Shown one piece after another: positions 1 through 64,000 of a DNA stretch of 64,000 nucleotides. Origin of the DNA: Polyangia bacterium. Its GTDB lineage: Bacteria > Myxococcota_A > Polyangia > JAAYKL01. The position numbers were made by a program, and so were the translations under genes. The notes under the pieces are model-generated. The model was not told the origin of the DNA, made no database searches, and worked only from the letters and a program-made list of their open reading frames with translations. Positions within the stretch are counted from its first letter, which is position 1; each line of letters opens with the position of its first letter. Where the stretch lies: assembly GCA_046484285.1 (NCBI GenBank), contig JAWOBP010000186.1, forward strand, positions 10,178-74,177, read 5' to 3'.

Positions 1-601
1 AGCCCATCCCCGCGGTCCTGGGCGTGGTGAACTTGCGCACCGCGGCGTAGGCCGCCGGCTGGTACATGCCGTAGCCGATCACCACCAGCAGGATCCCGCC
101 CATGGTGACCAGGTGCAGCGGCGACCACAGCCCGGCCGGCTCCAGGCCCAGCAGGTTGGGCGAGCCCGAGATCAGGACCCGTCCGCCCAGCATCAGGATG
201 AAAGAGCCGACCAGCGCGAAGCGCACGCCCTTCTTGTCGACAACGAAGCCGAGGAAGAACATCGAGATCGTGATCCCCGCGGTCAGCGCGCCGACCATCC
301 GGTGCGACCAGACGTCGGCGTTCTCCACTCCCTGGAAAACGAAGTCGGAGAAGTGGATCGCCAGGTAGCCCAGCATCCCGAAGTAGACCATCCCCTCCAG
401 CAGGTAGGAGAGGTTGACGCCCCACAGGGCGCGCGGGGCGCGCACCAGGTCAATGAACGGCTGGACCAGCTCGCGCGCCGGGCTAGGCTTGTGCTGCGCC
501 GGTGCGCCCTGATCTCCGGAGCTTTCGGGAGAGTCTCCTCCACCTCCCGCGGGCTGGCCGGTCTCGATCTCGGAATCGGAATCGCGCGTCTCGTTGCTCA
601 T
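1..601 (-). CDS. MFS-type membrane transporter, N-terminal part (gene runs off the window start)
   Basis: Reverse translation from ATG (599-601) gives MSNETRDSDSEIETGQ... followed by hydrophobic helices and an MFS motif-A-like loop (GFVVDKKGVRFALVG); no stop before position 1. Not in ORF track because it is open-ended. Confidence 0.5.
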   Translation of the reverse strand, partial: MSNETRDSDSEIETGQPAGGGGDSPESSGDQGAPAQHKPSPARELVQPFIDLVRAPRALWGVNLSYLLEGMVYFGMLGYLAIHFSDFVFQGVENADVWSHRMVGALTAGITISMFFLGFVVDKKGVRFALVGSFILMLGGRVLISGSPNLLGLEPAGLWSPLHLVTMGGILLVVIGYGMYQPAAYAAVRKFTTPRTAGMG

Positions 602-716
602 CTGTCTCGTGCTCCTCGAAGGTCGGGGGCTCGTCGAAGCACAATTGATCCCCACGAAAAGGGCCCGGCGTCAAGCTGTCCGAACCCCTTCATCCCCTAC
701 GCCTGCTCGCAGACCG

Positions 717-2039
717 TCAGTTGCGGGGCGAGCGGTCGGAGATCTGGAGCGCCCACTTCCACGCCGGTACGACCTCGATGCGGGCGCTGCCCTCCTGGAC
801 GGTGTCCTCCTCCTCGAGCGTGACGAGCGTCGCGGTGCGCAGCCCGAGCTCGGCCATCGCCTCGCTGAGCGCCCGCCGCTCGCGGGTCGCGGTCTCGCGG
901 TCGGAGAGGGACGCGGCGACCCCGACGAGCGCCGGATCGCCGCCGTCGAAGCTCGCGATGAAGTCCACCTCGAAGCCGCCCCGCGTCTGATAGTACGAGA
1001 TCGCGCTCGAAGACCGCCGCAGGTGGTCGAAGACGAAGGTCTCGAGCTGGCGTCCGAGATCCGCCGACGGGCTCGAGCGGTAGGCCGTCGCCAGGCCCGG
1101 ATCCACGGGGTAGACCTTGCGCGGATTCACGCGGCGGACGCGCTCGGAACGGGAGTGGATCGCGATAGCCGAAACGAGGTACGCGTCGACGAGCTGATCG
1201 AGATGCTCGTAGATCGCGTTCTTGGTGCACGTGACCCCCTGCGACCTCAGGTCGTTGTAGAACTTGTTCACGCTGAAACGCGAAGCCGGCTCGGCCAGGA
1301 GCTTGTGCGTCAGGATCCGCAGCGGCAGGACGTTGCGCACGAGGTGGCGCTCGACCACGTCTTTGTACACGACCAGGTCCACGTATTCTTGCAAGATACG
1401 CGTGCGCAGGTGGCCGGCGACTCCCTGGACCTCGGGGAAGCCGCCGACCGCGAGGTACCCGCGCAGCGCGTTGGTGAGTCGGGCGCGCGCGCGGGAGCCC
1501 GCTGGTCGTCTTCCGGGCGGCTCGACGCCGCCGTGGGCCAGCGCCTCGGCGAAGTCGAAGGGGAATATCTCGGTCGCCAGCGAGCGCCCCCGCAGCGAGG
1601 TGGCGATCTCGCGGCTCAACAGCTTGGCCGAGGATCCCGTGATCGCTATCTGGGCGTTTTCGGTGTCGAGGAGGCGCCTGGCGAAAGCCTCCCAGCCGTC
1701 GATATTCTGAATCTCGTCGAAGAAGAAGTGACAGCGGCGGTCCTTGAGCTCGGGGTAGAGCCGGTAGTAGACCTCGGTCACCCGGCCGAGCTCCTCGAGG
1801 CGCATCCGCCTCAGGCGGTCGTCGTCGAAGTTGACGTAGAGGAGAGATTCCTTGGGAACCCCCTCTTCGAGCAGCTCCCGCATCCGCTGGAAAAGGAAAG
1901 TGGTCCTTCCGCTGCGGCGCATGCCGATGATCGAGTCGATCTTCCCGTAAAGCGCCGGCAGGACGGTCGAGCGCGGCGTCAGCGCCGGGAGCTCTCGCTC
2001 GTGAAAGTCGCCGATCAGTTTCTCGATGAGAGCGTCCAT
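717..2039 (-). CDS. AAA+ ATPase, DUF4143-type (archaeal-ATPase-like) ATP-binding protein
   Basis: 440-aa ORF; Walker A GMRRSGRTT, conserved HFFFDEIQ (Walker B-like) and C-terminal DUF4143-like region; AT-rich leader just upstream (2040-2110). Confidence 0.8.
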   Translation of the reverse strand: MDALIEKLIGDFHERELPALTPRSTVLPALYGKIDSIIGMRRSGRTTFLFQRMRELLEEGVPKESLLYVNFDDDRLRRMRLEELGRVTEVYYRLYPELKDRRCHFFFDEIQNIDGWEAFARRLLDTENAQIAITGSSAKLLSREIATSLRGRSLATEIFPFDFAEALAHGGVEPPGRRPAGSRARARLTNALRGYLAVGGFPEVQGVAGHLRTRILQEYVDLVVYKDVVERHLVRNVLPLRILTHKLLAEPASRFSVNKFYNDLRSQGVTCTKNAIYEHLDQLVDAYLVSAIAIHSRSERVRRVNPRKVYPVDPGLATAYRSSPSADLGRQLETFVFDHLRRSSSAISYYQTRGGFEVDFIASFDGGDPALVGVAASLSDRETATRERRALSEAMAELGLRTATLVTLEEEDTVQEGSARIEVVPAWKWALQISDRSPRN

Positions 2040-2252
2040 ATCAAGCTTTTATCACTTTTTTAAAGATAAACAAGCGCTTTTTTCGGGTTAAAAGAAAGAA
2101 AGTTGTACCCGCGAGCCCTGGGGGAGCGACCTGTCTCCCTACTCGAAGTGCTTCGCTGTCAGACCAGCTCGTAGCCGCGCGTGGAGAAGCGCCAACAGGG
2201 CCGACGTGTCCACGCAGACAGCGCTCAAGAGCACCATTAGTCAGACCTGTTG

Positions 2253-2657
2253 TCAGGCATCGTGACGGTCGAGATGCTCCGTTGCTCCGTGAATGGGGAT
2301 TCCCTGGTACGAGCCGAGAGCCTTCAGGTGGTGGTCGCCCGAGACGATTACATCGGCTCGACCCTTCACGGCACAGGCGAGCACCACGTCGTCGTCCGGA
2401 TCCTCCGCGATGACAGCCGGTACCAGGCCGGGTTCGGCACGATCGGCGATCTGGAGCAACTCAGAGGTGATCATCCGAGCCTCTCGCTCAAAGAAGCCGA
2501 ACCTGGGGCGGGCGAGGACCGCTTCGATCTCGGCGACGAGAGCGGAGCAGGTCACGAGCAGATCCTGGCCCCTGATGCACCGTCCGAGGACCGCGCGCGG
2601 TTTGCCGCCGAACACCACCGCGGAGACGATGACGTTCGTGTCGAGCACGACCCTCAC
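2253..2657 (-). CDS. PIN-domain toxin of type II TA module
   Basis: 134 aa, MRVVLDTNVIVSA... with the acidic residues typical of PIN nucleases (D6, E43-like, D98-like); start overlaps upstream antitoxin stop by 4 nt (ATGA). Confidence 0.8.
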   Translation of the reverse strand: MRVVLDTNVIVSAVVFGGKPRAVLGRCIRGQDLLVTCSALVAEIEAVLARPRFGFFEREARMITSELLQIADRAEPGLVPAVIAEDPDDDVVLACAVKGRADVIVSGDHHLKALGSYQGIPIHGATEHLDRHDA

Positions 2658-2905
2658 GAACGTTGCCGCTTTTCGGCGCGGTGAGCCGCAATCTCGCTTT
2701 CGACCTCCTCCTCCGTGAGGTTCCCTGCCTCGCGTCGCGCGTCACCGAGCCCGAAGACGGCGTCCCAGCGGAGCCGCCGGTCGAGGTATGCGCGCAGAGC
2801 CTCACGGACCAGCTCGCTGCGGCTGCGCGATTCCCTCTTGGCGACGCGATCGGCCTGCTCGAGGAGCTCCCTCGGGAACGAGATGTTGACGGTGCTGGCG
2901 CCCAT
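2654..2905 (-). CDS. ribbon-helix-helix (CopG/Arc-type) antitoxin
   Basis: 83-aa C-terminal part of a long artefactual ORF: MGASTVNISFPRELLEQADRVAKRESRSRSELVREALRAYL (RHH fold signature); AGGAGG 4-5 nt upstream of ATG; 4-nt overlap with PIN gene. Confidence 0.7.
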   Translation of the reverse strand: MGASTVNISFPRELLEQADRVAKRESRSRSELVREALRAYLDRRLRWDAVFGLGDARREAGNLTEEEVESEIAAHRAEKRQRS

Positions 2906-2975
2906 GATGCCTCCTGCGCTACACGACATAGTATATACAAGCTTTGTATGTGCGTCAAGGAAAACCGCCTCCGTC

Positions 2976-3002
2976 GGGCTCGGTGGGCTCGGTGGGCTCG
3001 GG
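2976..3002. repeat. tandem 9-bp repeat (GGGCTCGGT x3)
   Basis: Read directly: gggctcggtgggctcggtgggctcggg, intergenic between RHH gene and four-helix-bundle gene. Confidence 0.8.
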
Positions 3003-3081
3003 TGTCCCCATGTCGAGCTGCCGAGGCTCCTTTCGCGACCGGTCCTCCTCCTCGGCAGACCATGGTCCGACCGTCCAACCC

Positions 3082-3125
3082 TCCGACCCGTCCGACCCGT
3101 CCGACCCGTCCAACCTGTCCAAACT
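3082..3125. repeat. tandem 9-bp repeat (TCCGACCCG x3 plus two degenerate units)
   Basis: tccgacccgtccgacccgtccgacccgtccaacctgtccaaac, immediately 3' of the four-helix-bundle gene stop (3129). Confidence 0.8.
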
Positions 3126-3128
3126 CTT

Positions 3129-3677
3129 CTATCCCCTACTGCGTCGCCTGGTGCGGTACAGCCGCTCTGTGAAGCCGCCGCCCCGAACCAGCCTGAGCTC
3201 CAGGCCGCGGATCTGCCGGCCGAGAAGGTAGCTGGCCTGGTTGGCCAGGCAGAGCAGGACGTTGGCCGCCGGCTCGGGAGGAAGAGTGGACAGGTCCGAC
3301 CTGTCCGACCTGTCCGACGCCCTGTACCACCCCCGGACCGCGAGGGCCTGTTCGGACTCGGGCGCCCACTGCCGCAGGCCCCGCTGCCGCAGAAAGTCCT
3401 CGTAGTCCAGGATAAGCTCCTCGATGCTGGCGCGGGCCACGCCGGTGAGCTTGATCTCCATCTTCTGCGAGGTGGCCGACGCCATGCTGCCCTCGGCGAT
3501 GTTCTGTACCCCCGAGCGGGCGGCCTGGACCATCTGGTCGCGGGTTCGCGAGAACCTGTCGACGAAGCGGTCGCAGAAAACGACGGTGCCGTCGTATACC
3601 AGCCGGGCGCAGCGAAAGCTGAGCAGCTTGCGGTAACCCCCGTGGGGCAGGACGAGCTTCGGAGAATCGGTCGACAT
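3129..3677 (-). CDS. four-helix-bundle protein (23S rRNA intervening-sequence protein family) with internal SDR-repeat insertion
   Basis: MSTDSPKLVLPHGGYRKLLSFRCARLVYD...AARSGVQNIAEGS...IEELILDYEDFL matches the conserved core of this family; GGAGG 6 nt upstream of ATG (3675-3677); CDS contains the 9-bp x3 repeat coding SDRSDRSD. Confidence 0.6.
   Translation of the reverse strand: MSTDSPKLVLPHGGYRKLLSFRCARLVYDGTVVFCDRFVDRFSRTRDQMVQAARSGVQNIAEGSMASATSQKMEIKLTGVARASIEELILDYEDFLRQRGLRQWAPESEQALAVRGWYRASDRSDRSDLSTLPPEPAANVLLCLANQASYLLGRQIRGLELRLVRGGGFTERLYRTRRRSRG
3294..3320. repeat. tandem 9-bp repeat (GTCCGACCT x3) inside CDS
   Basis: gtccgacctgtccgacctgtccgacgc; same GTCCGACC core as the 3082-3125 repeat; encodes SDRSDRSD on minus strand. 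Confidence 0.8.
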
Positions 3678-4338
3678 GAAAAACCTCCTTTGGAGGTAGA
3701 TATCGACCGTTCGGGCCGAAGAGTTGCAAAAAAGATCGTCTTCGCGGTGCTGGTGCTGCTGGCCAGCTCGCCGGGAAAGCGGCGGAGCGTCGATGAGATA
3801 GAGGAGTGGCTGGCGGGCATCGGCGCCTCGCTGCCGGCGGAGCTGTCCAACGAGTGGGTTCTGCGCGACAGGTTGCTGCAGCCGTTTCGGCGATCGCTCG
3901 ACGGCGGGGCGGAGACGACCAGCGGCGAGATCGAGAGGCTGGTGGCGATCGATTCCAAAGGCGGTCTCGAGCTGTCCCTCGACCCGGCGAGAGTCGCGAT
4001 CGTGGGCTTCGAGCGTCCCGCTCCGGCCTGCTGACATCCCGGACCCCATCCGGCGAAATCCTTTCGCCAGAGGAGGCCCGGCAACCACGGCTGGACGAGA
4101 CCTCCGGCGCTGTACCGCGGGGACGAGCCCCGCGGCCACGAGGCCCGCCTTCGCCCGGGCGCAGGCGGGCAGCCCCTGCGGGCAAGGCCCCCCGGCCCCC
4201 TTTCCCGCCAGCGGAAAAGGGGGAGTCTGTGTGCCGGGAATCCGAGGGAGGGGAATGGGCCCGCGGGGGAGGGCCGGGGGAGGGCCGAAGAGACGGGCGG
4301 ACGGAAGGCTCCTTTCGCAGTGGCGCCGGCTTCCGACC

Positions 4339-6450
4339 TCAGGCGGCGGAGACGTCCTTTGCCTCCTTGGACCAGACGCGCACCTGGTTGCGGCCGCTCT
4401 GCTTGGCCACGTACAAGGCGGCGTCGGAGCGCTCGATCAGGGTCTGCTTGTCGCGCGCCATCTCCGGGAAGGTGGCGACGCCCATCGACATCGTGACGCG
4501 CAGCTCTCCGTTTTCGGTGTGGAAGACCTGCGACTCGAAGTCGGCGCGAATCCGCTCGGCTAGCTTGAGCGCTCCCTCGGTGCCGGTCCCGCCGCAGACC
4601 ACGGCGAACTCCTCTCCGCCGTACCTCGCGGGCAGGTCGGTGTCGCGCACCACGTTGCGCCGCAGCACGTCGGCCAGGCCGCGCAGCACCACGTCGCCCA
4701 CCGGGTGGCCGTGGGTGTCGTTGACGCTCTTGAACTTGTCCACGTCGCCGAGCACGATCGAGACCCGGTTGCCGAAGCGGTTGGCCGCCGCCAGCTGGCG
4801 GTCCAGCTCCTCCTGGAAGACGCGGTGGTTGGGCAGCCCGGTCAGGCCGTCGGTGGTCGCCATCTCCTCGAGGCGCTGCACCATGCGGGCGTTTTGCAAG
4901 GCGATCCCGAGCTGGTTGGTCATCACCTGCATGGTGGTGCGGATCGCCTCTCCGTAGGCCGACGGCTCGGCCGTGGCCAGCGCCAGCACGCCGACCGGAC
5001 GATCGCCGGATATCAGCGGCAGCACCAGCGCCGAGCGCATCTTGGAAAAGACGCGCTGGGTCTTGCGGGAGAAGACCACCTGCCGGGTGGGATCGAGCTG
5101 GCCGCGATACGGCAGGAAGTGGCGGTTCTTCAGCGCGCAGGCCGCCAGGCTGGAGCCCGCCGTCGGCCGCACGCCGACGAGCGCCTCGGCGCCCTCGCCC
5201 GCGGCCTTGCGCACTCTCAGCTTGCCGTTTTCCTCCAGCGCCACGGCCGCGACGTCGAACGAGGCGATCTGGGCGGCCGCGTCGAGCGCGGCGTCGACCA
5301 CGTCGTCCTCGTTCAGGGCCCGGGACAGCGAGCTGGAGGCTCCCAGCAGCTTGGACTGCTCGGACTTGGCGCGCTGAAGCTGGGAGAAGAGACGCTCGTT
5401 GGCGATGATCTGCAAGATGCCGTCCACCGCGGCTCCGAGCGTCTCCACGTCGCTCTTGTCGAACTTGCAGTCGCCCAGCCGGTCGGCGCACAAGACGCCG
5501 CGCAGGCTGCCCGACTCCAGGACCGGCACTCCCAAAAAATCGGTCGCGGTCGAGCCGCCGTCGTAGTAGGCCAGCCCTGAGAAACCGGGCTTGAGCCTGT
5601 CCAGCACCACCGGCGAGCGGCGCTGCAAGACGGCGCCCGGCGCTCCCGCGCGGGCATCGAGGCGCCTGGGCGCGATGTTGTCCGCGTCGGTGACGCACTC
5701 CAGGATGCGCAGCTCCGTGCCGCCGGCGTCGAGCCACAGCAAAAGGCAGGTGTGCAGCCTCATCGTGCTCTTCAACAGGTCGATGTGCTGGTACATCGCG
5801 CGGCGCACCTCGCCCACGGTGCAGCGCGAGAGCCGGGCCTCCTCTTCGGCGCGGCTCGAGGCGGCCGACTGGCCGCTGGCCGGAGCGGTGAGACGGAAGT
5901 CGCGGGCGTCCGCGGCGATGTCGCTCTCGGCGCGCGCGATTTGGGCGGTGGCGCGGCGGCGCATTCTCGACAGCTCGGTGCGGGTGAAGACCAGGTTGAT
6001 CACGGCGAAGGCGACCACGAACAGGGCGTGGATCGACGACTGCACGATCGCGCCCTCGGTCGGATCGATCGCGACCATCGCCGTCTCGATTCCGATCGTG
6101 ACCGCCACCAGCGTGAAGCCGACCCACTGGCGCGTGTAGACCACCAGGAAGGCCACCAGCACGAACACGACCGGGTAGACGGTGGAGGAAAGCCCGCCGA
6201 GAATCTGAACGCCGGCGTGCACGGCCGCGACCAGCAGCAGACCCAGCTCGAGCTCCCCCTTGCCCGCCTGTGTCTCGCACTCGGGCGGCGAGCCGAAGCG
6301 GCGCCAGGCGCGCAGGCCGAACACCAGCGCCCAGAGGCCGAGCAGGATCAGCGCCGCCGGCAGGCGCCGCGGGTGATCCGCCGCCTCGGAGAAGACCCCG
6401 CCCACCACTGCGGCGGCGAAGGCGCCGGCGAACAGGAACGTTCGCGACAT
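4339..6450 (-). CDS. membrane-anchored diguanylate cyclase (N-terminal TM region, two GAF-like domains, GGDEF domain)
   Basis: C-terminal RYGGEEF motif with preceding LTGLPN/DVDKFK; central GAF-like segments; start chosen at MSRTFLF (ATG 6448-6450) where TM helices begin; ORF is open up to 6606 so start is uncertain. Confidence 0.8.
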   Translation of the reverse strand: MSRTFLFAGAFAAAVVGGVFSEAADHPRRLPAALILLGLWALVFGLRAWRRFGSPPECETQAGKGELELGLLLVAAVHAGVQILGGLSSTVYPVVFVLVAFLVVYTRQWVGFTLVAVTIGIETAMVAIDPTEGAIVQSSIHALFVVAFAVINLVFTRTELSRMRRRATAQIARAESDIAADARDFRLTAPASGQSAASSRAEEEARLSRCTVGEVRRAMYQHIDLLKSTMRLHTCLLLWLDAGGTELRILECVTDADNIAPRRLDARAGAPGAVLQRRSPVVLDRLKPGFSGLAYYDGGSTATDFLGVPVLESGSLRGVLCADRLGDCKFDKSDVETLGAAVDGILQIIANERLFSQLQRAKSEQSKLLGASSSLSRALNEDDVVDAALDAAAQIASFDVAAVALEENGKLRVRKAAGEGAEALVGVRPTAGSSLAACALKNRHFLPYRGQLDPTRQVVFSRKTQRVFSKMRSALVLPLISGDRPVGVLALATAEPSAYGEAIRTTMQVMTNQLGIALQNARMVQRLEEMATTDGLTGLPNHRVFQEELDRQLAAANRFGNRVSIVLGDVDKFKSVNDTHGHPVGDVVLRGLADVLRRNVVRDTDLPARYGGEEFAVVCGGTGTEGALKLAERIRADFESQVFHTENGELRVTMSMGVATFPEMARDKQTLIERSDAALYVAKQSGRNQVRVWSKEAKDVSAA

Positions 6451-6692
6451 GCGCCAGCCGCGCCTGATGCCGTAGATGGTGTGCTCCAGGGTCGTCACTC
6501 GGGCGCTCCGAGCATCAAGGTATCGCTCGCGCCCCGGCGCGGTCAAAAATTCGGCCGTGTTGGGACAGATGAGCTCTATGTGGCGTCGGCGACACAAGAC
6601 GCTCATGGGTTTTTGTCTGGTTGAATTTTTTTGACACCAACGACCGTCTTTTTGGCTATACTACGGGTCGGGGCAGTGGGTGAGGAGGTCTC

Positions 6693-8447
6693 GTGGACAG
6701 CCCGAGCAAGAGGATCGAGCTGGTTCGCAGTGATTCGGAAGCCGCCGGGGAGCACGAAGGCGGCGGCCGCGAGACGGCTAGTTACAGCTTCCGCATTCTC
6801 CAGTCGGCGGCTCGCTACGTGAAAGAGAGCTTCGGCGCCGACGAGCTGGAACGCATCGCCCGGGAGGCCGGAATCTCCGCGGATCAGCTTGATGGGGGAG
6901 ATTACTGGGGCACTGTCGAGCAGCTGAACGAGTTCAACAAGAAACTACGCGCGCTGGTGGATTCTGACGAGGAGTACCGGCGGGCCCATACATACAAGCT
7001 CAAGGAATCGTACGGACCGCTGCGGTTTTTCTTGCGAGCGCAGGCGCCGGCTCGGGTCTACGAGATGGCGGCGCGTCATTTCGGCGCAATATCGACAGTC
7101 AGCAGCGGAGAGGTGGATTTGGATTCGGGGCGGAACCGCATCGTGTTGAGGTATCGATCGACCGAGCCGGAGAGCCGCCTGATGTGCATCAGCCGCCAGG
7201 CCCAGAGCGCGGCGCTGCCGACCCTGTGGGGATTGCCCCCGGCGCACCTGGAGGAGCGCTGTTGCATCTGCAACGGCGATGATCGCTGCGAGTACGTGTT
7301 GAAAATCTACGAAGCCCGCCGCTGGCTGCCGCAGCTGGCCGGGGCCGCGCTGGGCGCGCTCGGCGCCCTGGCAGCCGTGGCGGCCGGCGCGCAGGCGGTG
7401 CCGGTCGGCGTGCTGTGGGCGGCGCTGCCCTCGATCGGCCTGCTCGTCGGTCACCTCTACGAGTTGCGCCGCACCAACAAGGTCAATTTCGAGATGGGCG
7501 AGGAGATCGGCGACGAGCTGCGGCGGCTGCTGCGCGAGCACGTCGGCGCCCGGCGCGAGATCTACGAGCTGCACCAGCGCCAGCGCGAGTGGAGCCTGGA
7601 GCTGGAGAAGCAGGTCGCCGAGCGCACCGGCGCGATGCGGGAGGTGCTCTCCCGCCTGCGCAATCTCAAGGTCGAGCGCCAGTCCACGCTGCGCGGCTTC
7701 TCCCACGACCTGCGCAACCCCTTGCAGACGCTGACCGCGACCAACCAGCTGCTGACCGAGGAGGCCGCCGGCGCGGGCGAGGAGACCCGCGCGCTTCTGG
7801 AGGAGCAGCGGATCGGGATCGAGTCGCTGACCGTGATGCTCGACGACCTGGTCCAGTTCGCCTCGGCCGAGGGCGGGCTGCGCCTCAAGCCCAAGACGAT
7901 CGAGATCCCTCCGCTGGTGGACTCGCTGCGCCGCCGGCTGCGCGCGCTGGTGCAGGGGCGGGACATCCGGGTCAGCGTGATGTCGAACCGCGAGGCGCCG
8001 GATCGAATCGAGATGGATCAGATGGTGCTCGATCGGGTGGTCGACAACCTGCTGACCAACGCGGCCAAGTACACGTCGCGCGGCAGCATCGTGGTGGAGC
8101 TGGACGGCAAGCCCGGCTTTCTGACCCTCAAGGTCTCGGACACCGGGCGCGGGATCGACAAAAATCAGATCGAGCAGGTCTTCCACCCGGGCGGATCGCC
8201 GCCCGAGCTGCGCGCCTCGCGCAGCCTGGGCGTCGGCCTCTCGGTGGTGGTGCGCCTGCTGGCCCAGATCGGCGGCAGGCTGGAGGTGATGTCCCTGCCC
8301 GACAAGGGCACCACCTTCTGGGCCCATTTTCCGGTCGAGGTGGAGGCCGCCGTCGTGCAGACCGGCGCCGAACAGCCCCGCGGAGAGGCGGCCGCCGATG
8401 ACCCGGTGGCCGAGGTGGTCACGATCCGCCGCGCGGAGGGCGAATGA
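6693..8447 (+). CDS. sensor histidine kinase (HisKA + HATPase_c) with unusual N-terminal Cys-containing sensor domain
   Basis: H-box FSHDLRNPL, N/G boxes (DNLLTNAAKYT, DTGRGID, GVGLSVV); N-terminal approx 200 aa with CCICNGDDRCEY; GAGGAGG 6 nt before GTG start; TM segment mid-protein. Confidence 0.85.
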   Translation: MDSPSKRIELVRSDSEAAGEHEGGGRETASYSFRILQSAARYVKESFGADELERIAREAGISADQLDGGDYWGTVEQLNEFNKKLRALVDSDEEYRRAHTYKLKESYGPLRFFLRAQAPARVYEMAARHFGAISTVSSGEVDLDSGRNRIVLRYRSTEPESRLMCISRQAQSAALPTLWGLPPAHLEERCCICNGDDRCEYVLKIYEARRWLPQLAGAALGALGALAAVAAGAQAVPVGVLWAALPSIGLLVGHLYELRRTNKVNFEMGEEIGDELRRLLREHVGARREIYELHQRQREWSLELEKQVAERTGAMREVLSRLRNLKVERQSTLRGFSHDLRNPLQTLTATNQLLTEEAAGAGEETRALLEEQRIGIESLTVMLDDLVQFASAEGGLRLKPKTIEIPPLVDSLRRRLRALVQGRDIRVSVMSNREAPDRIEMDQMVLDRVVDNLLTNAAKYTSRGSIVVELDGKPGFLTLKVSDTGRGIDKNQIEQVFHPGGSPPELRASRSLGVGLSVVVRLLAQIGGRLEVMSLPDKGTTFWAHFPVEVEAAVVQTGAEQPRGEAAADDPVAEVVTIRRAEGE

Positions 8448-10207
8448 GGCAGGCCCACTCATTGCCGCCGCCTCCCGTCGAGGGGACGCCGGAGCGCAGA
8501 GCGGTCGACGTCTTTCTCCGCTACCTGGAGGCCGAGGGCGCCTCGGTGGTGTTCGGGATTCCGGGCGGCCTGCTGCATCCCCTGTTCGAGGCGATCGAAT
8601 CTTGCGAGTCGATCGAGATGGTCGTGACCAAGCACGAGGAGGGAGCGGCCTTCATGGCCGACGGCTTCGCGCGCGGCGGTGGCCGGCTGGCGGTCTGCGC
8701 CGGCACCTCCGGTCCGGGGTCGACCAATCTGCTGACCGGTGTCTCGTGCGCCTTCGCCGACGGCGTGCCGCTGCTGGTGGTCACCGGCCAGGCGGCCAGC
8801 GGCGCGATCGGCAAGGGCGCCGCCCAGGAGACCGGGCGCGAGGACATGGACATCGTGGCGATGTTCCGCCCGATCACCAAGTACTCGGCGATGGTCACCT
8901 CTCCGGAGCAGCTCGCCGCGCACCTGCGGCGCGCGCTGCGGCGGGCGCTCAACGGCAGGCCCGGCCCGGTGCACCTCAACGTGCCGGTCGATTTCTGGGA
9001 AAAGCCGGTGCTGGAGGACTGGTTCGCCCCCGAGAGCTACCGCCCGATCTCGCAGGCGTTCGATCGGCGCGCGGTCCAGCGCGCCACCGAGGTGCTGCTC
9101 GGCGCGCGGCGCCCCTTGATCCTGGCCGGGGCCGGGGTCGGCGTGGCCGGGGCGCGCGATCACCTGCTGGCGCTGGCCGAGCTGCTGCCGGCGCGGGTCG
9201 TCACCTCTCCGCGGGGCAAGGGCCTCTTTCCGGAGAACCACCCGCTCTCGCTGGGAGTGCTGGGCTTCGCCGGACACCGCGAGGCCCGGGAGACGGCGCT
9301 CGGCCCCGATATCGACGTGCTGTTCACGATCGGGGCCTCGCTCAACGAGACCACGACCCTCAACTGGCACCCCGACCTGCGGCCCTGCGAGGCCTTGATC
9401 CAGCTCGACATCGACGCCGACCGGGTGGGGCGCAACTACCCGGTCGACGTCCCGTTGGTGGGCGACGCCCAGGCGATCCTGCTCGAGCTGATCTACCACG
9501 CCCATCGCTCGATCCGGGAGGGCAACAACCCGCGCTCGAGCTGGGGCTCGGCGCCCGAGCCGCTGCGCGGCCACGAGCGCTACCTGAGCTCCGAGCTGCG
9601 GGTCTCCGAGGAGCTGCCGCTCAAGCCGCAGCGCTGGCGCGCCGACCTGGAGCGGGCGCTGCCTCCCGACACCGTGATCTTCTCGGACATCGGCGGCCAC
9701 ATGCTGTTCAACATCCAGCACCTCTGCGTGCAGGACGAGCAGCGCTTCGTGCTCAACCTCGGCTTCGGGTCGATGGGGCACGGCACCGCGGCGCCGATCG
9801 GAGCGGCGCTGGCCGAGCCGCAGCGGCCGGTGGTGGCGATCGTGGGCGACGCCTGCTTCACGATGAACGGGATGGAGCTGCTCACCGCGCGCGAGTACGG
9901 GGTGCCGGTGGTCTGGATCGTGGAGAACAACAACATGCACGGGATCACCTGGCACGGCAGCCAGAAGGTCGGCCGCAAGCAACCCCTGGAGGCGATCCGG
10001 TACCGCGAGCCGCTGGAGGTGGCGGCGATCGCCAGGGCGATGGGGCTCGAGGCCTGGGTGGTGGATCGCCCCGGCCAGATCGAGGAGGTGCTGGCCCGCG
10101 CCCTGGAGCGGCGAGGGCCGGCGGTGATCGAGGTACGCGTGGACGGCTCGGTGGCGCCGCCGATCGGGGATCGGGCGCGCTCGGTGGCGGGCTTCGTCAG
10201 GAGGTGA
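8444..10207 (+). CDS. thiamine-pyrophosphate-dependent enzyme (acetolactate synthase / benzoylformate decarboxylase superfamily)
   Basis: 587 aa; TPP motif IVGDACFTMNGMEL...NN; N-terminal Pyr domain GIPGG; start overlaps HK stop (ATGA). Confidence 0.85.
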   Translation: MRQAHSLPPPPVEGTPERRAVDVFLRYLEAEGASVVFGIPGGLLHPLFEAIESCESIEMVVTKHEEGAAFMADGFARGGGRLAVCAGTSGPGSTNLLTGVSCAFADGVPLLVVTGQAASGAIGKGAAQETGREDMDIVAMFRPITKYSAMVTSPEQLAAHLRRALRRALNGRPGPVHLNVPVDFWEKPVLEDWFAPESYRPISQAFDRRAVQRATEVLLGARRPLILAGAGVGVAGARDHLLALAELLPARVVTSPRGKGLFPENHPLSLGVLGFAGHREARETALGPDIDVLFTIGASLNETTTLNWHPDLRPCEALIQLDIDADRVGRNYPVDVPLVGDAQAILLELIYHAHRSIREGNNPRSSWGSAPEPLRGHERYLSSELRVSEELPLKPQRWRADLERALPPDTVIFSDIGGHMLFNIQHLCVQDEQRFVLNLGFGSMGHGTAAPIGAALAEPQRPVVAIVGDACFTMNGMELLTAREYGVPVVWIVENNNMHGITWHGSQKVGRKQPLEAIRYREPLEVAAIARAMGLEAWVVDRPGQIEEVLARALERRGPAVIEVRVDGSVAPPIGDRARSVAGFVRR

Positions 10208-10211
10208 GCGG

Positions 10212-10916
10212 ATGAGCCGAAAAGAGGACCCGCTCGAGGACTGCCGCGGGCCGATGGACGAGCCGATCTGGCCCGAGCGGCTGGCGGCCAGGGTGATCTC
10301 GCCGGGACGCCCGCCGCGGATTCGCGGCTACGATGTGGAGGGGGACCTGGCGAGGCACTACTCCTTCGCCGAGGTGGTGCTCGCTGCGCTGTGCGGCGAG
10401 GCGCCGGATCGCGCCGCGGGCCGGGCTTTCGAGATCGCGCTGGTCTGGCTGAGCCCGCTTTCCGCGGCGCACGCGCCGGTGCACGCCGCCGGGCTGGCGA
10501 GACTCTGCGGGGCGGACACCACGGGCATCGCGGGAGTGGCGGCGATCGGGCTGGCCGAGCTGGCGCGAGAGGTCGCCGCACAGCACGCCGAGCTGCTGAG
10601 CTGGCTGGACGAGGCGCGGGGAGCGCCGCCGGACGGCTTCGCGCCGGCCGACGGCGAGGATCGGCGCCGCTCGGCGCTGTTTCGCGGACAGATCGGGGAG
10701 GCCGGCCTGGAGCTGCCGGACGGAGATCTGGGCCCGACGGCGCTGGCGCTGTGCGTCCTGCACCGCTGCGGGCTGCGCAGCCGCGAGCTGATCGAGGCGG
10801 CGCTGGTCGTCTCCCGGCTGCCGTGCGCCGCGGCCGAGGCGCTGGAGGTCCCGCCGCTGCGCTTCGACCAGTACCCGATCAACCTGCCGCGGTTTCGCTA
10901 CGTGGAGGACGAATGA
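10212..10916 (+). CDS. citrate-synthase-like protein, N-terminal half (split gene)
   Basis: IRGYDVEGDLARHYSFAEVVLAALCGEAPD resembles the citrate synthase LRYRGYDIEDL...FEEVAYLLL segment; AGGAGG 8 nt upstream of ATG. Confidence 0.5.
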   Translation: MSRKEDPLEDCRGPMDEPIWPERLAARVISPGRPPRIRGYDVEGDLARHYSFAEVVLAALCGEAPDRAAGRAFEIALVWLSPLSAAHAPVHAAGLARLCGADTTGIAGVAAIGLAELAREVAAQHAELLSWLDEARGAPPDGFAPADGEDRRRSALFRGQIGEAGLELPDGDLGPTALALCVLHRCGLRSRELIEAALVVSRLPCAAAEALEVPPLRFDQYPINLPRFRYVEDE

Positions 10917-11734
10917 CGCGGCGCGGACCGGAGCCGATCCCCACGCGCGTCGGGCTCAGCGGAGAGCGGGGAAACAGGTTTTGCGGGAAGTCCGTAGAGC
11001 GCGATCTGGTCGGCTGTTCGACTCCTTTGGATCTGGTCGCGCTCTGCTCGTTGGGACGACCAATCGATGAGGCGGAACACCGTTCGTTGAGCGATTTGTC
11101 CGTTGTGCTCACGGCTGCCGATCCCCGCATCTGGCCGCTCAAGCTGACAAGGCTGTTGGCATGCTACGGAAGATCCTTTTGCGGTATCGCCGGTGGGGTG
11201 CTCGGTCTGGTGGGCAATTCGCTTGGGCCTCAGTCGACTCAGGATGCCGCCGAGATGTTATGGAAGGTCTCTCGAGCACGCGAAGTGATCAGCGACGATG
11301 AAGGGGAGCTGCGCCGTTTGGTCGAAGAAGAAATCGGGAAACGTGGATACGTTCCCGGGTTCGGGATTCCGTATCGAAGCGTCGATGTGCGCTTGTCGGC
11401 TCTCGATCGCGAGATGGCCGAGCTCGAGAGAGATCGGCTGCCCTTCTACCGCTTGAAAGGATTGTTCCAACAGGTCGCATCAACCAGCTTCCCCAAGCTG
11501 ATACCGAACGTATCGCTGGGCGGGGCGGCGCTTTGCCTGGACATCGGTTTTCGCCCGGACCAGATAGCGCCGCTGGTGCTGTGGCTGGTTTCGCACACCT
11601 ATTTTTGCAACGCCGCCGAGGAGGCCTCCTCCAAGACGCCAGTCGGGCGGTCATTGCTGGAAACATCGATTGACTACGTGGGAAGATCTCCGCGTCGTTC
11701 CTCGCGGGAGGTCGAAGCCTCGACAAGCCGCTGA
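10913..11734 (+). CDS. citrate-synthase-like protein, C-terminal half (split gene; catalytic His apparently replaced)
   Basis: GYVPGFGIPYRSVDVRLSAL aligns with the citrate synthase VPGYGHAVLRKTDPR loop but has I in place of the catalytic His; ATGA overlap with upstream half. Confidence 0.5.
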   Translation: MTRRGPEPIPTRVGLSGERGNRFCGKSVERDLVGCSTPLDLVALCSLGRPIDEAEHRSLSDLSVVLTAADPRIWPLKLTRLLACYGRSFCGIAGGVLGLVGNSLGPQSTQDAAEMLWKVSRAREVISDDEGELRRLVEEEIGKRGYVPGFGIPYRSVDVRLSALDREMAELERDRLPFYRLKGLFQQVASTSFPKLIPNVSLGGAALCLDIGFRPDQIAPLVLWLVSHTYFCNAAEEASSKTPVGRSLLETSIDYVGRSPRRSSREVEASTSR

Positions 11735-12133
11735 CGTGCTGGAGCTTCGGAGTTTCTCGCCGCCGGCAAGCGACCACATGTCGGCTCTTGCCGGCTTCGG
11801 ACGGGATGGCGGGCATCGAAAACAGCGCGGTCCAGTGGACGCACCGTGCCGGTGATGTGAGCGCACCGGCCGTTTCGATTTTGTTGCAGGGGTAAAGAAC
11901 TCTTACATCCCCCTGTTTGGGGCCGAAAAGATCGGCTCACCCGCTTCGAGTCGGGTTATCGCGATCAATCTCCGCCCACCGGACGGCCCCCCGGCCCGAA
12001 ACGATTTACTCTCAGCGCGGATGGCTCTCGGCGACAGCGGGGTTTACTGGAGAGCGCTGCCGGGTTATTTATTGATATAGCTTGATTTTCGGAGCCTTGG
12101 CGGCTTCGGGGTCTTCTTGGCGGTCGATTGTCG

Positions 12134-13762
12134 ATGAGAGTATTGGCACATAGTTCTTGCTTGCGCTTGGTCACGCTGTTTCTTTTTCTCTTCGTTTTTG
12201 CCGGATCGGGCTGCGAGTCGACCATGACCGCGGTCTCCGGCGGGGGAGACGGAGGCGGCGATTACTCGGATCTGGGCTCGATCGAGGTCTACCCCCAGGG
12301 ACCGGTCACGCTCGGCTTCTTCGAGGAGCAGGTCTTCGATGTGCTGCTCCTCGACGGCGCGGGATACCCGCTGGCCGACGAGCCGGTGCAGGCGAGCCTG
12401 ATCGGTCCGGCCCACAACGGCCATCTGACGCCGTTCGAGCTGAGCACCGACTCCCAGGGCAGGGGTCAGATCGTCTTCTCCGCGCCCGACCAGGAGGCCC
12501 AGCTCGAGATTCGTTTCTCCAGCCCGGCCGCCTCGTCCGACGTCGCGGTCGATGTCCTGGTGGAATCGGAGCAGCTCTCGATCACGGCCGACGTCTCCTA
12601 CGGCGGGCAGCGCGAGCTGGCTCTCTTCGAGGCGCGGCTGTACCGCGACATCTCCTGCGAAGAGGTCGCCGGATCCGAGCCGGTCGCCCAGCAGTCCGCG
12701 CAGCAGCCGGCCAGCTTCGATTTCACCGGATTGCTCTCCGGCAGCACCTACGCGCTGCTGGGCGCGGGGAGCAACGAGGCCGGAGCGCCGAGAGCCGAGG
12801 CCTGCGTCGACGGGCTGGCGCCGGACGGATCGTCGGTGAGCCTGGCGCTCGAGGATCTGGCGCTGGAGCCGGCCGGGGTGTTCGAGGTGGAGATCGCGGT
12901 CGAGACCGACGGGGCCCTCTCGCCGGCGATCGGGGAGCTGGCCGGGAGCATGGACGATTTCGCCGGCGACGTCTCCGGAGCGATCCTCGACGCGATCCGC
13001 GACGAGCTGTCCGATTCGATCGCCGAGCAGCAGTTCGACGAGGTGCGCGCCACCGATAATCTCGACGCGGTGGTCGCCGATGATCTCGACGCGCGCGGCG
13101 TGGACGTGGCCGCCGAGCTGGATGCCGCCCGGAGCGGAATGGCTCAGCGCCTGGCCGAGACGACCATGCTCTCCACGCTGGAGATCGGGGCCGAGTCGGC
13201 CGGCGAGCGGGACTTCTACCACCGGATCGACGCGCTGGAGTTCCAGGGCCTGGACAATCCCTTCCAGGCGGCGCTGCCGGATACCGGCGAGGGGACGGCC
13301 TGGCTCGACGAGGACAATCTCGATACGCTCGTTCTCGGCCAGCACCAGGTCGGGTTGGCCCTGGGAACGCCGTTGCGCCACCTGCTGGAGGTCGAGCTGG
13401 CCGGCGGCGAGCCGGCGCCGGAGCTGGCCGCCTCGCTCGAGCAGATCGTAGATTGCGACGCCGTCTCTGCGGTGCTGGTTTCTCCGCTGGAGGGCGTGGC
13501 CACCCCGACGACGATCCTCGCCGGCTGCGAGGCCGCGATGATCGAGGCCCAGACCACGGCCGACCAGCAGCAGGCCCTGATCAGCGCCTCCTACGGCCAG
13601 GTGTTCTTCGCGCAGGGAAGCTGCGCGCTGTCAGATCCCGGCGCGGGCGACCAGGTCCAGTCGCTGGTCGACGGCGATTTGCAGATCGTGTGGGGCGGCG
13701 GAGCGTCGCTCGGTCCGATGTCCGCCACCTTCGGCGGAGAACGGATCGCGGACGAGCAGTGA
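12134..13762 (+). CDS. acidic secreted lipoprotein, unknown function
   Basis: MRVLAHSSCLRLVTLFLFLFVFAGSGC lipobox; very acidic, Ala/Asp/Glu-rich body; high third-position GC. Confidence 0.6.
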   Translation: MRVLAHSSCLRLVTLFLFLFVFAGSGCESTMTAVSGGGDGGGDYSDLGSIEVYPQGPVTLGFFEEQVFDVLLLDGAGYPLADEPVQASLIGPAHNGHLTPFELSTDSQGRGQIVFSAPDQEAQLEIRFSSPAASSDVAVDVLVESEQLSITADVSYGGQRELALFEARLYRDISCEEVAGSEPVAQQSAQQPASFDFTGLLSGSTYALLGAGSNEAGAPRAEACVDGLAPDGSSVSLALEDLALEPAGVFEVEIAVETDGALSPAIGELAGSMDDFAGDVSGAILDAIRDELSDSIAEQQFDEVRATDNLDAVVADDLDARGVDVAAELDAARSGMAQRLAETTMLSTLEIGAESAGERDFYHRIDALEFQGLDNPFQAALPDTGEGTAWLDEDNLDTLVLGQHQVGLALGTPLRHLLEVELAGGEPAPELAASLEQIVDCDAVSAVLVSPLEGVATPTTILAGCEAAMIEAQTTADQQQALISASYGQVFFAQGSCALSDPGAGDQVQSLVDGDLQIVWGGGASLGPMSATFGGERIADEQ

Positions 13763-14142
13763 GCGCGTCCCGTCAACGCGAGCGGGCGCTGCGCGCGGTG
13801 CGGCGGCGCGATCGGGCGGCGGCCGAGCGCGAGCTGGTCGCGGCCGAGCGCGGCCTGCGGCTCCAGGAGAGACGCCTCGAGCGGCTCCACGAACGCGTCG
13901 CCAGGCTGCGCAGGCGGGCCGCCGGGCCGCGGGAGGGAAGCGTCTTTCCGGCCTGGGCCCTGGCCTCGGGAGACGAGGCTCGGCGCCTGTGCCGCGCCGA
14001 GCTGGAGCGCGTCGAAGCCGAGCTGGAGCGAGTCTCCGGGCAGCGCGACCGGGCGCTCGATCGCCTGGAGAGGGCTCGCCAGGAGGCGGTCCGGGCCGCC
14101 CGCGCGCTGTCGGCGATCGACGGCAGAGACTTCAGAACCTGA
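13759..14142 (+). CDS. small Arg/Glu-rich coiled-coil protein (FliJ/YscO-like composition), hypothetical
   Basis: GTG start overlapping previous stop (GTGA); RERALRAVRRRDRAAAERELVAAERGL...; low confidence, GC-rich frames are easily open. Confidence 0.3.
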   Translation: MSASRQRERALRAVRRRDRAAAERELVAAERGLRLQERRLERLHERVARLRRRAAGPREGSVFPAWALASGDEARRLCRAELERVEAELERVSGQRDRALDRLERARQEAVRAARALSAIDGRDFRT

Positions 14143-15184
14143 GCAGCGCGGTCCCCCACAGGTAGCCGGCGCCGAACGCGGCCAGCACGCAGAGGTCGCC
14201 TCGCCGCAGGCGGCCGGCCCGCCGTTCCTCGTCCATCAGGATCGGGATCGAGGCCGCGCCGGTGTTGCCGATCCGTTCGATATTGGAGGGGGCTTTCTCC
14301 TCGGGGATGCGCAGCAGCTCCGAGAGCTTGTTGTTGATCCGGGCGTTGGCCTGGTGGAAGAAGAAGTGATCGACATCCTCCACCCTCAGGCCGGCCTCCT
14401 TGAGCACGCTCCGCGCGCTGCGCACGAGCCTCTTGACCGCGTTGCGGAAGACCTCCTGGCCGATCCAGAACGGGAGCTTGGTCTGGCCGGGCGGAAACCC
14501 CCGCTCGCTCCAGTACTGGCGGCACTTCTCGAGCTCCGGCGGCCAGGCGGCCTCGCCCGCGGCGAGACCGACGATGCTGTCGCTCGTCATCACCAGGTCC
14601 GGCACTCCCGATCCGTCTCCCTGCAGGTCGGTGATGATCGTTCCGCGCTCTCCGGCGGAGGGGCCCACCACCGCGGCGCCGGCTCCGTCGCCGAAGATGA
14701 CTCCGACCTGTCGATCAATCTTGAAATGATCGAACTCCTTCTCGGAGAAGACGCACAGCACGTGACGCGCCTGCCCCGACGAGATGTAGAGGTCGGCCAG
14801 CGACAGCGAGTAGACGAAGCCGGAGCACTGCTGGCGGATATCCAGCACCGGAATCGTGCGATCGATCCCCAACCGGAGCTGCACCACCATCCCCGGACCC
14901 GGGTACGAGAAGTCGGGAAACATCGTCCCTGCGATGATCATGTCTATCCGAGACGGCTCCAGGCCGGCGTCCTCGACGGCTCGGCGCGCCGCTTCCGCGG
15001 CCAGCGAGGCGCTCGTCTCCTCCGGCGCGGCGCGGCGCCGAGAGCCTATCCCCGTGCGCGTCCTGATCCATTCATCCGAGGTGTCCATCATCTCGGACAG
15101 CTCGTCGTTGCTCACCTCTCGCTCGGGTAGGTACGAGCCGATGCCGAGGATCCCGGATGTGATTTTTTTCCTGTTGTGAAGCAC
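14132..15184 (-). CDS. fabH: 3-oxoacyl-ACP synthase III (KAS III, FabH-like)
   Basis: 350 aa; active-site triad context QQCSGFVYSL, FHQANARI, GNTGAASIP; GTG start per ORF track. Confidence 0.85.
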   Translation of the reverse strand: MLHNRKKITSGILGIGSYLPEREVSNDELSEMMDTSDEWIRTRTGIGSRRRAAPEETSASLAAEAARRAVEDAGLEPSRIDMIIAGTMFPDFSYPGPGMVVQLRLGIDRTIPVLDIRQQCSGFVYSLSLADLYISSGQARHVLCVFSEKEFDHFKIDRQVGVIFGDGAGAAVVGPSAGERGTIITDLQGDGSGVPDLVMTSDSIVGLAAGEAAWPPELEKCRQYWSERGFPPGQTKLPFWIGQEVFRNAVKRLVRSARSVLKEAGLRVEDVDHFFFHQANARINNKLSELLRIPEEKAPSNIERIGNTGAASIPILMDEERRAGRLRRGDLCVLAAFGAGYLWGTALLRF

Positions 15185-15425
15185 GAAATCCTCTCGCCCG
15201 AACGCGCCGGCATGCTGCCTCGCTTTGGAGCGCCGGCGCCTGGCGCTTGTTTACCCGCCTTGGGCGCCGCGTGTAAACAGAAAAGGCGATCTTTGCGAAA
15301 TCGTTGAGGTAATCGACCAAATCACGGTTTCGTCACGATTCCGCCGGGTTCGCTTTCCCAGCGGGTTGACCGCCGGCGACCCGGCGCGCAACAATCGGCG
15401 GACTCGAAGCGGAACGAAAGAACGC

Positions 15426-16844
15426 ATGGACGCAATCAGCGAACAGATCGGCGCGGCCCTCGACGCCTACAACACCTACGTCGGCACCTATGCGCTGATG
15501 ATCCTGCTGGTTCCCGTGGGCCTGATCTTCACCGTCTGGCTCAAGGGGATCCAGATCCGCAAGTTGGGTCACTCGCTGGCGATCGTCCGCGGCAAGTTCG
15601 ACAACCCGGAGGACACCGGCGACATCAACCATTTTCAGGCGCTGTGCGCCGCGCTGTCGGCCACGGTCGGAACGGGCAACATCGCGGGCGTGGCGCTCGC
15701 GATCTACTTCGGCGGGCCGGGCGCGATGTTCTGGGTCTGGGTGACCGGGTTCGTCGGGATGGCCACCAAGTACGCCGAGTGCACGCTGGCCCAGCGCTAC
15801 CGCGAGGTGCACGAGGACGGATCGGTTTCGGGCGGGCCGATGTACTACATCGAGCGCGGCTGCCGGAAGGTGCTGGGACCGCTGACCAAGCCGGTCGCCG
15901 TCCTCTTCGCGGTGGGCGGCGTGCTCTGCTCGCTGGGGACCGGCAACATGGCGCAGAGCAACTCGATGGCCGACGCGATGCACCAGCTCGAGATTCCGCT
16001 GGCGGGCGGCTTCCAGATCCCCCACTGGGTCGTGGGGCTGTTGCTGGCGGGGCTGGTGGCGATCGTGATCCTGGGAGGAATCAAGCGCATCGCGCACGTC
16101 GCCGAGAAGCTGGTCCCGCTGATGGCGCTTCTGTACGTCACCGCCGGTATCTTCGTGGTCTTCATGCACATCGAGCGCGTGCCAGCGGTCTTCGCCATGA
16201 TCTTCGAGCAGGCCTTCACCGGCACCGGCGCGACCGGCGGGTTCATCGGTTCGACCTTCATCCTCACCGCGCGCTTCGGAATCGCGCGGGGGCTGTTCAG
16301 CAACGAGGCCGGACAGGGATCGGCGCCGATCGCTCACGCCGCGGCCAAGACGGAGTACCCGGTCCGCGAGGGTCTGGTGGCGCTGATGGAGCCGCTCGTG
16401 GACACGCTGATGATCTGCACGCTGACCGCGCTGGTGATCCTGACCACCGGAGCCTGGACCTGCGGCCGGATGGGGGCGGCGATGACCTACCGCGCCTTCG
16501 AGACCGGGATCGATGTGCAGCTGGGCTCGGTGCAGGTCGGCGGAGCGGTGGTCTCGCTGGGCCTCTTGCTGTTCGCCTTCACCACCACCATCTCCTGGTC
16601 GTACTACGGCGATCGCTGCGTGGGCTACCTGTTCGGCCGGCGCTGGGTGTTCCCCTACCGCCTGCTGTTCTGCGTGTTCGTCTTCATCGGAGCGGTGTGG
16701 GGCAAGGACCTGGTCTGGAAGTTCGTCGACGCGGTGATCACCGTGATGGCGGTGCCCAACCTGATCGCCTTGATCATCCTCTCGCCGGTGGTGGCTCGCA
16801 TGACACGCGAGTACTTCGACCAGCAGCACCGCCCGACGAGCTGA
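15426..16844 (+). CDS. alanine/glycine:cation symporter (AGCS family)
   Basis: MDAISEQIGAALDAYNTYVGTYALMILLVPVGL... approx 11 TM helices, AGCS signature GPGAMFWVWVTGFVGMATKYAE. Confidence 0.85.
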   Translation: MDAISEQIGAALDAYNTYVGTYALMILLVPVGLIFTVWLKGIQIRKLGHSLAIVRGKFDNPEDTGDINHFQALCAALSATVGTGNIAGVALAIYFGGPGAMFWVWVTGFVGMATKYAECTLAQRYREVHEDGSVSGGPMYYIERGCRKVLGPLTKPVAVLFAVGGVLCSLGTGNMAQSNSMADAMHQLEIPLAGGFQIPHWVVGLLLAGLVAIVILGGIKRIAHVAEKLVPLMALLYVTAGIFVVFMHIERVPAVFAMIFEQAFTGTGATGGFIGSTFILTARFGIARGLFSNEAGQGSAPIAHAAAKTEYPVREGLVALMEPLVDTLMICTLTALVILTTGAWTCGRMGAAMTYRAFETGIDVQLGSVQVGGAVVSLGLLLFAFTTTISWSYYGDRCVGYLFGRRWVFPYRLLFCVFVFIGAVWGKDLVWKFVDAVITVMAVPNLIALIILSPVVARMTREYFDQQHRPTS

Positions 16845-16852
16845 GGCGCTCG

Positions 16853-19800
16853 TCACTCGGTGCGGCGCTCCTGCCTGCGGTCGCCCTCGAAGCGGCTCAC
16901 GTTGTGGGCGAAGATCTCCATGCGCGCCATCACGTTGGGCGGGTAGGGCTGCCCGTCGTTCTCCAGCGCGATCACCGGGTAGCCGTGGCGTCGCGCCCAG
17001 GGCGCGTAGACCCCTTCCACGAGGCGCCCGGGCAGGCAGGCGAACGGGGCGATGATCGCGATCCCCGAGTAGCCGTCCTGCATCGCGGTCGCGGCCACTC
17101 CCGACGAGACCGAGGCCTCGCTCTCCAGCTCGGGGTCGATGAAGTAGCGCTCCGTGTTGCCGACGATTTCGTCCATGTCGTGGGGCACCGGCGGGATCAA
17201 CCCGGTGGGCAGCAGGTGCCGCGCGACCTTGTGCTCGACCATGCCCTTGTAGAAGCTCTCGACGTGGTGCCAGGCCCGATCGCGCAGCGCCGCGGGGCGC
17301 AGCGATCCGAACCGGCCGTTTCGCTGCCGCTCCTGCCGCAGGCGGTGCCTGCGCGAGTGGTCGGTGTAGGAGACCCACTCGGTGATTCCGGTTACCTTGG
17401 GAAGGATCCCCTTGGAAACCAGAAAGTCGGTGATCTCGGCGACCGAGAAGGTGTCCCGGCGGACGTAGATCTCGCCGACGACCAGCACGCGCGGCAGATC
17501 CTGGATATCGCGCTTGCGCGGCACGGCGGACAGCTCGCGCCCCGCCGCCGCGACCGCCGCCTCCACGTCGCCGCCCTCTCTCGTGGCGTCGACGATTCTG
17601 CGCCAGCAGCGATCGAAGACCCGCATCGCGCTTTGCTCGTCGCGCGCGACCAGGCGCAGCGCTGTTCGCACGTCGGTGAAGTAATCACCCAGCACCAGCG
17701 CCCACCAGATTTCGCGGCTGAAGCTCGGGCCCATCTCCCGGTAGGAGTTGGACGAGTCGGCGACCAGGATCCGCACGTTCTCCCAGCCGAGCTCGGCGAA
17801 GAGGTTCTCGTAGAAGACGTGGTACTGCCCGGTGCGGCACGGGCCGAGCGTCGAGGGCACGAAGAACAGCAGGATCTCGTCGGGCCGGTTGGGCGGATGC
17901 TTCTGCATGTACTGCAGGATCAGCCCCAGCACCAGCAGCGCCGGGATGCACTCCTTGCCCGAGGCCACGTTGCGCGCCAGCTGCGTGGTCTGGACGTCGG
18001 GGACGGGGAGGTGGTGCGAGTTGACGCCGGCCTTGCGGGCCGCCGCCGAGGTCATCTCGGTGGAGAGGTCGCCCATCGAGGGCCAGATCAGCTTGACCCG
18101 CGGATCGCGGATGTCGATCCGCTCTCCGGTCAGCCGGTCGACGACGTCCAGGTACTCCTCCTTCGGCTCCAGCTCGTAGCGGCGCGGCGGACGCGGCGCG
18201 GGCTCGCTCAGCCCGGCCCGGCGGTAGCTCTCCACGATGTCGAGGAACGCCTCGATCCGCGTATCGATTCCGGCGTCGGCGGTGTGGGAGTCGATCTCGA
18301 GCACGAGGTACGGCTTCTGCCCCATCATCCAGCGCAGGTAGTGGATCATGAACGAGTCGGGCGCGCAGGAGAAGTTGGTCATCCAGGTGACGTACAGGTT
18401 GGGGATCTCCCGCGCGCGGCTCACGGCCTTCATGTCCTGCTGGCCGTAGTACCAGTACATGTTGGGGAAGACCCGGCTGTCGGGGCGGTAGAGCATGTCG
18501 AACGGCACCACCGTCACCTCCCGGGTGACCAGCTTGCGCGGAATCCCCATGTTGGCGTCGCCGGTGAAGGCGTTGTACGGCCGGCCGAGCAGCGCCACGA
18601 AGATCCGATCCGGCTGCGAGACGATCTCCTCCACCACACGCTCTCCGAGCTCGCGATACTCGCGCTGGAAACGGCGCTGCTCGTCGAGGCCGCGCTCGAA
18701 CGCGGCGGCTCCCTCGGCGCGGGTGAAGCCGAGCCGCTGGGCGACCTTCTCGAACTGCTCGCGGGTCACCTGCACGCCGCTCTTGAACGAGATCATCGGT
18801 CTGAGCACGCGCGAGTCGTCCAGATCGAAGGCCTGCCGTGCGAAGAAGGGCAGACCCTGGGTCAGCGGACAGGCGCAGGCGTGCACCGGCTGGCGCTCGG
18901 TGGAGGGCATGTCGCGGAAGAACGGCAGGAACAAAAAGTCGGGATCGCGATCGAGCGAGTCCTGGATCGCGCCGTGGGCGATCTCGGCGGGGAAGCAGTA
19001 GTTGCTCTCCAGCTTGGCCAGCCCCTTGGACGAGATATCTCGCGAGGGCGCGATCTCGACGCCCAGCGTGTGGAAGAACCAGGAGTAGAGCGGCCACAGC
19101 GAGTGCACCGAAAAGGCCATCGGCACGCCGACCACGGCCTCGCTGCGCTTGACCAGCGCCGCGGGATCGGGAGCGAAGCGCTCGAAGAGCATCTCGGAGC
19201 GGATCCGGGTGTAGTCCGCGATCTCGCCACCGCCTTGGTCGCGGTTCTTCTTGCGCCGCACGCCGGTGAAGCGGGAGCAGCGCCCGCCGAACGGGTAGCG
19301 CCGCCCGTCGATCTCCAGTCGGCGGATCTCGCAGCGGTTGTCGCACGCCTTGCAGGTGAACGTGCCGCAAGAAACGATTTCACGGTCGATGATCCCGGCC
19401 AGATCGAGCTCGCCGCGCTCCAGCAGTCCCTCGCGGTGCTTGGCGGCCGCCAGCAGGGCCACGCCAAAGCATCCCATCAGCTCCGGATCGGGCGGAACGA
19501 TCACGCGCTTGCCCGTCAGCCTGGCGAAGGCGAGCGGCACGGCGCGGTTCTTGGCCACGCCGCCTTGCAGCACCACCCGCTCGCCGACGAAGCGGTTGCC
19601 CACCACGCGGTTGAGGTAATTGGAAACGATCGAGCAGACCAGGCCGGCGGCGATGTCTTCGCGCGTGGCGCCCTGTTGGATCGCCTTGCGGATGTCGGAG
19701 TTGATGAACGCCGAGCAGTGCTCGCCGAACTTGAGGGGCGCCGCGGCCCGGATCGCGACGGGCGCGATCTTTGCCGCGTCGTCGATGTTCAAATCTCCCT

Positions 19801-21124
19801 GGGCCGACTCCTCGAGAAAGGAGCCCGTGCCGGCCGAGCAGGCCTCGTTCATCGCATAGTCGATCGGGACGGAGTTGTTCAGATGGACGTACTTGGCGTC
19901 CTGGCCGCCGATCTCGAAGATCGTCTCCGCGTCCTGCTCGAAGTAGGTGGTGCCGACCGTGTGCGCGATGATCTCGTTGTAGACTCCGGCGGTCTCGAGA
20001 AACACGCCGAGCAGCTCGCGCGAGGAACCGGTGGTCGCGGCCAGCGAGATGCGCGGGCGTGCGCCGCCGATCCGCTCCAGCACGCGGCTCAGACACAGCT
20101 TGAGCGCCCGCACCGGGTTGCCGTGCGTGCGGCCGTAGTGCTCGGCCACGATCTCGCAGGTCTCGGCGTTGACCAGCGCGGCCTTGGTCGTGGTCGATCC
20201 GCCGTCGACACCCAGGATGTACTCGGCGTCGGGGTCGAACTCTCCCCGCATCGACGGCAGGTACTGCACGCGGCCGCGCATCTCGTCGAGCGGCGGATAG
20301 GTGGAGAACGAGAGGCTGTTCTCGCCGCGGACGAGGCGGTCCGCAGCCGGGAGGGGAGCACCCTTCTCGGCCGCGATCAGCGCCGCGCCCCAGGCTTCGA
20401 AGTAGGGGCTCTGCCCGGCGACGACGAACTCTATCGACGGCCACTGCCGCCGCAGGAACTCGACCATGTGGCGGTTGCGCGTCACCCCGCCGATCAGGAC
20501 CACGCGGCCCGAGTCCACCCGACCCTTGACCAGGAACTCGGAGACCTTGTCCGCCATCAGCTTGCTCAGCGACAGCGCGATGTCGCCCACCGTGCACTCG
20601 CCCTTGTTCAGGCGGTGCGTGCAGTCGGATTTCATGAACACCGAGCAGCGGGCGGAGATCCTGTGCACCTCGGCGTCGCGCACCACCTCGTCCAACTGCT
20701 CGAGTCGCAGGTCCATGCGGCCCAGCTGTTGGCGGAAGAACTCGCCAGTGCCCGAGGCGCATTTGTTGCCCGAGTAGGTGCTGGCGATCCGGCCCCGTCC
20801 GTCCAGCACGTGGACGACCAGGTCCTCGCCGCCCATCGAGACCACGGCTCGCGGCGAGATTCCCAAAGCGTCCAGCCCGCGCTCAGCGGCCACGGGGGCG
20901 ATCACCTCGGGCAGATCGAGGCGGAATCTTCCCTCGGTTCCGGTCACCACGGCTCGCGGCGGCGAGCCCGGATCGATCTCCAGCCCTTCGAGGGTGCGTC
21001 TCAACGTCCCGGGCACGTCGCCGTCGTGCGCCTCGACCCGGTGTGCGATCTCGGTTGCTCCCTCGAGCAGACAGGCCTTGACCGTGGTCGATCCGATGTC
21101 AATTCCCAGCGTCCCGTCAGTCAT
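16853..21124 (-). CDS. large fused CoA-substrate-specific enzyme activase (two BadF/BadG/BcrA/BcrD ATPase modules) plus 2-hydroxyacyl-CoA-dehydratase-like (HgdAB/DUF2229) domain
   Basis: 1423 aa; two acetate/sugar-kinase-fold modules (GIDIGSTTVKA, GVDGGSTTTKAAL) each with downstream Cys cluster, followed by large C-terminal Cys-rich domain; convergent with symporter (8-nt gap). Confidence 0.8.
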   Translation of the reverse strand: MTDGTLGIDIGSTTVKACLLEGATEIAHRVEAHDGDVPGTLRRTLEGLEIDPGSPPRAVVTGTEGRFRLDLPEVIAPVAAERGLDALGISPRAVVSMGGEDLVVHVLDGRGRIASTYSGNKCASGTGEFFRQQLGRMDLRLEQLDEVVRDAEVHRISARCSVFMKSDCTHRLNKGECTVGDIALSLSKLMADKVSEFLVKGRVDSGRVVLIGGVTRNRHMVEFLRRQWPSIEFVVAGQSPYFEAWGAALIAAEKGAPLPAADRLVRGENSLSFSTYPPLDEMRGRVQYLPSMRGEFDPDAEYILGVDGGSTTTKAALVNAETCEIVAEHYGRTHGNPVRALKLCLSRVLERIGGARPRISLAATTGSSRELLGVFLETAGVYNEIIAHTVGTTYFEQDAETIFEIGGQDAKYVHLNNSVPIDYAMNEACSAGTGSFLEESAQGDLNIDDAAKIAPVAIRAAAPLKFGEHCSAFINSDIRKAIQQGATREDIAAGLVCSIVSNYLNRVVGNRFVGERVVLQGGVAKNRAVPLAFARLTGKRVIVPPDPELMGCFGVALLAAAKHREGLLERGELDLAGIIDREIVSCGTFTCKACDNRCEIRRLEIDGRRYPFGGRCSRFTGVRRKKNRDQGGGEIADYTRIRSEMLFERFAPDPAALVKRSEAVVGVPMAFSVHSLWPLYSWFFHTLGVEIAPSRDISSKGLAKLESNYCFPAEIAHGAIQDSLDRDPDFLFLPFFRDMPSTERQPVHACACPLTQGLPFFARQAFDLDDSRVLRPMISFKSGVQVTREQFEKVAQRLGFTRAEGAAAFERGLDEQRRFQREYRELGERVVEEIVSQPDRIFVALLGRPYNAFTGDANMGIPRKLVTREVTVVPFDMLYRPDSRVFPNMYWYYGQQDMKAVSRAREIPNLYVTWMTNFSCAPDSFMIHYLRWMMGQKPYLVLEIDSHTADAGIDTRIEAFLDIVESYRRAGLSEPAPRPPRRYELEPKEEYLDVVDRLTGERIDIRDPRVKLIWPSMGDLSTEMTSAAARKAGVNSHHLPVPDVQTTQLARNVASGKECIPALLVLGLILQYMQKHPPNRPDEILLFFVPSTLGPCRTGQYHVFYENLFAELGWENVRILVADSSNSYREMGPSFSREIWWALVLGDYFTDVRTALRLVARDEQSAMRVFDRCWRRIVDATREGGDVEAAVAAAGRELSAVPRKRDIQDLPRVLVVGEIYVRRDTFSVAEITDFLVSKGILPKVTGITEWVSYTDHSRRHRLRQERQRNGRFGSLRPAALRDRAWHHVESFYKGMVEHKVARHLLPTGLIPPVPHDMDEIVGNTERYFIDPELESEASVSSGVAATAMQDGYSGIAIIAPFACLPGRLVEGVYAPWARRHGYPVIALENDGQPYPPNVMARMEIFAHNVSRFEGDRRQERRTE

Positions 21125-21244
21125 CTTCTTCGCAGCTCGCAGGTCTGCCGGCTCGTATCCGGATTCGGAGAGCCCCGGGCTCGATTCGGCTGTTTTCTAA
21201 CTCCGGGCGGAGAGGGGAGCAACGTTTTTGTTGCCGGGTCTCGT

Positions 21245-22498
21245 TCACTCCTCCGGCGGAAGGTTCTCCATCTCGCCGCGGGCCCGCGCGTTCCACTGCG
21301 GGTACTCGGCCAGCAGCTCGAGCGTTTCCCTGGCCCGATCGATCCTGCCCAGTCGCCGGTAGCAGCTCGCCGCCTCCCACAGAACCCGCGGGCGCTTCGA
21401 GTAGCCGGGGTGCTCGTCGAGCAGCTTCTCGTAGCGGCCCACCGCCTCGCCGCAGCGTCCGCTCCGGCGCTGGCAGCCGGCGATGTGGTGCAGCGCGGCG
21501 GCGACCCGATGTGGTGCGGCGCCCGGCGTGGAGAGCACGCGCTCCAAAAGGCGCGTGGCGGTTTCACAGTCTCCGCGATCGTAGGCCGAGATGCCTCGCG
21601 AGAAGAAAGAGGCGGCACCGTCTCCGACCATTCCCAAAGAACCGGCGCCCGGCGCTGCCTGCCGCTCGGCCCGGGCCGGGCCCGATGCGGCCGAGCCCGA
21701 AAGATCGTCGCTCTCCTCGAGGGCGTCGTCGAGAGCGGCCGCGGCGGATTTCTTCGATTCGAGAGCCTGCTCAGACTCGCGGCGCCTGGAGTCGGCCGCG
21801 GCGGTTTCGTCGACGGTTTGCGAGGCGGGACCGCTCGTGCCGATCCCGCTTCCGGGGCGTTCCATTCCGCCTTTCGCGCGACCGCCGCCGCCGCGACCCG
21901 TGCCCAGCGGTGCCGCCGGCGCCGGCTCGCTCTCCGCCGTTCGGACCGGTCGGCCAGCCTCTCGTCTCTCTTCGGCCTCGCCGTCCGGCCTCTCCGCCGT
22001 CGAGCGCGCCACCGGCACCGCCGGGCCGCGGAACGGAGCGCCCGAGCTCTCAACCTGCTCGAGGTCCGGCGGCGCGGACGACTGTCGAAAGACGGCGAAG
22101 GTGACGGCGAACACCACGGCCGCCACACCCGCCGTGACCAGCGCCGGCCGCAGCAGCACTCCCGCGATCCGCTCCAGCAGCCCCGCTCGCCTTTCCGGGG
22201 CGTGCGCGAGCTCTCCGATCGAGTCCGAGCTCGAGCGGATCTCTTCGGATGATTCGCGCTGCCTGTCCGCCGTCCGGGCGGCCAGCTCCAGGATCCGCTC
22301 GTCTCCGCTCGGGTCGTAGTCGGGGCGGGGCAGCTGGGCCGCCAGCTTGCGCGTCAGCAGTATCTCCTCGAGCGACGACCGGCAGGCCTCGCAGTCCGCC
22401 GCGTGGCGGCGAAGCCGATCGGCCTCGGCGTCGTCGAGCTCGCCGTACGCCAGCTCGAGCAGCTGGTCAGAAAACCGTTCGCAGTCGTCGGCGCTCAT
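21245..22498 (-). CDS. anti-sigma factor: zinc-finger (HxxxCxxC) N-domain, one TM helix, periplasmic TPR-containing domain
   Basis: MSADDCERFSDQLLELAYGELDDAEADRLRRHAADCEACRSSL; TM LVTAGVAAVVFAVTFAVF; ATGA overlap with sigma gene stop. Confidence 0.65.
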   Translation of the reverse strand: MSADDCERFSDQLLELAYGELDDAEADRLRRHAADCEACRSSLEEILLTRKLAAQLPRPDYDPSGDERILELAARTADRQRESSEEIRSSSDSIGELAHAPERRAGLLERIAGVLLRPALVTAGVAAVVFAVTFAVFRQSSAPPDLEQVESSGAPFRGPAVPVARSTAERPDGEAEERREAGRPVRTAESEPAPAAPLGTGRGGGGRAKGGMERPGSGIGTSGPASQTVDETAAADSRRRESEQALESKKSAAAALDDALEESDDLSGSAASGPARAERQAAPGAGSLGMVGDGAASFFSRGISAYDRGDCETATRLLERVLSTPGAAPHRVAAALHHIAGCQRRSGRCGEAVGRYEKLLDEHPGYSKRPRVLWEAASCYRRLGRIDRARETLELLAEYPQWNARARGEMENLPPEE

Positions 22499-23121
22499 GG
22501 CAGCGTCCTCGCGTAGCTCTCGTAGTCCTCGAGGCTTCTTCTCAGAGAAGCCAGCGCGTAGCGCATCCGGCTCTTGACGGTCCCCACCTTGGAGTCGACC
22601 ACCGACGCGATCTGTTCGAACGTGAGCCCGTGGTACTCGCGCATCAGGAAGACCTCGCGCTGATCCTCGGGCAGCCGATCGATGCCCTCGACGATCGCCT
22701 CGCGCAGCCTGCCCGCCGCGGCCGACCTGTCCGGCCCCGGATTTCCGCCGGCCAGCCGCTCGCCCAGCGCCGGGCCGTCCTCGCGAGGTCGTTCCTCCAG
22801 CGAGCGGTGCCTGCGGTGCCTCGCGCGCCGGGCGGCGTCGATCGCGGCGTTGCGGGCGATCGCGTAGATCCAGGTCGAGAAACGCGAGCGATGATCGAAC
22901 GTGACGGCCTTGCCGATCACCTTGGCGAAGGTGTCCTGGCGCAGGTCCGCGGCCAGGTCGCGGTTGCCGCACTGAAGCACGAGGAAGGAGAATATCGGCC
23001 CTTTGTACCTCTCGAACAGGGTCTCGAATGCACGAGCGTCGCCGGCCTGGAAGCGCGTCATCAGCTCCTCGTCTGTGTATCGCGGCTCGTTCATCCGGGG
23101 CGTCACCATCCGCCGCGACAC
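22495..23121 (-). CDS. ECF-subfamily RNA polymerase sigma factor
   Basis: 208 aa; region 2 (FETLFERYKGPIFSFL...DLRQDTFAKV) and region 4 (LPEDQREVFLMREYHGLTFEQIASVVDSKVGTVKSRMRYA). Confidence 0.85.
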   Translation of the reverse strand: MSRRMVTPRMNEPRYTDEELMTRFQAGDARAFETLFERYKGPIFSFLVLQCGNRDLAADLRQDTFAKVIGKAVTFDHRSRFSTWIYAIARNAAIDAARRARHRRHRSLEERPREDGPALGERLAGGNPGPDRSAAAGRLREAIVEGIDRLPEDQREVFLMREYHGLTFEQIASVVDSKVGTVKSRMRYALASLRRSLEDYESYARTLP

Positions 23122-23378
23122 GCTCCGCGCTCACGGCCGGGTCCGATTCGCCCGGCCACGGAGCTGAGACGCACGGCGAGCAGCAAGGATCTCTCAGGCC
23201 GTTGCGATTTCGAGATTATCATTGGCGGTCGAAGTGTAAAGAGGTCACCCGACCAATATCGAGCATGATCTAGTTTGGTTTGACAGCCTTTTGAATATGG
23301 ATATAAGGTGGTTCGGCCGTGAGACAGAATTCCTTTTTCAGGGGGAGCAATCCACTGTCAATCGAGGAAGGATTGACC

Positions 23379-24206
23379 ATGAATCGACCGAAACTCTGGG
23401 CATTGTTCTCGTGTGTCGCCGTGGCTCTTCCCGGGGCGCTGCTGGCCCAGGACGCGGCTCAGCCCGACGAGGGCGAGGTCGGGGCTCAGGCCGGCGCCGA
23501 GAGCGGAGAGGCCGCCGGCGGCGAGGAAGCCGGTGACGAGGCCGCGGCGGGAGAGTCCGGCCAGGAGGCCGCCGGCCAGGAGGCCGCGGCCGAGCAGCCG
23601 GCGGCGGGCGCGGGAGAGCCCGGAATGGACAAGGGAACCTACACCGTGAGGCTGCGCGATCTGGAGGATCGCATCAACCGTCTCAAGGAGCAGATCTTCC
23701 GCTCCAAGGCCCGTCTCAGCCTGCTGGCGGAGACGGTGCTCGACCGCAAGATCGCCGGGGCCAAGGCCGCGATCTCTTTCCGCAACGAGATGGGGGGATC
23801 GTTCCGCTTGACCAAGGCGACCTTCCTGCTCGACGGAGGGCCGATCTTCAACAAGAGCGACGAGGCAGGGAGCCTGTCCGATCGCGAAGTGATCGATCTT
23901 TTCGACGGGCCGGTGATGCCGGGCGACCACACCTTGAGCGTGGTGCTTCACTATCGGGGTCACGGCTACGGGATCTTCTCCTACTTGAAAGGCTATTCGT
24001 TCAAGGTCCGCTCCAGCCGCACCTTCACGGTCGGCGAGGGCAAGGCGGTCGAGGTCGAGGTCGTCGGCTTCGAGAAGGGCGGGGTCACGACACCCCTGGA
24101 GGAGCGCCCGGCCGTTCGGTATGTCGAGGACGTGGGTGAATACGAGGGCAAGGCCGCCGCCGAGAAGGGCGAGCCGATCGCCGAGGGAGCCGGAGAGGGT
24201 CTGTGA
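23379..24206 (+). CDS. secreted protein with acidic low-complexity N-terminal region; first gene of Agl/Glt-like cluster
   Basis: Signal peptide MNRPKLWALFSCVAVALPGALLAQ; GAGGAAGG RBS; stop overlaps next gene start (GTGA). Confidence 0.5.
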   Translation: MNRPKLWALFSCVAVALPGALLAQDAAQPDEGEVGAQAGAESGEAAGGEEAGDEAAAGESGQEAAGQEAAAEQPAAGAGEPGMDKGTYTVRLRDLEDRINRLKEQIFRSKARLSLLAETVLDRKIAGAKAAISFRNEMGGSFRLTKATFLLDGGPIFNKSDEAGSLSDREVIDLFDGPVMPGDHTLSVVLHYRGHGYGIFSYLKGYSFKVRSSRTFTVGEGKAVEVEVVGFEKGGVTTPLEERPAVRYVEDVGEYEGKAAAEKGEPIAEGAGEGL

Positions 24207-26485
24207 TTTTGCGATTCGCTGTCCACCACGGCGCGACGGCCGCGCTGGCGCTGGCGCTGGTGATTTCCGTCTCGAGTGCGGGCGCGGACGAGATCCGCGA
24301 CGTTCGGATCGAGGCGGAGGACATTCGCGACAGAGCGGCGACGTTGTCCACTCAGTTCTTGGGCCATGATGGTTTCCGCGGCGAGAACTACGCCGAAGAG
24401 CGCCTGATCGACGGCGAGAATTTCTACCGCATGAAGGACTACCAGCGGGCCGCGATCATCTTCATGGACATCATCGAATCCTATTCCGACAGCCCGGCCT
24501 ATCCGGACGCCCTGTTCTATTTCGCCGACGCCCTGTTCCTTTCTCGAGATTATTACGGTGCGCGCGAGTGGTTCCGCCACGTGCTCGACGAGTCCCACAA
24601 ACCGGGGATGGCGCGGTTCCGCACGCAAGCAATCGAGCGCCTGATCGAAATAGCGATTCACCTCGACGAATTCGAGGGGGTCGAGGCCTATTTCGACCAG
24701 CTCGGGCAGACGCCCGGTCCGGAGGCCCGCTACATCAAGGGCAAGTACCTGTACTTCCGCGAGGACCACGAGGCCGCGCTTCGCGAGTTCGGCGGCGTCA
24801 GCGGCGACAAGACCCTGGAGCTCAAGGCGGCCTACTTCACCGGCGTGATCCACACCGAGGCGGAGCGCTACGACCGGGCGATCGCCATCTTCTCCGAAGC
24901 AGCCGAGCGGCAGCCGGAGTCTCCCGAGGACCAGGAGGTGATCGACCTGCTGAATCTCGCCTTGGGGCGCCTCTACTACGAGAAGGATTTCGTGGAGAAC
25001 GCGTCGGCGGCCTACCAGCGCATCGGCCAGAGGTCGAAGTACTTCGACGCCGCGCTGTACGAGGCCGCTTCGGTTCTGATCAGGGCCGGCGACACGATCC
25101 GGGCCGAGCGCACGCTGGAGGTGCTCACGCTGGCGATGCCCGACAGCCAGTACATTCCCAAGGCCAAGCTGCTGCGCGGCAACCTGTTGCTCCGCTCCGG
25201 TCGCTACGACGATGCCGAGGAGGTGTTCGAGGAAACGATCGGGGAGTTCACGCCGGTCAAGGAGAAGCTCGAAGAGCTGATGGTCGAGCAGCAGGACATG
25301 CGCAAGTTCTTCTCCGGTCTGATCGAACGCAGCATGACCACGCTCGACGTGTCGGGCATGCTGCCCTCCCTGGTGGTCAAGTGGGTCACCGAGGAGAACG
25401 AGGTGCAGCGCGCTCTGGAGCTGACCTCCGATCTCGGCGTGGCCCGCGAGTACGCCAGGGAGACCGAGCGGCTGGTGCGGCTGCTGGAGGCCGTGATCGA
25501 CGGGCCGAGCCGGATCAACGCGATTCCCAACCTGCGCTCCGCGACGCGCAAGTCGCAGCAGATGAGCAACCAGCTCAGCCAGCTGCGCGGGCGCCTGCTG
25601 TCGGTCGAGCAGCGCAAGCTGGGCGGCTCGGATCCCAGGCTCGAGGAGCTGCGTCGCGAGCGAAAGCAGCTGCAGGACGACCTGGATCGGCTGCCCACCA
25701 GCGGAAACGAATTCGACAAGCGCGAGGAGAAATCTCGTTCGGTCCACAGGCGCATGCGCCACGAGCTGGCGCGCAACGAGATTCGACTCGACAAGCTGCA
25801 GGCGATGATCGTGGCGCTCGAGCGCTTCGTCGAGGATCCGCGCTACACCGAGGGGGCCTCGAAGGATAGCCTCGACGCTCTGCGCTCCGAGCTGCTGCGG
25901 CACCGCCGCGGCGTCGAGGAGATGCGCGAGAAGGTCGGCTCGATTCGCGAGAGCGTGGAACGGGCCAGGTATCGGGTCGGTGTCGGAGACAGCGCCGACG
26001 AGCGGGACCGGAAGCTGCGCGAGCGTATTCGCGAGCTGAGCCGCCGCGAGCGGGAGCTGTTGCGCGGACGCGGGGGCGAGACCGGCAGGCGGCTCGACGG
26101 CGCCTACGCAGTGATCGACCAGGCCGAACAGCAGCTGTCCGCCTTTCAGCGCAAGGTGCGGGCCGAGGCGGATCGGCGCATCGAGGAGATGCGCGCCCAG
26201 GTCAAGAGGGAAAAGGATCGATTGAAAAGATATCGTTCCGAGATCCAGGCGCTCAACGACGAGGCCGAACAGGTCGTGGGCGGGGTGACCTACGAGAACT
26301 TTTCGAGCGTTCGCAAGAGGTTCCACGATCTGCTCCTCAAGGCAGACGTCGGTATCATCGACGTGGCGTGGATGCGCAAGGAGGAGCACTCCGATCGCAT
26401 CAGCGAGCTGACCAAGGCACGCCTGTCCGAGATCAAGAGGTTGGACGAGGAATTCCAGGAAGTGCGCGACAAAGAAAAGGAATGA
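24203..26485 (+). CDS. TPR-repeat protein with long C-terminal coiled-coil
   Basis: 760 aa; signal-like N-terminus; multiple 34-aa TPR-like repeats (AYFTGVIHTEAERYDRAIAIF, LGRLYYEKDF...) then approx 350 aa of heptad-rich sequence. Confidence 0.65.
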   Translation: MILRFAVHHGATAALALALVISVSSAGADEIRDVRIEAEDIRDRAATLSTQFLGHDGFRGENYAEERLIDGENFYRMKDYQRAAIIFMDIIESYSDSPAYPDALFYFADALFLSRDYYGAREWFRHVLDESHKPGMARFRTQAIERLIEIAIHLDEFEGVEAYFDQLGQTPGPEARYIKGKYLYFREDHEAALREFGGVSGDKTLELKAAYFTGVIHTEAERYDRAIAIFSEAAERQPESPEDQEVIDLLNLALGRLYYEKDFVENASAAYQRIGQRSKYFDAALYEAASVLIRAGDTIRAERTLEVLTLAMPDSQYIPKAKLLRGNLLLRSGRYDDAEEVFEETIGEFTPVKEKLEELMVEQQDMRKFFSGLIERSMTTLDVSGMLPSLVVKWVTEENEVQRALELTSDLGVAREYARETERLVRLLEAVIDGPSRINAIPNLRSATRKSQQMSNQLSQLRGRLLSVEQRKLGGSDPRLEELRRERKQLQDDLDRLPTSGNEFDKREEKSRSVHRRMRHELARNEIRLDKLQAMIVALERFVEDPRYTEGASKDSLDALRSELLRHRRGVEEMREKVGSIRESVERARYRVGVGDSADERDRKLRERIRELSRRERELLRGRGGETGRRLDGAYAVIDQAEQQLSAFQRKVRAEADRRIEEMRAQVKREKDRLKRYRSEIQALNDEAEQVVGGVTYENFSSVRKRFHDLLLKADVGIIDVAWMRKEEHSDRISELTKARLSEIKRLDEEFQEVRDKEKE

Positions 26486-26534
26486 GCCCCGTGTCGGCTT
26501 ACGGGGAGATGCTACGGTCGAGCGACTGGAAGAG

Positions 26535-29500
26535 GTGCTGGTCTTGACGCAGAGGCACGGGAGACATCTTTCGTTTTGGGACGCCGCGCTGGCGGCGGTC
26601 CTCGCGGGGTTGCTCGTCGCGGCGCCGAGAGTGTCGCGCGGGCAGGAGCGCTCGGACGAGCGCGCCTCGGGTCCGGTCGAGCCGGGCGGCGCGGCTGCGC
26701 CGACGGTCACCAGCTCCATGGAGCGCGCTCCCGAGGGAGAGGAGGAGCTGACGCTCGGCGAGATCCGGGAGCACGATCTGCAGATCTTCATCGAGCGGAG
26801 CGGCGATTTCAAACAGATAGTGGACGGGATGGTGCGCCGCGTCTACGAGATGCGGCGCAGCTTCGTGGACGAGAACTACGAAAGCAAGATCAAGGCCGAG
26901 GAGGAGCGCGCCAAGCAGGCCCGGCGAGACGCGATTGCTTACTTCGAGGCTTTTTTGGAAAAGTACCCCAGCGATCCGCCCTACACCCCGGACGCGATGT
27001 TCAGGCTGGCGGAGCTGTACTACGACGATTCCTATATCAAGTACCTGGACAGCTTGGACGCCTATCACGAGGCACAGGAACGCGGTGAAGGAGCGACCGC
27101 CCAGCTGCCGGTCAAGGAATTCGAACGCACGATCAATCTCTTCCGCGAGCTGGTCCAGCGCTATCCCGATTATCGCAACGTGGACGGAGCGTACTACCTG
27201 CTCGGTTACACGCTCAACGACACCGGTCACGAGAAAGAGGCGAGGCTGGCCTGGCTGAACCTGGTCTGCGCCAACAAGTACACCTACGAGCCGGGAGCGA
27301 CCGGGCGGGAGAAGACGAACGAGGCGGCGGCCGCGGACGATCGCCCCTCTGCGAGCCTCGATACCGGCGCCGAGGAAGAGCTCCGGACGGGATTCGTCAA
27401 CCCGTTCGCCGACTGCGAGCCGGTCGCCGACAACAGTCGCTTCTTCTTCGAGGCGTGGTGGCTGATCGGCAACTACCACTTCGATTACGACACCAGCAAG
27501 TACGGCGTGGAGACCGCGATCGCGGCGTACAAGAAGCTGGTCGAGGATCCCGAGCACCGGTTCTACGACAAGGGCCTCTACAAGCTGGCCTGGAGCTACT
27601 TCAAGGCCGACATGTACCACGAGGCGGTGCGCACCTTCGCCGAGGTGGTCGAGTACTCGGACACGCACGGCGTGGGCAAGCAGTCGGGAATGCGCCCCGA
27701 GGCGATCCAGTACCTGGCGGTCTGCTTTTTCACCGATGATTGGAACGTCGATCTGGTCCCGGACGAGACCACCGGCATCGAGCGCCTCCAGGACCCGGAG
27801 CTGATGCCCCAGGACCGCGGCTGGACGCGCGAGGTCTACGCCCGGCTCGGCGACATCTACTACGACAACGAGAAGCACAAGGAGGCGATCCGCGTCTGGG
27901 AGCTGTTCCTCGAAAAATGGCCGCTCGACGTTCAGGCCCCCTTCATCCAGGACAAGATCGCCGATGCGTACAACCGGCTGCGGCTGTTCGACAAGGAGAT
28001 CACCGAGCGCTCCGAGCTGGACGACTACGGGCCGGGCAGCGAGTGGTGGGAGGCCAACGACGACCACCCCGGCGAGCAGGCCGAGGTCTCGGACATGGCG
28101 CGCGACGCGCTGATCAACTCGGCGCTGATCCACCACCGCAACGCCCAGGCGCTGCGCAAGCGCGGGGTGACGACCGAAGATCCCGAGGTTTTGCAGCTGG
28201 CGCTCGGGGAGTACAACCTGGCCGCCGAGGCCTACCGCAAGTACATCGACCTGTACCCCGACACGCCGGACGCCTACGAGCTCAACTTCCAGATGGCGGA
28301 CGCGCTGTTCTGGTCCGGCCAGTACGCCGAGGCCAAGCAGGAGTACATCCGGGTCCGCGACTCGAACCTGGACGACAAGTACCGCGACGAAGCCGGGCAC
28401 ATGGTGATCCTCTGCATCGAGAAGCAGCTCGAGGAGAAGCAGGCGGACGGCGAGCTGGTGATCCGCGAGGAGTCGCCTCCGCTGGAAGGGGATCCCCCGG
28501 CGCCCAACCCGCTGCCGCTGCCGCCGCTGCTGCTCGAGCTGATGAACGAGCGCGAGGCGTTCCTCGAGGCCGCGTCGGATTCGGAGCAGGCGGCGACCTT
28601 CGAGTACCAGGCGGCCCAGACCTACTACCGTTACGGGCACTGGGACGAGGCCTTGCCGCGTCTGGAAAAAGTCTACGAAAAATACTGTAATGAGAGCGAG
28701 GTCTCGATCATCGCGTGGAAGACCCTGATGAAGGTCGCCACGGATCGCAACGACCTCGACGAGAAGGAGCGCCTCGCGCTGCTGGAGAAGGACCAGCAGT
28801 GCGCGGTCGAGGGAATGGAGCTGGACGAGGACGAGTCGATCGACCTCGGAACCCTGCTCGGCGACGTGGCCGTGCAGCGCTCGATGAACAAGTTCAACGA
28901 GTGCCAGGAGACCAAGGAGGCCGAGATCTGCACCGAGGCCGGAGAAGATCTCGTCGCCGCGGTGGGCAAGGCTCCGCAGCACCAGAGCGCGGACGCCGCC
29001 CTGCACAACGCGGCGCTGGCCTACGAGCACGCGCAGCGCTTCGACACGGCGATGAAGATCTACGGCCGAATCGTCGACGAGTACCCGGAGAGCCGCTGGG
29101 TGGACAAGTGCCTGTTCAAGCAAGCCTACGCGGCCAACAATTTCTTCGAGTACGAAAAAGCGCTCGATAACTACAAGATCCTGGCCGACGAGAAACGCTT
29201 CGAGGATTCCAAGTATCGGGTCGATTCGATTTACAATACGGCCTACATCCTGACCAACTTGCAGTCGTACGAGCAGGCCGTTCCCTACTGGGAGCGCTAC
29301 GCCGCCGAGGTCGACGATCCGGAAAAGCGCATCGAGGCGAGGTTCAACGCCGCCGACATGCACTTCCGCGCCGAGCGCTGGCGCACGGCGATCAAGGCTT
29401 ACGAGAGCTTCATCAGGCGCTACGAGCGCAACTCCGAGGCCGGCATCTATGTGGTCAAGGCCTCCTACCGCGCCGGGATCGCCAACCAGAAGAGCAACCG

Positions 29501-30155
29501 GCCCAAGCGCAGGATCACGGCGGCCTGGAACCGCACGGTGGAGCTGTACAAGCGGCTGGTCAACGAGCCGGGATCGATGTCGGCGGAGTACGCGGCCGAG
29601 AGCCATTTCCTCCTGATCGAGGAGGACATGCGCGATTTCGAAAAATTCGAGATCAAGGGGTCGGAAAAGCAGATCGAGCGCAAGATCAACGAGGGTGCCG
29701 AGAGGGTCAAGGAATTCGAGGAGCGCTACCGCAAGATCCAGAAGTACCGCCGTCCGGTCTGGTCGCTGGCCGCCGAGTTCCGCATCGGCTACGCCTACGA
29801 GGTCTACGCCAAGGCGATCTACAACATTCCCCCGCCGCCGCTCGACAGGGAGCTGAGGCGACAGCTCAAGCAGCTTCCACCCGAGGATCGCGAGCTGGTG
29901 ATGCTCGAGTACGAGGACAAGTTCCGCGCCGCCATGCAGCAGAAGGTCGAGAAGATGGAGGACCGCGCCAAGGAGGAGTACAGGATAGCGGTCGAGCTCG
30001 CGCGCGAGGGCAACATCTCCAACGAGTGGACTCTGCTGGCGCTGGAGAGGATGAACGCCTACGAGCCCGACAACTACCCGCGACAGCACAACGGCGTCGT
30101 CGAGAAACGCGTCGACACGGTCTCCGCGCCGCCGTTCGCTTCCGAGGTCCAGTGA
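26535..30155 (+). CDS. large (approx 1200 aa) periplasmic TPR-repeat protein, GltD/AgmU-like
   Basis: Signal peptide; TPR-like repeats throughout; size and position (upstream of smaller TPR lipoprotein and TolQR-like genes) parallel M. xanthus gltD (agmU); assignment by architecture only. Confidence 0.65.
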   Translation: MLVLTQRHGRHLSFWDAALAAVLAGLLVAAPRVSRGQERSDERASGPVEPGGAAAPTVTSSMERAPEGEEELTLGEIREHDLQIFIERSGDFKQIVDGMVRRVYEMRRSFVDENYESKIKAEEERAKQARRDAIAYFEAFLEKYPSDPPYTPDAMFRLAELYYDDSYIKYLDSLDAYHEAQERGEGATAQLPVKEFERTINLFRELVQRYPDYRNVDGAYYLLGYTLNDTGHEKEARLAWLNLVCANKYTYEPGATGREKTNEAAAADDRPSASLDTGAEEELRTGFVNPFADCEPVADNSRFFFEAWWLIGNYHFDYDTSKYGVETAIAAYKKLVEDPEHRFYDKGLYKLAWSYFKADMYHEAVRTFAEVVEYSDTHGVGKQSGMRPEAIQYLAVCFFTDDWNVDLVPDETTGIERLQDPELMPQDRGWTREVYARLGDIYYDNEKHKEAIRVWELFLEKWPLDVQAPFIQDKIADAYNRLRLFDKEITERSELDDYGPGSEWWEANDDHPGEQAEVSDMARDALINSALIHHRNAQALRKRGVTTEDPEVLQLALGEYNLAAEAYRKYIDLYPDTPDAYELNFQMADALFWSGQYAEAKQEYIRVRDSNLDDKYRDEAGHMVILCIEKQLEEKQADGELVIREESPPLEGDPPAPNPLPLPPLLLELMNEREAFLEAASDSEQAATFEYQAAQTYYRYGHWDEALPRLEKVYEKYCNESEVSIIAWKTLMKVATDRNDLDEKERLALLEKDQQCAVEGMELDEDESIDLGTLLGDVAVQRSMNKFNECQETKEAEICTEAGEDLVAAVGKAPQHQSADAALHNAALAYEHAQRFDTAMKIYGRIVDEYPESRWVDKCLFKQAYAANNFFEYEKALDNYKILADEKRFEDSKYRVDSIYNTAYILTNLQSYEQAVPYWERYAAEVDDPEKRIEARFNAADMHFRAERWRTAIKAYESFIRRYERNSEAGIYVVKASYRAGIANQKSNRPKRRITAAWNRTVELYKRLVNEPGSMSAEYAAESHFLLIEEDMRDFEKFEIKGSEKQIERKINEGAERVKEFEERYRKIQKYRRPVWSLAAEFRIGYAYEVYAKAIYNIPPPPLDRELRRQLKQLPPEDRELVMLEYEDKFRAAMQQKVEKMEDRAKEEYRIAVELAREGNISNEWTLLALERMNAYEPDNYPRQHNGVVEKRVDTVSAPPFASEVQ

Positions 30156-31555
30156 TGCGTAGAATTTGGACGAGGATCACGCTTTCATCGCTGTTGCTCT
30201 GCTCACTGGCGGTGGCGTGCGGCGGCTCGCAGAAGAAGAAGGACGAGACTGCGGCCGGAGCCGAGCAGCCAGCCGTGCCCGGCGAGCCCGACTCCTACGA
30301 CGTCCCGCAGGGCGGCGACGACCAGAGCACCGGGGACGCCGTGCCCACCGGGCCCGGAGAGCAGGCGCCGGAAGAGCACCAGATGAGCGCCGACGCGCGC
30401 GGTACTTACAACGACGGGGTCCGGGCGGCCGCGGAGGGAAACCTGGATCGGGCCCGCCAGTCCTTCGAGCGAACCTTGCAGATCGATCCCAGGGCACACC
30501 AGGCGCTCTACAACCTGGGAGTGATCGCCGATCGCAAGGGGGACGAGGAGGGATCTCGCAGCTACTACCGCCAGGCGCTGGCGGCGCAGCCGAACTACCT
30601 GCCCGCGATCCGCGCGCTGTCCAACCTGGAGGTGCGCCGAGGCAATGTAGACGCGGCGGTGGGAATGATGCGCGATCTGGTCGGCAGGTATCCCAAGGAC
30701 ATCGGGATCCTCAACCAGTACGCGGAAGTCCTGATCGTGGCCAGCCGCTACAAGGACGCGATCGACGTGGCCAAGCAGGCCCTGCGCGTCGACGAGCGCA
30801 ACGCCGAGGCGATGCTGCGAGTGGGCAAGGCCAACCTGCGGCTGGGGCGCACCGAGCTGGCCGAGGCGGTTTTCGAGAACGTTTTGTCCATCAACCCCGA
30901 CGAGGCGGAGGTGTTCTTCCTGCGCTCGTTCATCTACCTGGAGAGGGGACACAAGGTCGAGGCGATCAACAGCCTGAAAAAGACGCTGGAGAAACGGCCC
31001 ACGCACGTCGAGGCGATGAACAACCTGGCCGTGCAGTACATCCTGTCCGGCAACTACGAAGAGGCGATCGCGCAGCTCGAGAAGGCCTTGGAGCTGGCTC
31101 CCTCCTGGGGCGTCCTGCACCTGAACCACGGCAACGCGCTGCGCGGAGCGGGACGCTGGCAGGAGGCCAAGCAGGAGCTGGAGCGCGCCCGCCAGCTCGA
31201 TCCCTCTTTGACCGGGGTGCTGTTCAACAAGGCCATTCTCTACTACGTGGCCGAGGGGTTGGACGATCTGGAGCGCCTCGAGCGCTACAAGAAGGCCAAG
31301 CGGCTGTTCGCCGACTACAAGGCCGAGATGGGCTCGGCCCTGGAGAAGGACGATCCGGTCCATGATTATCTCAAGGAGTTGGATCGCGTGATCGACAGAG
31401 AAGAGCGGAGGCTGGAGCAGATTGCCGAGCGCGAGAAGCGCGAGGCCGAAAGGGCCGCGGCCCGGGAAGCCGAGGGGGACGCGGGCGCGGCGGACGAAGG
31501 TTGGGAGGACGAAGGCGGCGAAGACGAAGGCTGGGAGGACGAGGGATGGGAGTAG
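30155..31555 (+). CDS. TPR lipoprotein (GltE/AglT-like) with C-terminal GWEDEG repeats
   Basis: MRRIWTRITLSSLLLCSLAVACGG lipobox; canonical TPR run (AHQALYNLGVIADRKGDEEGSRSYYRQALAAQPNY...); ends GWEDEGGEDEGWEDEGWE; TGATG overlap with previous gene. Confidence 0.7.
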   Translation: MRRIWTRITLSSLLLCSLAVACGGSQKKKDETAAGAEQPAVPGEPDSYDVPQGGDDQSTGDAVPTGPGEQAPEEHQMSADARGTYNDGVRAAAEGNLDRARQSFERTLQIDPRAHQALYNLGVIADRKGDEEGSRSYYRQALAAQPNYLPAIRALSNLEVRRGNVDAAVGMMRDLVGRYPKDIGILNQYAEVLIVASRYKDAIDVAKQALRVDERNAEAMLRVGKANLRLGRTELAEAVFENVLSINPDEAEVFFLRSFIYLERGHKVEAINSLKKTLEKRPTHVEAMNNLAVQYILSGNYEEAIAQLEKALELAPSWGVLHLNHGNALRGAGRWQEAKQELERARQLDPSLTGVLFNKAILYYVAEGLDDLERLERYKKAKRLFADYKAEMGSALEKDDPVHDYLKELDRVIDREERRLEQIAEREKREAERAAAREAEGDAGAADEGWEDEGGEDEGWEDEGWE

Positions 31556-31586
31556 ATCGCCCGCCGGCAGCGATCGGACCGGGGGA

Positions 31587-31652
31587 CGGAAACGGCTCGT
31601 CTCCGAGCGCGTCGCCGGGCCGTTTCGGGGCGCCGGAAGCGGTTTTCTCTTT
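31587..31652 (+). terminator. candidate rho-independent terminator after TPR lipoprotein gene
   Basis: Inverted repeat cggaaacgg...ccgtttcgg followed by ttttctctttt. Confidence 0.3.
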
Positions 31653-31818
31653 TCGTGAAAAGTGTTCGATTTTTGACTTGGTGATGAGCAAAACACTGTG
31701 GTAGGATGCTCTCCGCTCGGCTGCGGTTCGTCAGCCGAAGAGAGGTAACGGACGAAGACGGGACGGAGCATTCGAGCGCCAGAAACGGGCGCCATTCCCG
31801 ACGAAGGAGGAGTCGAAG

Positions 31819-32460
31819 ATGCAGGCAATCGCAGAGGCATTCTCAGCGGGCGGAGGCTGGATGTACGTGATCGCGTTCGCGTCCGTGATCGGTCTCGGCA
31901 TCATTGTGGAACGGTTCATTTTCCTGTTCTTCAAGTACAACATCAACGCCAACGCATTCATGGGGCAGGTGCAGAAGTTGGTGATGGCGAACAACATCGA
32001 CCGCGCCATCAAGCTGTGCAACGCCGCGCCCAACGCCGCGCTCCCCAAGGTGATCAAGGCCGGGCTGACTCGGGCCAACAAGGGCGAGCTCGAGATCTCG
32101 AACGCGATCGAGGAGGCTACCCTCGAGGTGGTGCCGATGGTGAGCAAGCGCACGCCGATCCTCGGCGGCGTGGCCAACATCGCAACGCTGATGGGACTGC
32201 TCGGAACGATCGTCGGTCTGATTCAGGCGTTCGCCGCTCTAGAGTCGGCGGCGCCCGACGCCCGCGCGGCCGCGTTGGCCAAGGGTATCTCGATGGCGAT
32301 GAACACCACGGCCTTTGGTCTGATCGTGGCGATCCCGTGCATGGCGGCGCAGATCTTCTTGCAGTCCGTGACCACGAAGATCCTCAACGAGATCGACCAG
32401 TACTCGGTGAAGCTGGAGAACCTGCTCGTTTCGAGGTACCGCGCCGGCGGTTCGCAGTAG
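31819..32460 (+). CDS. MotA/TolQ/ExbB-family proton channel (AglR-like)
   Basis: 213 aa, three TM helices, conserved C-terminal TM with ...TTAFGLIVAIPCMAAQIF; AAGGAGGAG RBS. Confidence 0.85.
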   Translation: MQAIAEAFSAGGGWMYVIAFASVIGLGIIVERFIFLFFKYNINANAFMGQVQKLVMANNIDRAIKLCNAAPNAALPKVIKAGLTRANKGELEISNAIEEATLEVVPMVSKRTPILGGVANIATLMGLLGTIVGLIQAFAALESAAPDARAAALAKGISMAMNTTAFGLIVAIPCMAAQIFLQSVTTKILNEIDQYSVKLENLLVSRYRAGGSQ

Positions 32461-32548
32461 CACCGAGCGGGTCGAAGCTCCCAGGCGGCGCCCTCGATGA
32501 GCGCCGCCCGGGGCAAGGTCGGCTCGGTTCGATTGGAGGTCAACGCTC

Positions 32549-33058
32549 ATGGCGATCAAGCGACGCGAAACGGGGGGATACGAAGGGGATCCGCTGATTC
32601 CGATCCTCAACCTCGTGTGCATGCTGATTCCGTTGCTGCTCTACGGGGCCGTTTTCGTCCGATTCATGACGTTGACGGTCAACGCCCCGAAGATCTCGAG
32701 GGCGCCTTCTCAGCAGAAGCCGAAGGAGCAGGACGCGCTGAACCTGACGGTGATGATCACGGACCAGGGGTTCCACTTCAAGGTGAATCCCAAGCATCGT
32801 CTCCCCTGGATGTCCCAGGCGACCGAGACGGCGTCCTCCGGTCCGGACATTCCCAAGAAGGACGACGACTGGGACTTCAAGGAGCTGAACCGCAAGCTCA
32901 AGGAGATCAAGGACAACCATCGGGAGGAGCAGAACCTGATCCTGGGCGCCGAGGACGACATCAAATACGAGGTGTTGATCAAGGCGATGGATTTCTCCCG
33001 CGGGACGCCGGAGGATCCCCTCTTCCCAGTGGTGACATTGACCAGGGGCGTGGTCTGA
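32549..33058 (+). CDS. ExbD/TolR-family protein (AglQ/AglS-like)
   Basis: 169 aa; N-terminal TM with ILNLVCMLIPLLLY, periplasmic ExbD fold segment. Confidence 0.85.
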   Translation: MAIKRRETGGYEGDPLIPILNLVCMLIPLLLYGAVFVRFMTLTVNAPKISRAPSQQKPKEQDALNLTVMITDQGFHFKVNPKHRLPWMSQATETASSGPDIPKKDDDWDFKELNRKLKEIKDNHREEQNLILGAEDDIKYEVLIKAMDFSRGTPEDPLFPVVTLTRGVV

Positions 33059-33164
33059 CGCGGACCCGCCGGGACGACCGCGTCGCCGAGGTGAACGCCG
33101 TCGGCCAGCGGTTGCCCAACAGTTTGCACGACGCGAAGCGTACACCGTTTCGACGGAGGAAACG

Positions 33165-33746
33165 ATGAACCAGACTTCGAGCAACGCCGAAGCCGTTGAC
33201 GCCCTCTGGGCGCAAAAGAGGAAGGAACGCAAGGAGAAGCGTCGCCGCAGGGAGTCCGAGCGGGGCAAGCTGCTGATCAACTCCCTGATGGACGCGTTCA
33301 CGATCATCCTCTGCTTCCTTCTCAAGCAGTTCGGCGCGGACCCGGTCCAGATCCGGGAGTCCGACGAGATGCAGCTGCCGCGCACCAGCTCGGAGCAGCC
33401 GCTCGAGGACGCGGTGGTGATCGGTATCTCTTCCAAGTCGATCCAGGTGGGCGATCAGAAGGTGGCCGATCTGCGCAACGGAGCGGTCGACGAGAGCATG
33501 AAGCGCGACGGCCAGGAGGGTCTGCTGATCAACCCGTTGCTCGAGCGGCTCAAGGAGAGGGTGCAGCACCTCAAGATGATCGCCGCGCGGACCGGGAGCC
33601 AGTTCGAGGGCATGGCGCTCGTAGTGGGTGACAAGGATACCAGTTATCGGTTGATCACCGAGGTTCTGTATACGGCTGGACAAGCGGAGTTCGAGAAGTT
33701 CAAGTTCGTGGCGGCCGAGGGCGGGGAGGACTCCGAGAAGGAGTAG
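33165..33746 (+). CDS. second ExbD/TolR-family protein
   Basis: 193 aa; Lys/Arg-rich N-terminus, TM LMDAFTIILCFLL, ExbD-like periplasmic domain. Confidence 0.7.
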   Translation: MNQTSSNAEAVDALWAQKRKERKEKRRRRESERGKLLINSLMDAFTIILCFLLKQFGADPVQIRESDEMQLPRTSSEQPLEDAVVIGISSKSIQVGDQKVADLRNGAVDESMKRDGQEGLLINPLLERLKERVQHLKMIAARTGSQFEGMALVVGDKDTSYRLITEVLYTAGQAEFEKFKFVAAEGGEDSEKE

Positions 33747-33842
33747 GAGCGAGGACCGCAGCGTTCCGGCAACGTCAGGGGGGCCTCGGGGTCCGGTTGT
33801 CGTCGAAATGAGAACCCGGGCCTTTCGAAGGGATACCCAAAG

Positions 33843-35327
33843 ATGGGCACTGCCAAGAAGCCACCTTCAGCAAGACCCCGATCCCCGGGCGGTCGTCCGC
33901 CCGGCCGTCCGCCCGGACAGGACCGGAGCAACCTGCCGAAGGTCTTGAGGATCGGCATAATCCAAGGGGGCAAGATCATCGAGGAGCGGATCGTGCGCCG
34001 CCGAGAGACGGTCACCGTCGGTTCCTCGGAGAAGAACCATTTCATCCTCACCGCGCAGGAGTTCCCCGTCTCCCGTTTCGAGATGTTCGAGACGCGCGGC
34101 GGTCCCTACATTCTCAATTTCGACGAGAAGATGAGCGGCCGCGTCTCGCTCGAGGGCGAGGTCGTGGAGCTGGCGGAGATGCGCGCCAGCGGCAAGGCGC
34201 GCAAGAAGGGGAAGGTCTACCAGCTTCCCTTGAGCGACAAGTCGCGGGGCAAGGTCGTGATCGGGGAGACCACGATCCTGTTCCAGTTCGTGGCTCCGCC
34301 TCCGATCAGGCCCAGGCCGCAGCTCCCGGCGGCGGTGCGCGGCGGCGTGTTCCGCAGCATGGACTGGTTCATCACCACGCTGTGGGTGGTCTCCTTTTTG
34401 CTGCATGGCGGAATCATCTTCTGGTGGGAGACCACGGACTGGCCCAAGCGCGATCAGTGGGACAAGTTCATGGAGCTCCAGGAGCTGATCGCCTCCGACA
34501 CGGATGCCACCTTCGAGAAGAAAAAGAAGTCCGAGGTCGAGGAGGGCGAGGGAGACGAGGAGGAGCTCGAGGACGAGGGCGAGGTGGAGGACGAGTCGCA
34601 GAAGAAGGCCAGGGCGTCCAAGCAGGCGGCGGCGGATACGGGGCCCAAGAAGTCGGCCGAGGAGATAGCGCGGGAGAGGGCGGAGAAGCGCGCTCAACTG
34701 GCCGAGAAGCTGGCCGAAAAGGGTATCAACAAGATTCTGGGCACGCTCGGAGGCGAGGGTGCCGACGGCGCGATCGCCGACGTTCTAAAGGGCGGCGACG
34801 TGGGCGCCGACCAGGACGATCTGCTCGAGCAGGTGGGCGGCGTGGGAGTCGCCACCAGCGAGAAGGGCGGATCGCTCAAGGGTCCGGCAGGCGGCAAGGG
34901 AAGCGGCGAGGCCGAGAACGTGGACCAGGTCAAGGTCAAAGGGGGAGACAAGACGGTCAAGACCGAGGGCCCCGGACAGGAGCGCAAGGTCAAGGGAAGG
35001 GTGAGGAAGAAGCAGCCGATGAGCTCGGGCGGCACCGGGATGCTGAAGCAGTCCGATGTGGCAAAGGTGATCAACCGCCGCATCGGCGCGATCAAGGGAT
35101 GCTACGAACGGGCTCTGAAGCGCGATCCGTCTTTGCAAGGCAAGGTCACGGTGCAGTTCACGATCTCCGGCAGCGGGCGGGTGACCAACGCCAGGGCCAC
35201 GAGCTGCGAGGTCGGAGCAGCGGTCTGCAGCTGCATCACCTCCTCTTTCAAGCGGTTCCGTTTCCCGCCGCCGGAAGGAGGATCGGTGACCTTCCAGATG
35301 CCGTTCCTGTTCACGCCGTCGGGTTGA
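33843..35327 (+). CDS. membrane protein with cytoplasmic beta-rich N-domain, one TM helix, Lys/Glu-rich linker and TonB-C / AgmX-PglI-type C-terminal domain (GltG/GltJ-like)
   Basis: TM FITTLWVVSFLLHGGIIFWW; C-terminus VTVQFTISGSGRVTNARATSCEVGAAVCSCITSSFKRFRFPPPEGGSVTFQMPFLF resembles TonB C-terminal domain. Confidence 0.6.
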   Translation: MGTAKKPPSARPRSPGGRPPGRPPGQDRSNLPKVLRIGIIQGGKIIEERIVRRRETVTVGSSEKNHFILTAQEFPVSRFEMFETRGGPYILNFDEKMSGRVSLEGEVVELAEMRASGKARKKGKVYQLPLSDKSRGKVVIGETTILFQFVAPPPIRPRPQLPAAVRGGVFRSMDWFITTLWVVSFLLHGGIIFWWETTDWPKRDQWDKFMELQELIASDTDATFEKKKKSEVEEGEGDEEELEDEGEVEDESQKKARASKQAAADTGPKKSAEEIARERAEKRAQLAEKLAEKGINKILGTLGGEGADGAIADVLKGGDVGADQDDLLEQVGGVGVATSEKGGSLKGPAGGKGSGEAENVDQVKVKGGDKTVKTEGPGQERKVKGRVRKKQPMSSGGTGMLKQSDVAKVINRRIGAIKGCYERALKRDPSLQGKVTVQFTISGSGRVTNARATSCEVGAAVCSCITSSFKRFRFPPPEGGSVTFQMPFLFTPSG

Positions 35328-35551
35328 TCCGGCAGGTGGGCTCGAAGAGGGGAGACAGTCCAAAAGAAATCGGGAGGGATTCAGATACTCGAAATGAACG
35401 ATCGTCATCCTCGATGTAACCAAATCTTCGGATGTGATTGCGGCGGGAAAGTGTCGTTATCCGGAGGTGGAAGTGAAAAGAAAAAATTTGGTGGCATACG
35501 ATCGTTTTTCCGAGTAAAACAGTAGTCCATTTTGATCGAAGGGTTGGAAAG

Positions 35552-36142
35552 ATGCGACGAATTCGAAGTACGAAAATCCTGGCCCCAGCGGCTGCCGTCG
35601 GAGTGGTCGTGCTCCTTTTCGGAGACGTACGCGCCCAGGAGGCTCGTCCTACCGGAGACATGCCCGACATAGATGTGACCGTCGACAGTTCGTCGCAGGG
35701 GCTCAGCGGAGCTCAGATGATCGCCTGGGTCGAGGAGCAGAAGAAGGTCTGCAAGGGGATCTACCGTCGCGTGCAGAACATGCTCGACCAGGCGCGCAAG
35801 GAGAAGGACACCCTGAAGATAACTTGTCTCGATGACAAGCTGACTCAGATACACGTGAACCTGCGGGGCATCGAGGAGCGGCAGGCCGCCTTGGAGACTG
35901 CGGTCAAGGGGGGCGACATGTCCTCGGCCAACCAGCAGTTCACGATTCTCAAGATATACGTGTCGCGGGTCCAGGGATTGATGGCCGAGGCCGAGGGTTG
36001 CATCGGAGATTCCGACGTGGTGATCGGGGAGACCGAAACGGTCGTCGAGATCGATGAGGACATCACCATGGAGGACCCGACCGAGACGCCGGACGTAGAA
36101 GTGGGTGTGGAGCAACCCCCGCACGCGAGCGGGTTTTACTAG
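35552..36142 (+). CDS. periplasmic coiled-coil protein, hypothetical
   Basis: Signal peptide MRRIRSTKILAPAAAVGVVVLLFGDVRAQ; preceded by AT-rich 220-nt region carrying two ACGATCGT palindromes. Confidence 0.45.
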   Translation: MRRIRSTKILAPAAAVGVVVLLFGDVRAQEARPTGDMPDIDVTVDSSSQGLSGAQMIAWVEEQKKVCKGIYRRVQNMLDQARKEKDTLKITCLDDKLTQIHVNLRGIEERQAALETAVKGGDMSSANQQFTILKIYVSRVQGLMAEAEGCIGDSDVVIGETETVVEIDEDITMEDPTETPDVEVGVEQPPHASGFY

Positions 36143-36230
36143 CAGGGGGAAAGGTATCGAACGCGCCGGATCGCGGGAAGTGCGAGCGGAGCGACTTTTC
36201 CTTTTTTCGAGAAGAGAACAGCGATAGCCA

Positions 36231-37553
36231 ATGAGGAAGTGGTCAGCCGGTCTGGTCGTATGTGTCGTTTTCTTGTTGCCCGTATCTGCGGCGGCGCAGC
36301 TGTGGCTACAGGACCGCGCCTCTTCCGAGGGGCCGGGGTTCAAGCTGGGAGACTCGATGGTGCTCCACCTCGGTCTGGGTGCCGAGGGCGGATACGATAC
36401 CAACGCCGTCTACCGATCCGACGACGTGGTCGATGCGGGGCGGCTGCGCATCACGCCCTACATCGATCTCGCCACGCGCGGCGACCAGCGCAGGGTCAAG
36501 GACGAGGGCGTGGTGGACGCCACGCCTCCCAAGGCCAGCTTCAAGCTGGGCGTGGCCGGCTTCTGGGACCAGTACTTCGCCGAGGAGCAGCGGGTCAAGG
36601 ACGTCAGCGATTTCGGGATCGACACCCACCTCGATTTCGTCCTCTTTCCCGAGGGCAACTTCAGCCTGCTGCTGGACGCCGTGTACCTCAGGACGCTGCA
36701 GCCGTACGAGAGCGCCTCCGACGCCAGAGCCAGGCAGCAGGTGGAGCCGGGCATCGGCGTGCGCGTGCGGCCCGGCGGCGGCACGCTCAGCCTCGAGCTC
36801 GGATACCGCCTGAGGTTCATGTACTTCGAGGACGACGTGCTGGGGGACCAGAACAACCGCCACGGGCACGAGGCGCGCTTCGAGACGCGCTGGAAGGTGT
36901 TTCCCAAGACCGCTTTGATCGGCCGGGTGACCTTCACCCCGACGGTCTACTACGAGAGCGACTCGATGAACGAGAACTCGCTGCCGGTCCGATCCTGGGC
37001 CGGGCTGCAGGGGCTGTTCACCGATCGCTTCGGCCTGATGCTGCTCGGCGGCTACGGCGCCAGCTTCTACAACGCGGGTCCCAACTTCGACAGCTTCCTG
37101 GCGCGCGGAGAATTGATGTTCTTCATCACTCCGTTTTCGCAGATACGGCTCGGCGGACAGCGCGATTTCGTCGACTCGTTCTACGCCAACTTCTACGTGA
37201 AAAACGGCGGCTATCTCTCCTACCAGCAGATGATTGGAGGGGTGGTGATGCTGACGCTCAAGGGCGACGTATTCTACCGCGACTACGCTCGCTTCGACGG
37301 ACCCACTTTCAACGGTGCGATTCCCAGCCACCAGGAGCGAAACGACGTGTGGGCCGAGGGCTCGCTGCTGGTGGAGTGGCGCGCCACCGATTGGCTCTCG
37401 TTCCACGCCTCGGGCAAGTACACCGGCGACATCACCGACTTCTACTACCAGAGCACCTACGAGGATCCGTCCACCGGAACGCAGACCACGGTCGAAACCG
37501 ATGCGGGCTTCCACAAGTTCGTCGTGCTCGGCGGCGTGCGCGGGCACTACTAG
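36231..37553 (+). CDS. outer-membrane beta-barrel protein
   Basis: Signal peptide; alternating amphipathic strands; C-terminal ...VVLGGVRGHY (terminal aromatic). Confidence 0.55.
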   Translation: MRKWSAGLVVCVVFLLPVSAAAQLWLQDRASSEGPGFKLGDSMVLHLGLGAEGGYDTNAVYRSDDVVDAGRLRITPYIDLATRGDQRRVKDEGVVDATPPKASFKLGVAGFWDQYFAEEQRVKDVSDFGIDTHLDFVLFPEGNFSLLLDAVYLRTLQPYESASDARARQQVEPGIGVRVRPGGGTLSLELGYRLRFMYFEDDVLGDQNNRHGHEARFETRWKVFPKTALIGRVTFTPTVYYESDSMNENSLPVRSWAGLQGLFTDRFGLMLLGGYGASFYNAGPNFDSFLARGELMFFITPFSQIRLGGQRDFVDSFYANFYVKNGGYLSYQQMIGGVVMLTLKGDVFYRDYARFDGPTFNGAIPSHQERNDVWAEGSLLVEWRATDWLSFHASGKYTGDITDFYYQSTYEDPSTGTQTTVETDAGFHKFVVLGGVRGHY

Positions 37554-37566
37554 CCCGCGCGGATCG

Positions 37567-38187
37567 ATGACACCTCTTTCTCCCGCGGGAACGAGACGGG
37601 CCATCCGAGCCTGGCTGGCCGCGCTGTTGCTGCTCGCCTCGTGCGGGTCGAAGGATCCCGCGACGACCATTCCGATCCAGTCTTCTCCCCAGCCGGACAC
37701 CACGCTGGGAGCGGGCGACCTGTTCGACGTGCGCGTCTTCGGCGAGAAGGACCTGACCGGCGCCTATCGCGTCGACTCGAACGGCACGATCGACTTCCCG
37801 CTGGTGGGTACGATCGAGGTCAAGGGATTGACCGCGACCGACGTGGCCGACAAGCTGGAGAGGCTGCTCGAGGAGGGGGAGTTCCTGTTCAATCCCCAGA
37901 TCTCGATCCTTGTCAAGGAGTACAACAGCAAGAAGGTCTCGGTCTTTGGCCAGGTCAAGAAACCCGGCACCTTCCCCTACCATAACAGAATGACCGTGGT
38001 GGAGGCGATCTCGCTGGCCGGCGGGTTCACCTCGATGGCCAAGACGGACAATACGACCGTGATTCGGGGCGAGGGCGATGCACAACAACGTTACAGCGTG
38101 CCGGTCGAGGATATCGGCCGGGGTCGAGCTGCCAACTTCCTGCTGAGATCGGGCGATATCGTGTTCGTGCCCGAGCGCATCTTCTGA
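37567..38187 (+). CDS. short Wza-type polysaccharide-export (PES + SLBB domain) lipoprotein
   Basis: LLLLASCGS lipobox; LGAGDLFDVRVFGEKDLTGAYRVDSNGTIDFPLVGTIEVKGLT (PES motif) and SLBB-like segment; lacks the Wza C-terminal helix. Confidence 0.7.
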   Translation: MTPLSPAGTRRAIRAWLAALLLLASCGSKDPATTIPIQSSPQPDTTLGAGDLFDVRVFGEKDLTGAYRVDSNGTIDFPLVGTIEVKGLTATDVADKLERLLEEGEFLFNPQISILVKEYNSKKVSVFGQVKKPGTFPYHNRMTVVEAISLAGGFTSMAKTDNTTVIRGEGDAQQRYSVPVEDIGRGRAANFLLRSGDIVFVPERIF

Positions 38188-38289
38188 ATTTCCCACGACC
38201 TCTGTTGACCGCGGGCTTAGTGTAGCATAGGGTGCCCGGTGTAGGTTGTACTCTTACAGAATCGCCGATCCAGGCAGGAGTGACGAGCG

Positions 38290-38478
38290 ATGGCAAAGAG
38301 CGACAAGAGAAAGCAGAGCCTGTACTTCCCCGAAGAGATGCTTCGGGAGATCACGGACGAGGCCGCGCGGCAGGATCGTTCCCTGTCGTGGATCGTGCAG
38401 AAGGCCTGGAAGATTGCCCGAACGGAGATCAAGAAGTATCCGTCGGTCAACGAGCCCGAGACCGCCGGCGGCGGCTGA
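38290..38478 (+). CDS. standalone ribbon-helix-helix (CopG-family) protein
   Basis: 62 aa, KQSLYFPEEMLREITDEAARQDRSLSWIVQKAW. Confidence 0.6.
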   Translation: MAKSDKRKQSLYFPEEMLREITDEAARQDRSLSWIVQKAWKIARTEIKKYPSVNEPETAGGG

Positions 38479-38484
38479 GCAGCG

Positions 38485-39399
38485 GTGGGAGGCTCCACTG
38501 CGCGACCTCTGGGCTCCGCCGCCGAGACGTTCACCGCTCTCGGCGGCGACGGGGTCGAGCTTCACTGCGAGAGGGTCGGAAGCGGTCCGCCGCTGCTGCT
38601 CAGCGACGGTCTGCTCTGCGAGGGGCACGTCTGGAAGTACCTCGTCCCAGAGCTCTTTTCGGACTGGGAGTGCCTGCACTGGCATTACCCGGGCCACGGC
38701 GAGTCCGCAGAGCCGCCGCCCTGGTCCGAGCTCTCACCCGAGAGGCTGGCCGACGACGCGGCGGCCGTGGCCGAGAGCGCCGGCGCCGAGAGCCTGGTGG
38801 CGGTGGGGCACAGCCTCGGCGTGCAGGTCTCGCTGGAGCTGTGGCACCGCCATCCCGAGCTGGTGCGAGCGCTGATCCTGGTCTGCGGCGCTCCGGGCAG
38901 GATTGTCGAGAGCTTTCATCAAAGCGCGTTGCTCGAGCACTTGATACCGCTGCTGGGAGTCGCGGCGCGCTTTCTTCCGGAGCAGACCTCGACGTTGTGG
39001 CGCAAGATACCGTTCGGCGCCCTGATGAGGCCCGCCCTGTTGACCGGAGAGGTCAATCCGCGCTTGGTTCGCACCCGCGATCTCGCCGACTACTTCGCGC
39101 GGTTGGGGCGAGTCGATTTTCGCGTCGCGCTGAGCCTGCTGGAGAGCTTCGGCCGCCACGACGCCACTCCTTACCTGGAGAGGATAGACGTTCCGACCCT
39201 GGTGGTGGCCGGCGCCGAAGACAGCTTTACCCCGCCGGCGCGCTCCAGTGAGATGGCGCGTGAGATACCGGGCGCCGAGTTGATGCTGGTTCCGGGCGGC
39301 ACGCACTCGCTGCCGATCGAGCGTCCCGAGCTGGTCAATCTCCGGATCGAGCGGTTCTTGAACGAGCGCCTCCCTTCCACCAACCGGCCACCCCGCTGA
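38485..39399 (+). CDS. alpha/beta-fold hydrolase
   Basis: GHSLG nucleophile elbow, HGESA, C-terminal DS...GGTH triad context; 3' end overlaps convergent helicase gene by approx 65 nt. Confidence 0.75.
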   Translation: MGGSTARPLGSAAETFTALGGDGVELHCERVGSGPPLLLSDGLLCEGHVWKYLVPELFSDWECLHWHYPGHGESAEPPPWSELSPERLADDAAAVAESAGAESLVAVGHSLGVQVSLELWHRHPELVRALILVCGAPGRIVESFHQSALLEHLIPLLGVAARFLPEQTSTLWRKIPFGALMRPALLTGEVNPRLVRTRDLADYFARLGRVDFRVALSLLESFGRHDATPYLERIDVPTLVVAGAEDSFTPPARSSEMAREIPGAELMLVPGGTHSLPIERPELVNLRIERFLNERLPSTNRPPR

Positions 39400-41287
39400 T
39401 CTCGTCGGTCACCGGACAGCTGGGCAGGGAGGCGAAGAACGTCCTGGCATACCCGCGCGATCGCAGCCTGCGGTCCAGCACGGCGACCACCCCGCGGTCC
39501 TTGCGTGATCGAATCAGTCGCCCGAAGCCCTGCTTGAGCGCCAGCGCGGCGCGGGGAAGCTGATAGTCGACGAACGGCCGACCGTCGTGCTCTGCGATGT
39601 GCTCGAGGCGGGCGGAGGTGATCGGATCCCCGGGAGGGTCGAACGGCAGCTTGTCGATCACCACCAGTCGCAGCGCGTCGCCCGGCAGGTCGACTCCCTG
39701 CCAGAAGCTGGTGGTGGCGACCAGCACCGAGCCGCGATCGGCGACGAAGCGCTCGAGCAGCACCGACTTGGGAGCCGAGCCCTGCACGAGCAGCGGGCCG
39801 GGTGTTCTGCCCTCCAGCCGCTCGTGGACGCCGCTCATGTTGCGCAGCGAGGTGCACAGCACCAGCGCGCCGCCGCCGGTGACCTCGATCAGGGCGGCCG
39901 CCTCGTCCGCGGCCTGATCGACGAACGCCGGCGATCGCGGATCATCGATCTCGTGCGGGATGTACAGACATGACTGGCTGCGGTAGTCGAACGGGGCGGG
40001 CAGCGAGATCTCCTCGACGTCGAAGTCGATGCCCAACCGCGACTCGAGGTAGTCGAAGTCCCCTCCTGTCGAGAGCGTGGCGCTGGTCAGCACCACCGCG
40101 GGTACGCGGAAGAAGACGCTTTCGCGCAGCCGCTCCGACACGTCGATCGGAGAGCAGCCCAGCACAGTGGAGCGCGGGCGGCGGTCGACCCAGTGGACCT
40201 GGCCCGGCTGCCGGGAGTCGAGAATCGTCGCCAGATCCCCGCGCAGGGCGACGTGGCGATCGGCGAGCTGGTCGAGGACCGCGTCGCGCCCCCTGTGCGT
40301 CTCGAGCGATAGCTGCAGCGCCTCGAGCGTGGAGTCCAGGCGGTGATAGGCGGCGCGGCAATTCTCGTCCAGGGCGCGCGGCTCCAGTGCGCTGCGTCCG
40401 GGCGACCGATTGCGGAAAAAACCGAACAGCGCCCTGGTCAGCGCGCGCGATTTTTCGATCGTCGCGACGCGCCGCGCGGCGTCCCGGTCGTCTTCCAACT
40501 CGGTTGCGTCGAGAGTCGCGCGCGTGTCGTCCAGCAGGCGCAGCACGCGCCCTGAGGGCACCTTGACGCTGAAGAACTCGGTGGCGATGTCCTCCACCAG
40601 GTGGGCCTCGTCCAGGATCAGGACGTCGTGCTCTGGAAGCAGGGTTCCTCCCCTCTCGCGCGTGGCGCAGTCCGCGAAGTAGAGGTGATGATTGACCACG
40701 ATCACCGAGGCCTGCATGGCCTGCTTGCGGGCGCGGGTCACGTGGCAGCTGTCGAACAAAGGGCAGCGCTGGCCGATGCGTGTCTCGCGAGTGGAGCAGA
40801 CCTCGCGCCAGAGAGGATCGTCGTCCGCCAGCGAGTCCAGCTCCATGCGGTCGCCGGAGGCGGTCTCCCCGCCCCAGGCGACCAGCCGCGCAACGTTCTC
40901 GGCGGGGTGCGCCAGCGACTTGGGCGAGTGCGAGAAGGCATGCAGGCGCCTGCGGCACAGGTAGTTGTCCTGTCCCTTGAGGTAGGCCGCGTCGACATCC
41001 ATCTCGAGCGCCTCGCCGATGAAGGCCAGGTCCTTGAAGAATATCTGCTCTTGCAGGTTGCGGGTTCCGGTAGAGACGATCGCCCGCAGCCCGGACAGGA
41101 TCGAGGGCAACAGGTAGGCCAGCGTCTTGCCGGTTCCGGTGCCTGCCTCGGCGAGCAGCACGCCGCCTCGCTCGATCGTCCTTTCGACCGCCAGCGCCAT
41201 CTCGACCTGTGCCGGGCGCGGCTCCCAGCGGGGATGCGAGGAGGCGATCGGGCCTTCTCGTGAAAAAATCTCGTCCAGCTCGCTCAA
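39335..41287 (-). CDS. dinG: ATP-dependent DNA helicase, DinG/Rad3 family
   Basis: 650 aa; AGTGTGKTLAYLLP (motif I), LILDEAHLVED (DEAH), C-terminal helicase_C_2 motifs (ATTSFWQGVDLPG, VVIDKLPF). Confidence 0.85.
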   Translation of the reverse strand: MSELDEIFSREGPIASSHPRWEPRPAQVEMALAVERTIERGGVLLAEAGTGTGKTLAYLLPSILSGLRAIVSTGTRNLQEQIFFKDLAFIGEALEMDVDAAYLKGQDNYLCRRRLHAFSHSPKSLAHPAENVARLVAWGGETASGDRMELDSLADDDPLWREVCSTRETRIGQRCPLFDSCHVTRARKQAMQASVIVVNHHLYFADCATRERGGTLLPEHDVLILDEAHLVEDIATEFFSVKVPSGRVLRLLDDTRATLDATELEDDRDAARRVATIEKSRALTRALFGFFRNRSPGRSALEPRALDENCRAAYHRLDSTLEALQLSLETHRGRDAVLDQLADRHVALRGDLATILDSRQPGQVHWVDRRPRSTVLGCSPIDVSERLRESVFFRVPAVVLTSATLSTGGDFDYLESRLGIDFDVEEISLPAPFDYRSQSCLYIPHEIDDPRSPAFVDQAADEAAALIEVTGGGALVLCTSLRNMSGVHERLEGRTPGPLLVQGSAPKSVLLERFVADRGSVLVATTSFWQGVDLPGDALRLVVIDKLPFDPPGDPITSARLEHIAEHDGRPFVDYQLPRAALALKQGFGRLIRSRKDRGVVAVLDRRLRSRGYARTFFASLPSCPVTDEISGVAGWWKGGARSRTARSGD

Positions 41288-41544
41288 AGGACGTACCGCA
41301 GGATCAGGAAGGCCAGCAGAGCCGCCGTCGCGCCGAACAGAACCGCGGCGACCGGATCGATCCCGGTCGCCCGCAGGATGCGCCTGGCGCGTACCGCGAT
41401 GCCGTGGTCGTCCGAGATTTCCCGCGCCCGCCGCGCCGAAGATCGCGCCAGCTTGAAGTCGCCGGCGCGGTAGGCGCGCTCGGCGCGTTCGATTGTCTCT
41501 CGTGCGCTCGTCACGCAGCGGATTCTACGGCCGACGCGTCCCAA
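41284..41544 (-). CDS. small C-terminally membrane-anchored protein, hypothetical
   Basis: 86 aa ending AAVLFGATAALLAFLILRYVL; 4-nt overlap with helicase start; weak support. Confidence 0.3.
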   Translation of the reverse strand: MGRVGRRIRCVTSARETIERAERAYRAGDFKLARSSARRAREISDDHGIAVRARRILRATGIDPVAAVLFGATAALLAFLILRYVL

Positions 41545-41623
41545 CGGTCAATCTTTCACAGCGCAGGCGGTGAGACGAAAACAAAGGTGGATGCCGCAGA
41601 AATTTGACATGCCGACAAGATAT

Positions 41624-41639
41624 CTTACTATATAGTAAG
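41624..41639. promoter_or_regulatory. perfect 16-bp palindrome CTTACTATATAGTAAG in AT-rich leader (putative VapB operator)
   Basis: Read directly, 27 nt upstream of the vapB ATG inside an AT-rich stretch (41600-41665). Confidence 0.45.
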
Positions 41640-41665
41640 ACTTTTTTATTTGTAAGGAAGAGCAT

Positions 41666-41914
41666 ATGTCAGTAGCTACCATGACGAGCAAAGGGCAGAT
41701 AACGGTACCTCGGGCGATCCGAAAGCGACTGGGTTTGAGGCCCGGTGACAGGCTGGATTTCGTGATCGAGCGGGACGGCAGGATCCTGATCAACCCCGAG
41801 AACAAGCGATTGGAGGATGTTTTCGGTCTTCTCGCTCATCGGGCGGGGCGCGCCGTGTCGGTGGAGGAGATGGACGAGCGTGTGGCCGCGCGAATGCGCG
41901 AGGATAGGCAGTGA
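41666..41914 (+). CDS. vapB: AbrB/MazE/SpoVT-family antitoxin (VapB-like)
   Basis: MSVATMTSKGQITVPRAIRKRLGLRPGDRLDFV (swapped-hairpin signature). Confidence 0.75.
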   Translation: MSVATMTSKGQITVPRAIRKRLGLRPGDRLDFVIERDGRILINPENKRLEDVFGLLAHRAGRAVSVEEMDERVAARMREDRQ

Positions 41915-42315
41915 AGGCTCTCGATACCAACATTCTGGTTCGCCTCCTCCTCGACGACGATCCGGCTCAGAGCAAGACGGTTCGTCGTCTGTTCCAGACG
42001 GCGGAGCAAAACCGATCGAAGCTGCTCGTTTGCGATCTGGTGGTGCTCGAGCTGATCTGGGTGCTCGAGGCGGTGTACGGTTGCACGAGAGACGAGGTGG
42101 TCTCGGCCCTGGAGAGCCTTCTTTCGTTGGCGGTCCTGGAGTTCGAGCACGCGGACAGGTTACGCGAGCTCGGCTTGTTGGCCAGACAAGAGAAGACAGA
42201 GCTGGCGGACCTGCTGCTAGGGATTGCCGGCAGGCATGCCGGGGGTGAGACGACGCTCACATTCGACAAGCGCGCGAGTCGGTCCGAGCTCTTTGCCGCC
42301 GCCTCTTCCGGATGA
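41911..42315 (+). CDS. vapC: PIN-domain toxin (VapC-like)
   Basis: MKALDTNILVRLLLDDD...; ATGA-type overlap with vapB. Confidence 0.8.
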   Translation: MKALDTNILVRLLLDDDPAQSKTVRRLFQTAEQNRSKLLVCDLVVLELIWVLEAVYGCTRDEVVSALESLLSLAVLEFEHADRLRELGLLARQEKTELADLLLGIAGRHAGGETTLTFDKRASRSELFAAASSG

Positions 42316-42394
42316 AGGCGAACCGTTCTTGCAAGTCGGAGCTTGACGTTCAACGAGCTTTGAGGCTATTGGCCGGTGTTGCTCTTTTTCAATT

Positions 42395-42590
42395 TTTGCC
42401 GTCGGGCAAGGGTGGATAACCGCCCTGGGAAGCCGGTGCGAATCCGGCGCGGCCCCCGCCACTGTGACCGGGGACGAAAACGGCGAGACCACTGGACGGA
42501 AACCATCGCTCGAGCGGGTGGGCCGTCTGGGAAGGCGCCGCGAGTAGGACGATCCGGAAGCCAGGAGACCTGCTCGTCGGCACCTCGAGT
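42395..42590 (+). ncRNA. cobalamin (B12) riboswitch
   Basis: Contains hallmark blocks GGGAAGCCGGTGCGAATCCGGCGCGGCCCCCGCCACTGTGA, GGGAAGGCG and B12 box GCCAGGAGACCTGC; lies in the 5' leader of 42733 gene. Confidence 0.8.
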
Positions 42591-42732
42591 CCGCGGGGTG
42601 TGCGGCTTCACGGTTCCCCGGCGTCGTCCTTGGAAGCGGCGTCCGAGACGCTCTCTTGCAGGTTCGAGGAAAAACCAGCCCGGCTCCGGTGCGGGATACG
42701 GGCGAAAGAGAGGGGAACCCGGAGGTGCTTCC

Positions 42733-43080
42733 ATGAAGACTCAAAAGCTGTTCCTGTTTTCGTTGCTGATGATGCTGGCGGTCACCGCTGCCGCCTGCTC
42801 GGACGACGACGACGACGACGGTTCCGGTTCCGACGCGGACACCGACGCGGACACCGACGCGGACACCGACGCGGACACGGACGCGGACACGGACACCGAC
42901 ACGGACACCGACACGGACACCGACACCGACACGGACACGGACACCGACACCGACACGGACACGGACACCGACACCGATACGGACACGGACACCGACACGG
43001 ACACCGACACCGATACGGACACGGACACCGACACCGATACGGACACGGACACCGACACCGATGGCGACGCCGGACCGTAA
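42733..43080 (+). CDS. mini-lipoprotein consisting of lipobox plus (Asp-Thr/Asp-Ala)n tail only
   Basis: MKTQKLFLFSLLMMLAVTAAAC-SDDDDDDGSGS(DADT)n(DTDT)n...GDAGP; GGAGGT RBS; downstream of B12 riboswitch. Confidence 0.55.
   Translation: MKTQKLFLFSLLMMLAVTAAACSDDDDDDGSGSDADTDADTDADTDADTDADTDTDTDTDTDTDTDTDTDTDTDTDTDTDTDTDTDTDTDTDTDTDTDTDTDTDTDTDTDGDAGP
42826..43070. repeat. tandem 12-bp-periodic GACACC/GACGCG/GACACG repeat (coding for DT/DA repeats)
   Basis: Read directly; same repeat family recurs at 48780-48960, 54610-54800, 60240-60330. Confidence 0.8.
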
Positions 43081-43167
43081 CCCGGTAGCAGATTGATTGA
43101 TGAGACCGAAGGGCGAGGCGATCGATGATCGCCTCGCCTTTTTTCTCCCGGGCCGATTTCTCTAGCG

Positions 43168-44616
43168 ATGAGAATGCGCCGACTCGATAGCTTTCGCCTC
43201 GAGCTGAGGCGGCGAGGCTCGATGAAGACCGGTGCCCTGGTCTATCTCCACGAGCGGATGGAACCGGAGCGCGAGGCATTGTCGCAGCTTTGCGACGCCG
43301 CCTCGCTGGACGGGGAGGCGATCGTGCTGGCAACTCCGGATATCCACACCGGGTACGGAGTCCCGATCGGCTCGGTGATCGCCTCTCCGAGCCTGATCTC
43401 GCCGGCGGCCGTGGGTTACGACGTGAGCTGCGGAATGCGGCTCTTACTATCGCCGCTCGACGCCGTGGAAGCTCCGTTCGGAGAGATCTGCCGCGCGATC
43501 AGAGAAGAGCTGCCTCTGGGCGAGGGGAAACGCAACAGGCGTTTCGAGCTGAAAGAGCGCCAGCTGAAGCTGGTTCTGGAGCGGGGGGTGGCCGGGCTGG
43601 TCGACGTGACCGCGAATGACGCCGAGCTGGCGCGAGTGGTCGACCCGGAGAGGACCGGGATCGACAGGCGTCGAATCGAGGACGGCGGAGCGCTGGAAGG
43701 AGAGCCTGGCGAGGTGTCGTCGAGGGCCGTTCGGCGGGGGCTGTCCCAACTCGGCACGCTGGGGGGCGGCAATCATTTCGTCGAGATACAAAAAGTGGAG
43801 GAGCTGCCGGACGAGTCGGCCGGGCGAGCGCTGGGCATGCGCCAGGGACAGCTGGCGGTCATGATCCACACCGGATCGAGGGGGCTCGGTCACCAGGTCG
43901 CCGGCGATCACATGCGAATCGCGAACGACGCGGCCGGGCGCTACGGGATTCCCCGGCCCAGTCGCCAGCTCTCCTGCATGCCGGCCGACTCGCCGGAGGG
44001 GATCGCCTACCTCGGCGCGATGCGGGCCGCCGCCAACTTCGCCTCGGCCAACAGGCAGGTGATAGCCGAGATCGTGCGCGGTGCTTTCGCGCGGGTCCTG
44101 GAGAGCCGGGCCGGGCTGAGCACGGTCTACGACGTCTCGCACAACGTGGCCAAGCGCGAGAAGCACGGCGGGCGGTGGTTGTACGTGCATCGCAAGGGGG
44201 CGACCCGCGCCTTTCCGCCGGCACGGATGCGCGGATCGGACTTCGCGCGAATTGGACAGCCGGTGCTCGTGCCCGGGTCGATGGGCACGGCGAGCTACGT
44301 GCTGCTTCCCGGCGAGCGGGTCGACGAGTCGCTGTGCTCGGTCAACCACGGCGCGGGCCGAGCGATGAGCAGAACGGCGGCGGCGGGCAAGATTCGCAGG
44401 CGCGATGGCAAGGTGATCCGTCCGGGAGCGATTTCGCAGAGCCGTTTTCGAGAGTCGATGCGCGGTGTTTACTTGGAATGCGAGGACCGGCGAGCGATAG
44501 TGGAGGAGGCGCCGGATGCCTACAAGGACATCGACTTGGTGGTCGAGACCGTCGAGGGCGCCGGGCTGGGAAGAGCCGTGGCGCGGCTGGTGCCGTTGGG
44601 AGTGTTGAAGGGCTGA
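43168..44616 (+). CDS. rtcB: RNA-splicing ligase RtcB
   Basis: 482 aa; ATPDIHTGYGVPIGSV, GGGNHFVEIQ, SVNHGAGR motifs; start may be internal Met at 43222. Confidence 0.85.
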   Translation: MRMRRLDSFRLELRRRGSMKTGALVYLHERMEPEREALSQLCDAASLDGEAIVLATPDIHTGYGVPIGSVIASPSLISPAAVGYDVSCGMRLLLSPLDAVEAPFGEICRAIREELPLGEGKRNRRFELKERQLKLVLERGVAGLVDVTANDAELARVVDPERTGIDRRRIEDGGALEGEPGEVSSRAVRRGLSQLGTLGGGNHFVEIQKVEELPDESAGRALGMRQGQLAVMIHTGSRGLGHQVAGDHMRIANDAAGRYGIPRPSRQLSCMPADSPEGIAYLGAMRAAANFASANRQVIAEIVRGAFARVLESRAGLSTVYDVSHNVAKREKHGGRWLYVHRKGATRAFPPARMRGSDFARIGQPVLVPGSMGTASYVLLPGERVDESLCSVNHGAGRAMSRTAAAGKIRRRDGKVIRPGAISQSRFRESMRGVYLECEDRRAIVEEAPDAYKDIDLVVETVEGAGLGRAVARLVPLGVLKG

Positions 44617-45491
44617 TGAAGACCTACATCGAGTGTGTTCCGTGCATCGTCGAGCAGGCCGTGGAGGCCCCGCGTCGTTTCACCGGGGACGAGCAGCTGA
44701 TCGAGCGCGTCGTCAAGCGGACGATCGCCGAGCTGGTCGATTTCGATTTCGCGCGTTCTCCTCCCGAGATGGGCGGGGTGCTGCACCGCATCATGTCCGA
44801 CGAGTTGGGCGACGAGGATCCCTACCTGGAAGACAAGCGGCGCGCCAACCGCCTGGCGATCGAGCTGCTGCCCGAGCTGAGGAGGTTCGTCGAGAGCGCC
44901 GACGATCCGTTCGAGGCCGCGGTGCGGTTGGCGATCGCCGGGAACGTGATCGACTTCGGCGCTCCGGGCGGGCTGCGCGACGATCGGATCGAGTTGGCCT
45001 TCCGCGACACGGCCGACGTTTTGCTGCGCGGGGACGGCGCGGCCGGCGTGGAGCGTCTGCGCCGGCAGGCCGCGCGGGCCGAGAGGATCTTGTTCCTGGC
45101 CGACAACGCCGGCGAGATCGTGGTCGACCGTCTCTTGATCGAGCGGTTTCCCCGGGGCAGCGTGACCGTCGTGGTGCGCTCGGGGCCTGCGATCAACGAC
45201 GCGTTGCTCGAGGATGCCGAGCAGGCGGGGTTGGGCGAGGTGGCCGAGGTGATCGAGAGCGGAGCGGATCTGCCGGGGACTCCGCTTGCGTTCTGCTCCG
45301 CGGATCTGCGCGAGAGGTTCGCCGCGGCCGATTTGGTCGTCTCCAAGGGGCAGGGCAACTACGAGACCCTCTCGGACGAGCAGCGCCGGATGTTCTTCCT
45401 GCTGCGCGCCAAGTGCCCGGTGGTCGCAGGTCACATGAGCTGCGAGGTCGGGGATTACGCGGTGGCGGAGTTTCCCAGGAGCGAAAGATGA
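44616..45491 (+). CDS. DUF89 / ARMT1-like (damage-control phosphatase family) protein
   Basis: MKTYIECVPCIVEQ..., LADNAGEIVVDRLL, VSKGQGNYETL motifs typical of DUF89; TGATG overlap with rtcB stop. Confidence 0.6.
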   Translation: MKTYIECVPCIVEQAVEAPRRFTGDEQLIERVVKRTIAELVDFDFARSPPEMGGVLHRIMSDELGDEDPYLEDKRRANRLAIELLPELRRFVESADDPFEAAVRLAIAGNVIDFGAPGGLRDDRIELAFRDTADVLLRGDGAAGVERLRRQAARAERILFLADNAGEIVVDRLLIERFPRGSVTVVVRSGPAINDALLEDAEQAGLGEVAEVIESGADLPGTPLAFCSADLRERFAAADLVVSKGQGNYETLSDEQRRMFFLLRAKCPVVAGHMSCEVGDYAVAEFPRSER

Positions 45492-45655
45492 GCGGAATCT
45501 TCAACGTGATCGTGGGCTTGATCATGCTGGTGGGAGGGCTGTCGGGCAGGCTGGCTTTCTTCGGCACGAGCAGCTCCGGGATCCTGGCCGCGGTCGGAGT
45601 GGTGGTCACCGGGGTGGGGGTCTACCAGCTGGTCAAGAGTCGCCGGGGGCGATAG
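45488..45655 (+). CDS. small two-TM membrane protein, hypothetical
   Basis: MSGIFNVIVGLIMLVGGLSGRLAFFGTSSSGILAAVGVVVTGVGVYQLVKSRRGR; ATGA overlap with previous gene. Confidence 0.35.
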   Translation: MSGIFNVIVGLIMLVGGLSGRLAFFGTSSSGILAAVGVVVTGVGVYQLVKSRRGR

Positions 45656-45710
45656 ACTCGCCACCCCGAGCCCTGATGGCCTTACTACTGCTGCTGATCT
45701 TACCCCCTAA

Positions 45711-46562
45711 ACGGATCGCGTTGGCGCCTGGCTGGCCAAGAGCCTCGAGGAGCACGGCGACGGGATCGAGCTTTTCGCCTTCATCTTCCTGTCCAACCAC
45801 TTCCACCTGCTGCTGCGCGACACCAAGGGGCAGCTGGCCGAGTTCATGTACTACTTCCAGCTCAACCTGGCCAAGTCGGTCAACGAGCTGCTGGGCCGCC
45901 GCGGCCACTTCTTCGCTCGAAAGTACGACGCGGCGCCGGTGCTGACCGACGAGGACTTCGAGAACCGCTGGGCCTACATCGCGACCAACGCGGTCAAGGC
46001 CGGGCTGGTGGAGCGGGCGTCGTCGGGGCCGTTCTTCTCCTCGCTCGGGATGGCGCTCGACGGCAAGCCGCGCTCTTTCGAGTGGACGGACCGCACCGCG
46101 CTTCACAACCGGAGCCGTCGGGGCCAGCGGGTTGGTCGCGAGGAGGTGACGAGGAGGTACTCGCTCGAGCTGACGGTGCCGCCGCAGTGGCGCAAGCTGA
46201 GCAAGCGAGCGAGGCGGGAGCGGATGAAGGGTCTGGTCAGGGCCAACGAGGTACGCTACGGCCGCGAGCGTCGCGCCGAGGGTCGGAGCGTTCTGGGAGC
46301 GCGGCGAGTGTTGGAGCAGTCGCCGCTGATGCGACCGCGCAATCCTTCTCGCAGCCCGCGGGTCAAGGTGTTCTGCCGCGACCGGGAGCTGGAGGCAGCG
46401 CATCTTGAGATGGAGAAACAGACGGCGGGCCTGTACCGCGAGGAGCTCGGAGCGTTTCTCAAAGCGGCGCTGATGGGCAGGCGCACGCCTGCAGACTGGC
46501 CGCCGGGTACGTACCCGCCGTCCTCGCTGTGGCCGGTGGGCGCCCCGGCGGCGCCCTGCTGA
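45711..46562 (+). mobile_element. IS200/IS605-like (Y1, HuH) transposase gene, 5'-truncated remnant
   Basis: Frame opens right after an in-frame TAA (45708-45710) with no start codon; contains HuH motif LSNHFHLLL and conserved downstream region but lacks the usual approx 50-aa N-terminal part. Confidence 0.55.
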
Positions 46563-46849
46563 GGAGAGCTCGAATCAAGGCCGAGGCAAAAAGAAATGGC
46601 GCAGGCGAGCTGGATCGCAAGCGGCCGGCGCACCGCTGCATTTATTAGAACGACTATTGGCGAGAACGTCCGCCGGCCGGTCGGCGCGGCGAGTGAGTCT
46701 CGAGTGACCACCGGGCAAAAAGGGTCAAAAGGAGCCGACTCTGCCCACCTTGGAGTCGAACGCGCGCTGCAGAAACGTCAAACCGTCGGGAGAGATTGAG
46801 GTCAACGCCAAAAACAACAACGATTACAATTTGATCCGTGTAGTCCTTG

Positions 46850-46873
46850 TTCAAATTTGGGTTCAAATTTGGG
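46850..46873. repeat. tandem 12-bp repeat GTTCAAATTTGG x2 in AT-rich intergenic region
   Basis: Read directly, approx 45 nt upstream of the 46916 lipoprotein gene. Confidence 0.7.
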
Positions 46874-46915
46874 GCGCCAGCGCGCGGGGGCCAATTTTGT
46901 GCTAGGCTGCCGGCC

Positions 46916-47644
46916 ATGAGGATCTTCACGCGAATCGCGACGTTGCCGCTCGCGGCGCTGCTGGCCGCCTGCGGCGGGGACGAGGAGAGCGGAAAGCGGC
47001 CGGCGGAGAAGGAGCCGGCCGCGGCCGCCAAAGAGCCGGATCTTTCTGCCGACGAGCCCGAGCGGCCTGCTTCCGACAGGAAAGCCCCCAGCCCGGCCGA
47101 GCCCGCCCGGGCCGGAGCCGAGGTGCTCGACCGGCTGCCCAAGCCCCCGCCCGACCACGAGAAGACCGGCGCGGAGGATCGCGCGGCGCTGGCCGAGCTG
47201 TACGTGACCTTCGCCCAGAGCCCGGAGAAGTTCGTCGAGCGGGCGCGGGCGCTGTCCGACGAGCGGCGCCGCCAGCTGGCTGGCTACCTTTTCTGCGCGG
47301 CGCCCAAGCTCTCCGCGGCCGGAGCTCCCGGATCTGCGGCCGGCGCCCCGCGCGAGCTAGACCTGCCGCCGGGAACCTCGGATCTGATCGCCTTCGGCGG
47401 CTCGGAGAAGCACAAGCGCCAGATGTTCCTGCAGCAGCTGGCCGGCGAGTTTCTCGTGCTCGGACGCTGCTTGCAGTCGTTGGACGAGGACGGGGGAGAG
47501 ACGATCGAGAAGGTGATGCGGCGCCAGGGGCGAAATCTCCGGATGATGAAGGCGACCCGCGGAGCCGACGAGGTCGCCGCCTGGGAAGAGCGGATCGAGA
47601 AGGTGTTCCCCGAACTGCTGGCCGGCCTGATCCCGGAGTGCTGA
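46916..47644 (+). CDS. lipoprotein, hypothetical
   Basis: MRIFTRIATLPLAALLAACGG lipobox; Pro/Ala/Glu-rich linker then approx 150-aa domain. Confidence 0.5.
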   Translation: MRIFTRIATLPLAALLAACGGDEESGKRPAEKEPAAAAKEPDLSADEPERPASDRKAPSPAEPARAGAEVLDRLPKPPPDHEKTGAEDRAALAELYVTFAQSPEKFVERARALSDERRRQLAGYLFCAAPKLSAAGAPGSAAGAPRELDLPPGTSDLIAFGGSEKHKRQMFLQQLAGEFLVLGRCLQSLDEDGGETIEKVMRRQGRNLRMMKATRGADEVAAWEERIEKVFPELLAGLIPEC

Positions 47645-47724
47645 CGGCCTGAATCGCGGTTTGTAGATGCTGCCGGCGGTGTTGTGCGATTTCTGTGCGC
47701 GGCCGACGCCGGGGCGCTCGCGGC

Positions 47725-49041
47725 TCAGTCGACCGGCACGGAGGGACAGCCGAACTTGGCCGAGATCGTGTCGACGAAGCCGCCCTGGATTTCGGCGCAG
47801 GCATCCTCGCAGAAGGTGATCTCGGTGTGCTCTGCGTTGGCCCAGGTCCAGCCCGTGCCCACCAGGCAGTCCGGGTCGTAGGGGACCACGTCGCCGTCGA
47901 AGTAGAAATTGACGTTGTCCGGGTCGGCCGAGGCGTCGGGCTCGTCGAGTTCGAAGGTGCAGCTGATGATGCTGGCCGCGATCGTGTCCAGCGCGTTCTC
48001 CAGCGCGGCCTGGTCGAGCGCCTCGACGAACGAGGTGAACTGGGTGCCGCCCGCGGCCGCGATCGCGTTCAGCGCGGTCTCGTCGGCGTTCTCGGTGTAG
48101 CCGATCACCATCGTCTTGATCCCCGCGGTCAGCAGCGACTCGGTGCGATCGCTGAGCTCGTCGACCCAGCTGTTGGAACAGCTGTAGTTGCCCGAGGGGC
48201 CGCAGCAGTCGTCGCCGTCGGCCACGACCAGCAGGTAGGGATCGCCGGGCTGGGCGTCGGTGGTGAAGTTGGGCGCGTAGCTCGGATCGTCGAGCAGCTT
48301 GTCCATCTCCATCACCAGCGGATCCCCCGAGCCGGACTGCGGCGCGTGGGTGTCGAGCCAGCCGGAGATCGCGCTCTCCTGGCCCGCGGCGGTGTCGAAC
48401 CAGACCGGGTTGTCCACCGAGCAGCTCTGCGAGTACCAGTCGTCCGGGTAGGAGTCGAAGCCGAACAGGAAGTTGTCGGCGTAGTCGACCAGCCAGCTCT
48501 GGATCGCGGCTCTGGCGTGGTCGTACTTGGACGACGGGATCACCATCGAGCCGGACATGTCGAGCAGGATCATCAGCTTGACCGGTACGTACTCGATCGC
48601 GAAATCCTGCTCCGAGCAGACGGTGTCGGTGTCCGGCGTGACGTCGATCTCGTCGGTCTGCCCGTCGCAGTCGTCGTCCTCGCCGTTGTAGGGATCTTCC
48701 TGGGCGCCGGGGTGTTGATCCGGATCGTCGTCGTCGCAGTCGAAGTCGGCGCACCACCAGTCGCCGTCCTGGTCCACGCAATCCGGATCCGAGTCGCTGT
48801 CCGCGTCGGAATCGGAATCAGCGTCGGAGTCGGCGTCGGAGTCTCCGTCCGCGTCGGTATCTGAATCGGAATCAGCGTCGGAATCGGCGTCCGAGTCTCC
48901 GTCCGCGTCCGTGTCGGCATCGGAATCGGAATCGGCGTCCGCGTCCGTGTCCGTATCGGCGGGCTGATAGTCCGCGTCGCCGTTTTCGCAGGCGGCCGCG
49001 AGCAGAGCAACAGAGAACATCACCATTGGTCGTGAGATCAT
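47725..49041 (-). CDS. VWA-domain lipoprotein with Asp-rich repeat linker and Cys/Asp-rich (calcium-binding-like) module
   Basis: Lipobox LLAAAC; (DSDA/DTDA)n linker; DQDGDWW.. Cys-Asp module; MIDAS-like [11 protein letters not shown]. Confidence 0.7.
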
Positions 49042-49066
49042 CGTTTCACCTCCAGGGCCCGACTAC

Positions 49067-49079
49067 AATCATAACACAA
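49067..49079 (-). promoter_or_regulatory. extended -10-like motif TTGTGTTATGATT (minus strand) upstream of VWA lipoprotein gene
   Basis: Plus strand aatcataacacaa approx 26 nt upstream of start codon at 49041; identical 13-mer at 50914-50926. Confidence 0.35.
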
Positions 49080-49107
49080 AGGCGAGGCCCGTGGCGGTGT
49101 CGCGGCC

Positions 49108-50865
49108 TCAGTCCGGGGCGAACTGGAAGGTGTGCACGGGACGCTGCTCGAGCTCGGCCAGCGCCGCGGTCGTCTCCGGCGGGAACGCCACGCGCAGGAT
49201 CACGTTGCGGTCGTTCTCGGTTCCCGAGCCGTTCTCGCCGCTGCCGTCCTGTACGTCGTAGAGTCCATAGAAGCGACCTCCCGCCAGCACGGGCATCTCG
49301 CCGGGAATCTGGTAGTCGAGCATCGTGCAGTAGATGCTCCCGGTGCCGTCGCGCTCGTCCACCAGCTCCACGAGCCGCGTCTGCTGCGGCCAGATTGCGG
49401 TGGCCGAGGTCTCGATTTCCCAAAAGCCGTGCTCCGGGGGCAGACCTTCGGGAGCAGGGTGGGGCGTTACGCGGTTGAAGTGCGAGTGGCCTCCTACGTG
49501 CGCCACCACGCCCGGGTGGTCGATCAGCATCGCCGACAGCGCCTGGCGCTCGTCCTGGTCGTCGATGCTGTTCAAGCTGTGGTGAGCGGCGACGATCACC
49601 GGCCTGCCTTGGTTCTCCGCCGCGTCCAGCGCGGCCAGCAGCCACTCCTGGCGGGGCGCGTCGAACGTGCCCCACTGGCCGGAGTCGGAGACCGTGTCCA
49701 TCACGATCAGCGCAAGGGGCGAGCCCGGGAACGGTTCCTCTACCACGTAGCTCCCCCAGCCGGTGTCCAGATTCGACTGCTGGTAGCCGTGCCCGACCGG
49801 AGAGGTGATCGTGTCGAAGAAGACCGAGGTCCAGTCGTAGCGCCCGAAGAACGCGCGGTCGTAGTCCGGGATCACCTCGCTGCCGTCGAAGTACGCCTTG
49901 GGAGGCATGTAGCAGCGCTCGGGAATGAGCGACTCGGTCTGGTACCAGGGCTGCTCGAGGCAGACCGCGGTCACCGCGTCGTTCAGCCAGGACAGCGTCT
50001 GGTTCTTGTTGGCCGAGTCCCCGGCCGGATCGGCCAGCATCCACGAGACCAGCGGTCCATTGCCCAGCTCGAGCAGATCGTGGTTGCCGGGAGTCACGTA
50101 CCAGGGGATGTCCGCGGGGAATCCCTGGGCGATGAAGGGGTCGTGCGGGTCGTTGCCCGCGCCCGGGATCGGGTCGTCGTCGTCCCCGGAATCTGGATCG
50201 ACGATGCCCCCTTCGAACACGGTGTAGAACCATTCCAGCTCGTTGTGCTGGATGTTGTCCACCATGTCGCCGGTCAGCAGCGCGAAGTCGAAGCGGTGGT
50301 GGGCCGAGAACAGCCCGGCGGTGCGGACCGCCGCCTCGAGGAGTTGGGCGGTCAGGTTCTCCTGGTAGCGGTAGGAGGACTCGTAGAGCATGTCGCCGTG
50401 GATCAGGCGCGCGGGCGACTCCTCGTCGATGATCTGCGAGTCGGTGACGTGCCAGACGAACGCCAGCGACGACGGATCGCCGAGCGGATCGGCCTCGCTC
50501 TCACCGACGTCCAGGTCGTCGCGCTGCACGAACGGCTCGCCGGCTCCGATCTCGGTCAGGCCCCACTCGGAGCGATCCGGTCCTGCCAGGGGCTCGGCGG
50601 GCAGCAGCGGAAAGATCGTCTCTTCGAGAGTGGTGGGCGGACACGGAGGGAGCTCGCCGGTATCGGTGTCGGTTTCCGTGTCGGTCTCGCTCGCCGAGTC
50701 GCTCGAGGTGTCGCCGAAGGTGTCGCTGTCGAGCTGGGTGCCGGTCTCCGACGACGTGTCGTCCTCGGCAGAGCCCGACCCGCCCGATCCGCGGCAGCCG
50801 GAGATCGCCGTGATCGCGGCGAGAGAGAGAACGGCTGCGAGAGGGGAGGATGACGCTTTGGACAT
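49108..50865 (-). CDS. calcineurin-like metallophosphoesterase lipoprotein
   Basis: Lipobox AITAISGC; GDMVDNIQHNELEWF, GNHD, GHSH metallophosphatase motifs; Asp/Ser/Thr-rich linker after lipobox. Confidence 0.75.
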   Translation of the reverse strand: MSKASSSPLAAVLSLAAITAISGCRGSGGSGSAEDDTSSETGTQLDSDTFGDTSSDSASETDTETDTDTGELPPCPPTTLEETIFPLLPAEPLAGPDRSEWGLTEIGAGEPFVQRDDLDVGESEADPLGDPSSLAFVWHVTDSQIIDEESPARLIHGDMLYESSYRYQENLTAQLLEAAVRTAGLFSAHHRFDFALLTGDMVDNIQHNELEWFYTVFEGGIVDPDSGDDDDPIPGAGNDPHDPFIAQGFPADIPWYVTPGNHDLLELGNGPLVSWMLADPAGDSANKNQTLSWLNDAVTAVCLEQPWYQTESLIPERCYMPPKAYFDGSEVIPDYDRAFFGRYDWTSVFFDTITSPVGHGYQQSNLDTGWGSYVVEEPFPGSPLALIVMDTVSDSGQWGTFDAPRQEWLLAALDAAENQGRPVIVAAHHSLNSIDDQDERQALSAMLIDHPGVVAHVGGHSHFNRVTPHPAPEGLPPEHGFWEIETSATAIWPQQTRLVELVDERDGTGSIYCTMLDYQIPGEMPVLAGGRFYGLYDVQDGSGENGSGTENDRNVILRVAFPPETTAALAELEQRPVHTFQFAPD

Positions 50866-50913
50866 GAACGGCTCCGCGAGGCGCGATCGTCCGAGGACCG
50901 CGAATCTTCACCA

Positions 50914-50926
50914 AATCATAACACAA
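50914..50926 (-). promoter_or_regulatory. extended -10-like motif TTGTGTTATGATT (minus strand) upstream of metallophosphoesterase gene
   Basis: Plus strand aatcataacacaa approx 50 nt upstream of start at 50865. Confidence 0.35.
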
Positions 50927-50978
50927 GAGGCCCGCCGGACGCGCGACGGACCGGAGAAATCTCGGGAAATCGAGCTGC

Positions 50979-51449
50979 TCAGTCGGCCAGGACCTGCTCG
51001 ATCGCCAGCTCTCCCAGGCGCGGCAGGCGAGCGGCGACGAGGTCGGAGAGCTTTTCTCCGATCTCGACCCGCAACGGCTCGATCCCGACCACGGTGGTGC
51101 GGGGACGGCGGCCGACCAGCTCGACGAAGTGCAGGATCTCGAGGATGCCGACCTGGTGCAGCGAGGTCTGGTAGCGGTCCGGCGCGGCGGTGACGTCCTC
51201 GGCCTCGAAGCGGTAGATCGTTCCGGGCTCCTCGCCGCCGCGCACGCAGTCGATCACCACCAGCCGATCCTGCTCGGCGACGATGTCCATCAGTCCGAAG
51301 CCCTCGATTCCGCCGTCGAAGAGGCTGATGCCCGGCGGCGCTCCCGAGCGTTCCAGGCGGCGCACGGCGTGCACTCCGGCGCCCTCGTCGCAGAGCAGAA
51401 CGTTTCCCACGCCGAGGATGCCGCGGCGTTGCTTGGGTCGGTCGCTCAT
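50979..51449 (-). CDS. hupD: [NiFe] hydrogenase maturation endopeptidase (HyaD/HupD/HynC family)
   Basis: GVGNVLLCDEGAGVHAV N-terminus and overall 156-aa length typical of the family. Confidence 0.8.
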   Translation of the reverse strand: MSDRPKQRRGILGVGNVLLCDEGAGVHAVRRLERSGAPPGISLFDGGIEGFGLMDIVAEQDRLVVIDCVRGGEEPGTIYRFEAEDVTAAPDRYQTSLHQVGILEILHFVELVGRRPRTTVVGIEPLRVEIGEKLSDLVAARLPRLGELAIEQVLAD

Positions 51450-51471
51450 GACAGGAGAGCCTACCTCGAGA

Positions 51472-53037
51472 TCAGGTTCCGGTCACCGGGTCGACCACGT
51501 AGCGCCTCAGCTCGTTGGTGCGGGGGTGGATCATGTGGATCGCGCAGGCCAGGCAGGGATCGAAGGAGCGCACCACGCGCACCACGTTGATCGGGTTGTC
51601 CGTGTCGGGCACCGGGATCCCGATCAGCGACTCCTCGTATTGCCCGCGCACCCCGGACTCGTCGCGCGGAGAGGCGTTCCAGGTGGAGGGCACCACCGCC
51701 TGGTAGCGCTTGGTCTTGCCGCCCTCGATCGTTATCCAGTGACCGAGCGCGCCGCGCGGAGCGTCGTAGAAGCCGGCTCCCTCGCCCTTGTCCGGCGGAT
51801 CCCAGTGCTGCGTGTCGTGGATTTCGAAGCCCTTCTTGCCCATCTGGGATTCGAGCTGGTCGAGCCAGCCCTGCATCGCCTCGACCAGCAGCAGGTTCTC
51901 GAAGGCGCGGCTGGCGTGGCGCGCCACCACGCCCGGCTTGGCGCCTTTCTCGACCAGGCCCATCAGGTCCTTGTTCTTCATCACCAGCATCCGTGCCAGG
52001 GGACCGACCTCCATCGGCTTTCCGTCGTAGCGCGGCGCCTTGACGAAGCTGTAGGCGTTCTCCCTGTCGCGGTTGACTTCCTGCGTTCCCCGCGAGGGGT
52101 GGACCGGGTCCGCCTCCTCGTACCAGGCGTGCTCCACCGACTCGGTGATCTTCTTCTGATCGAACTTCCCTATCTTGGCCAGATCGCCGGTGATCACGCC
52201 CGGAGTGAAGAACGGATCGCCGCCGTCCTTCTGGTCGAACGCTCCGTAGGCCAGGTAGTTGGGATGTCCCTTGCCGAAGCCACTTTTTGCCAGCCCGAAG
52301 AGCGGGCCGGTGCCCAGCGCCACGACGTCCTTGGCGTAGACGTCGCGGGTGAAGGCGGCCGCCTTTGCGAGCAGCTCGCGGAACTGCTTGATCCGATCCT
52401 TGGTCGGGAGCTGGGTCACGCCGCCGGGCACGATGCTCTGGTAGTGCGGTGCGCGCCCGCCGAAGATCGCGCCCATCTTCTTGCAGAGCATCTGCATCTC
52501 GAGTGCGTCGAGGTAGTGCTTGACCAGCGTGGTGACCGTCTCCGGGTCCTTGACGCAGTGCTCGTCGGGCTCGTAGCGCGGCGTGAGCGGATGGGTGTCC
52601 TTGCTCTCGACCAGCGCGACGATCTTTTTCTTGACCGCCTCGAGCTTGGGATCCTTGCCCTTGTAGTCGGCGACCGCCATCACGTCGATGTAGTCGAGCG
52701 CCGAGAGGTGGTAGAAGTGCAGGATGTGGTCGTAGAGGTACTGGGCGCCCATCACCAGGTTGCGCAGCAGGCGTCCACCGCTCGGCACCTCGGCGCCGAA
52801 CGCCGAGTCGAGCGCCAGCGAGGACGCCATCGTGTGCACGCTGAAGCAGACGCCGCAAAAGCGGCTGGTCACGTAGGCGGCGTCGCGAGGATCCTTGCCT
52901 TCCAGCATCTTCTCGAAGCCGCGGTACATCGTGCCACTGCTCCAGGCGTCCTTGACCTTGCCGTCCTCCACCTCGACCTCAATGCGGAGATGGCCCTCGA
53001 TGCGCGTTACGGGGTCGATTGCGATCTTCTGGCTCAT
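51472..53037 (-). CDS. [NiFe] hydrogenase large subunit
   Basis: N-terminal SRFCGVCFSVH (RxCGxC) and C-terminal DPCLACAIH nickel-binding motifs; ATGA overlap with small subunit. Confidence 0.9.
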   Translation of the reverse strand: MSQKIAIDPVTRIEGHLRIEVEVEDGKVKDAWSSGTMYRGFEKMLEGKDPRDAAYVTSRFCGVCFSVHTMASSLALDSAFGAEVPSGGRLLRNLVMGAQYLYDHILHFYHLSALDYIDVMAVADYKGKDPKLEAVKKKIVALVESKDTHPLTPRYEPDEHCVKDPETVTTLVKHYLDALEMQMLCKKMGAIFGGRAPHYQSIVPGGVTQLPTKDRIKQFRELLAKAAAFTRDVYAKDVVALGTGPLFGLAKSGFGKGHPNYLAYGAFDQKDGGDPFFTPGVITGDLAKIGKFDQKKITESVEHAWYEEADPVHPSRGTQEVNRDRENAYSFVKAPRYDGKPMEVGPLARMLVMKNKDLMGLVEKGAKPGVVARHASRAFENLLLVEAMQGWLDQLESQMGKKGFEIHDTQHWDPPDKGEGAGFYDAPRGALGHWITIEGGKTKRYQAVVPSTWNASPRDESGVRGQYEESLIGIPVPDTDNPINVVRVVRSFDPCLACAIHMIHPRTNELRRYVVDPVTGT

Positions 53038-54050
53038 GCCGCACTCTCCTTCTTGTTGTTGATGAGATGAAGGTTATTCGCGTACAGCGGCGAGTGTTTC
53101 TCGTAGAAGGTCGGCTCGGCGCATCCCTGGCACGGAGAGCCGCACTCGATGCAGTAGTTGACGCCCCCGTTGTACTTCCTGGTTGGGCAGTCCGAGTAGG
53201 TCTCGCCTCCCTTGCAGCCCTTCTCGGCCAGGCACCACTCGGCCTGCTTGGGGTCGTTCCAGTCTTGCAGGTAGTTGCCCTCGTCGTAGTGCTTCTTGCG
53301 CTCGCACTGGTCGTGGATCGTCTTGGCGTAGAACATCTTGGGCCGGCCGTGCTCGTCCAGCGGCGGCGCCTTTTCGTTGGTCAGGTAGTAGACCAGGGTC
53401 TGCACCAGGTGATCGTGGTGTGCCGGGCACATCGGCAGGTTGATCACCGGCTTGTCCTTCACCATCTGGTTCACGCCCATTCCGCGGCTCGGCGTGGCGC
53501 CCGGAATGCCGCCGTAGGTCGCGCAGGCTCCGAGGGCCACGATCGCCGAGGCCTGCTCGGCGCACTCGAGCACGATCTTCTCGAAGGGCTTGCCGCCCAC
53601 CGTGCAGAAGCGGTCGTCGGCGCCGGGGATCGATCCCTCGACCACCAGGATGTAGCCGCCCTCGGCCAGCGTGTTTTCCAGCGCCTTCTCGCTGACGTGA
53701 CCGGAGGCGGCCATCACCGCCTCGTGGTAGCGAAGCGAGATCTTGTCCAGCAGGATCTCGGCGATCGGCGGGTCCTCGGCATTGAGGAACGAGATGCTGC
53801 AACCCGCGCAGTCCTGCCCCTGGAGCCAGATCACCGGCGGCTTGCCCGCGGCCTTCTCCAGCTTCTCGGCCACCTTCTCGGCGCTCGGGCCTTTCTTCTT
53901 CTCGTCGCCCGGCGCGCCCTCATCGTCGCCTCCGCAACCGACTAGCGCCAGCGATCCGGCCAGCCCGCCGCAGTAGTAGAGGAAGTCCCGCCGCGAGACA
54001 GAGCCGAAGACCAGCTTTTCACCGTCGTGCTCTTTTTTCTTGCGCCCCAT
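53034..54050 (-). CDS. [NiFe] hydrogenase small subunit with Tat signal peptide
   Basis: SRRDFLYYCGGLAGSLALVGC twin-arginine leader; FeS-cluster Cys ligands (GCSISF..., CIECGSPCQGC). Confidence 0.85.
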   Translation of the reverse strand: MGRKKKEHDGEKLVFGSVSRRDFLYYCGGLAGSLALVGCGGDDEGAPGDEKKKGPSAEKVAEKLEKAAGKPPVIWLQGQDCAGCSISFLNAEDPPIAEILLDKISLRYHEAVMAASGHVSEKALENTLAEGGYILVVEGSIPGADDRFCTVGGKPFEKIVLECAEQASAIVALGACATYGGIPGATPSRGMGVNQMVKDKPVINLPMCPAHHDHLVQTLVYYLTNEKAPPLDEHGRPKMFYAKTIHDQCERKKHYDEGNYLQDWNDPKQAEWCLAEKGCKGGETYSDCPTRKYNGGVNYCIECGSPCQGCAEPTFYEKHSPLYANNLHLINNKKESAA

Positions 54051-54139
54051 CTTTTTTCCTCCCGTGCGTCATTGTAGCTGTGTAGCTGTTCGTCGCTCAC
54101 CAGTAATAATAGATGGCAAGCACTATAGTATACAATTGT

Positions 54140-54190
54140 GAAAAATGAAACAGGAGAATGCGAGCCTTGCCCGGGCTGCTTGCGAGGAAG
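54140..54190 (-). terminator. candidate rho-independent terminator after lipoprotein gene / before hydrogenase promoter
   Basis: Minus-strand GC-rich inverted repeat (gcccgggc core) followed by U-rich tract (plus strand gaaaaatgaaa); sits in 170-nt AT-rich gap. Confidence 0.3.
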
Positions 54191-54219
54191 TGTAACAGGC
54201 TTGAGATAAAGAGTTTTTT

Positions 54220-54900
54220 TTACATCGGCATGTTCATGTTGAAGTCGATGCTGACCCCGGAGACATCGTTTCCGTCGTAGGTGAACTCCGGGCACTGGCC
54301 GGTGCCGAAGGCGACCGGGTCGCCCTGAGCCGGGCCGTCCGTGCTGCAGTCTCCGCCGGCCTCCTGCAGGAAGCCCGAAACCACGTAGGCCTCGTCCACG
54401 GTCAGCGCCTGCATGACGATGAACTCCATGTCGAACGGCTCGGGACCGCCTCCGGACAGGTCGAAGCCGGTCTCCTGGCCGCCGGCGAAGGTGGTGATCT
54501 GTCCCATGTTGGACATCGCGGGGCACTCGTCCGAGATCGCCAGGCAGAGAGTGCCGACTCCGTCTCCGCCGCTCGGGATGTCGGCGGACTGCGAGACCGT
54601 GCCCGAGACGTTGATTGTATCGAGCCAGGTTCCGGTCTCGGTGTCGGAGTCCGCGTCGGTGTCTGTGTCGGCGTCGGAGTCCGCGTCTGTGTCGGCGTCG
54701 GAGTCCGCGTCGGTGTCCGCATCGGCGTCGGTGTCGGCGTCGGTATCGGCGTCCGAGTCCGAGTCCGAGTCCGAGTCGGTGTCCGAGTCGGTGTCCGCGT
54801 CGGTACCGCCGCCGCTGTCGTCGTCGCCGCAGGTCGCGGTCCCGAGGGCGCACAGCGCCACGATTGCCAGCAGGGTGATCGATTTGGAGAGAATCTTCAT
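54220..54900 (-). CDS. lipoprotein with (Asp-Thr/Asp-Ser/Asp-Ala)n linker and C-terminal Cys-containing domain of unknown function
   Basis: [32 protein letters not shown](TDAD..)n; strong RBS GGAAGGAGGCGGAAG before ATG. Confidence 0.55.
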
Positions 54901-54983
54901 CTTCCGCCTCCTTCCATGGTGTTCACGGCCATTGTGAGTCTTTTTGATGAGAAGTACACCTTGAGACAAAAAAGGACGGACGA

Positions 54984-56045
54984 TCAGTGGGTATGGCAGA
55001 TGCGGCACATCTTGTGCGAGGTGCGCTCGCCGGCCGGAACGGGCGGGGTCCAGCCCGGAGGGTGCGGGTCGACGCCGCCGGTGCTGTGGCAGCGCAGACA
55101 GTTGGAGGCCGGGCCCTGGTCGTGGCAGGCGGCGCACTCGTTGATCCTGCGGCGCGCGGCCCTGCTGTGCGAGTCGGCCGCGCCCGGCGTCATCCAGCTC
55201 GGCGGATGCGGGTTGCGTCGGCCGAGCCGGCCGCCGACGCCGTGCTGCTCGTGGCACGAGGAGCACGACGATCTGCCGTGGCACTTCATGCAGCTCGTAT
55301 CGCCGGTCCGCGCCTCGAGCGAGTGGCGCGTCATCCAGTCGCCCTGGTGCATGAAGCTGCGGTCCACGCGCTCTGGAAAGCGCAGCGAGGGACGCTGGGT
55401 CATCGTGCGGGCGTGGCAATCGGCGCAGTAGGCCTGGTCGTGGCAGACCGCGCAGGTCTGCTCGCCGCCGGCCGCGGCCCTGGCGCCGTGGCGATCGAAG
55501 AAGCCCTTCTCGTGCGAGTAGATCTCGCCCGACGGCACGCGCTGGTAGAGGTCGAGGCGGTGGTGGCAAAGCTTGCAGTCGCCGGAATCGAGATCATCCT
55601 GGTGGCAGGTATTGCACTCGACGTGGCCGGGCAGCAGGCGGTTCTCCGGGGTAACGTCCACCGCGTGGGCGGCGTCGCCGTGGCAGTCGGCGCAGTCTCC
55701 CGAGCGCTCCTGGTGGAGCTGGTGCGAGAAGACCAGGTGCGTGGGCTCGAGCCGATCGTAGCTGTCGGGAGCGTCGGTGTTGGTGTGGCAGGTGCCGCAT
55801 TCCTCGGCGCTCTCCACGTCGTGGCAGTCCGCGCAGCCGGACATCGCGGGCAGCGCCTCGGCCTCGCGATCGACGTCCTCGGCGATCCCGGCGTGGCAGT
55901 AGTCGCAGTCGACCCCCATCTCGGAGTGCACGTGGTGGGAGAACAGGATCGTGTCCGGGGCGTCGCTGGTGGCCGCCGAGCACGCCACCACCGCGGCCGT
56001 GACGGCCGAGAGCAGCAGTCCCTTGTTGCGCGAGAGTCTTGTCAT
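54984..56045 (-). CDS. multihaem cytochrome c lipoprotein (13 CxxCH motifs)
   Basis: [22 protein letters not shown] lipobox; CDYCH, CADCH, CGTCH, CADCH, CNTCH, CKLCH, CAVCH, CADCH, CMKCH, CSSCH, CAACH, CLRCH, CRICH. Confidence 0.75.
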
Positions 56046-57574
56046 TGCTCGTACCCCCGCTCGACGAAGTTCACGTCGAAGTTGTAGCTGAGCTTTAGCA
56101 TTCCGCGGACCTCGTGCTCGGCGTAGGGAGTGATGCCGGCCGCCACCGAGCCGCCGGTCTCGATGGTCCCGTTGCCGTAGAACAGCCCCACGTCGCCCAG
56201 AAAGCCCAGGTCGGTGTTTTCGATCTTCTGGTCGTAGAGATCGAGATAGGCGTTGGCCGCTGCCCGCAGGCCGGGCAGGGCGATCGGCACGATCGCTCCC
56301 AGCCGCAGCGAGTGGGCACCCAGCTCGTCCTGTCCCAGGCGGTGGTAGTCGAGCCGCACCAGCCCGTCGTTCCTTTCTCCGTAGCGCAGCAGCGCGCCCG
56401 CTTCGATGTCGTAGCCCAGCTCGGTCTCGGCGCCGTACCCGCTGGAGCTCCCAGCGTCGAAGCGCTCCTCGACGTAGCTGTAGAAACGATGGTGATATCC
56501 GGCCGAGAAGCTCAGCCAGGCGAGCGGGTCGACCCGCACGGCGCCGCCCACCGAGTCGTACTCCTCCATCGAAAACACAGAGAAGATTGACATCTTGGAC
56601 AGGTAGAGGGTCGGATCCGCGTGCCGGTAGTCTGCGGCGATCGAGACCATCTCGTGAGGATAGAGGTCGACCGCGAAGTTCGCCTCCTGGAGGCGCTTGG
56701 CCACCAGGTCGAGCGCCGCGTTGCCGCTGGCGCCCAGCCAGCTGAGCGGAGTCACGTCGAGGTCGACGCCGAGCAGCTGCCTGTCTATTTCGTCGAGCTC
56801 GGTGACGTGCAGCATCGAGACGCCGGCCGAGATCTTGCCTGTCATGCGGTAGAAGACGCGGCCGCCGACCGCGTAGTCGCCCTCGCGCTCCCAGTCGCTC
56901 AGGCCTCCGCCGAAGTCGCCGTAGCTCGGGTTGGCCGGCTGCTCGCGGTACCACTCGGGTCCGAGGTAGGGAGAGACGACCAGCCCGCCGTGCGCCTCGA
57001 TCCCGAGGTGGATCGGCGATTCGTACGAGGCGTAGAGGCCGTCGATGTGCAATCCGCGCGTGGCGCCGGTGTAGATCTGCTGGCGACCCAGCCGGACGTC
57101 GGCCCCGTAGTCCCTGAACTGCACGTAGAGGTAGGTCGGGTCGGCGACCGCCCGCTGATCGAAATACACGTCGGCCAGATCGACTCCGGCCCACCCCTGG
57201 AAGTGGACCGACAGGCCCGGGTGACCCAGCTCGTCTGCGCGCAGCTGAACGGTCTCGTAGAAGGGGAAGACCTTCATCGACCGCACGCCGTAGGCGCCGC
57301 CGCCCAGGTTGCGCATCCGGGCGCGCCGGGTGAAGAACATCTCCGAGCGCAGGCTGCCCGAGACCATCGGCCTGGGAGCGTCCGGGTCGTAGGGCTCGGG
57401 CTCGACCTCGGGAGGATCGGAAGCCGGGTCGACCTCGTCGCCGCCGTCTTCGCCTTCGGCGTCGCCGGTCTCTTCCGTCGCCGCCTCTTCTGTCTCTTCC
57501 TCGTCTTCCGCCTGGGCAAAGACCGAGCCCGGGGACGCGACGAGCAGGCCGATGGAAATCAAAACGGCGCGCAC
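56042..57574 (-). CDS. outer-membrane beta-barrel (porin-like) protein with acidic N-terminal extension
   Basis: Signal peptide MRAVLISIGLLVASPGSVFAQA; Glu/Asp-rich approx 60 aa then beta-strand-rich body ending ...NFVERGYEQ; 4-nt overlap with cytochrome gene. Confidence 0.6.
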   Translation of the reverse strand: MRAVLISIGLLVASPGSVFAQAEDEEETEEAATEETGDAEGEDGGDEVDPASDPPEVEPEPYDPDAPRPMVSGSLRSEMFFTRRARMRNLGGGAYGVRSMKVFPFYETVQLRADELGHPGLSVHFQGWAGVDLADVYFDQRAVADPTYLYVQFRDYGADVRLGRQQIYTGATRGLHIDGLYASYESPIHLGIEAHGGLVVSPYLGPEWYREQPANPSYGDFGGGLSDWEREGDYAVGGRVFYRMTGKISAGVSMLHVTELDEIDRQLLGVDLDVTPLSWLGASGNAALDLVAKRLQEANFAVDLYPHEMVSIAADYRHADPTLYLSKMSIFSVFSMEEYDSVGGAVRVDPLAWLSFSAGYHHRFYSYVEERFDAGSSSGYGAETELGYDIEAGALLRYGERNDGLVRLDYHRLGQDELGAHSLRLGAIVPIALPGLRAAANAYLDLYDQKIENTDLGFLGDVGLFYGNGTIETGGSVAAGITPYAEHEVRGMLKLSYNFDVNFVERGYEQ

Positions 57575-57575
57575 G

Positions 57576-58145
57576 TCACACTCCTCCGTCGCCGGACGCG
57601 AGGTCCACGTTGCCGTTGAGGTGGATCTCGGAGCTCAGTCCGCCGTCCAGGTAGGCCGAGGCGTGGCAGCTCGCGCAAGCCGAGTCGTCGGGGTGCGGAT
57701 CGAGCGGGGGCAGCCCGTGGCAGTCGCCGCACGAGACCTGCTCGGTGTCGTCCCAGCGGGGCGCCGGGTTGCTTCCGCCGCTCAGCGTCCCGCCGTGGCA
57801 GTAGACGTTCACGCAGCTAGCACCGTCGAAGTACGGCTCGGCTCCGCCGGCCGTGGCCAGGCCGCCGTCGGCGAACACGACGTCGACCACCGCGTCGAGG
57901 TGATCCTGGGAGAACCACTCACCGGGAATCCGGTGGCAGTCCTCGCAGGTCATGCCCGGAGCGCCGAACGGGCCGCCGGTGCTCATGTGGAGCTGATGGG
58001 CTCCGGAATCGGGGTTCATCGAGTGGCACATCTCGCAACCGTCTCCGCCCGCGTCGCCCTCGTCGTCCCTGACTTGCAGGCAGGAAGTCGAGGCAATGCA
58101 TATCAATGCGATCGGTACCAAGCGCCATTGCTTTTCGGGGATCAT
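57576..58145 (-). CDS. secreted/lipoprotein multihaem cytochrome c (about 5 haem sites)
   Basis: MIPEKQWRLVPIALICIASTSC leader; CEMCH, CEDCH, CHGG, CGDCH, CASCH. Confidence 0.6.
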   Translation of the reverse strand: MIPEKQWRLVPIALICIASTSCLQVRDDEGDAGGDGCEMCHSMNPDSGAHQLHMSTGGPFGAPGMTCEDCHRIPGEWFSQDHLDAVVDVVFADGGLATAGGAEPYFDGASCVNVYCHGGTLSGGSNPAPRWDDTEQVSCGDCHGLPPLDPHPDDSACASCHASAYLDGGLSSEIHLNGNVDLASGDGGV

Positions 58146-58441
58146 CGGCCGGGACCTCCTGGGGCTTCGACCCGCGTGTAAACGCCGGTCTCTGACTGAT
58201 TTCTCCAGAGCGTCAACGCATGTTTTTTTTGTAACGGAGCACCGAACCGGGGCGAGTGTCGCCAATCCAGGCCACAAAATCAAGAGCTTGCTGACAAAAA
58301 GGGCAATATCAAACTGACTGAACGAAAACTAAAGATACAAATTCAATGTATACCATAAAAGTGCTGAATAGCCCATTCTATATTACACCAAACTACTGCT
58401 ATATAAGTTGTTGTCAATTGGCCAGTTTTTTACTTGAATTG

Positions 58442-58480
58442 ATAGCCTAGCGGCTATAAAAAAGGCGTGTCTTGTGACAC
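58442..58480. promoter_or_regulatory. two adjacent palindromes (ATAGCC-N4-GGCTAT and GTGTC-N4-GACAC) in AT-rich divergent control region
   Basis: Read directly, 40-80 nt upstream of the 58522 cytochrome gene; surrounding 58290-58520 is conspicuously AT-rich. Confidence 0.3.
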
Positions 58481-58521
58481 GGGTAACAATTCCGGTATCG
58501 ACTCGATTCTCGGAGATCGAA

Positions 58522-60069
58522 ATGAATGGAGCAGGGAAATTGAAAAGAGTCTCGTTGCATTTGGTATTTTGGGCCTCGAACGCCTTTTTTCTGGCGGCCG
58601 TGCTCGCGATCGGTTGCGACGGCTCCTCGGGCGCCTCGAGCTCGGCCGACGCGGGCGACACGGACAGCCAGACGGACGGGGCCGACACCGAAGCGGCCGG
58701 CCCGTCAACCTGCCTCGAGTGTCACCTCGATGAAGATGCCCTGATCGCCAGCCTGGAGGCGGATCCGCTGCCCGAAGAGGAAAAGGAGGAGGAGGAATCC
58801 ACCGGCGAAGGGTGAGGCGGAGAGTTGCCTCCGTTGGAGGCATGGGAGAAGGTCCTGGTCTCCGAGGATTTCCTCGCGGATCGCCACTTCGCGGAGTTCT
58901 TCTTTTCGGACTGCACTTGGTGCCACGGCGGAGATGATTCCGCCGAGGCGCGCGCCGCGGCGCACGAGGGAATGGATCCCTACCCCTCGCTGGCCGACAG
59001 CGAGATGTGCGGCGGAGCCTGCCACGGCGACGAAACCGAGATGTTCCACACCGGCCTGCACTACGACAACCGCGGGATAGTCCACCCCGAGCGCAGCCAG
59101 ATCGCGCTGCGCGCCGGAGAGGAGACGCTGCCGGCGATCCAGGAGGCGCTCGGCAACCACTGCGCCGACTGTCACTCCAAGGCCTGCGGAGACTGCCACA
59201 TCACGCGGCCTCGCTACTCCGAGGGCGGGTTCGTCAAGGGGCATGTCTTCTATTCGACCCCCAAGGCGACGCTCAACTGCACCGGCTGTCACGGCAGCCG
59301 GGTCGAGAAGGAGATGCTGGCCAAGGGCGGGTTGGATTTCGAAGGCGAGGTGGTCGAGACGAAGTACGACGTGCACTGGAACCCGAACGCGATGTCGTGC
59401 GACGTGTGCCACGGGGGCCACGACGCCGACCTGGCCGAGGTCTACCACCGCTACGACCGGCCCGACGCCCCGCGCTGCGAGGACTGCCACCAGCAGCAGA
59501 TCACCGACGCGGGCAACCAGATGCACGCCGTCCACGCGCTGGCCGGAGGCGAGGCCCCGATGCTGCAGTGCCAGGTCTGCCACTCGCAGCCCTACAACAA
59601 CTGCCGCGGGTGCCACCTGAAGCAGTCCGAGCAGGGCAGCTGCTATTACGATCTCGACAAGTCGTGGTTCGATTTCAAGATAGGCAAAAATCCGCTCGAG
59701 AGCGCAGAGCGGCCGTACGACTACGTGGTGTTGCGCCACGTTCCGGTGGACCGCGACACCTTCTCGCACTACGGCGACGATCTGCTGACGAGGTTCGACG
59801 ATCTGCCCACGTGGAAGTACGCCACGCCGCACAACGTGATCAAGGAGATCGATGTCGACGGCGAGCCTCAGCCGCCGCCCCAGGCCAGGGGATGCAACAG
59901 CTGTCACGGGCACCCGGAGCTGTTCCTCACCGCCGAGGTGGTCGAGCAGGTGGATCCCGAAGAGCTCGAGGCCAACTCCGAGGTTATCGTGGACTCGATT
60001 CCCGGGCCACTCGAGGGAGACGGAGGGCCGGGGCCCGGTCCGGACGGCGGTCCGGACGGCGGGGTGTAG
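58522..60069 (+). CDS. multihaem cytochrome c lipoprotein (11 CxxCH) interrupted by a single in-frame TGA at 58813-58815
   Basis: ORF1 58522-58815 (signal + lipobox LAIGC, DS/DT linker, CLECH) and ORF2 58825-60069 (10 CxxCH, no signal peptide, TTG 'start') are in the same frame separated only by TGA; stable hairpin TGCCTCCgttGGAGGCA 11 nt downstream of the TGA. Confidence 0.6.
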
Positions 60070-60143
60070 CAGCGCGGTGAAGAAGAGGTGATTCGTTTTT
60101 TCAATTGCCGGCCGCGGCCGGCCAAGAAAAGGAGAGAGAAGAC

Positions 60144-61250
60144 ATGAAGAAGAGCTTTTTGTTGTGCTTGCTGGCTGTGGGACTGCTCGCGTTTCCACTG
60201 TTGACGGCGGGATGTGGCGACGATGACGACGGCGGATCCGGAGACGCGGACACGGACGCGGACACCGACGCGGACACGGACGCGGACACCGACGCGGACA
60301 CCGACGCGGACACTGATTCCGACTCCGACACCGACGGCGACGCCGACCTGCTGGGCGATGTGTTCGGTCCGCTCGACGGATATGTGGACGACGAAGAGAT
60401 CAAACCGGTGATCGCTCCCGATTCGATTTACAATGACGTGGTCGTGGGCGGCAGCGAGGACTACCAGCTGATCGACGTGCGCCCGGCGGACCATTTCTCC
60501 GGCGGCCACATCGAGGGCGCGGTCAACTTGCCGTGGGGAGAGGACTGGGCCACGAGCACGGTGCTCGACGAGATCGACGACTCGCTGGCGCAGGTCATCA
60601 TCTGTCACACCGGCCACCGGGCAAGCTACCTGACCGCCTATCTGCGCCAGCTCGGATACGACGCCTACGCGATGAAGTTCGGCATGATGGGCTGGACCGG
60701 CGACCTGGACGTGATCGGGCTCGACGCCACCTACTGCAGCAGCTCGGCTCTGCCCGGCGACTACGCCACGGTCAGCGAGGCGACCGAGGCTACGACCGGA
60801 GATCTGCCCACGATCGAGTCCGACAACAGCGGCGACGACCTGATCATGGAGCTGGCCGGAGCCTACTTCGGCCTCGATGGCCAGCCCCCGGTGGTCAAGC
60901 CCCCCGACATCTACAACGACGTGATCGTGGGCGGCTCCGAGGACTACTACATGGTCGACGTGCGCAAGGCCGAGCACTACGAGGCCGACCACATCGAGGG
61001 AGCGGTGAGCATTCCTTACGGCACGTGGAACGACGAGATCGTCCTCGAGTCCATTCCAATGGACAAGAAGATCGTGACGATCTGCTACACGGGCCACACC
61101 GCCAGCCAGATGGCGATGATCCTGAGCGAGGTGGGCTACGAGGCCTACGCGATGGCCTACTCGATGATGGGATGGCACTCGGACACCGAGATCATCGGCA
61201 GCGAGGGCATCTGCTCCTGCGACGCCGATTACCCGGTGGTGACCGACTGA
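60144..61250 (+). CDS. tandem-rhodanese (sulfurtransferase-like) lipoprotein with (DADT)n linker
   Basis: Lipobox LLTAGC; two rhodanese modules with active-site loops CHTGHRA and CYTGHTA. Confidence 0.7.
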   Translation: MKKSFLLCLLAVGLLAFPLLTAGCGDDDDGGSGDADTDADTDADTDADTDADTDADTDSDSDTDGDADLLGDVFGPLDGYVDDEEIKPVIAPDSIYNDVVVGGSEDYQLIDVRPADHFSGGHIEGAVNLPWGEDWATSTVLDEIDDSLAQVIICHTGHRASYLTAYLRQLGYDAYAMKFGMMGWTGDLDVIGLDATYCSSSALPGDYATVSEATEATTGDLPTIESDNSGDDLIMELAGAYFGLDGQPPVVKPPDIYNDVIVGGSEDYYMVDVRKAEHYEADHIEGAVSIPYGTWNDEIVLESIPMDKKIVTICYTGHTASQMAMILSEVGYEAYAMAYSMMGWHSDTEIIGSEGICSCDADYPVVTD

Positions 61251-61377
61251 AGAGGAAGAAATCGAGCAGGAGCCGAGCCGGCAGAACCAAATCTGACATT
61301 GAATACGGTGCCGGCTCGCTCCGTCGATGAAGTAGAAAGGGAAGGGAACGAGTTTCGTTCACAAACGGAGGTGAGCA

Positions 61378-61599
61378 ATGAAAAAGCTACTCGTCGGCTT
61401 GGCGGCTGTTTCCATGCTGGTCAGCACGGTCGTGATGGGCAGCGTCTCGCTGAACAAGCCCCACAAGGGGATGGAGGGCAAGGACGGCGACAAGATCAAC
61501 TGCGTCTATTGCCACAACAAGGCGGGCAACCCCAAGGAGGGCAAGGACTACGACAAGTACAAGAAGGGCCCGTACTGCAAGAAGAGCGGCTGCCACTGA
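61378..61599 (+). CDS. small secreted Lys-rich cytochrome c (CVYCH plus CKKSGCH sites)
   Basis: Signal peptide MKKLLVGLAAVSMLVSTVVMG; 73 aa; one CxxCH and one CxxxxCH. Confidence 0.5.
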   Translation: MKKLLVGLAAVSMLVSTVVMGSVSLNKPHKGMEGKDGDKINCVYCHNKAGNPKEGKDYDKYKKGPYCKKSGCH

Positions 61600-61711
61600 G
61601 CGGTTCGGCTTCCATTTCCACCTTCGCGCCTCGCAACAACCACCGAACGGCGCCGGCGTTCCGATGTTGGGATCGCTTGGAGCTCGCCGGTTGAAGCGCT
61701 AAGCTTCGCCC

Positions 61712-63076
61712 GTGGCCTACTGCCCGAACTGCGGTTACGAGACGGAACTCAAAAGGGGCATCTGTCCCCAGTGCGGGGCCGATCTGGTTTCGAGCGATCG
61801 GCCCGAAGGGGACGGTGCGAAGAGCAAGACGTTGTCGTCGGCCGGGTTCGCCGGAGCCGACATCGATCTCGGCGACGCCGGAGGCGAGAGCGGCCTGGAG
61901 CTCGCGGTTGATCCCCGTGCCGCGGAGCCCTCTCCGGTCGACGCGGGGCTCGATACGGCACCGGCCGAGCCGGACGGTCCGCGCGAGGGTTCTGACACGA
62001 GAGAGCCGCCCTTGGGGGATTTTCCCGAGATGGAGGTGCGCGCGGCGTCCGGTTTCGGCTCGCCCGTCGAGGGACTGCGCGGAACGCTGCGCTACGGCTG
62101 GTGTGTCTACCGGCGGCGGCGCGAGCTGGCCCGCGAGCTGGGGCAGGCGCTGGAGGAGAGACGCGAGGCGGAGCTGGGGCTGCTGGAGTCGCGCGCCGCG
62201 CTGGGCAGGAGGGTGCCGCGAGTCCTGGACGGCAACCCCGAGCTCGACGAGGCGGTGGGGCTGGCGTTGCGCGCCGACGGAGAGGTCTCCGGCGCGGCGC
62301 GCAGGTGCGAGCGGATCGATGCCGATCGGCAGCGTGAGCTGGGCGGGCTGGATCGAAAGGCAGGGGAGCTGGAGGCCGAGCGCCGCGCTCTCGAGTCGAA
62401 AAGAGAACAGGCCGAAGACCTGTTCGATCGCGCCGACACGGATCACAGGAGGGCTGCGGCTGTCCTGGATCGCGCCGAGATCGAGCTGCGCAATCTGCGG
62501 GAGCTGATCGAGCGCAGGCAGAAGGACTACGCCGACCTGGAGCGGCCCGACGAGGAGCGCAGGCGACTTCTGGACGAGATCGCCCGCTACGACAAGCAGC
62601 AGTCGCCGGTGATCGAGCGGATAAAGACTGCGCGCGAGGAGGTGCGTCGGCTCGAGGAGCCGGCGTCGCGAGCCCGGGAGCGGGTGGCCGGGGCGCGGGA
62701 GGAGCTGGAGCGCTGCCGGCGTCGCATCTCGGAGCTGCAACGCGAGCGGCGGCATGGGGAGCGCAGGTTCGACAAGGAGCTGGAGAGCGCCTCGGCCGAG
62801 CTGGAGGGGGAGGCACACCAGGCCAGCGAGGCCTGGGCCGCGGTGGGAGATCTGGCCGGCGGCGCGGATCTGAGAGGCACTCCAGCCGAGCCGGCGGCGA
62901 ATCGCGTGGCGGCGGCGCGGGAGCGCTTCGGTGGAGCCGCGAGGAGAGAGGCGCTACTGGCGCGGGCCAGGGACTCGCACGACGCGCGAGCCTACCGCAA
63001 GGCCGAGCTGACGGCCGCGGCGCTGGCGGCCGGCCTGCTGGCGCTGGTCGTGGCCACAATCGTCTTGCTGAGCTGA
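61712..63076 (+). CDS. zinc-ribbon / coiled-coil protein with C-terminal TM anchor
   Basis: MAYCPNCGYETELKRGICPQCG zinc ribbon; long Arg/Glu-rich coiled coil; C-terminal LTAAALAAGLLALVVATIVLLS. Confidence 0.5.
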   Translation: MAYCPNCGYETELKRGICPQCGADLVSSDRPEGDGAKSKTLSSAGFAGADIDLGDAGGESGLELAVDPRAAEPSPVDAGLDTAPAEPDGPREGSDTREPPLGDFPEMEVRAASGFGSPVEGLRGTLRYGWCVYRRRRELARELGQALEERREAELGLLESRAALGRRVPRVLDGNPELDEAVGLALRADGEVSGAARRCERIDADRQRELGGLDRKAGELEAERRALESKREQAEDLFDRADTDHRRAAAVLDRAEIELRNLRELIERRQKDYADLERPDEERRRLLDEIARYDKQQSPVIERIKTAREEVRRLEEPASRARERVAGAREELERCRRRISELQRERRHGERRFDKELESASAELEGEAHQASEAWAAVGDLAGGADLRGTPAEPAANRVAAARERFGGAARREALLARARDSHDARAYRKAELTAAALAAGLLALVVATIVLLS

Positions 63077-63088
63077 AGAAGACTCGTT

Positions 63089-64000
63089 CTACTCGACGGT
63101 GTAGTCGCCCTCGCAGACCCCGACTTCGAGGATGATGTACAAAAGGACGTACTCCTGGGGGATCAGCTGGTCGCCGCTGTCCGGCGAGGTCTCGTAGACC
63201 GAGTAGAAGATCTTGCCGCAGTCGTAGTTGTAGGTCGCCATCAGCGGCGAGCCCTGGTACTCGTCGCCGGCGCTGCCGTCCACCCAGGAGTAAGGCGTGA
63301 CCACGAAATCGTCCTCTTCCAGGCCGTGACCGTCGTCGGTCGGCACCAGCGCGTCGATCTTGGTGTAGCCGTTGACGAACGGCACGTGGTCCGGGTCTGA
63401 GCTGGGGAGCACCACCTCCAGCCACTCGCGCAGATCCGGGTCGTTGATCGTTCCGGTGGAGTCGTGCGCGGTGCTGAACAGCCGGCCCACGTCCCACCTC
63501 GATTCCTCGTCCGACCCGTACAGATCGATGTAGGCGGGGAAGGGCCGCTCGGTCCAGTAGGAGACGCAGCAGGAGTTGTAGATCTTGCCGCCCGCCGACA
63601 CGTAGCTGCGGATCATCTCGGCGTGCTGGTCGACGAACGCCACGCCGGTCGCGCTGGCGTAGCAGGGCAGGAAGATCATGTGGTAGTGGTCGAGCGTCTC
63701 CTGGTCGTAGAAGAGCTCGGTGGAGTTGGGGTAGCCGGACTGCGCGACATCGTCGTTGAAGGCATCGAACTTCTCGGTGCCGAACACCAGGTCGCCGCCC
63801 GAGGTCTCGCCCAGGCCGAACTTGGCCAGCAGGTTGAACGCCTCGTCCGGGTAGGAGAGCAGCACGGCGTAGTTGGGAATCTGGTCCAGGCCGTCGGAGC
63901 TGTTCTCAAAAGGCAGCGTGGTGTGCTCGAGCGGTACCTGGAGGTCCTGGTCGGCTTCGACGTTGATCGCCCGCTGGCGCTGGAAGAATCCCTTGCGCAC
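63089..64000 (-). CDS. secreted protein of unknown function, C-terminal part (gene continues past window end)
   Basis: Open reverse frame to the window edge; stop at 63089; no recognised motifs. Confidence 0.4.
   Translation of the reverse strand: MRKGFFQRQRAINVEADQDLQVPLEHTTLPFENSSDGLDQIPNYAVLLSYPDEAFNLLAKFGLGETSGGDLVFGTEKFDAFNDDVAQSGYPNSTELFYDQETLDHYHMIFLPCYASATGVAFVDQHAEMIRSYVSAGGKIYNSCCVSYWTERPFPAYIDLYGSDEESRWDVGRLFSTAHDSTGTINDPDLREWLEVVLPSSDPDHVPFVNGYTKIDALVPTDDGHGLEEDDFVVTPYSWVDGSAGDEYQGSPLMATYNYDCGKIFYSVYETSPDSGDQLIPQEYVLLYIILEVGVCEGDYTVE

Follow-up and report, generated by a model that had tools for sequence, protein, structure and literature searches.

A conserved four-gene operon of Polyangia joins an orphan sensor kinase gene to a putative ThDP-dependent acyloin synthase and two citryl-CoA-lyase-fold paralogs lacking the catalytic triad

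The stretch of DNA analysed here, referred to as the window (64,000 nucleotides from a Polyangia bacterium), contains four co-directional open reading frames between positions 6693 and 11734, which lie where the original prediction had placed them (Table 1). They code for a sensor histidine kinase (HK), a ThDP-dependent enzyme and two further proteins, ORF A and ORF B. The HK and ThDP genes share an ATGA start/stop overlap (8444-8447), and so do ORF A and ORF B (10913-10916). Of the ATGA joins that had been predicted throughout, these two are present, but the ThDP gene and ORF A are separated by a 4-nt spacer (TGA at 10205-10207, ATG at 10212). The HK gene starts with GTG, which is preceded by GAGGAGG, and a GGAGG Shine-Dalgarno-like motif is found 5-11 nt ahead of all four starts (4/4). 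Values of dN/dS range from 0.17 to 0.28 across all four genes (0.17 for ORF B, in comparison with a sister locus), and all four are real genes under selection. A promoter-like sequence can be read in the intergenic stretch that separates HK from a divergently transcribed GGDEF/GAF gene; however, a consensus promoter scan made no call in 6607-6692, and the HK promoter is therefore regarded as a candidate only. No terminator-like site was detected on the plus strand within 6693-11734, and neither the promoter nor the terminator scan returned anything exceeding chance level. Judged from its sequence, the segment 6693-11734 is a self-contained four-gene operon, which is conserved in Polyangia (Myxococcota).

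Table 1. Features of the four-gene operon and of its 5' flank (positions in the window).
Feature	Position	Strand	Description
Divergent GGDEF/GAF gene	4339-6606	-	5' neighbour of HK
Intergenic stretch	6607-6692		between the divergent GGDEF/GAF gene and HK; read from sequence
Candidate promoter	TTGACA 6631-6636, TATACT 6657-6662	+	spacer of 20 nt; read from sequence
Sensor histidine kinase (HK)	6693-8447	+	584 aa; GC3 0.89
HK sensor domain	6693-7307 (aa 1-205)	+	V4R/H-NOX-like, from motif and weak Pfam matches
Predicted zinc motif C165-x22-E188-x2-C191-x7-C199	7185-7289	+	within the HK sensor domain
Hydrophobic hairpin	7326-7460 (aa ~212-256)	+	Kyte-Doolittle 19-residue windows >1.6
ThDP-dependent enzyme	8444-10207	+	587 aa
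ORF A	10212-10916	+	234 aa
ORF B	10913-11734	+	273 aa

The protein encoded by the first gene contains a HisKA domain (7e-08) and a HATPase_c domain (2.6e-22), both of which score over their Pfam cut-offs. The H-box SHDLRNP with H338 and the DTGRGI and GVGLS boxes can be read from the sequence, and the N, G1 and G2 boxes of HATPase_c are present. From its N-terminus, the protein consists of a predicted cytoplasmic ligand-binding domain, followed by two hydrophobic helices, HisKA (with H338) and HATPase_c. The hydrophobic hairpin may serve as membrane anchor of the kinase, a topology in which the sensor and kinase domains would lie on the same side. No response regulator is encoded in the operon or among the 34 Pfam-scanned ORFs of the window (~45 of its ORFs are supported by GC3), nor is there a conserved one at any related locus. 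HK is therefore an orphan kinase, in agreement with the prediction of a histidine kinase without an adjacent regulator, and its identity as a kinase is unaffected by this.

The sensor domain of HK carries a predicted zinc motif, whose C, E, C, G and C residues are unchanged across 19 homologs; nearly all members of this family are kinases of ~540-600 aa. A cysteine cluster, CCICNGDDRCEY, had been pointed out in the original prediction. This peptide is present, and C165, E188, C191 and C199 are conserved, but the other two cysteines of 'CCIC...C' are lineage-specific. XylR of pWW0 has the same C-x22-E-x2-C-x7-C spacing (C0/E23/C26/C34) and the same GD-x2-C core, and the cysteine spacing also equals that of the zinc ligands of MopR (C155/C181/C189; PMC9556785); the zinc site of DmpR consists of C151/E172/C177/C185 (PMC7264223). 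The matches of the sensor domain in Pfam are all weak, namely to Arabinose_bd for 6 of the 19 homologs (best 5.5e-05), to V4R for 4 of 19 (best 0.037), and to DUF2378 and HNOB for one of 19 each. The profile search of the N-terminal domain that had been proposed along with the prediction thus gave weak Pfam matches, but against the PDB it retrieved neither MopR nor DmpR, and toluene monooxygenase matched at chance level only. An alignment with the A-domain of XylR using hhalign covered 17 columns, which correspond to the Cys motif, with a probability of 11%. Outside the motif, sequence similarity to XylR, DmpR, MopR and PoxR is beneath detection. In these proteins, the domain, composed of XylR_N and V4R with a structural zinc site, forms the N-terminus of sigma-54 enhancer-binding proteins, whereas here it is joined via a membrane hairpin to a histidine kinase. 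The motif and the sub-threshold Pfam matches suggest that the HK sensor belongs to the V4R/XylR-MopR class, which binds small hydrophobic or aromatic ligands, and the Cys3-Glu site is predicted to be a structural zinc site.

The second gene encodes a protein with all three ThDP domains (TPP_enzyme_N, TPP_enzyme_M and TPP_enzyme_C; Pfam E-values 1e-34 to 1e-36), as expected for the TPP-dependent enzyme that had been predicted. The ThDP-binding motif GDA-x24-NNN is located at aa 468-497 and HEEG, the catalytic-Glu region, at aa 64-67. Its best solved relative is BbmA (469 bits, 2e-139), which at 43.6% identity is too distant for a confident transfer of specificity. The score against CsmA is 342 bits (7e-101) and that against the best acetolactate synthase 243 bits (5.5e-71). 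The label acetolactate synthase was dropped, since the protein stays beneath every equivalog cut-off of NCBIfam for this enzyme (386 vs 538 bits) and BbmA and CsmA score far better; it is also closer to BbmA and CsmA than to glyoxylate carboligase and oxalyl-CoA decarboxylase. With synthases of the CybE/BbmA/CsmA/Thzk0150 type, it has in common the three-domain architecture, the ThDP-binding motif and the HEEG region. BbmA and CsmA are described as CybE homologs and as alpha-hydroxy-beta-keto acid synthases (PMC12395478, PMC13307353). Enzymes of the CybE/BbmA/CsmA/Thzk0150 type belong to the pathways of furanolides and acyloins (Liu et al., Nat Chem 2025, as cited in PMC12395478; PDB 8x3x and 8x3z). 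The second gene is thus best described as coding for a putative acyloin synthase, which like BbmA, CsmA and CybE would form alpha-hydroxy-beta-keto acids.

ORF A and ORF B have no match in Pfam, whose citrate synthase family is PF00285. The NCBIfam models of citryl-CoA lyase (PRK06224) yielded 20.6 bits for A (cut-off 261) and 38.8 bits for B (cut-off 193), both below threshold. As Pfam was empty and PDB searches with the single sequences were marginal (E-values of 0.2-0.3), the two proteins could be placed only with the help of family profiles and structure models. The profile of B matched the citryl-CoA lyase of Hydrogenobacter thermophilus (CCL; PDB 6hxp) at 1.4e-10, and hhalign aligned the two over aa 18-267 of B with a probability of 98%. 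The AF2 model of B has a pLDDT of 83.5 and reaches a Foldseek TM of ~0.7. A and B each align from their own N-terminus over the entire citryl-CoA lyase (256-268 residues), and a profile-profile comparison between A and B gave a probability of 84%. Both have the all-alpha fold of the citrate synthase type in the short citryl-CoA-lyase format; since each represents the full length of this fold, they are tandem paralogs, complete, very diverged and anciently duplicated. With CCL, which corresponds to a module of ATP-citrate lyase, they have in common the fold, the format of ~260 aa and the motifs RGY-x-DL...GELP, G-F/Y-G, D-x-R and PN-V/I, the Glu of the AH..E helix and the C-terminal P-R. However, CCL is a single homo-oligomeric protein, whereas the window encodes two dissimilar paralogs, whose genomic partner is a ThDP carboligase rather than a citryl-CoA synthetase or succinyl-CoA-synthetase-like gene. 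The original prediction had taken ORF A and ORF B for the N-half and the C-half of one citrate synthase. The peptides quoted in its favour, RGYDVE..FAEVV and VPGFGIPYR, are present, and by eye the pair does resemble two halves, as A is most alike in the N-terminal RGY..DL..GELP region and B around GFGH..DPR. However, A and B are separate ORFs in ~40 loci, with an overlap of -4 in ~30 of the 40. Together with the whole-length alignments and the A-B profile comparison, this conservation led us to reject both the split and a frameshifted ordinary gene, which the prediction had itself named as an alternative; either is extremely improbable.

The canonical His-His-Asp triad, formed by H274, H320 and D375 in pig citrate synthase and by H99, H139 and D189 in CCL, is missing from both A and B in the alignments. 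In B, GFGI (nt 11357-11368) replaces GYGH and aligns to the GYGH/GFGH loop that bears the catalytic His in citryl-CoA lyase and citrate synthase, just as had been read from the sequence in the original prediction, and PNVS (nt 11504-11515) replaces NVD. The three triad positions of B are occupied by S103 (variable), I152 (I/V/T) and S201 (S/G/A). A has lost both His-bearing loops, and its position of the catalytic Asp is unconserved. Aligning all three catalytic positions, a check proposed with the prediction, therefore bore out the substituted His, but the change exceeds one His and affects the triads of both proteins. As all canonical catalytic residues are lost, any catalysis by A and B would need new residues. 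According to the alignments, many invariant Arg, Lys, Asp and Glu are kept in A-B despite the loss of the triad. B has 21 invariant positions, including R72, W74, K77, R80, R155, D158, R160, N199, D210, E236 and R261. Among these, R160 and R261 are equivalents of citrate-binding Arg residues, R329 and R421' in the numbering of pig citrate synthase; the equivalent of R401 is missing. The invariant residues of A include D45, H91, E209 and Y221. Within the sub-clade of the window, ORF B and the HK sensor domain have diverged several-fold more than ThDP, A and the core of the kinase, at synonymous as well as non-synonymous sites. As a cause of the low GC3 of B, horizontal transfer of a B-CAT block was considered and dropped, since the GC3 of CAT is normal (0.89-0.93).

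The order HK-ThDP-A-B is found in ~22 loci of Polyangia, in which the identity of the ThDP enzyme goes down to 63% and that of HK to 34%; the cultured Labilithrix luteola DSM 27648 possesses a complete cassette (L047; NZ_CP012333.1, ~2.578-2.595 Mb). When those loci are considered for which upstream sequence is available and whose ThDP gene is 63-95% identical to that of the window, HK is located immediately upstream of ThDP in every case (22/22), and 13 of the 22 have the two genes overlapping at -4 or -1. HK-ThDP and A-B each stay intact where their relative order differs (L040, L049 and L054). Dozens of diverged loci repeat both the gene order and the overlaps, so that the arrangement is beyond chance, and the kinase is indeed hard-wired to the enzyme module, as had been predicted: the same HK lies upstream in 22/22 loci, and HK and ThDP move together. 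Across the loci, only the HK, ThDP, A and B families are conserved; the flanking genes differ from locus to locus and include housekeeping genes. The closest relatives have a carnitine-acyltransferase-like gene (Carn_acyltransf) that overlaps the end of B; it follows B in L005, L008 and L009 and is missing from the whole window, whose synteny with L005 stops at ~11628. A-B also occur in other settings. In ~15 further loci, they accompany a different, ScyA-related ThDP enzyme (NF035927, 711 bits); in L015-L019, the nearest 8 kb contain no ThDP gene, and A-B share their operons with genes for an acyl-CoA dehydrogenase and an acyl-CoA ligase; the order A-B, acyl-CoA dehydrogenase, acyl-CoA ligase is observed, and A-B can also adjoin a FadB-like gene. 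The Carn_acyltransf, acyl-CoA dehydrogenase/ligase and FadB-like neighbours suggest a link between A-B and CoA chemistry.

In Brevibacillus and Thermosporothrix loci with BbmA-like enzymes, an ACP_syn_III gene is located directly 3' of ThDP and A-B are absent there; CybF is likewise an ACP_syn_III-type enzyme (PMC8777810). In contrast to the CybE/BbmA type, the operon of the window has two citryl-CoA-lyase-fold genes 3' of ThDP instead of a CybF-like ACP_syn_III gene and is headed by a sensor kinase gene. No CybF-type KAS-III furanolide synthase lies beside ThDP, and the only KAS-III gene of the window, at 14132-15184 on the minus strand, was rejected as such a partner, because it codes for an ordinary FabH (NCBIfam 309.8 vs 249 bits) and is missing from most related loci. 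A-B hold the 3' position that is taken by CybF-type partners in the Brevibacillus and Thermosporothrix loci. A second point of comparison is scytonemin synthesis, in which ScyC is the enzyme downstream of ScyA. The ThDP enzyme of the window is not ScyA-like, and homologs of ScyB and ScyC were not seen in the loci; however, A-B occur with ScyA-related enzymes in a second set of loci, and a labile beta-keto acid that needs a dedicated downstream enzyme would be common to both situations.

From its sequence, the cassette is probably the maker and the sensor of a small molecule, and the biosynthesis or sensing cassette suggested in the original prediction fits a BbmA/CybE-type ThDP enzyme combined with a XylR/MopR-like motif. 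The best explanation of the whole, to which we assign a probability of roughly 45%, is a synthase-receptor operon for an aromatic acyloin-derived molecule, with A-B as its CoA-linked partner and a kinase that senses the product or a precursor. The membrane-anchored kinase would receive a small hydrophobic or aromatic ligand through its cytoplasmic N-terminal domain. The ThDP enzyme, translationally coupled to it, would act as an acyloin synthase; such synthases remove CO2 from one 2-oxo acid, typically an arylpyruvate, and join it to a second one. A and B would form a heteromer, as citrate synthases dimerise, and would bind or convert the labile acyloin acid along with a CoA thioester, and the kinase would sense the product or its aromatic precursor and pass the signal on to a response regulator encoded elsewhere. 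Synthase and receptor would thus be combined in one cassette, and their molecule would be small, aromatic and similar to an acyloin or a butenolide. Word searches of a literature library returned nothing on this cassette. A functional analogy may be drawn to the alpha-hydroxyketone quorum sensing systems CqsA/CqsS of Vibrio and LqsA/LqsS of Legionella, where an alpha-hydroxyketone-type synthase gene likewise lies beside a membrane sensor kinase gene. CqsA and LqsA, however, are PLP-dependent acyl-CoA transferases, and CqsS and LqsS sense through transmembrane helices, whereas the synthase of the window is a ThDP enzyme and its sensor a putative cytoplasmic V4R-like domain; citryl-CoA-lyase-like partners are not known from these systems.

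The same genes could be read as a catabolic or salvage operon, in which the kinase responds to aromatic compounds or arylpyruvates that enter the cell and ThDP and A-B degrade or convert them, for instance by C-C cleavage in the lyase direction with CoA esters. The sensor motif is common to the regulators of aromatic catabolism XylR, DmpR and MopR, citryl-CoA lyase is a cleaving enzyme, A-B adjoin genes of the beta-oxidation type at some loci, and the cassette is embedded among unrelated, varying genes instead of large biosynthetic clusters. However, the closest characterised relatives of the ThDP enzyme, BbmA, CsmA, CybE and ScyA, are without exception carboligases of biosynthesis, and the cassette has no conserved association with catabolic genes such as those for transporters or ring cleavage. 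Moreover, it is unusual for a catabolic regulator to be a kinase whose gene lies, translationally coupled, directly ahead of those for its target enzymes. We consider this reading rather unlikely. The absence of the full triad from both A and B would also agree with a non-catalytic pair, which might regulate or stabilise the ThDP enzyme or set its specificity, as subunits comparable to the small regulatory subunit of acetohydroxyacid synthase, or as adaptors that report the status of citrate, oxaloacetate or acyl-CoA. A-B accompany ThDP enzymes of either subfamily, the usual -4 overlaps favour stoichiometric co-production, and two of the three Arg residues that bind citrate have equivalents in B. 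Against such a role speak L015-L019, where A-B occur beside the acyl-CoA genes with no ThDP gene near them, and the invariant positions of B, many of which are charged and more typical of an active site; a purely non-catalytic function therefore appears unlikely.

An extended form of the synthase-receptor reading may also be formulated, although we regard it as distinctly unlikely. A-B would then be a new heteromeric enzyme of the citrate synthase fold, which uses other residues and joins an acyl-CoA to the acyloin acid as an analog of CybF; the kinase would read the resulting butenolide or acyloin signal, and B and the sensor, both of which show the raised divergence, would co-diversify as strain-specific 'pherotypes'. 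If this were true, Polyangia would have a private chemical language or kin-recognition system.

Should the synthase-receptor operon be confirmed, Polyangia would own a compact cassette for an aromatic acyloin-derived molecule, and thereby a candidate for cell-cell or metabolic signalling; how the members of this group communicate chemically is poorly understood. A new branch would be added to the citrate synthase/citryl-CoA lyase fold, composed of two obligate paralogs without the textbook triad as standing partner of ThDP carboligases, and A-B would be either an old scaffold that has acquired a new chemistry or pseudo-enzyme subunits of a new class. ThDP acyloin synthases are of interest for biocatalysis, and a new downstream partner could open new scaffolds. 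As the cultured L. luteola DSM 27648 has the complete cassette, the system is open to experiment.

Four plus-strand ORFs, encoding a histidine kinase (HK), a ThDP enzyme and the proteins A and B, occupy all of window 6693-11734, and their organization as a conserved, self-contained operon is firmly supported (see the table of coordinates). The original prediction turned out to be largely real: of the ATGA overlaps by which it joined the genes, those at the HK/ThDP and A/B junctions are present; the ThDP gene and ORF A, however, do not overlap but are separated by a 4-nt gap. GGAGG-like motifs are located 5-11 nt 5' of all four starts. GC3 is 0.89-0.95 for HK, ThDP and A, which is as expected of real genes in a genome of roughly 67% GC, and 0.70 for B. 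No terminator-like sites were found on the plus strand inside 6693-11734, and neither the terminator scan nor the promoter scan yielded anything above chance. The contig is derived from a Polyangia MAG, and the sequence of B is identical to that of an NCBI protein assigned to 'Polyangia bacterium'.

Coordinates of features in the window and at related loci of other genomes (L numbers)
Feature	Sequence	Position	Strand	Remark
AAA_14/DUF4143 ATPase	window	717-2657	-	left end; adjoins PIN-domain gene
GAF-GAF-GGDEF diguanylate cyclase, 755 aa	window	4339-6606	-	divergent from HK
HK, 584 aa	window	6693-8447	+	GTG start
HK sensor domain	window	6693-7307	+	
ThDP enzyme, 587 aa	window	8444-10207	+	
ORF A, 234 aa	window	10212-10916	+	
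ORF B, 273 aa	window	10913-11734	+	true start ATG at 10913, within longer mechanical ORF
FabH-like gene	window	14132-15184	-	
1423-aa protein	window	16853-21124	-	
Large TPR proteins, MotA/ExbB, two ExbD, three further ORFs	window	24203-37553	+	
RtcB	window	43168-44616		
NiFe hydrogenase, large and small subunits	window	51472-54050	-	
PF00755 gene	L005	9075-10790		
PF00755 gene	L008	9487-11271		
PF00755 gene	L009	9535-11274		
About 150-180-aa protein	L004	9691-10215		
About 150-180-aa protein	L010	9595-10041		
About 150-180-aa protein	L019	9667-10233		
About 150-180-aa protein	L027	9514-10095		
About 150-180-aa protein	L035	7194-7682		
About 150-180-aa protein	L038	9532-10080		
About 150-180-aa protein	L045	7456-7989		
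HK homolog	L030	4313-6241		in-frame stop
BbmA-like ThDP gene and kinase	L057	7001-12268		Elusimicrobia MAG GCA_016706945.1

A one-genome-per-species scan, in which contexts were sorted by tblastn mapping and junction analysis, identified 41 loci in Polyangia-type MAGs (a few with doubtful bin labels) and in Labilithrix luteola DSM 27648. In loci of type 1 (HK-ThDP-A-B; about 22 loci with upstream sequence), the ThDP enzyme is 63-95% identical to that of the window, and the HK of the window type, N-domain included, is encoded directly 5' of it in 22 of 22 loci, with a -4 or -1 overlap at 13 of the 22 junctions. Three loci (L040, L049, L054) show an altered order with respect to A-B, and the HK-ThDP and A-B pairs are each kept. 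The kinase is thus hard-wired to the enzyme, as had been proposed, and its obligate linkage to the window-type ThDP subfamily is firmly supported. Loci of type 2 (about 15, among them L001, L004, L010, L020, L024, L027, L034, L035, L038, L042 and L045) contain ThDP-A-B without the kinase; their ThDP enzymes are 28-33% identical to that of the window, and are related to ScyA (NF035927, 711 bits), which stands for another arylpyruvate-coupling acyloin synthase family. In type 3 (L015-L019), no ThDP gene is found within 8 kb of A-B; genes for an acyl-CoA dehydrogenase and then an acyl-CoA ligase follow 3' of B in L015 and L018, with an overlap at B, and A-B adjoins a FadB-like gene in L017. Some MAGs possess two A-B copies. 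All-against-all clustering of the flanking ORFs revealed neither other families conserved across loci nor a response regulator; the sampled flanks carry unrelated, locus-specific genes, for instance for DnaJ, TyrRS or a radical SAM enzyme, and a hybrid PAS/GAF kinase in L036.

In the nearest relatives, L005, L008 and L009, a gene of the carnitine/choline acyltransferase family (PF00755) overlaps the stop of B; it is absent from the entire window, whose synteny with L005 ends at about 11628, about 100 bp short of the end of B (region 11628-12127). The diguanylate cyclase gene is kept at the same position in L005 (92% identity), and in L008 and L009 its upstream place is taken by PilZ and GGDEF genes. 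The 1423-aa protein of the window, which has two BadF/BcrA-type ATPase stretches and DUF2229 (CoA-enzyme activase type), is CoA-related and encoded near the cassette, and is not conserved with it. After the TPR proteins (760, 1206 and 509 aa) come MotA/ExbB, two genes for ExbD and three ORFs without family match; between 26 and 36 kb, AT skew is strongly positive (0.13-0.24) and GC (0.62-0.64) is under that of the rest of the window. At least eight loci, among them the seven of the table and L022, encode next to A-B a protein of about 150-180 aa that is conserved, has the motif MAC-x-I...GAVFA-x-WG-K/R-P...YHVV-x-EG-x-GF and lacks a Pfam or NCBIfam match; most of these loci are of the kinase-less type 2, the exceptions including L019 (type 3) and L022 (window-like ThDP gene). 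The broken HK homolog of L030 reflects either a pseudogene or a faulty assembly.

The best solved relative of the ThDP enzyme is BbmA of Brevibacillus (8x3x; 43.6% identity, 469 bits, 2e-139), and CsmA (8x3z) is matched with 7e-101. Acetolactate synthases are far behind both (<=243 bits), and an identity as acetolactate synthase was rejected because the enzyme falls under every NCBIfam cut-off for this group. BbmA and CsmA are homologs of CybE, i.e. alpha-hydroxy-beta-keto acid synthases (PMC12395478, PMC13307353). In cyanobacterin synthesis, CybE couples 4-hydroxyphenylpyruvate and 2-oxoisovalerate, after which the FabH-like CybF forms the furanolide ring using coumaroyl-CoA (PMC12395478, PMC8777810). 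Sequence comparison firmly supports the assignment of the ThDP enzyme to the acyloin-synthase type. An ACP_syn_III gene is located directly 3' of the ThDP gene in Thermosporothrix and in a Brevibacillus-like locus, whereas A-B takes this place in the window and all Polyangia relatives. The FabH-like gene of the window was rejected as a CybF-type partner: its product scores above the equivalog cut-offs for FabH, and its association with the cassette is not conserved. At the Elusimicrobia locus L057, a BbmA-like ThDP gene, whose product shares 53% identity with BbmA, has 3' of it a gene for a hybrid histidine kinase of 1082 aa (dCache/GAF/PAS), and 17 further places are similar; linkage of a ThDP acyloin synthase to a kinase may hence occur in another phylum, too.

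A and B had been read as the two halves of a split citrate synthase, which is wrong. Pfam matches neither protein; NCBIfam citryl-CoA lyase (CCL) models match both, each from its own N-terminus and with scores far under threshold. Family alignments were built from 19 B-type (A1) and 36 A-type (A2) sequences. With the B profile, Hydrogenobacter CCL (6hxp) is hit at 1.4e-10, B 19-265 aligning onto CCL 16-256, and hhalign gives 98% probability across aa 18-267; with the A profile, CCL and citrate synthases are hit in their N-terminal third at about 1e-04, and A and B align with each other with 84% probability over 174 columns. An AF2 model of B (pLDDT 83.5) also matches CCL (Foldseek 1e-07, TM about 0.7). 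Each ORF therefore represents a complete short citrate-synthase domain of CCL format. A frameshift artefact is excluded, as A-type ORFs of about 230 aa and B-type ORFs of about 275 aa are conserved separately, with a -4 overlap in ~30 of 40 loci, and their dN/dS of about 0.2 also counts against it.

The original prediction was correct in that GFGI replaces the catalytic His: GYG-H139 of CCL aligns with G-F-G-I152 of B, a position occupied by I, V or T across the B family. The loss goes beyond this single change, as alignment of all three catalytic positions revealed that the triad is lost in both proteins; H99 of CCL aligns with a variable position of B (S103) and D189 (in NVD) with S201, which is S, G or A across the family, while A lacks both His-carrying loops and its Asp position is unconserved. 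Since these positions are lost, A and B fall outside the citrate synthases and CCLs by catalytic triad, although the fold is present, and it is firmly supported that they are paralogs which each have a full CCL fold and lack the canonical triad. B retains D-x-R (D158, R160) and a C-terminal P-R (R261); by the CCL alignment, R160 and R261 correspond to R329 and R421' of citrate synthase in pig numbering. Further invariant charged residues of B are R72, K77, R80, R155, D210 and E236, and D45, Y50, H91, E209, Y221 and Y230 are invariant in A.

The HK has intact HisKA (H338) and HATPase_c domains, and two hydrophobic helices at residues 212-256 suggest that its 205-aa N-domain and the kinase core are on the same, cytoplasmic side. 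Of the Cys cluster noticed in the N-domain, conserved Cys residues are indeed part; the other two Cys of 'CCIC', however, are lineage-specific. C133, E156, C159, G163 and C167 (alignment numbering) are invariant in 19 homologous N-domains, and the window HK has C165, E188, C191 and C199 at the C/E/C/C positions. This spacing, C-x22-E-x2-C-x7-C, is the same as in XylR of pWW0 (...C-x22-E-TS-C-RGCGDDK-C) and, for the Cys, as that of the zinc-coordinating C155/C181/C189 of MopR (PMC9556785); the counterparts in DmpR are C151/E172/C177/C185 (PMC7264223). Pfam matches of the 19 N-domains are all sub-threshold (Arabinose_bd in 6, V4R in 4, also DUF2378 and HNOB), the N-domain profile has no significant match in the PDB, and hhalign against XylR is not significant beyond the Cys motif. 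As evidence other than the Cys/Glu spacing is weak, a V4R/XylR-type zinc-containing sensor of small ligands is likely but not proven. By exhaustive search, 383 sequence clusters were found to contain the N-domain; among the 150 matches listed, almost all are kinases with a length of 540-600 aa.

In the sub-clade of the window, B and the sensor domain have diverged more than the rest of the operon. Only in this sub-clade (window, L005, L008 and L009) is GC3 of B 0.62-0.75, with 0.89-0.98 in its neighbours, the acyltransferase included. When the window is compared with L005, the ThDP enzymes are 95% identical in amino-acid sequence, the A proteins 91%, the HKs 86% and the B proteins 64%; dS is 0.12, 0.21, 0.27 and 1.63 in the same order, with a dN/dS of still 0.17 for B; within HK, dS is 0.61 in the sensor domain and 0.14-0.15 in the remainder. 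Between L008 and L009, the pS values of B (0.61) and of the sensor domain (0.67) exceed those of ThDP, A and the kinase core (0.35-0.37). Thus, the same mosaic, in which B and the sensor domain are raised several-fold at synonymous and non-synonymous sites, is seen in two independent close pairs; none was seen in other clades. In these two pairs, the pattern could stem from a specificity locus at which long-standing allele classes recombine, or it could be a composition artefact, as a composition shift could inflate dS.

The cassette parts belong to known superfamilies. In the literature searched, no description was found of their combination, in which a kinase of the likely V4R type is translationally coupled with an acyloin synthase and with a pair of CCL-fold proteins that lack the triad. 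A-B accompanies two acyloin-synthase subfamilies and several CoA-thioester enzymes and replaces the CybF-type partner of the Brevibacillus and Thermosporothrix loci, which suggests that it acts on a labile alpha-hydroxy-beta-keto acid together with an acyl-CoA; such an acid would have a quaternary C(OH)(COO-) centre like that of citrate. Alternatively, A and B might be non-catalytic subunits of the ThDP enzyme. As the sensor class binds small aromatic compounds, the HK would read the product or its arylpyruvate precursor, and a substrate-sensing catabolic operon is a rival to biosynthesis. The idea of a sensing or biosynthetic cassette is supported, and the whole might represent a synthase-receptor cassette, which would resemble CqsA/CqsS in logic and differ from it in ancestry. 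The cassette is carried by an experimentally tractable host.

Follow-up and report, generated by a model that had tools for sequence, protein, structure and literature searches.

The closest described relatives of the locus analyzed here are the Glt-like core complexes, the Agl-Nfs sporulation machine, and the polysaccharide translocons of Myxococcus xanthus. The core complex (Luciano 2011, PLoS Genet 7:e1002268) is formed by gltC, gltD, gltE, and gltG together with aglR, aglQ, and aglS. In Geobacter the genes follow the order C-D-E-(x)-R-Q-S-G, where x is the extra gene that separates gltE from aglR outside Myxococcales, and the GltG-like protein of the core complex is a short form of approximately 450-500 aa. 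Agl-Nfs (Wartel 2013, PLoS Biol 11:e1001728) is a Glt paralog with a TolQR-type proton motor and the NfsA/B/C outer-membrane proteins; it borrows AglRQS, is not encoded beside its OPX/porin genes, and transports the spore-coat polysaccharide, for which a Wza-type protein is the exporter. The translocon of the biosurfactant polysaccharide (BPS), a vegetative polymer of M. xanthus exported by WzaB, was demonstrated experimentally to consist of WzaB and WzpB. This pair, as well as EpsY/EpsX and ExoA/ExoB, combines a Class-3 (D1D2) OPX protein with an 18-strand beta-barrel (Saidi 2022; Schwabe 2022; Nat Commun 2026), and a Tol-like motor context of such pairs is not discussed in these three papers. 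Proton-driven export across the outer membrane has a precedent in Oar, a TonB-dependent transporter that M. xanthus uses to secrete PopC (PMC6434023).

The window, that is, the whole 64-kb stretch of DNA analyzed, contains eleven plus-strand genes, G1-G11, at positions 23379-38187. Profile searches of the window confirmed this same-strand cluster and the domains ascribed to it in the original prediction. Seven genes encode GltC-, GltD-, and GltE-like TPR proteins, a TolQ-like protein, two TolR-like proteins, and a GltG-like protein, so all seven types of the core complex are represented. Their order, C-D-E-TolQ-TolR-TolR-G, is that of Geobacter except that the extra gene x is absent, in agreement with the proposal of an ancestral Glt/Agl core, and the GltG-like protein is likewise of the short form. 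The cluster very probably encodes a trans-envelope machine that is both Glt-like and Tol-type and belongs with the non-gliding "core complexes", and the interpretation given in the original prediction is supported overall. In addition, the locus includes G1, G9, a porin, an OPX protein, and a pair of ECF sigma and anti-sigma genes, all of them absent from the published description of the core complex. As originally noted, the Wza-like protein and the barrel lie outside the canonical core; the OPX/porin pair has been described as a system in its own right. The junctions are less compact than had been proposed: only three are tight or overlapping (-4, -1, and +13 nt), and the remaining ones measure 49-263 nt. 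The largest gaps, 263 nt ahead of G5 and 224 nt ahead of G9, suggest up to three transcription units.

The first TPR protein, G2 (24203-26485, 760 aa), is periplasmic and has a long coiled coil. It matches the GltC profile NF033756 weakly (46 bits, NCBIfam cut-off 450), and its position and size agree with those of the GltC-like proteins MXAN_1923 (809 aa), Hoch_6494 (823 aa), and their Geobacter homologs (626-629 aa; Luciano 2011). As judged from its sequence, G2 is a GltC-like member of the core, which refines the earlier description. G3 (26535-30155, 1206 aa), a large protein with TPR_6/14/19 repeats, is presumed to be GltD-like on the grounds of size, TPR content, and position only; the corresponding homologs are MXAN_1922 (1111 aa), Hoch_6495 (1202 aa), and Geobacter proteins of 1090-1108 aa (Luciano 2011). 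The best NCBIfam match of the TPR lipoprotein G4 (30155-31555, 466 aa), whose sequence contains the lipobox AVAC, is the GltE profile NF033758 (129 bits, cut-off 225, model positions 37-398 of 411).

The motor is encoded by three genes. G5 (31819-32460, 213 aa) is a TolQ/ExbB/AglR-like subunit of a proton channel, with a MotA_ExbB domain (85.9 bits) and three transmembrane (TM) helices, and is 83-93% identical within the near clade. The TolR/ExbD-like proteins G6 (32549-33058, 169 aa; ExbD 36.3 bits) and G7 (33165-33746, 193 aa; ExbD 33.5 bits) were compared in alignments of 18 orthologs. In G6 the usual TM aspartate is replaced by an invariant asparagine (IPI[LM]NLVCM), whereas G7 keeps the aspartate (INSLMDAFTIIL). 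G7 also has a basic N-terminal tail, and its length is that listed for MXAN_3005. The longest open reading frame in the G6 region, 32497-33168, is an out-of-frame shadow and was rejected in favor of the TolR-like gene given above.

G8 (33843-35327, 494 aa) is a GltG-like transducer of the TonB/TolA type, with a cytoplasmic domain next to the membrane, a single TM helix (residues 175-194 by hydropathy), a long charged and Gly-rich linker, and an AgmX/PglI TonB-C-like tail (NF033768, 92 bits, above the cut-off of 40). The helix carries an S-x3-H motif; among 14 sequences, S184 occurs in 11 and H188 in 10. G8 matches the GltG profile NF033760 with 158 bits (cut-off 650) over model positions 191-649, a stretch of GltG that runs from the central FHA domain through the TM helix and the linker to the C-terminal TonB domain (PMC11761067). 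It therefore resembles GltG minus the N-terminal FHA domain, the one that binds GltI (PMC11761067). Over their common region, G8 is 100% identical to a 460-aa protein of a Polyangia MAG. The NCBI annotation places the start of G8 at 33945.

The profile check proposed with the original prediction thus returned GltE, GltG, and, weakly, GltC as the best NCBIfam matches. Together with the AgmX/PglI tail, these matches could be taken to indicate a bona fide adventurous-gliding (Agl-Glt) machine. However, all three scores are far under the equivalog cut-offs (129 vs 225, 158 vs 650, and 46 vs 450 bits), gltA, gltB, gltK, gltH, gltI, gltJ, and gltF are absent from both the cluster and the 64 kb, G8 has no GltI-binding domain, and the core genes by themselves are reported to be insufficient for motility (Luciano 2011). 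A gliding motor is largely refuted, and we regard it as highly improbable. Still less credible is a canonical Tol-Pal or ExbBD-TonB import system, with which the cluster shares the MotA/TolQ/ExbB channel, the TolR/ExbD subunits, and a single-pass S-x3-H protein with a TonB-C-like domain (MotA_ExbB, ExbD, and TonB_C are all present). G3 even exceeds the YbgF cut-off (106 vs 90 bits), but it does so through summed TPR_6 repeats, and its 1206 aa compare with 119 positions in the YbgF model. The equivalog scores of G5 are 59.8 bits for TolQ (cut-off 221) and 33.5 bits for ExbB (cut-off 206), and the TolR score is 16 bits (cut-off 127). Further, the cluster has two distinct TolR-like subunits, one of them without the aspartate, the model of the barrel G10 shows no plug-like domain and is closest to 18-strand porins, and the 64 kb is devoid of tolA, tolB, and pal and of genes for TonB-dependent receptors. 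Because of these scores and this gene context, the assignment to Tol-Pal or Ton, named in the original prediction as the outcome that would overturn it, is refuted. Scores below the NCBIfam cut-offs for gliding, Tol, and Exb proteins alike indicate a paralog of these systems.

By gene order and size, the cluster resembles a contiguous counterpart of the M. xanthus gene sets G4 (MXAN_1919-1923) and M2 (MXAN_3003-3005), a likeness drawn from a literature table (Luciano 2011 Table S3) and from the similarity to WzaB. The Glt-like proteins of M. xanthus G4 have 809, 1111, 490, and 447 aa, versus 760, 1206, 466, and 494 aa in the window, and the M2 motor proteins have 260, 173, and 193 aa, versus 213, 169, and 193 aa. 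M. xanthus has its motor genes elsewhere, and its GltE-like and GltG-like genes flank a 91-aa GltF-like gene; the cluster in the window has the motor in this slot, and no GltF-like ORF was found there. By locus numbering, wzpB and wzaB (MXAN_1916 and MXAN_1915) are just below M. xanthus G4, three genes away. The comparison with Glt and Nfs made originally is therefore narrowed: the Glt-like core stands, as a putative paralog of the G4/M2 type and not as the gliding or Nfs set.

The last two genes encode a porin and an OPX lipoprotein. G10 (36231-37553, 440 aa) is an outer-membrane beta-barrel of the Wzp type with a predicted AlgE-like fold, the closest folds being the 18-strand porins AlgE, MOMP, and OpdQ. 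The model consists almost entirely of strands, and its secondary-structure profile has no separate folded N-terminal (plug-like) domain; TonB-dependent receptors match it through their barrels only, with lower TM-scores. G11 (37567-38187, 206 aa; Poly_export and SLBB_2; lipobox LASC) is 49% identical to M. xanthus WzaB and matches its structure sWzaB (PDB 9N9A) with 170 bits (E 3.8e-49), compared with 89 bits for the EpsY equivalog (cut-off 320). As in WzaB, the lipoprotein is short, contains a PES motif and a single SLBB domain, and lacks an outer-membrane helix; it also retains the terminal aromatic residue within the conserved C-terminal ...VPER[IV]F. Its description as truncated has to be corrected, since G11 is a naturally short Class-3 (D1D2) OPX protein with no sign of decay. 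G10 and G11 are predicted to form a composite translocon of the WzpB/WzaB type. Unlike WzaB/WzpB, the pair has no PCP, Wzx, or Wzy gene nearby in the window, and G11 does not share Arg106-Arg107 of WzaB, in the loop contacting the PCP WzcB, but has LFN there.

The same architecture and a tie to a Wza-exported polymer characterize the Nfs-type sporulation system, which wraps the spore-coat polysaccharide. That the cluster is such a system seems very unlikely, because it has no outer-membrane genes of the NfsA/B type, its OPX protein resembles the exporter of vegetative BPS, and it encodes its own motor next to the OPX/porin pair, while Nfs borrows AglRQS. Agl-Nfs nevertheless provides a precedent for the role proposed below.

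The association of motor and pore is conserved in relatives. G9, G10, and G11 are found downstream of the G8 homolog in 45 of the 58 testable related loci, and G1-G4 upstream in 52 of 57. The 13 incomplete loci comprise eight in which G9 and the barrel are present while an OPX protein is not detectable, three where the G8 relative is accompanied by none of G9, porin, and OPX, and two that retain other partial sets. The OPX/porin pair stays with the Glt-like genes across Polyangia, down to 37-45% G8 identity and in several families, despite rearrangements. For instance, the TolQRR-G8-G9-G10-G11 block is intact in L083, although G1-G4 are rearranged, and more distant barrels occur in an equivalent context in L086 and L088. 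Between components, the matrices of pairwise identity are correlated (r = 0.76-0.98). In a synteny comparison of the kind originally proposed, dozens of independent genomes share this gene order, which places the arrangement beyond chance. PCP, Wzx, Wzy, and glycosyltransferase genes were found neither in the 64-kb window nor beside the cluster in the nearest clade (L001-L013). At least 20 loci have PCP or Wzy genes no more than 10 kb away. For example, L081 and L086 have both PCP and Wzy genes, L086 with a GT28 glycosyltransferase in addition; glycosyltransferase, methyltransferase, epimerase, and MBOAT genes adjoin the cluster in L087, and WbpB/D/E-like genes in L066. The earlier hint of a link to polysaccharide secretion is strengthened by the WzpB/WzaB-type pair, its linkage across Polyangia, and these frequently abutting glycan genes.

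By analogy with the action of Agl-Nfs on the spore coat, we lean slightly towards a trans-envelope complex that is driven by protons and acts on a secreted polysaccharide. A pentamer of the TolQ-like G5 with a G6/G7 TolR-like heterodimer, where only G7 retains the protonatable aspartate, would convert proton flow into movement. This would be handed to the single-pass G8, which has an S-x3-H TM motif, a linker long enough to cross the peptidoglycan, and a TonB-C-like tail. G8, in turn, may engage a periplasmic TPR assembly of the G3 pillar, G4, and G2 as the connector to the outer membrane, a step modeled on the published AlphaFold model of GltC/D/E/G. At the outer-membrane end, the G10 porin and a G11 ring would replace GltA/B/H. 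Because of this porin and ring, the machine may act on a Wzx/Wzy-made polysaccharide, either gating or assisting its passage or moving and organizing the polymer at the surface. The protein contacts, proton dependence, and cargo in this scheme are those we infer. A functional link of the cluster to polysaccharide appears about evenly balanced, and a specific role in gating or transport is a tentative suggestion.

Less probable, but with a real share of the likelihood, is a Glt-like core independent of glycans (with a role in, for example, the integrity of the envelope or the handling of proteins, lipoproteins, or another cargo), to which the Wzp/Wza pair would be a long-standing neighbor working for a distant Wzx/Wzy pathway. 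It is consistent with the window being devoid of biosynthesis genes, with the gap ahead of G9, and with the published WzcB-WzaB-WzpB export model, which is complete and works without a motor. The M. xanthus mutants point in the same direction: a polar insertion in MXAN_1922 left gliding and soft-agar swarming wild-type, and deletion of MXAN_3004 left motility and sporulation normal, whereas BPS-minus mutants have swarm defects, so there is no obvious requirement for M. xanthus G4 and M2 in BPS export. A role could be masked by redundancy with AglRQS or by internal promoters. Against independent neighbors stand the persistence of the linkage in distant and rearranged loci, the constant position of G9 between G8 and the porin, and the repeated addition of glycan genes to the whole block in relatives. 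Since it is kept across dozens of relatives, the linkage of motor and export pore provides a testable clue to the role of a non-gliding Glt-like machine, and favors the reading that the complex acts on a secreted polysaccharide.

Two secreted proteins without annotation and a regulatory pair are also conserved among relatives. G1 (23379-24206, 275 aa), the best-conserved component outside the motor, combines a signal peptide and a disordered acidic linker with a long helix spanning residues 92-123 and a transthyretin/Ig-like sandwich of eight strands; it has no match among Pfam or NCBIfam profiles. G9 (35552-36142, 196 aa), which follows the G8 homolog and precedes the porin in nearly all loci, has a signal peptide. 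Originally labeled a coiled-coil protein, it shows in the alignment a helical domain in which Cys92 and Cys150 are invariant, together with the motif TCLDDKLTQI. Nothing similar was found in PDB or NCBIfam, and its sole Pfam match, FANCAA, is sub-threshold (17.1 bits, cut-off 27). On the minus strand, an ECF sigma factor gene (22495-23121, 208 aa; Sigma70_r2, r4_2, and ECF domains) is divergent from G1 across a 257-nt spacer. Its stop codon overlaps by 4 nt the gene of an anti-sigma factor (21245-22498, 417 aa), which has a zf-HC2 domain at its N terminus, a TPR domain at its C terminus, and a single TM helix. An ECF sigma factor gene occupies the equivalent position in L089 (a relative approximately 70% identical), L081/L082, and L019, and in L089 a 426-aa gene equivalent to the anti-sigma factor is found at the corresponding place.

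The eleven-gene trans-envelope cluster of the original prediction was recovered on the plus strand at 23379-38187, in a window with a G+C content of about 65%, and the Pfam and NCBIfam matches of its members agree with the predicted domains. Its first four genes, all on this strand like the rest, encode a protein of 275 aa (G1) and three TPR-repeat proteins, G2 (760 aa), G3 (1206 aa), and G4 (466 aa), each with an N-terminal signal sequence by hydropathy and, in the case of G4, a lipobox. They are followed by the TolQ-like G5 (213 aa), with a MotA_ExbB match and three transmembrane helices by hydropathy, the TolR-like G6 (169 aa; 32549-33058) and G7 (193 aa; 33165-33746), each with an ExbD match and one transmembrane helix, and G8 (494 aa), a single-helix protein with the AgmX/PglI C-terminal domain NF033768 and a weak TonB_C match. 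Over the shared region, G8 is 100% identical to a 460-aa protein of a Polyangia (Myxococcota) metagenome-assembled genome (MAG), for which the NCBI start is placed later. The last three genes encode two proteins with N-terminal signal sequences, G9 (196 aa) and G10 (440 aa), and G11 (206 aa), which combines Poly_export and SLBB domains with a lipobox. Most junctions had been predicted to be overlapping or tight; however, only three are tight, with a spacer of 263 nt in front of G5 and one of 224 nt in front of G9. A scan for promoters and terminators gave a result no better than that for shuffled sequence. The longest ORF over G6, encoding 223 aa at 32497-33168 (+), was rejected as a high-GC shadow frame, the real gene being in another frame, as was a 2202-aa ORF at 15644-22252 (+) that overlaps real genes.

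The seven consecutive genes G2-G8 (24203-35327) match, in domains and in order, a gltC-, gltD-, gltE-, aglR-, aglQ-, aglS-, and gltG-like set. The best NCBIfam match of G4 is GltE (NF033758; 129 bits over nearly the full length, against a cut-off of 225), that of G8 is GltG (NF033760; 158 bits at model positions 191-649, cut-off 650), and G2 matches GltC weakly (46 bits, cut-off 450). G8 also scores 92 bits with NF033768 (cut-off 40) and is borderline for TonB_C (27.6 versus 27.1). G3 agrees with GltD in size, TPR content, and position; it has no GltD profile match even at E = 10, the model being apparently absent. At E <= 10, NCBIfam gave nothing useful for G1, G3, G9, and G10, and no matches to GltD, GltA, GltB, GltF, GltH, or GltK. 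The YbgF score of G3, which does exceed the cut-off, is a sum of TPR_6 repeats and no evidence for a Tol-Pal system.

Canonical Tol-Pal is opposed by equivalog scores below the cut-offs (TolQ, 59.8 versus 221; TolR, 16 versus 127), and no tolA, tolB, or pal gene lies within the 64-kb window. For ExbBD-TonB import, the ExbB score is likewise below the cut-off (33.5 versus 206), and the window contains no TonB-dependent receptor. The Agl-Glt gliding machinery proper is related through the GltC, GltE, and GltG matches themselves, but all three are below the cut-offs, the Group A gliding genes gltA, gltB, gltK, gltH, gltI, gltJ, and gltF are absent from the cluster and from the 64-kb window, and G8 has no N-terminal FHA domain. 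Taken together, the profile scores and the gene content of the window rule out a canonical Tol-Pal system, an import system of the Ton kind, and the gliding machinery proper; the first two had been singled out in advance as the assignments on which the Glt-like reading would fall.

What matches is the core complex of gltC, gltD, gltE, gltG, and aglR, aglQ, aglS, which has no known function and is clustered in Geobacter and some γ- and β-proteobacteria (Luciano 2011, PMC3169522). In Geobacter, the order is GltC (626 aa), GltD (1090 aa), GltE (272 aa), an extra gene, AglR (211 aa), AglQ (166 aa), AglS (165 aa), and GltG (505 aa) (Table S3, PMC3169522), and the order of the core genes in the window is identical. 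The proposal of an ancestral Glt-like core is supported by the best matches of G4 and G8 and by this shared order, and the locus adds a new member to a known family without an assigned function. In the AlphaFold model of GltG, an N-terminal FHA domain (residues 1-114), which binds the cytoplasmic scaffold GltI, is followed by a central FHA domain (190-329), a transmembrane helix, and a TonB C-terminal domain (PMC11761067). G8 corresponds to all of GltG minus the N-terminal FHA domain, in keeping with a machine that has no connection to the gliding platform. The transmembrane helix of G8 carries a mostly conserved S184-x3-H188 motif, as in TonB and TolA. Among the TolR-like proteins, G7 retains the proton-carrying transmembrane Asp, whereas G6 has an invariant Asn at this position (18/18 orthologues); in Myxococcus xanthus, an essential Asp (D28) was reported on AglQ.

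G11 matches WzaB of M. xanthus, for which there is a crystal structure (PDB 9N9A; 170 bits, E = 3.8e-49, 49% identity) and which serves as Class-3 OPX protein in the biosurfactant polysaccharide (BPS) pathway, whereas its EpsY equivalog score is just 89 bits versus 320. Class-3 (D1D2) OPX proteins have at most 280 aa, contain a PES motif and a single SLBB domain, lack the Wza_C helix, and carry a lipoprotein signal; G11 has 206 aa, Poly_export and SLBB_2 as its only domains, and the lipobox LASC, and the adjacent G10 is predicted to fold into the 18-stranded AlgE/PgaA-like β-barrel that accompanies such proteins. G11 was initially described as a truncated Wza-like protein; it instead belongs to a naturally short OPX class. 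The porin-docking aromatic motif of WzaB is Phe203-Phe204, whereas G11 ends in ERIF; this C-terminus is conserved as VPER[IV]F, with a terminal Phe in nearly all orthologues and Ile or Val before it. G10-G11 is the composite translocon of a short OPX protein plus a barrel of 18 strands that was reported in Saidi 2022, Schwabe 2022, and a 2026 Nat Commun paper. According to the latter, Class-3 OPX channels have no gating loop, and gating must depend on the porin.

Genomes were scanned with the G8 alignment, which gave 346 relatives, the best 80 of them all from Myxococcota/Polyangia MAGs; all window proteins were compared by tblastn against these loci, and only loci with enough flanking DNA were scored. 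G1-G4 are present in 52 of the 57 loci with enough upstream DNA. Downstream, G9, G10, and G11 occur in this order in 45 of the 58 loci with enough downstream DNA, and in another eight just G9 and G10 were found. The motor genes, in contrast, lie inside the cluster in only 12/57 loci. In the motor-less loci, the slot is filled by genes for a GltF-like secreted protein of 83-88 aa and for a membrane protein with a length of about 190 aa. For instance, a GltF-like protein with the motif IEGRVQKPNAFYILNRSNIGYEV and a multi-transmembrane protein of about 190 aa without a Pfam match are found in loci L081 (8950-9835), L085 (5446-6291; assigned to "Myxococcaceae", its context being too short to reach the downstream genes), and L088 (6345-7236), and locus L086 has both a small GltF-like protein (4757-5023) and the motor genes. 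No GltF-like gene of 83-88 aa lies between the GltE-like and GltG-like genes of the window, where the 263-nt spacer between G4 and G5 is non-coding. Conservation of the abhydrolase and DinG genes downstream is confined to the nearest clade, which makes G11 the last gene of the cluster. The identity matrices of the components correlate pairwise (r = 0.76-0.98), a pattern compatible with co-inheritance but expected of any genes passed on vertically.

Polysaccharide genes often lie beside the cluster in relatives. By tblastn, at least 20 loci have a PCP or Wzy homologue no more than 10 kb away, though none of the closest ones (L001-L013) does, nor does the window; together with the retention of G9-G10-G11, this strengthens the earlier hint at a link to polysaccharide secretion. 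In L081, the OPX gene is followed by NTP_transf_5 and MshEN genes and then by PCP-2a (Wzz/GNVR/kinase), Wzy_C, and heparinase genes. L086 contains a NusG paralog, Wzy_C, PCP, and a GT28 glycosyltransferase, and L087 contains an Asn synthase, a GT4 glycosyltransferase, methyltransferases, an epimerase, and an MBOAT protein. In L066 (13882-16593), from a clade in which no OPX gene was detected after the barrel gene, the latter is followed by genes for a hexapeptide acetyltransferase, a DegT aminotransferase, and a GFO/IDH/MocA oxidoreductase. These three make up a WbpD/E/B-like set of the kind that serves di-N-acetylated uronic sugars; ManNAcA is abundant in BPS. The NusG paralog of L086 (12212-12709, minus strand), just downstream of the OPX gene and beside those for Wzy and PCP, may act as an RfaH-type antiterminator specific to its operon.

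A similar arrangement, apparently split in two, is seen in M. xanthus. The paralogous Glt-like cluster G4 of this species (not to be confused with our gene G4) consists of MXAN_1923 (809 aa), MXAN_1922 (1111 aa; the gltD homolog according to the main text), MXAN_1921 (490 aa, TPR), MXAN_1920 (91 aa), and MXAN_1919 (447 aa), and cluster M2 of MXAN_3003-3005 (260, 173, and 193 aa) (Luciano 2011, PMC3169522). The "homologue of" column for MXAN_1919-1923 in Table S3 of that paper appears inverted relative to the protein lengths and the main text. WzpB and WzaB are MXAN_1916 and MXAN_1915, 23 bp apart, and by locus numbering cluster G4 thus sits a short way upstream of this pair, the order being that of the window. 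Gene order and sizes in G4 and M2, as given in the literature table, and this adjacency to wzpB/wzaB are alike in the two organisms. Judged from the literature and the WzaB match, the window appears to represent G4, M2, and wzpB/wzaB in unsplit form. The gene mxan_1915 was described as "orphan-like", being 1 Mb from the BPS cluster of M. xanthus and contiguous with it in Sandaracinus (Islam 2020). A literature search on MXAN_1917-1924 retrieved nothing beyond Luciano 2011, and a search for WzaB or WzpB together with Glt, TonB, ExbD, cluster G4, or cluster M2 found no connecting paper among those searched; the conserved coupling of the core to a WzaB/WzpB-type pore has apparently not been discussed. 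We take MXAN_1925 to be mglA; if so, the M. xanthus cluster would stand beside the polarity GTPase genes mglBA. MXAN_1925 comes up in papers about MglA and small GTPases, and no GTPase genes occur near the cluster in the window.

A tentative suggestion, to which we give rather less than even credence, is that the G4/M2-type Glt-like machine is a dedicated proton-driven partner of the Class-3 OPX/Wzp polysaccharide pore. By analogy with AglR5-AglQ-AglS/GltG, with the models of GltC, GltD, GltE, and GltG (PMC11761067), and with Agl-Nfs, G5 with G6/G7 would form a proton-driven stator, and G8 could transmit force through the peptidoglycan layer to an assembly of the TPR proteins G3, G4, and G2. 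This assembly would reach the outer membrane at the porin/OPX unit, which could act on the secreted polysaccharide, either gating or assisting its export or moving and organizing the polymer. However, several observations count against such a mechanism. The published BPS export model functions without a motor, and the window contains no polysaccharide biosynthesis genes, neither a Wzx/Wzy nor an ABC cluster. The internal spacers permit separate transcription of parts of the cluster. The Arg106-Arg107 loop of WzaB touches the PCP, whereas G11 has Phe and Asn there and the loop varies across orthologues, so this contact is not kept. Finally, a polar disruption of MXAN_1922 and a deletion of MXAN_3004 left motility, swarming, and sporulation unimpaired, and BPS mutants, unlike these, swarm poorly. 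If the link is genomic only, the locus is one more paralog of a known family. If the machine does serve the pore, the ancestral core complex would be a polysaccharide-handling motor that gates, pulls, or distributes Wzx/Wzy-made polymer at the outer membrane, G1 and G9 would be new adaptor subunits, and gliding (Glt) and spore-coat winding (Nfs) would be later specializations of polysaccharide handling. In this locus and about 50 relatives, the complete core is joined to a WzaB/WzpB-type export pore, often beside PCP, Wzy, or sugar-nucleotide genes, and two subunits without annotation and an ECF regulator are conserved as well. This linkage bears on the role of Glt-like cores in non-gliders and of the M. 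xanthus paralogous clusters G4, G5, and M2, a question since 2011, and makes the function of the core complex testable in M. xanthus, a tractable model in which mutants of G4 and M2 can be assayed for BPS. The linkage is further relevant to the way in which Class-3 OPX systems, lacking a gating loop, are gated or energized.

An ECF sigma factor and an anti-sigma factor with zf-HC2, transmembrane, and TPR regions are encoded at 21245-23121 on the minus strand, overlapping by 4 nt and divergent from G1. The sigma factor gene occupies the same position in a relative about 70% identical (L089), in L081/L082, and in L019, with an anti-sigma-sized gene alongside in L089. This pair is likely a dedicated regulator. 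G1 has more than 2,800 homologs, all "hypothetical" and without a Pfam domain, and is the most conserved among the Glt-like and accessory proteins; its model, a long helix and an eight-strand sandwich, is not barrel-like and has only generic structural neighbors. G9, for which a coiled coil had been proposed, is a small secreted helical protein in which Cys92 and Cys150 are invariant in the alignment. PDB profile searches with the G9 and G10 alignments returned only noise. The mature N-terminus of G10 (residues 23-36, QLWLQDR...EGPG; window 36231-36340) is nearly invariant across orthologues, with low to medium model confidence, and is a candidate for the peptide at which a periplasmic partner docks.

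Elsewhere in the window, the encoded functions are unrelated, among them GGDEF, histidine kinase, TPP enzyme, BcrAD/BadFG, NiFe hydrogenase, and RtcB proteins. The region at 14132-21124 is partly syntenic with positions 360-7531 of L089, the shared genes being a Na/Ala symporter, a FabH-like KAS III, and a BcrAD_BadFG/DUF2229 activase of about 1420 aa; this neighborhood appears unrelated to the cluster. The regions 51472-54050 (-) and 58825-61250 (+) hold genes for the large and small subunits of a NiFe hydrogenase and, further on, for a multihaem cytochrome c7-like protein and a rhodanese-domain protein, which suggests a hydrogen- or sulfur-linked respiratory module of this Polyangia MAG.

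Follow-up and report, generated by a model that had tools for sequence, protein, structure and literature searches.

A cobalamin riboswitch in front of a probably truncated, tail-only lipoprotein gene in a Polyangia bacterium

The leader of E. coli btuB carries a cobalamin riboswitch that acts on translation by sequestering the Shine-Dalgarno sequence (SD). In Bacteroides, BtuG, BtuH, BtuJ1/J2 (DUF4465) and BtuK are riboswitch-regulated surface lipoproteins that bind B12 (PMC12751083; PMC13398666). Disordered linkers at the N-terminus belong to the normal make-up of lipoproteins and matter for their sorting; in RcsF, Pal and NlpD, for instance, such a segment follows the lipidated Cys at once and tethers a folded domain (bioRxiv 10.1101/2021.01.05.425367). 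The locus described here lies in a 64 kb stretch of Polyangia DNA (hereafter the window, meaning the whole stretch that was analyzed). As in btuB, an exported envelope protein is encoded behind a 5′ leader that contains a full-length aptamer with a B12 box and, immediately 3′ to it, an anti-SD. Unlike the usual targets of cobalamin riboswitches, i.e., transporters, biosynthetic genes or B12-independent isozymes, the gene that follows codes for a lipoprotein that appears to be truncated. The features of the locus are:

41666..42315, + strand, MazE/AbrB-type antitoxin and PIN toxin pair (Pfam), inserted so that it separates the DinG-side syntenic block from the riboswitch
42387..42591, + strand, cobalamin riboswitch aptamer (RF00174), full length (cmscan)
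42580..42732, + strand, putative expression platform (alignment of four orthologous leaders)
42580-42586, + strand, anti-SD GCACCUC, within the expression platform
42581-42587 with 42594-42600, + strand, local hairpin CACCUCG/CGGGGUG, mutually exclusive with the anti-SD:SD pairing
42612-42619 with 42712-42719, + strand, flanking helix GGUUCCCC/GGGGAACC (leader alignment)
42623-42632, + strand, 10-nt insertion found in the window only (leader alignment)
42721-42725, + strand, SD GGAGG, in GAGGUGC 42722-42728, 7 nt before the ATG
42733..42798, + strand, signal peptide and lipobox (MKTQKLFLFSLLMMLAVTAAAC; Cys22 codon 42796-42798), read from the sequence
42799..43080, + strand, acidic disordered tail corresponding to the linker of the ancestral lipoprotein, then the stop codon (TRF, composition)
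43108..43144, + strand, intrinsic terminator (hairpin 43112-43138, loop GAT, T6 43139-43144), from folding
43168-44616, + strand, RtcB (PF01139, E 4e-130)
44616-45491, + strand, ARMT1/DUF89 phosphatase (PF01937, E 8e-66)
45488-45655, + strand, 55-aa membrane ORF; ATGA-type overlaps within the RtcB/DUF89 block

By sequence and covariance model, the element is a genuine, standard cobalamin riboswitch. It scored 96.5 bits (E 8e-23) against RF00174, whose gathering score is 31.5 bits, over the whole model (positions 1-189 of 189), and RF00174 was the sole family detected by cmscan in the 64 kb window. The complete set of core motifs is present in the alignment, including the B12 box (AGCCAGGAGACCUGC) and the other motifs quoted in the first-pass annotation, so that its placing of a B12 riboswitch in the leader of the 115-aa ORF, with an Infernal scan named as the check, was fully borne out. 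The 3′ end of the aptamer lies 141 nt from the ATG of this ORF, on the same strand. Orthologous aptamers at the syntenic site scored 96.7 bits (L085) and 92.9 bits (L086), and both could be aligned with that of the window, in which at most one of approximately 60 core positions carries a window-specific change (ACUGUGA vs. the consensus ACUGUAA).

The expression platform is likely an SD-sequestering helix and not a leader terminator. Across the four orthologous leaders, the anti-SD:SD pairing and the flanking helix are together 89% paired (at most 62% when slid) and include one covarying pair (AU to GC), for which four orthologues give low statistical power, and the local hairpin is 96% paired. 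The SD:anti-SD pairing belongs to the minimum free energy structure of L085, L086 and L087. Thermodynamic folding gives no clear answer for the window platform, where both of the states modelled leave the SD mostly paired (probability of being unpaired 0.14-0.20) and the window-only insertion adds competing pairings. We therefore relied on the comparative helix and inferred the ON and OFF structures from four sequences only. No terminator was found within the leader; the scanner also missed the terminator behind the ORF, which was established by folding. A DNA pattern specific to the leader gave 0 matches among metagenome contigs, and L085 and L086 themselves were not recovered with it either. 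Of the two folds proposed earlier for checking, a terminator or a helix over the ribosome binding site, the latter is thus favored by comparative pairing and the terminator-free leader. With B12 bound, the anti-SD immediately downstream of the aptamer would pair with the SD and block translation, while under B12 scarcity it would be kept in the local hairpin, leaving the SD free.

The ORF extends from the ATG at 42733 to the TAA at 43080 and encodes 115 aa: MKTQKLFLFSLLMMLAVTAAAC, then SDDDDDDGSGS, (DADT)5 and (DT)n, with GDAGP at the end. Alignment with L085 covers its start codon and the codons directly after it (ATGAAGAC). By inspection, the signal peptide has a basic n-region (K2, K5) followed by a hydrophobic core, and its lipobox reads A-A-A-C22, in which Ala at -3 is non-canonical, though relaxed patterns allow it there; the corresponding lipoboxes of the orthologues read CSAC, VTGC and ALGC. 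The 93 residues after Cys22 (D46 T33 A6 G4 S3 P1) include a tandem repeat at 42830-43058 (TRF, period 12/18), and the stop codon follows five codons beyond it. The repeat units differ only at third positions that are synonymous in the D-T frame. AlphaFold2 predicted no secondary structure (pLDDT 57, pTM 0.12), and the only Pfam matches of the 115-aa ORF were low-complexity ones far below threshold (PARP, 20 bits vs. a cutoff of 100), in agreement with the first description of the product as a signal peptide and lipobox Cys followed by an Asp/Thr-rich tail with no fold. Once exported and lipidated at Cys22, the pre-protein would become an envelope-anchored, disordered chain of 93 residues with a net charge of about -46.

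On the sequences compared, lipoproteins of this Polyangia lineage are commonly tethered by an (Asp-Thr)n tail of this kind. In the window, at least three further lipoproteins with intact, domain-bearing ORFs have a DA/DT/DS stretch as their N-terminal linker; one of them, a rhodanese, is an unrelated lipoprotein. Among the best 120 database matches, all (120/120) have a C-terminal part after the DT/DA/DS linker and none (0/120) consists of the linker only; in all 120 the DT linker follows a lipobox. The lineage has its own form of the RcsF/Pal/NlpD-type linker, made of poly-Asp and DT/DA/DS repeats, and unlike in those three proteins the linker in the window is exceptionally acidic and repetitive, without anything after it. 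Membrane- or wall-anchored acidic dipeptide repeats are likewise found in the procyclins of trypanosomes (EP/GPEET) and in the staphylococcal Ser-Asp proteins of the Clf/Sdr type. The likeness is compositional only and implies no homology: the linkers of the orthologues gave weak matches to MSCRAMM SD-repeat models, the window ORF to PARP, all far below every cutoff, and the repeat of Clf/Sdr proteins serves as the stalk of a ligand-binding domain, something that the window protein lacks.

A domain-bearing form of the window lipoprotein is found in relatives. In L085 and L086, which share the DinG-side synteny (gene order from ExbB to DinG is collinear between the window and L085), the riboswitch, leader and start codon occupy the syntenic position beside a small ORF and DinG, and the leader, SD and ATG of the window align with their counterparts. 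There they drive a full-length lipoprotein with a signal peptide, a lipobox Cys, a poly-Asp/(Asp-Thr)n linker (34-63 aa in the closest orthologues) and two copies of a domain of about 105 aa that has two invariant Cys (NPDLWSRFDW ... YCQ ... GCGGFAW). In the family defined from L085-L117 (33 members) the domain is constant, whereas linkers can be as short as 5 or longer than 240 residues and differ in composition, being non-acidic in some members. A cobalamin riboswitch is present at 23 of the 27 informative loci encoding one or two copies of the domain, which come from varied metagenomes; absences were re-checked at a lax threshold. As the domain is constant, the linker variable and the riboswitch so regularly present, the domain would be the B12-linked part, and it is this part that is lost in the window. 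A search for a remnant or a second copy (tblastn, six frames) returned nothing better than E = 1 in the window. The window ORF shares with the family the riboswitch in its syntenic place and the signal peptide, lipobox and linker, and lacks the domain without trace, so we regard it as a truncated derivative and not as a full member. The search for homologous pairs of riboswitch and DT lipoprotein, suggested with the first-pass annotation, hence succeeded as far as riboswitch and linker are concerned (L085 and L086), whereas the linker-only form was not met there, two domains following in both. Its proposal that the polyanionic tail captures cobalt or corrinoids is not supported, the tail being a generic linker that varies in a family whose domain does not.

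The explanation that we consider probable from these comparisons is that a lipoprotein gene lost the part coding for its domains and kept its 5′ part together with the cobalamin riboswitch. In the relatives, the acidic chain would serve only to tether the domains, which presumably do the corrinoid-related work; the product in the window would be a tether without cargo, with the conserved terminator and the RtcB operon in place of the usual flanking genes of the full-length gene. Most likely, the lipoprotein of the window is a remnant that is still under B12 control and has no function, or at best a residual one. Accordingly, we read the all-tail protein as what is left of a larger, B12-regulated type of lipoprotein, rather than as a novel peptide for catching metal.

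The family follows the pattern of BtuG, BtuH, BtuJ and BtuK in being lipoproteins from loci controlled by cobalamin riboswitches, and L085, L086 and 31 further loci fit accessory envelope lipoproteins of this sort, induced at B12 scarcity. It differs from the Bacteroides proteins in having no sequence relationship with them, and in that most loci look monocistronic, without adjacent btuB or btuCDF (SmpB and DinG are the neighbors of the full-length gene in L085 and L086). The window gene is further removed, with no homologous B12-binding domain and no btuB or btuCDF nearby, its riboswitch unit being flanked by the toxin-antitoxin pair and RtcB. The domain was absent from all 365 proteins returned by the searches; Pfam, DUF4465 included, gave no match for the window ORF, the orthologues and 43 domain copies above threshold, and a profile of the 43 sequences retrieved only noise from the PDB sequences. 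Carried by lipoproteins and regularly placed behind a cobalamin riboswitch, this two-cysteine domain with no Pfam or PDB relative is a candidate for a new envelope protein outside Bacteroidota with a corrinoid-related role, perhaps corrinoid binding. The C-terminal half of NF047669 (LIC13354 family exoprotein, Leptospira) was weakly matched by 34 of the 43 copies (best E 3e-7); membership was rejected at 17-27 bits, far below the cutoff of 130. LIC13354 is an uncharacterized hypothetical protein with no reported B12 link, and the paper that mentions both it and a cobalamin riboswitch does not support a connection between them in Leptospira (PMC3953431).

The same truncated end is found upstream of RtcB in a sister species, the only close one among the relatives anchored on RtcB, on seven independent short-read contigs (L001, L081-L083, L118-L120), all of which break inside the DT repeat, i.e., before the riboswitch side; L118 begins with a reverse-complement artefact of the repeat. 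As DT linkers follow lipoboxes in all of the best 120 matches, the ORF of the sister species is almost certainly a linker-only lipoprotein too. On the contig of this species that carries DinG (L084), there is no riboswitch and the neighbor differs; synteny of this contig with the window ends at 41567. At fourfold sites, the two species differ with K4 = 0.19-0.25. With some 0.1 substitutions per site, neutrality would predict approximately six changes in the aptamer core, against at most one observed (Poisson P ~0.02), and the bit score shows no decay relative to the intact orthologues. Since the SD, start codon, signal peptide and lipobox are also intact and the terminator conserved, the unit is arguably still used for something, and some residual use of the truncated unit may persist. 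An intact riboswitch on a domain-less gene in two species would also offer a small natural experiment on the persistence of orphaned riboswitches.

The terminator, missed by the first-pass annotation, lies in the 87-nt gap between the 115-aa ORF and RtcB. Its stem is a G+C-rich hairpin of 12 bp, or 16 bp with A-U extensions, with a fold of -40.4 kcal/mol (z = -3.9; 0/200 shuffles as good). In the sister species the hairpin is identical except for one loop base, in a spacer that is otherwise unalignable. It would end the riboswitch-controlled unit, and RtcB/DUF89 probably forms a separate unit behind it.

Four other explanations were weighed against this loss of the domain-coding part. Selection may have kept the domain-less linker lipoprotein as a B12-repressed, lipid-anchored polyanion that concentrates Co2+ or other divalent cations or conditions the envelope when B12 is scarce, an updated form of the first-pass proposal that we consider rather unlikely; a little less probable again is the fuller statement that the Asp-Thr lipopeptide was kept through speciation as a useful B12-repressed polyanion derived from an undescribed family of riboswitch-controlled lipoproteins. 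Both draw on the truncated unit in two species (K4 ~0.2) with its aptamer, SD, start, signal peptide and terminator intact, the former also on a tail of 93 aa that exceeds the linkers of the closest orthologues, and on the purely synonymous variation of the repeat units. Nothing, however, connects the tail itself to B12, given family linkers of such different length and charge; the identical type of linker sits on unrelated lipoproteins such as the rhodanese, and no linker-only protein occurs among the best 120 matches. The synonymous pattern and in-frame slippage of the repeat could be inherited from the full-length ancestor, and the argument from lack of decay is based on about 60 sites and one sister species. 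That same pattern, synonymous only in the D-T frame, also weighs against an untranslated ORF, with the riboswitch controlling a non-coding RNA of about 700 nt whose (GACACS)n repeat, rich in ACGGA, serves as a protein or RNA sponge. EutX and Rli55 are small RNAs controlled by B12 riboswitches, the unit is self-contained (riboswitch, about 490 nt, terminator) and the repeat holds about 19 ACG-GAC junctions; yet a good SD precedes an ATG whose orthologue starts a real coding sequence, neither signal peptide nor lipobox is damaged, and it is the SD on which the expression platform acts, all of which makes this reading extremely improbable.

It is improbable, too, that the riboswitch was retained because it now governs the RtcB-DUF89 operon, by partial read-through of the terminator or by coupling to it, with RNA repair becoming B12-responsive as a result. 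Only 23 nt separate the end of the T-run (43144) from the ATG of RtcB (43168), and this spacer is 49 nt shorter than in the sister species, so that a promoter would not fit between terminator and RtcB. Against it stand the strong (12-16 bp, T6) and conserved terminator, the spacer of about 70 nt in the sister species, where a promoter would have room, and a more distant RtcB locus (L002) that has no riboswitch; to our knowledge no link between RtcB and B12 exists, which we also counted against it. The riboswitch unit of L085 and L086 is not adjacent to RtcB, and the earlier suggestion of a B12-repressed transcript including RtcB and DUF89 is mostly unsupported. An assembly chimera of two DT repeats, in which the real riboswitch drives a full-length two-domain lipoprotein and another DT-ending gene precedes RtcB, has in its favor that the seven contigs break in the repeat, that L118 carries an artefact and that the synteny with L085 and L086 stops exactly after the linker, and DT repeats do recur in the genome. 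We hold it to be quite improbable: the 117 kb contig crosses at least three other DA/DT/DS repeats in the window with intact domain-bearing ORFs as a result, and the sister species independently has an ORF ending straight after the DT repeat upstream of RtcB, so that proteins with a terminal linker do occur whether or not the join is right.

As for the surroundings, the toxin-antitoxin pair upstream of the riboswitch is absent from L085 and L086, and an ORF at 45846-46562 considered as a transposase had no match in Pfam. Exact look-ups of the 115-aa ORF and of RtcB, the latter with both start codons, matched no record, while cluster membership led to NCBI MFO8073687.1, a Polyangia MAG. RtcB, DUF89 and the small membrane ORF follow downstream with overlaps just as first described, Pfam and coordinates agreeing, and the block is common to the sister species (43155-45656 has 92% nucleotide identity to L081). 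L002 and L081 both retain the first 18 aa of RtcB, and because this extension is conserved, 43168 is taken as the true start of RtcB.

Scanned against Rfam, the 64 kb window gave a single match, a cobalamin riboswitch (RF00174) at 42387–42591 (+), which scored 96.5 bits, far above the gathering score of 31.5, covered the complete model and is an ordinary member of its family. The next same-strand ORF, with GGAGG 7 nt 5′ of its ATG, encodes a 115-aa product that starts with MKTQKLFLFSLLMMLAVTAAAC and continues as a 93-residue tail (46 Asp, 33 Thr, 6 Ala, 4 Gly, 3 Ser, and 1 Pro):

42733–43080 (+), 115-aa ORF, from ATG to TAA
42830–43058 (+), tandem repeat encoding the tail, period 12/18

No secondary structure was predicted for this product by AlphaFold2 (pLDDT 57, pTM 0.12), and Pfam gave nothing beyond low-complexity matches below threshold. 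RtcB, an ARMT1/DUF89 phosphatase and a 55-aa ORF follow 3′ with overlapping stop and start codons (hereafter the rtcB block), and the arrangement described by the first-pass annotation, a riboswitch before a lipobox-plus-Asp/Thr ORF upstream of RtcB-DUF89, was thereby confirmed.

The annotation had also proposed a cation- or corrinoid-capturing role for the tail, which found no support, as the tail is a common linker and no special device. Three more lipoproteins in the window share its layout (Cys, poly-Asp, Gly/Ser, DA/DT/DS repeats), each with a real C-terminal part, and this genome uses the poly-Asp plus DA/DT/DS linker module habitually:

47725–49041 (−), lipoprotein with a folded part after the linker
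about 54220–54880 (−), lipoprotein with a folded part after the linker
60144–61250 (+), lipoprotein with two rhodanese domains after the linker

Searched against a database, the 115-aa query had 986 significant protein matches, most of them encoded in MAGs of Myxococcota or Deltaproteobacteria. In all of the best 120, an acidic repeat comes after the signal peptide and lipobox and is itself followed by C-terminal residues (at least 16, usually 40–130, among these 120 matches listed). As disordered N-terminal linkers are normal in Gram-negative lipoproteins, where they are relevant to Lol sorting (bioRxiv 10.1101/2021.01.05.425367), and all 120 listed matches continue past theirs, the anomaly is a linker without anything after it.

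Homologous pairs of riboswitch and DT-lipoprotein were found in two metagenomic relatives (L085 and L086), where two domains follow the linker. The synteny anchor was a divergently oriented DinG-like helicase at 39335–41287 (−), to which DinG of the relatives is 63% (L085) and 61% (L086) identical, and both relatives keep the window's gene order between ExbB and DinG. A full-length cobalamin riboswitch occupies exactly the corresponding position (96.7 bits in L085, 92.9 bits in L086), and the aptamer, leader blocks, Shine-Dalgarno sequence (SD; GGGGAACCGGAGG) and start codon can be aligned with those of the window. In the encoded product, signal peptide and lipobox Cys are followed by poly-Asp, by 56–63 residues of (DT)n linker and by two tandem copies of a ~105-aa domain:

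L085 8424–9314 (−), full-length lipoprotein gene
L086 8387–9304 (−), full-length lipoprotein gene

This domain, recognizable by the motifs GxYxDxWGxxHxI, AQNDxxNxYNPDLWSRFDWT, LYYCQTAYDA, and ADxSDPxxGGCGGFAWT, was detected in 31 more loci by a profile search of metagenomes, 21 of which have RF00174 upstream on the same strand. Among the remaining 10, six contigs end too near the gene to tell and four are informative, RF00174 being absent from these four even at a lax threshold; together with L085 and L086, a cobalamin riboswitch is present upstream in 23 of 27 informative domain loci. Family members differ widely in their linker, which has from 5 to > 240 residues and may consist of DT/DA repeats or of Pro/Thr-, Gly/Ala- or Cys-rich segments, while the domain stays constant, with two invariant cysteines and one or two copies per lipoprotein. 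Since the domain is constant and riboswitch-linked while the linker varies, the B12-associated element is the domain. It has no Pfam family and no sequence relative in the PDB, even with a 43-sequence profile, and resembles NCBIfam NF047669 (“LIC13354 family exoprotein”) only weakly, with scores far below threshold; the paper mentioning LIC13354 gives no B12 link for it. We regard the domain as a candidate new family of corrinoid-related envelope proteins without a Pfam relative. Its full-length members have their nearest functional analogues in BtuG, BtuH, BtuJ (DUF4465), and BtuK of Bacteroides, which are B12-binding lipoproteins under riboswitch control (PMC12751083, PMC13398666). No sequence relationship to these could be detected, and most loci of the family have no transport genes next to them. 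The more interesting lead lies outside the window, in an uncharacterised riboswitch-linked lipoprotein domain family well suited to biochemical testing.

At individual domain loci, some neighbouring elements were recorded. In L103 (300–2844), the riboswitch is followed by a 492-aa ORF without a Pfam match and then by the lipoprotein, and in L092 (2957–3397) a Rieske-domain ORF begins 8 nt after the lipoprotein; both are possible operon partners. An Acido-Lenti-1 RNA (RF01687; 46.8 bits, gathering score 37) lies at L095 3452–3496 (−), just 3′ of a family lipoprotein gene.

No terminator-like element was found in the leader, and covariation is suggestive of an SD-sequestering helix. Comparison of four orthologous leaders showed that the stretch immediately following the aptamer (GCACCUC, 42580–42586 in the window) is complementary to the SD (GAGGUGC, 42722–42728), with one covarying pair, A-U to G-C, dividing the sequences two against two. 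Together with an adjacent helix (GGUUCCCC/GGGGAACC in the window, GGUCCCC/GGGGACC in L085), this anti-SD:SD pairing is 89% paired, compared with at most 62% in slid registers. The anti-SD strand can alternatively pair with CGGGGUG (42594–42600) in a local hairpin (96% paired), the CGGGG of which is also complementary to the aptamer L5 loop (CCCCG). The SD is paired with the anti-SD in the MFE structures of three orthologues; in the window it is mostly paired (P(unpaired) 0.14–0.20), and a 10-nt insertion found only there (42623–42632, absent from L085, L086 and the further domain locus L087) adds GGAAGC/GCUUCC pairings around the SD and start codon. These four sequences are suggestive of a translational OFF switch, in which B12 binding would free the anti-SD to sequester the SD and turn translation off.

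No trace of the ~105-aa domain was found in any frame of the window, and the window gene, lacking what defines its own family, is a truncated derivative. Synteny with L085 and L086 stops at the end of the linker. In those relatives, the genes 3′ of the lipoprotein gene include a 97-aa ORF, SmpB and a phosphoribosyltransferase, among others, of which the window has none; here the ORF ends 5 codons past the repeat, and next come a strong intrinsic terminator and the rtcB block. On the other side, an inserted toxin-antitoxin pair lies between DinG and the riboswitch:

43112–43144 (+), intrinsic terminator: hairpin 43112–43138, T6 43139–43144, fold z = −3.9
41666–42315 (+), MazE/AbrB-type antitoxin and PIN toxin pair, inserted (Pfam)

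Seven contigs, recovered from several samples, show this arrangement in a sister species as well, the RtcB and DinG proteins of which are 92% identical to those of the window; this places the truncation before the split of the two species. The sister's DT repeat ends in “...DTDTDAD*”; then come an unalignable spacer, the hairpin of the window with a single substitution in the loop, a T-run and RtcB. Synteny between the two is lost at 41567, where the sister's DinG-side contig (L084) carries a C-terminal fragment of a DnaE2-like polymerase, and the two species differ again downstream of the 55-aa ORF; the site at 41567–42315 looks like a rearrangement hotspot. The explanation we favour, with somewhat better than even confidence, is a canonical B12 riboswitch still joined to a stump (signal peptide plus linker) of a B12-regulated lipoprotein gene, the domain-coding part of which would have been lost.

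The same terminator makes it unlikely that RtcB and DUF89 belong to one B12-repressed transcript with the stump, as had been suggested, its hairpin being kept in the sister species. From its second ATG, RtcB is identical to NCBI MFO8073687.1, which starts at 43222 (464 aa); an alternative start at 43168 gives 482 aa, and the longer form is probably correct because the 18 additional residues (MRMRRLDSFRLELRRRGS) are conserved in the sister contig L081 and in L002, a more distant RtcB locus. Terminator and start codon are then separated by 23 nt (43145–43167), 49 nt fewer than in the sister species (L081, about 190–268), with no obvious room for an RtcB promoter.

A chimeric join within the MAG through the DT repeat could produce the same picture: short-read assemblers cannot cross this repeat, all seven sister-species contigs break in it, and positions 1–40 of the sister contig L118 join its reverse complement to the forward repeat, an assembler artefact. 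We nevertheless consider this improbable, as the contig that holds the window passes three or more further DA/DT/DS repeats there and gives intact domain-bearing ORFs, such repeats come after lipoboxes in every one of the 120 listed database cases, and the sister species is independent proof of an ORF ending in the DT repeat upstream of RtcB.

The unit may be in use even now, whether as a polyanionic lipopeptide repressed by B12 or by way of an effect on RtcB. At fourfold sites, the two species sharing the truncation have diverged by 0.19–0.25, about 0.1 substitutions per site per lineage, so that an unconstrained aptamer would be expected to have about 20 changes, about 6 of them among the roughly 60 core positions that are nearly invariant. 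No more than one core change specific to the window was found (Poisson P about 0.02), the score equals those of intact orthologues, and the SD, start codon, signal peptide and terminator are intact as well. Read in the D-T frame, the 36 repeat units vary at third positions without changing the residue (Thr ACC 17/ACG 19; Asp GAC 33/GAT 3), and otherwise only by Ala in place of Thr in the first four DADT units; this pattern could be ancestral, and 6-nt slippage keeps the frame anyway.

Elsewhere in the window, a cluster of CxxCH-rich ORFs was noticed by eye at ~53034–60069 (about 54984–57194 −, 57576–58283 −, and 58825–60069 +), beside which the ORF at 53034–54050 (−) resembles, also by eye, a hydrogenase small subunit.
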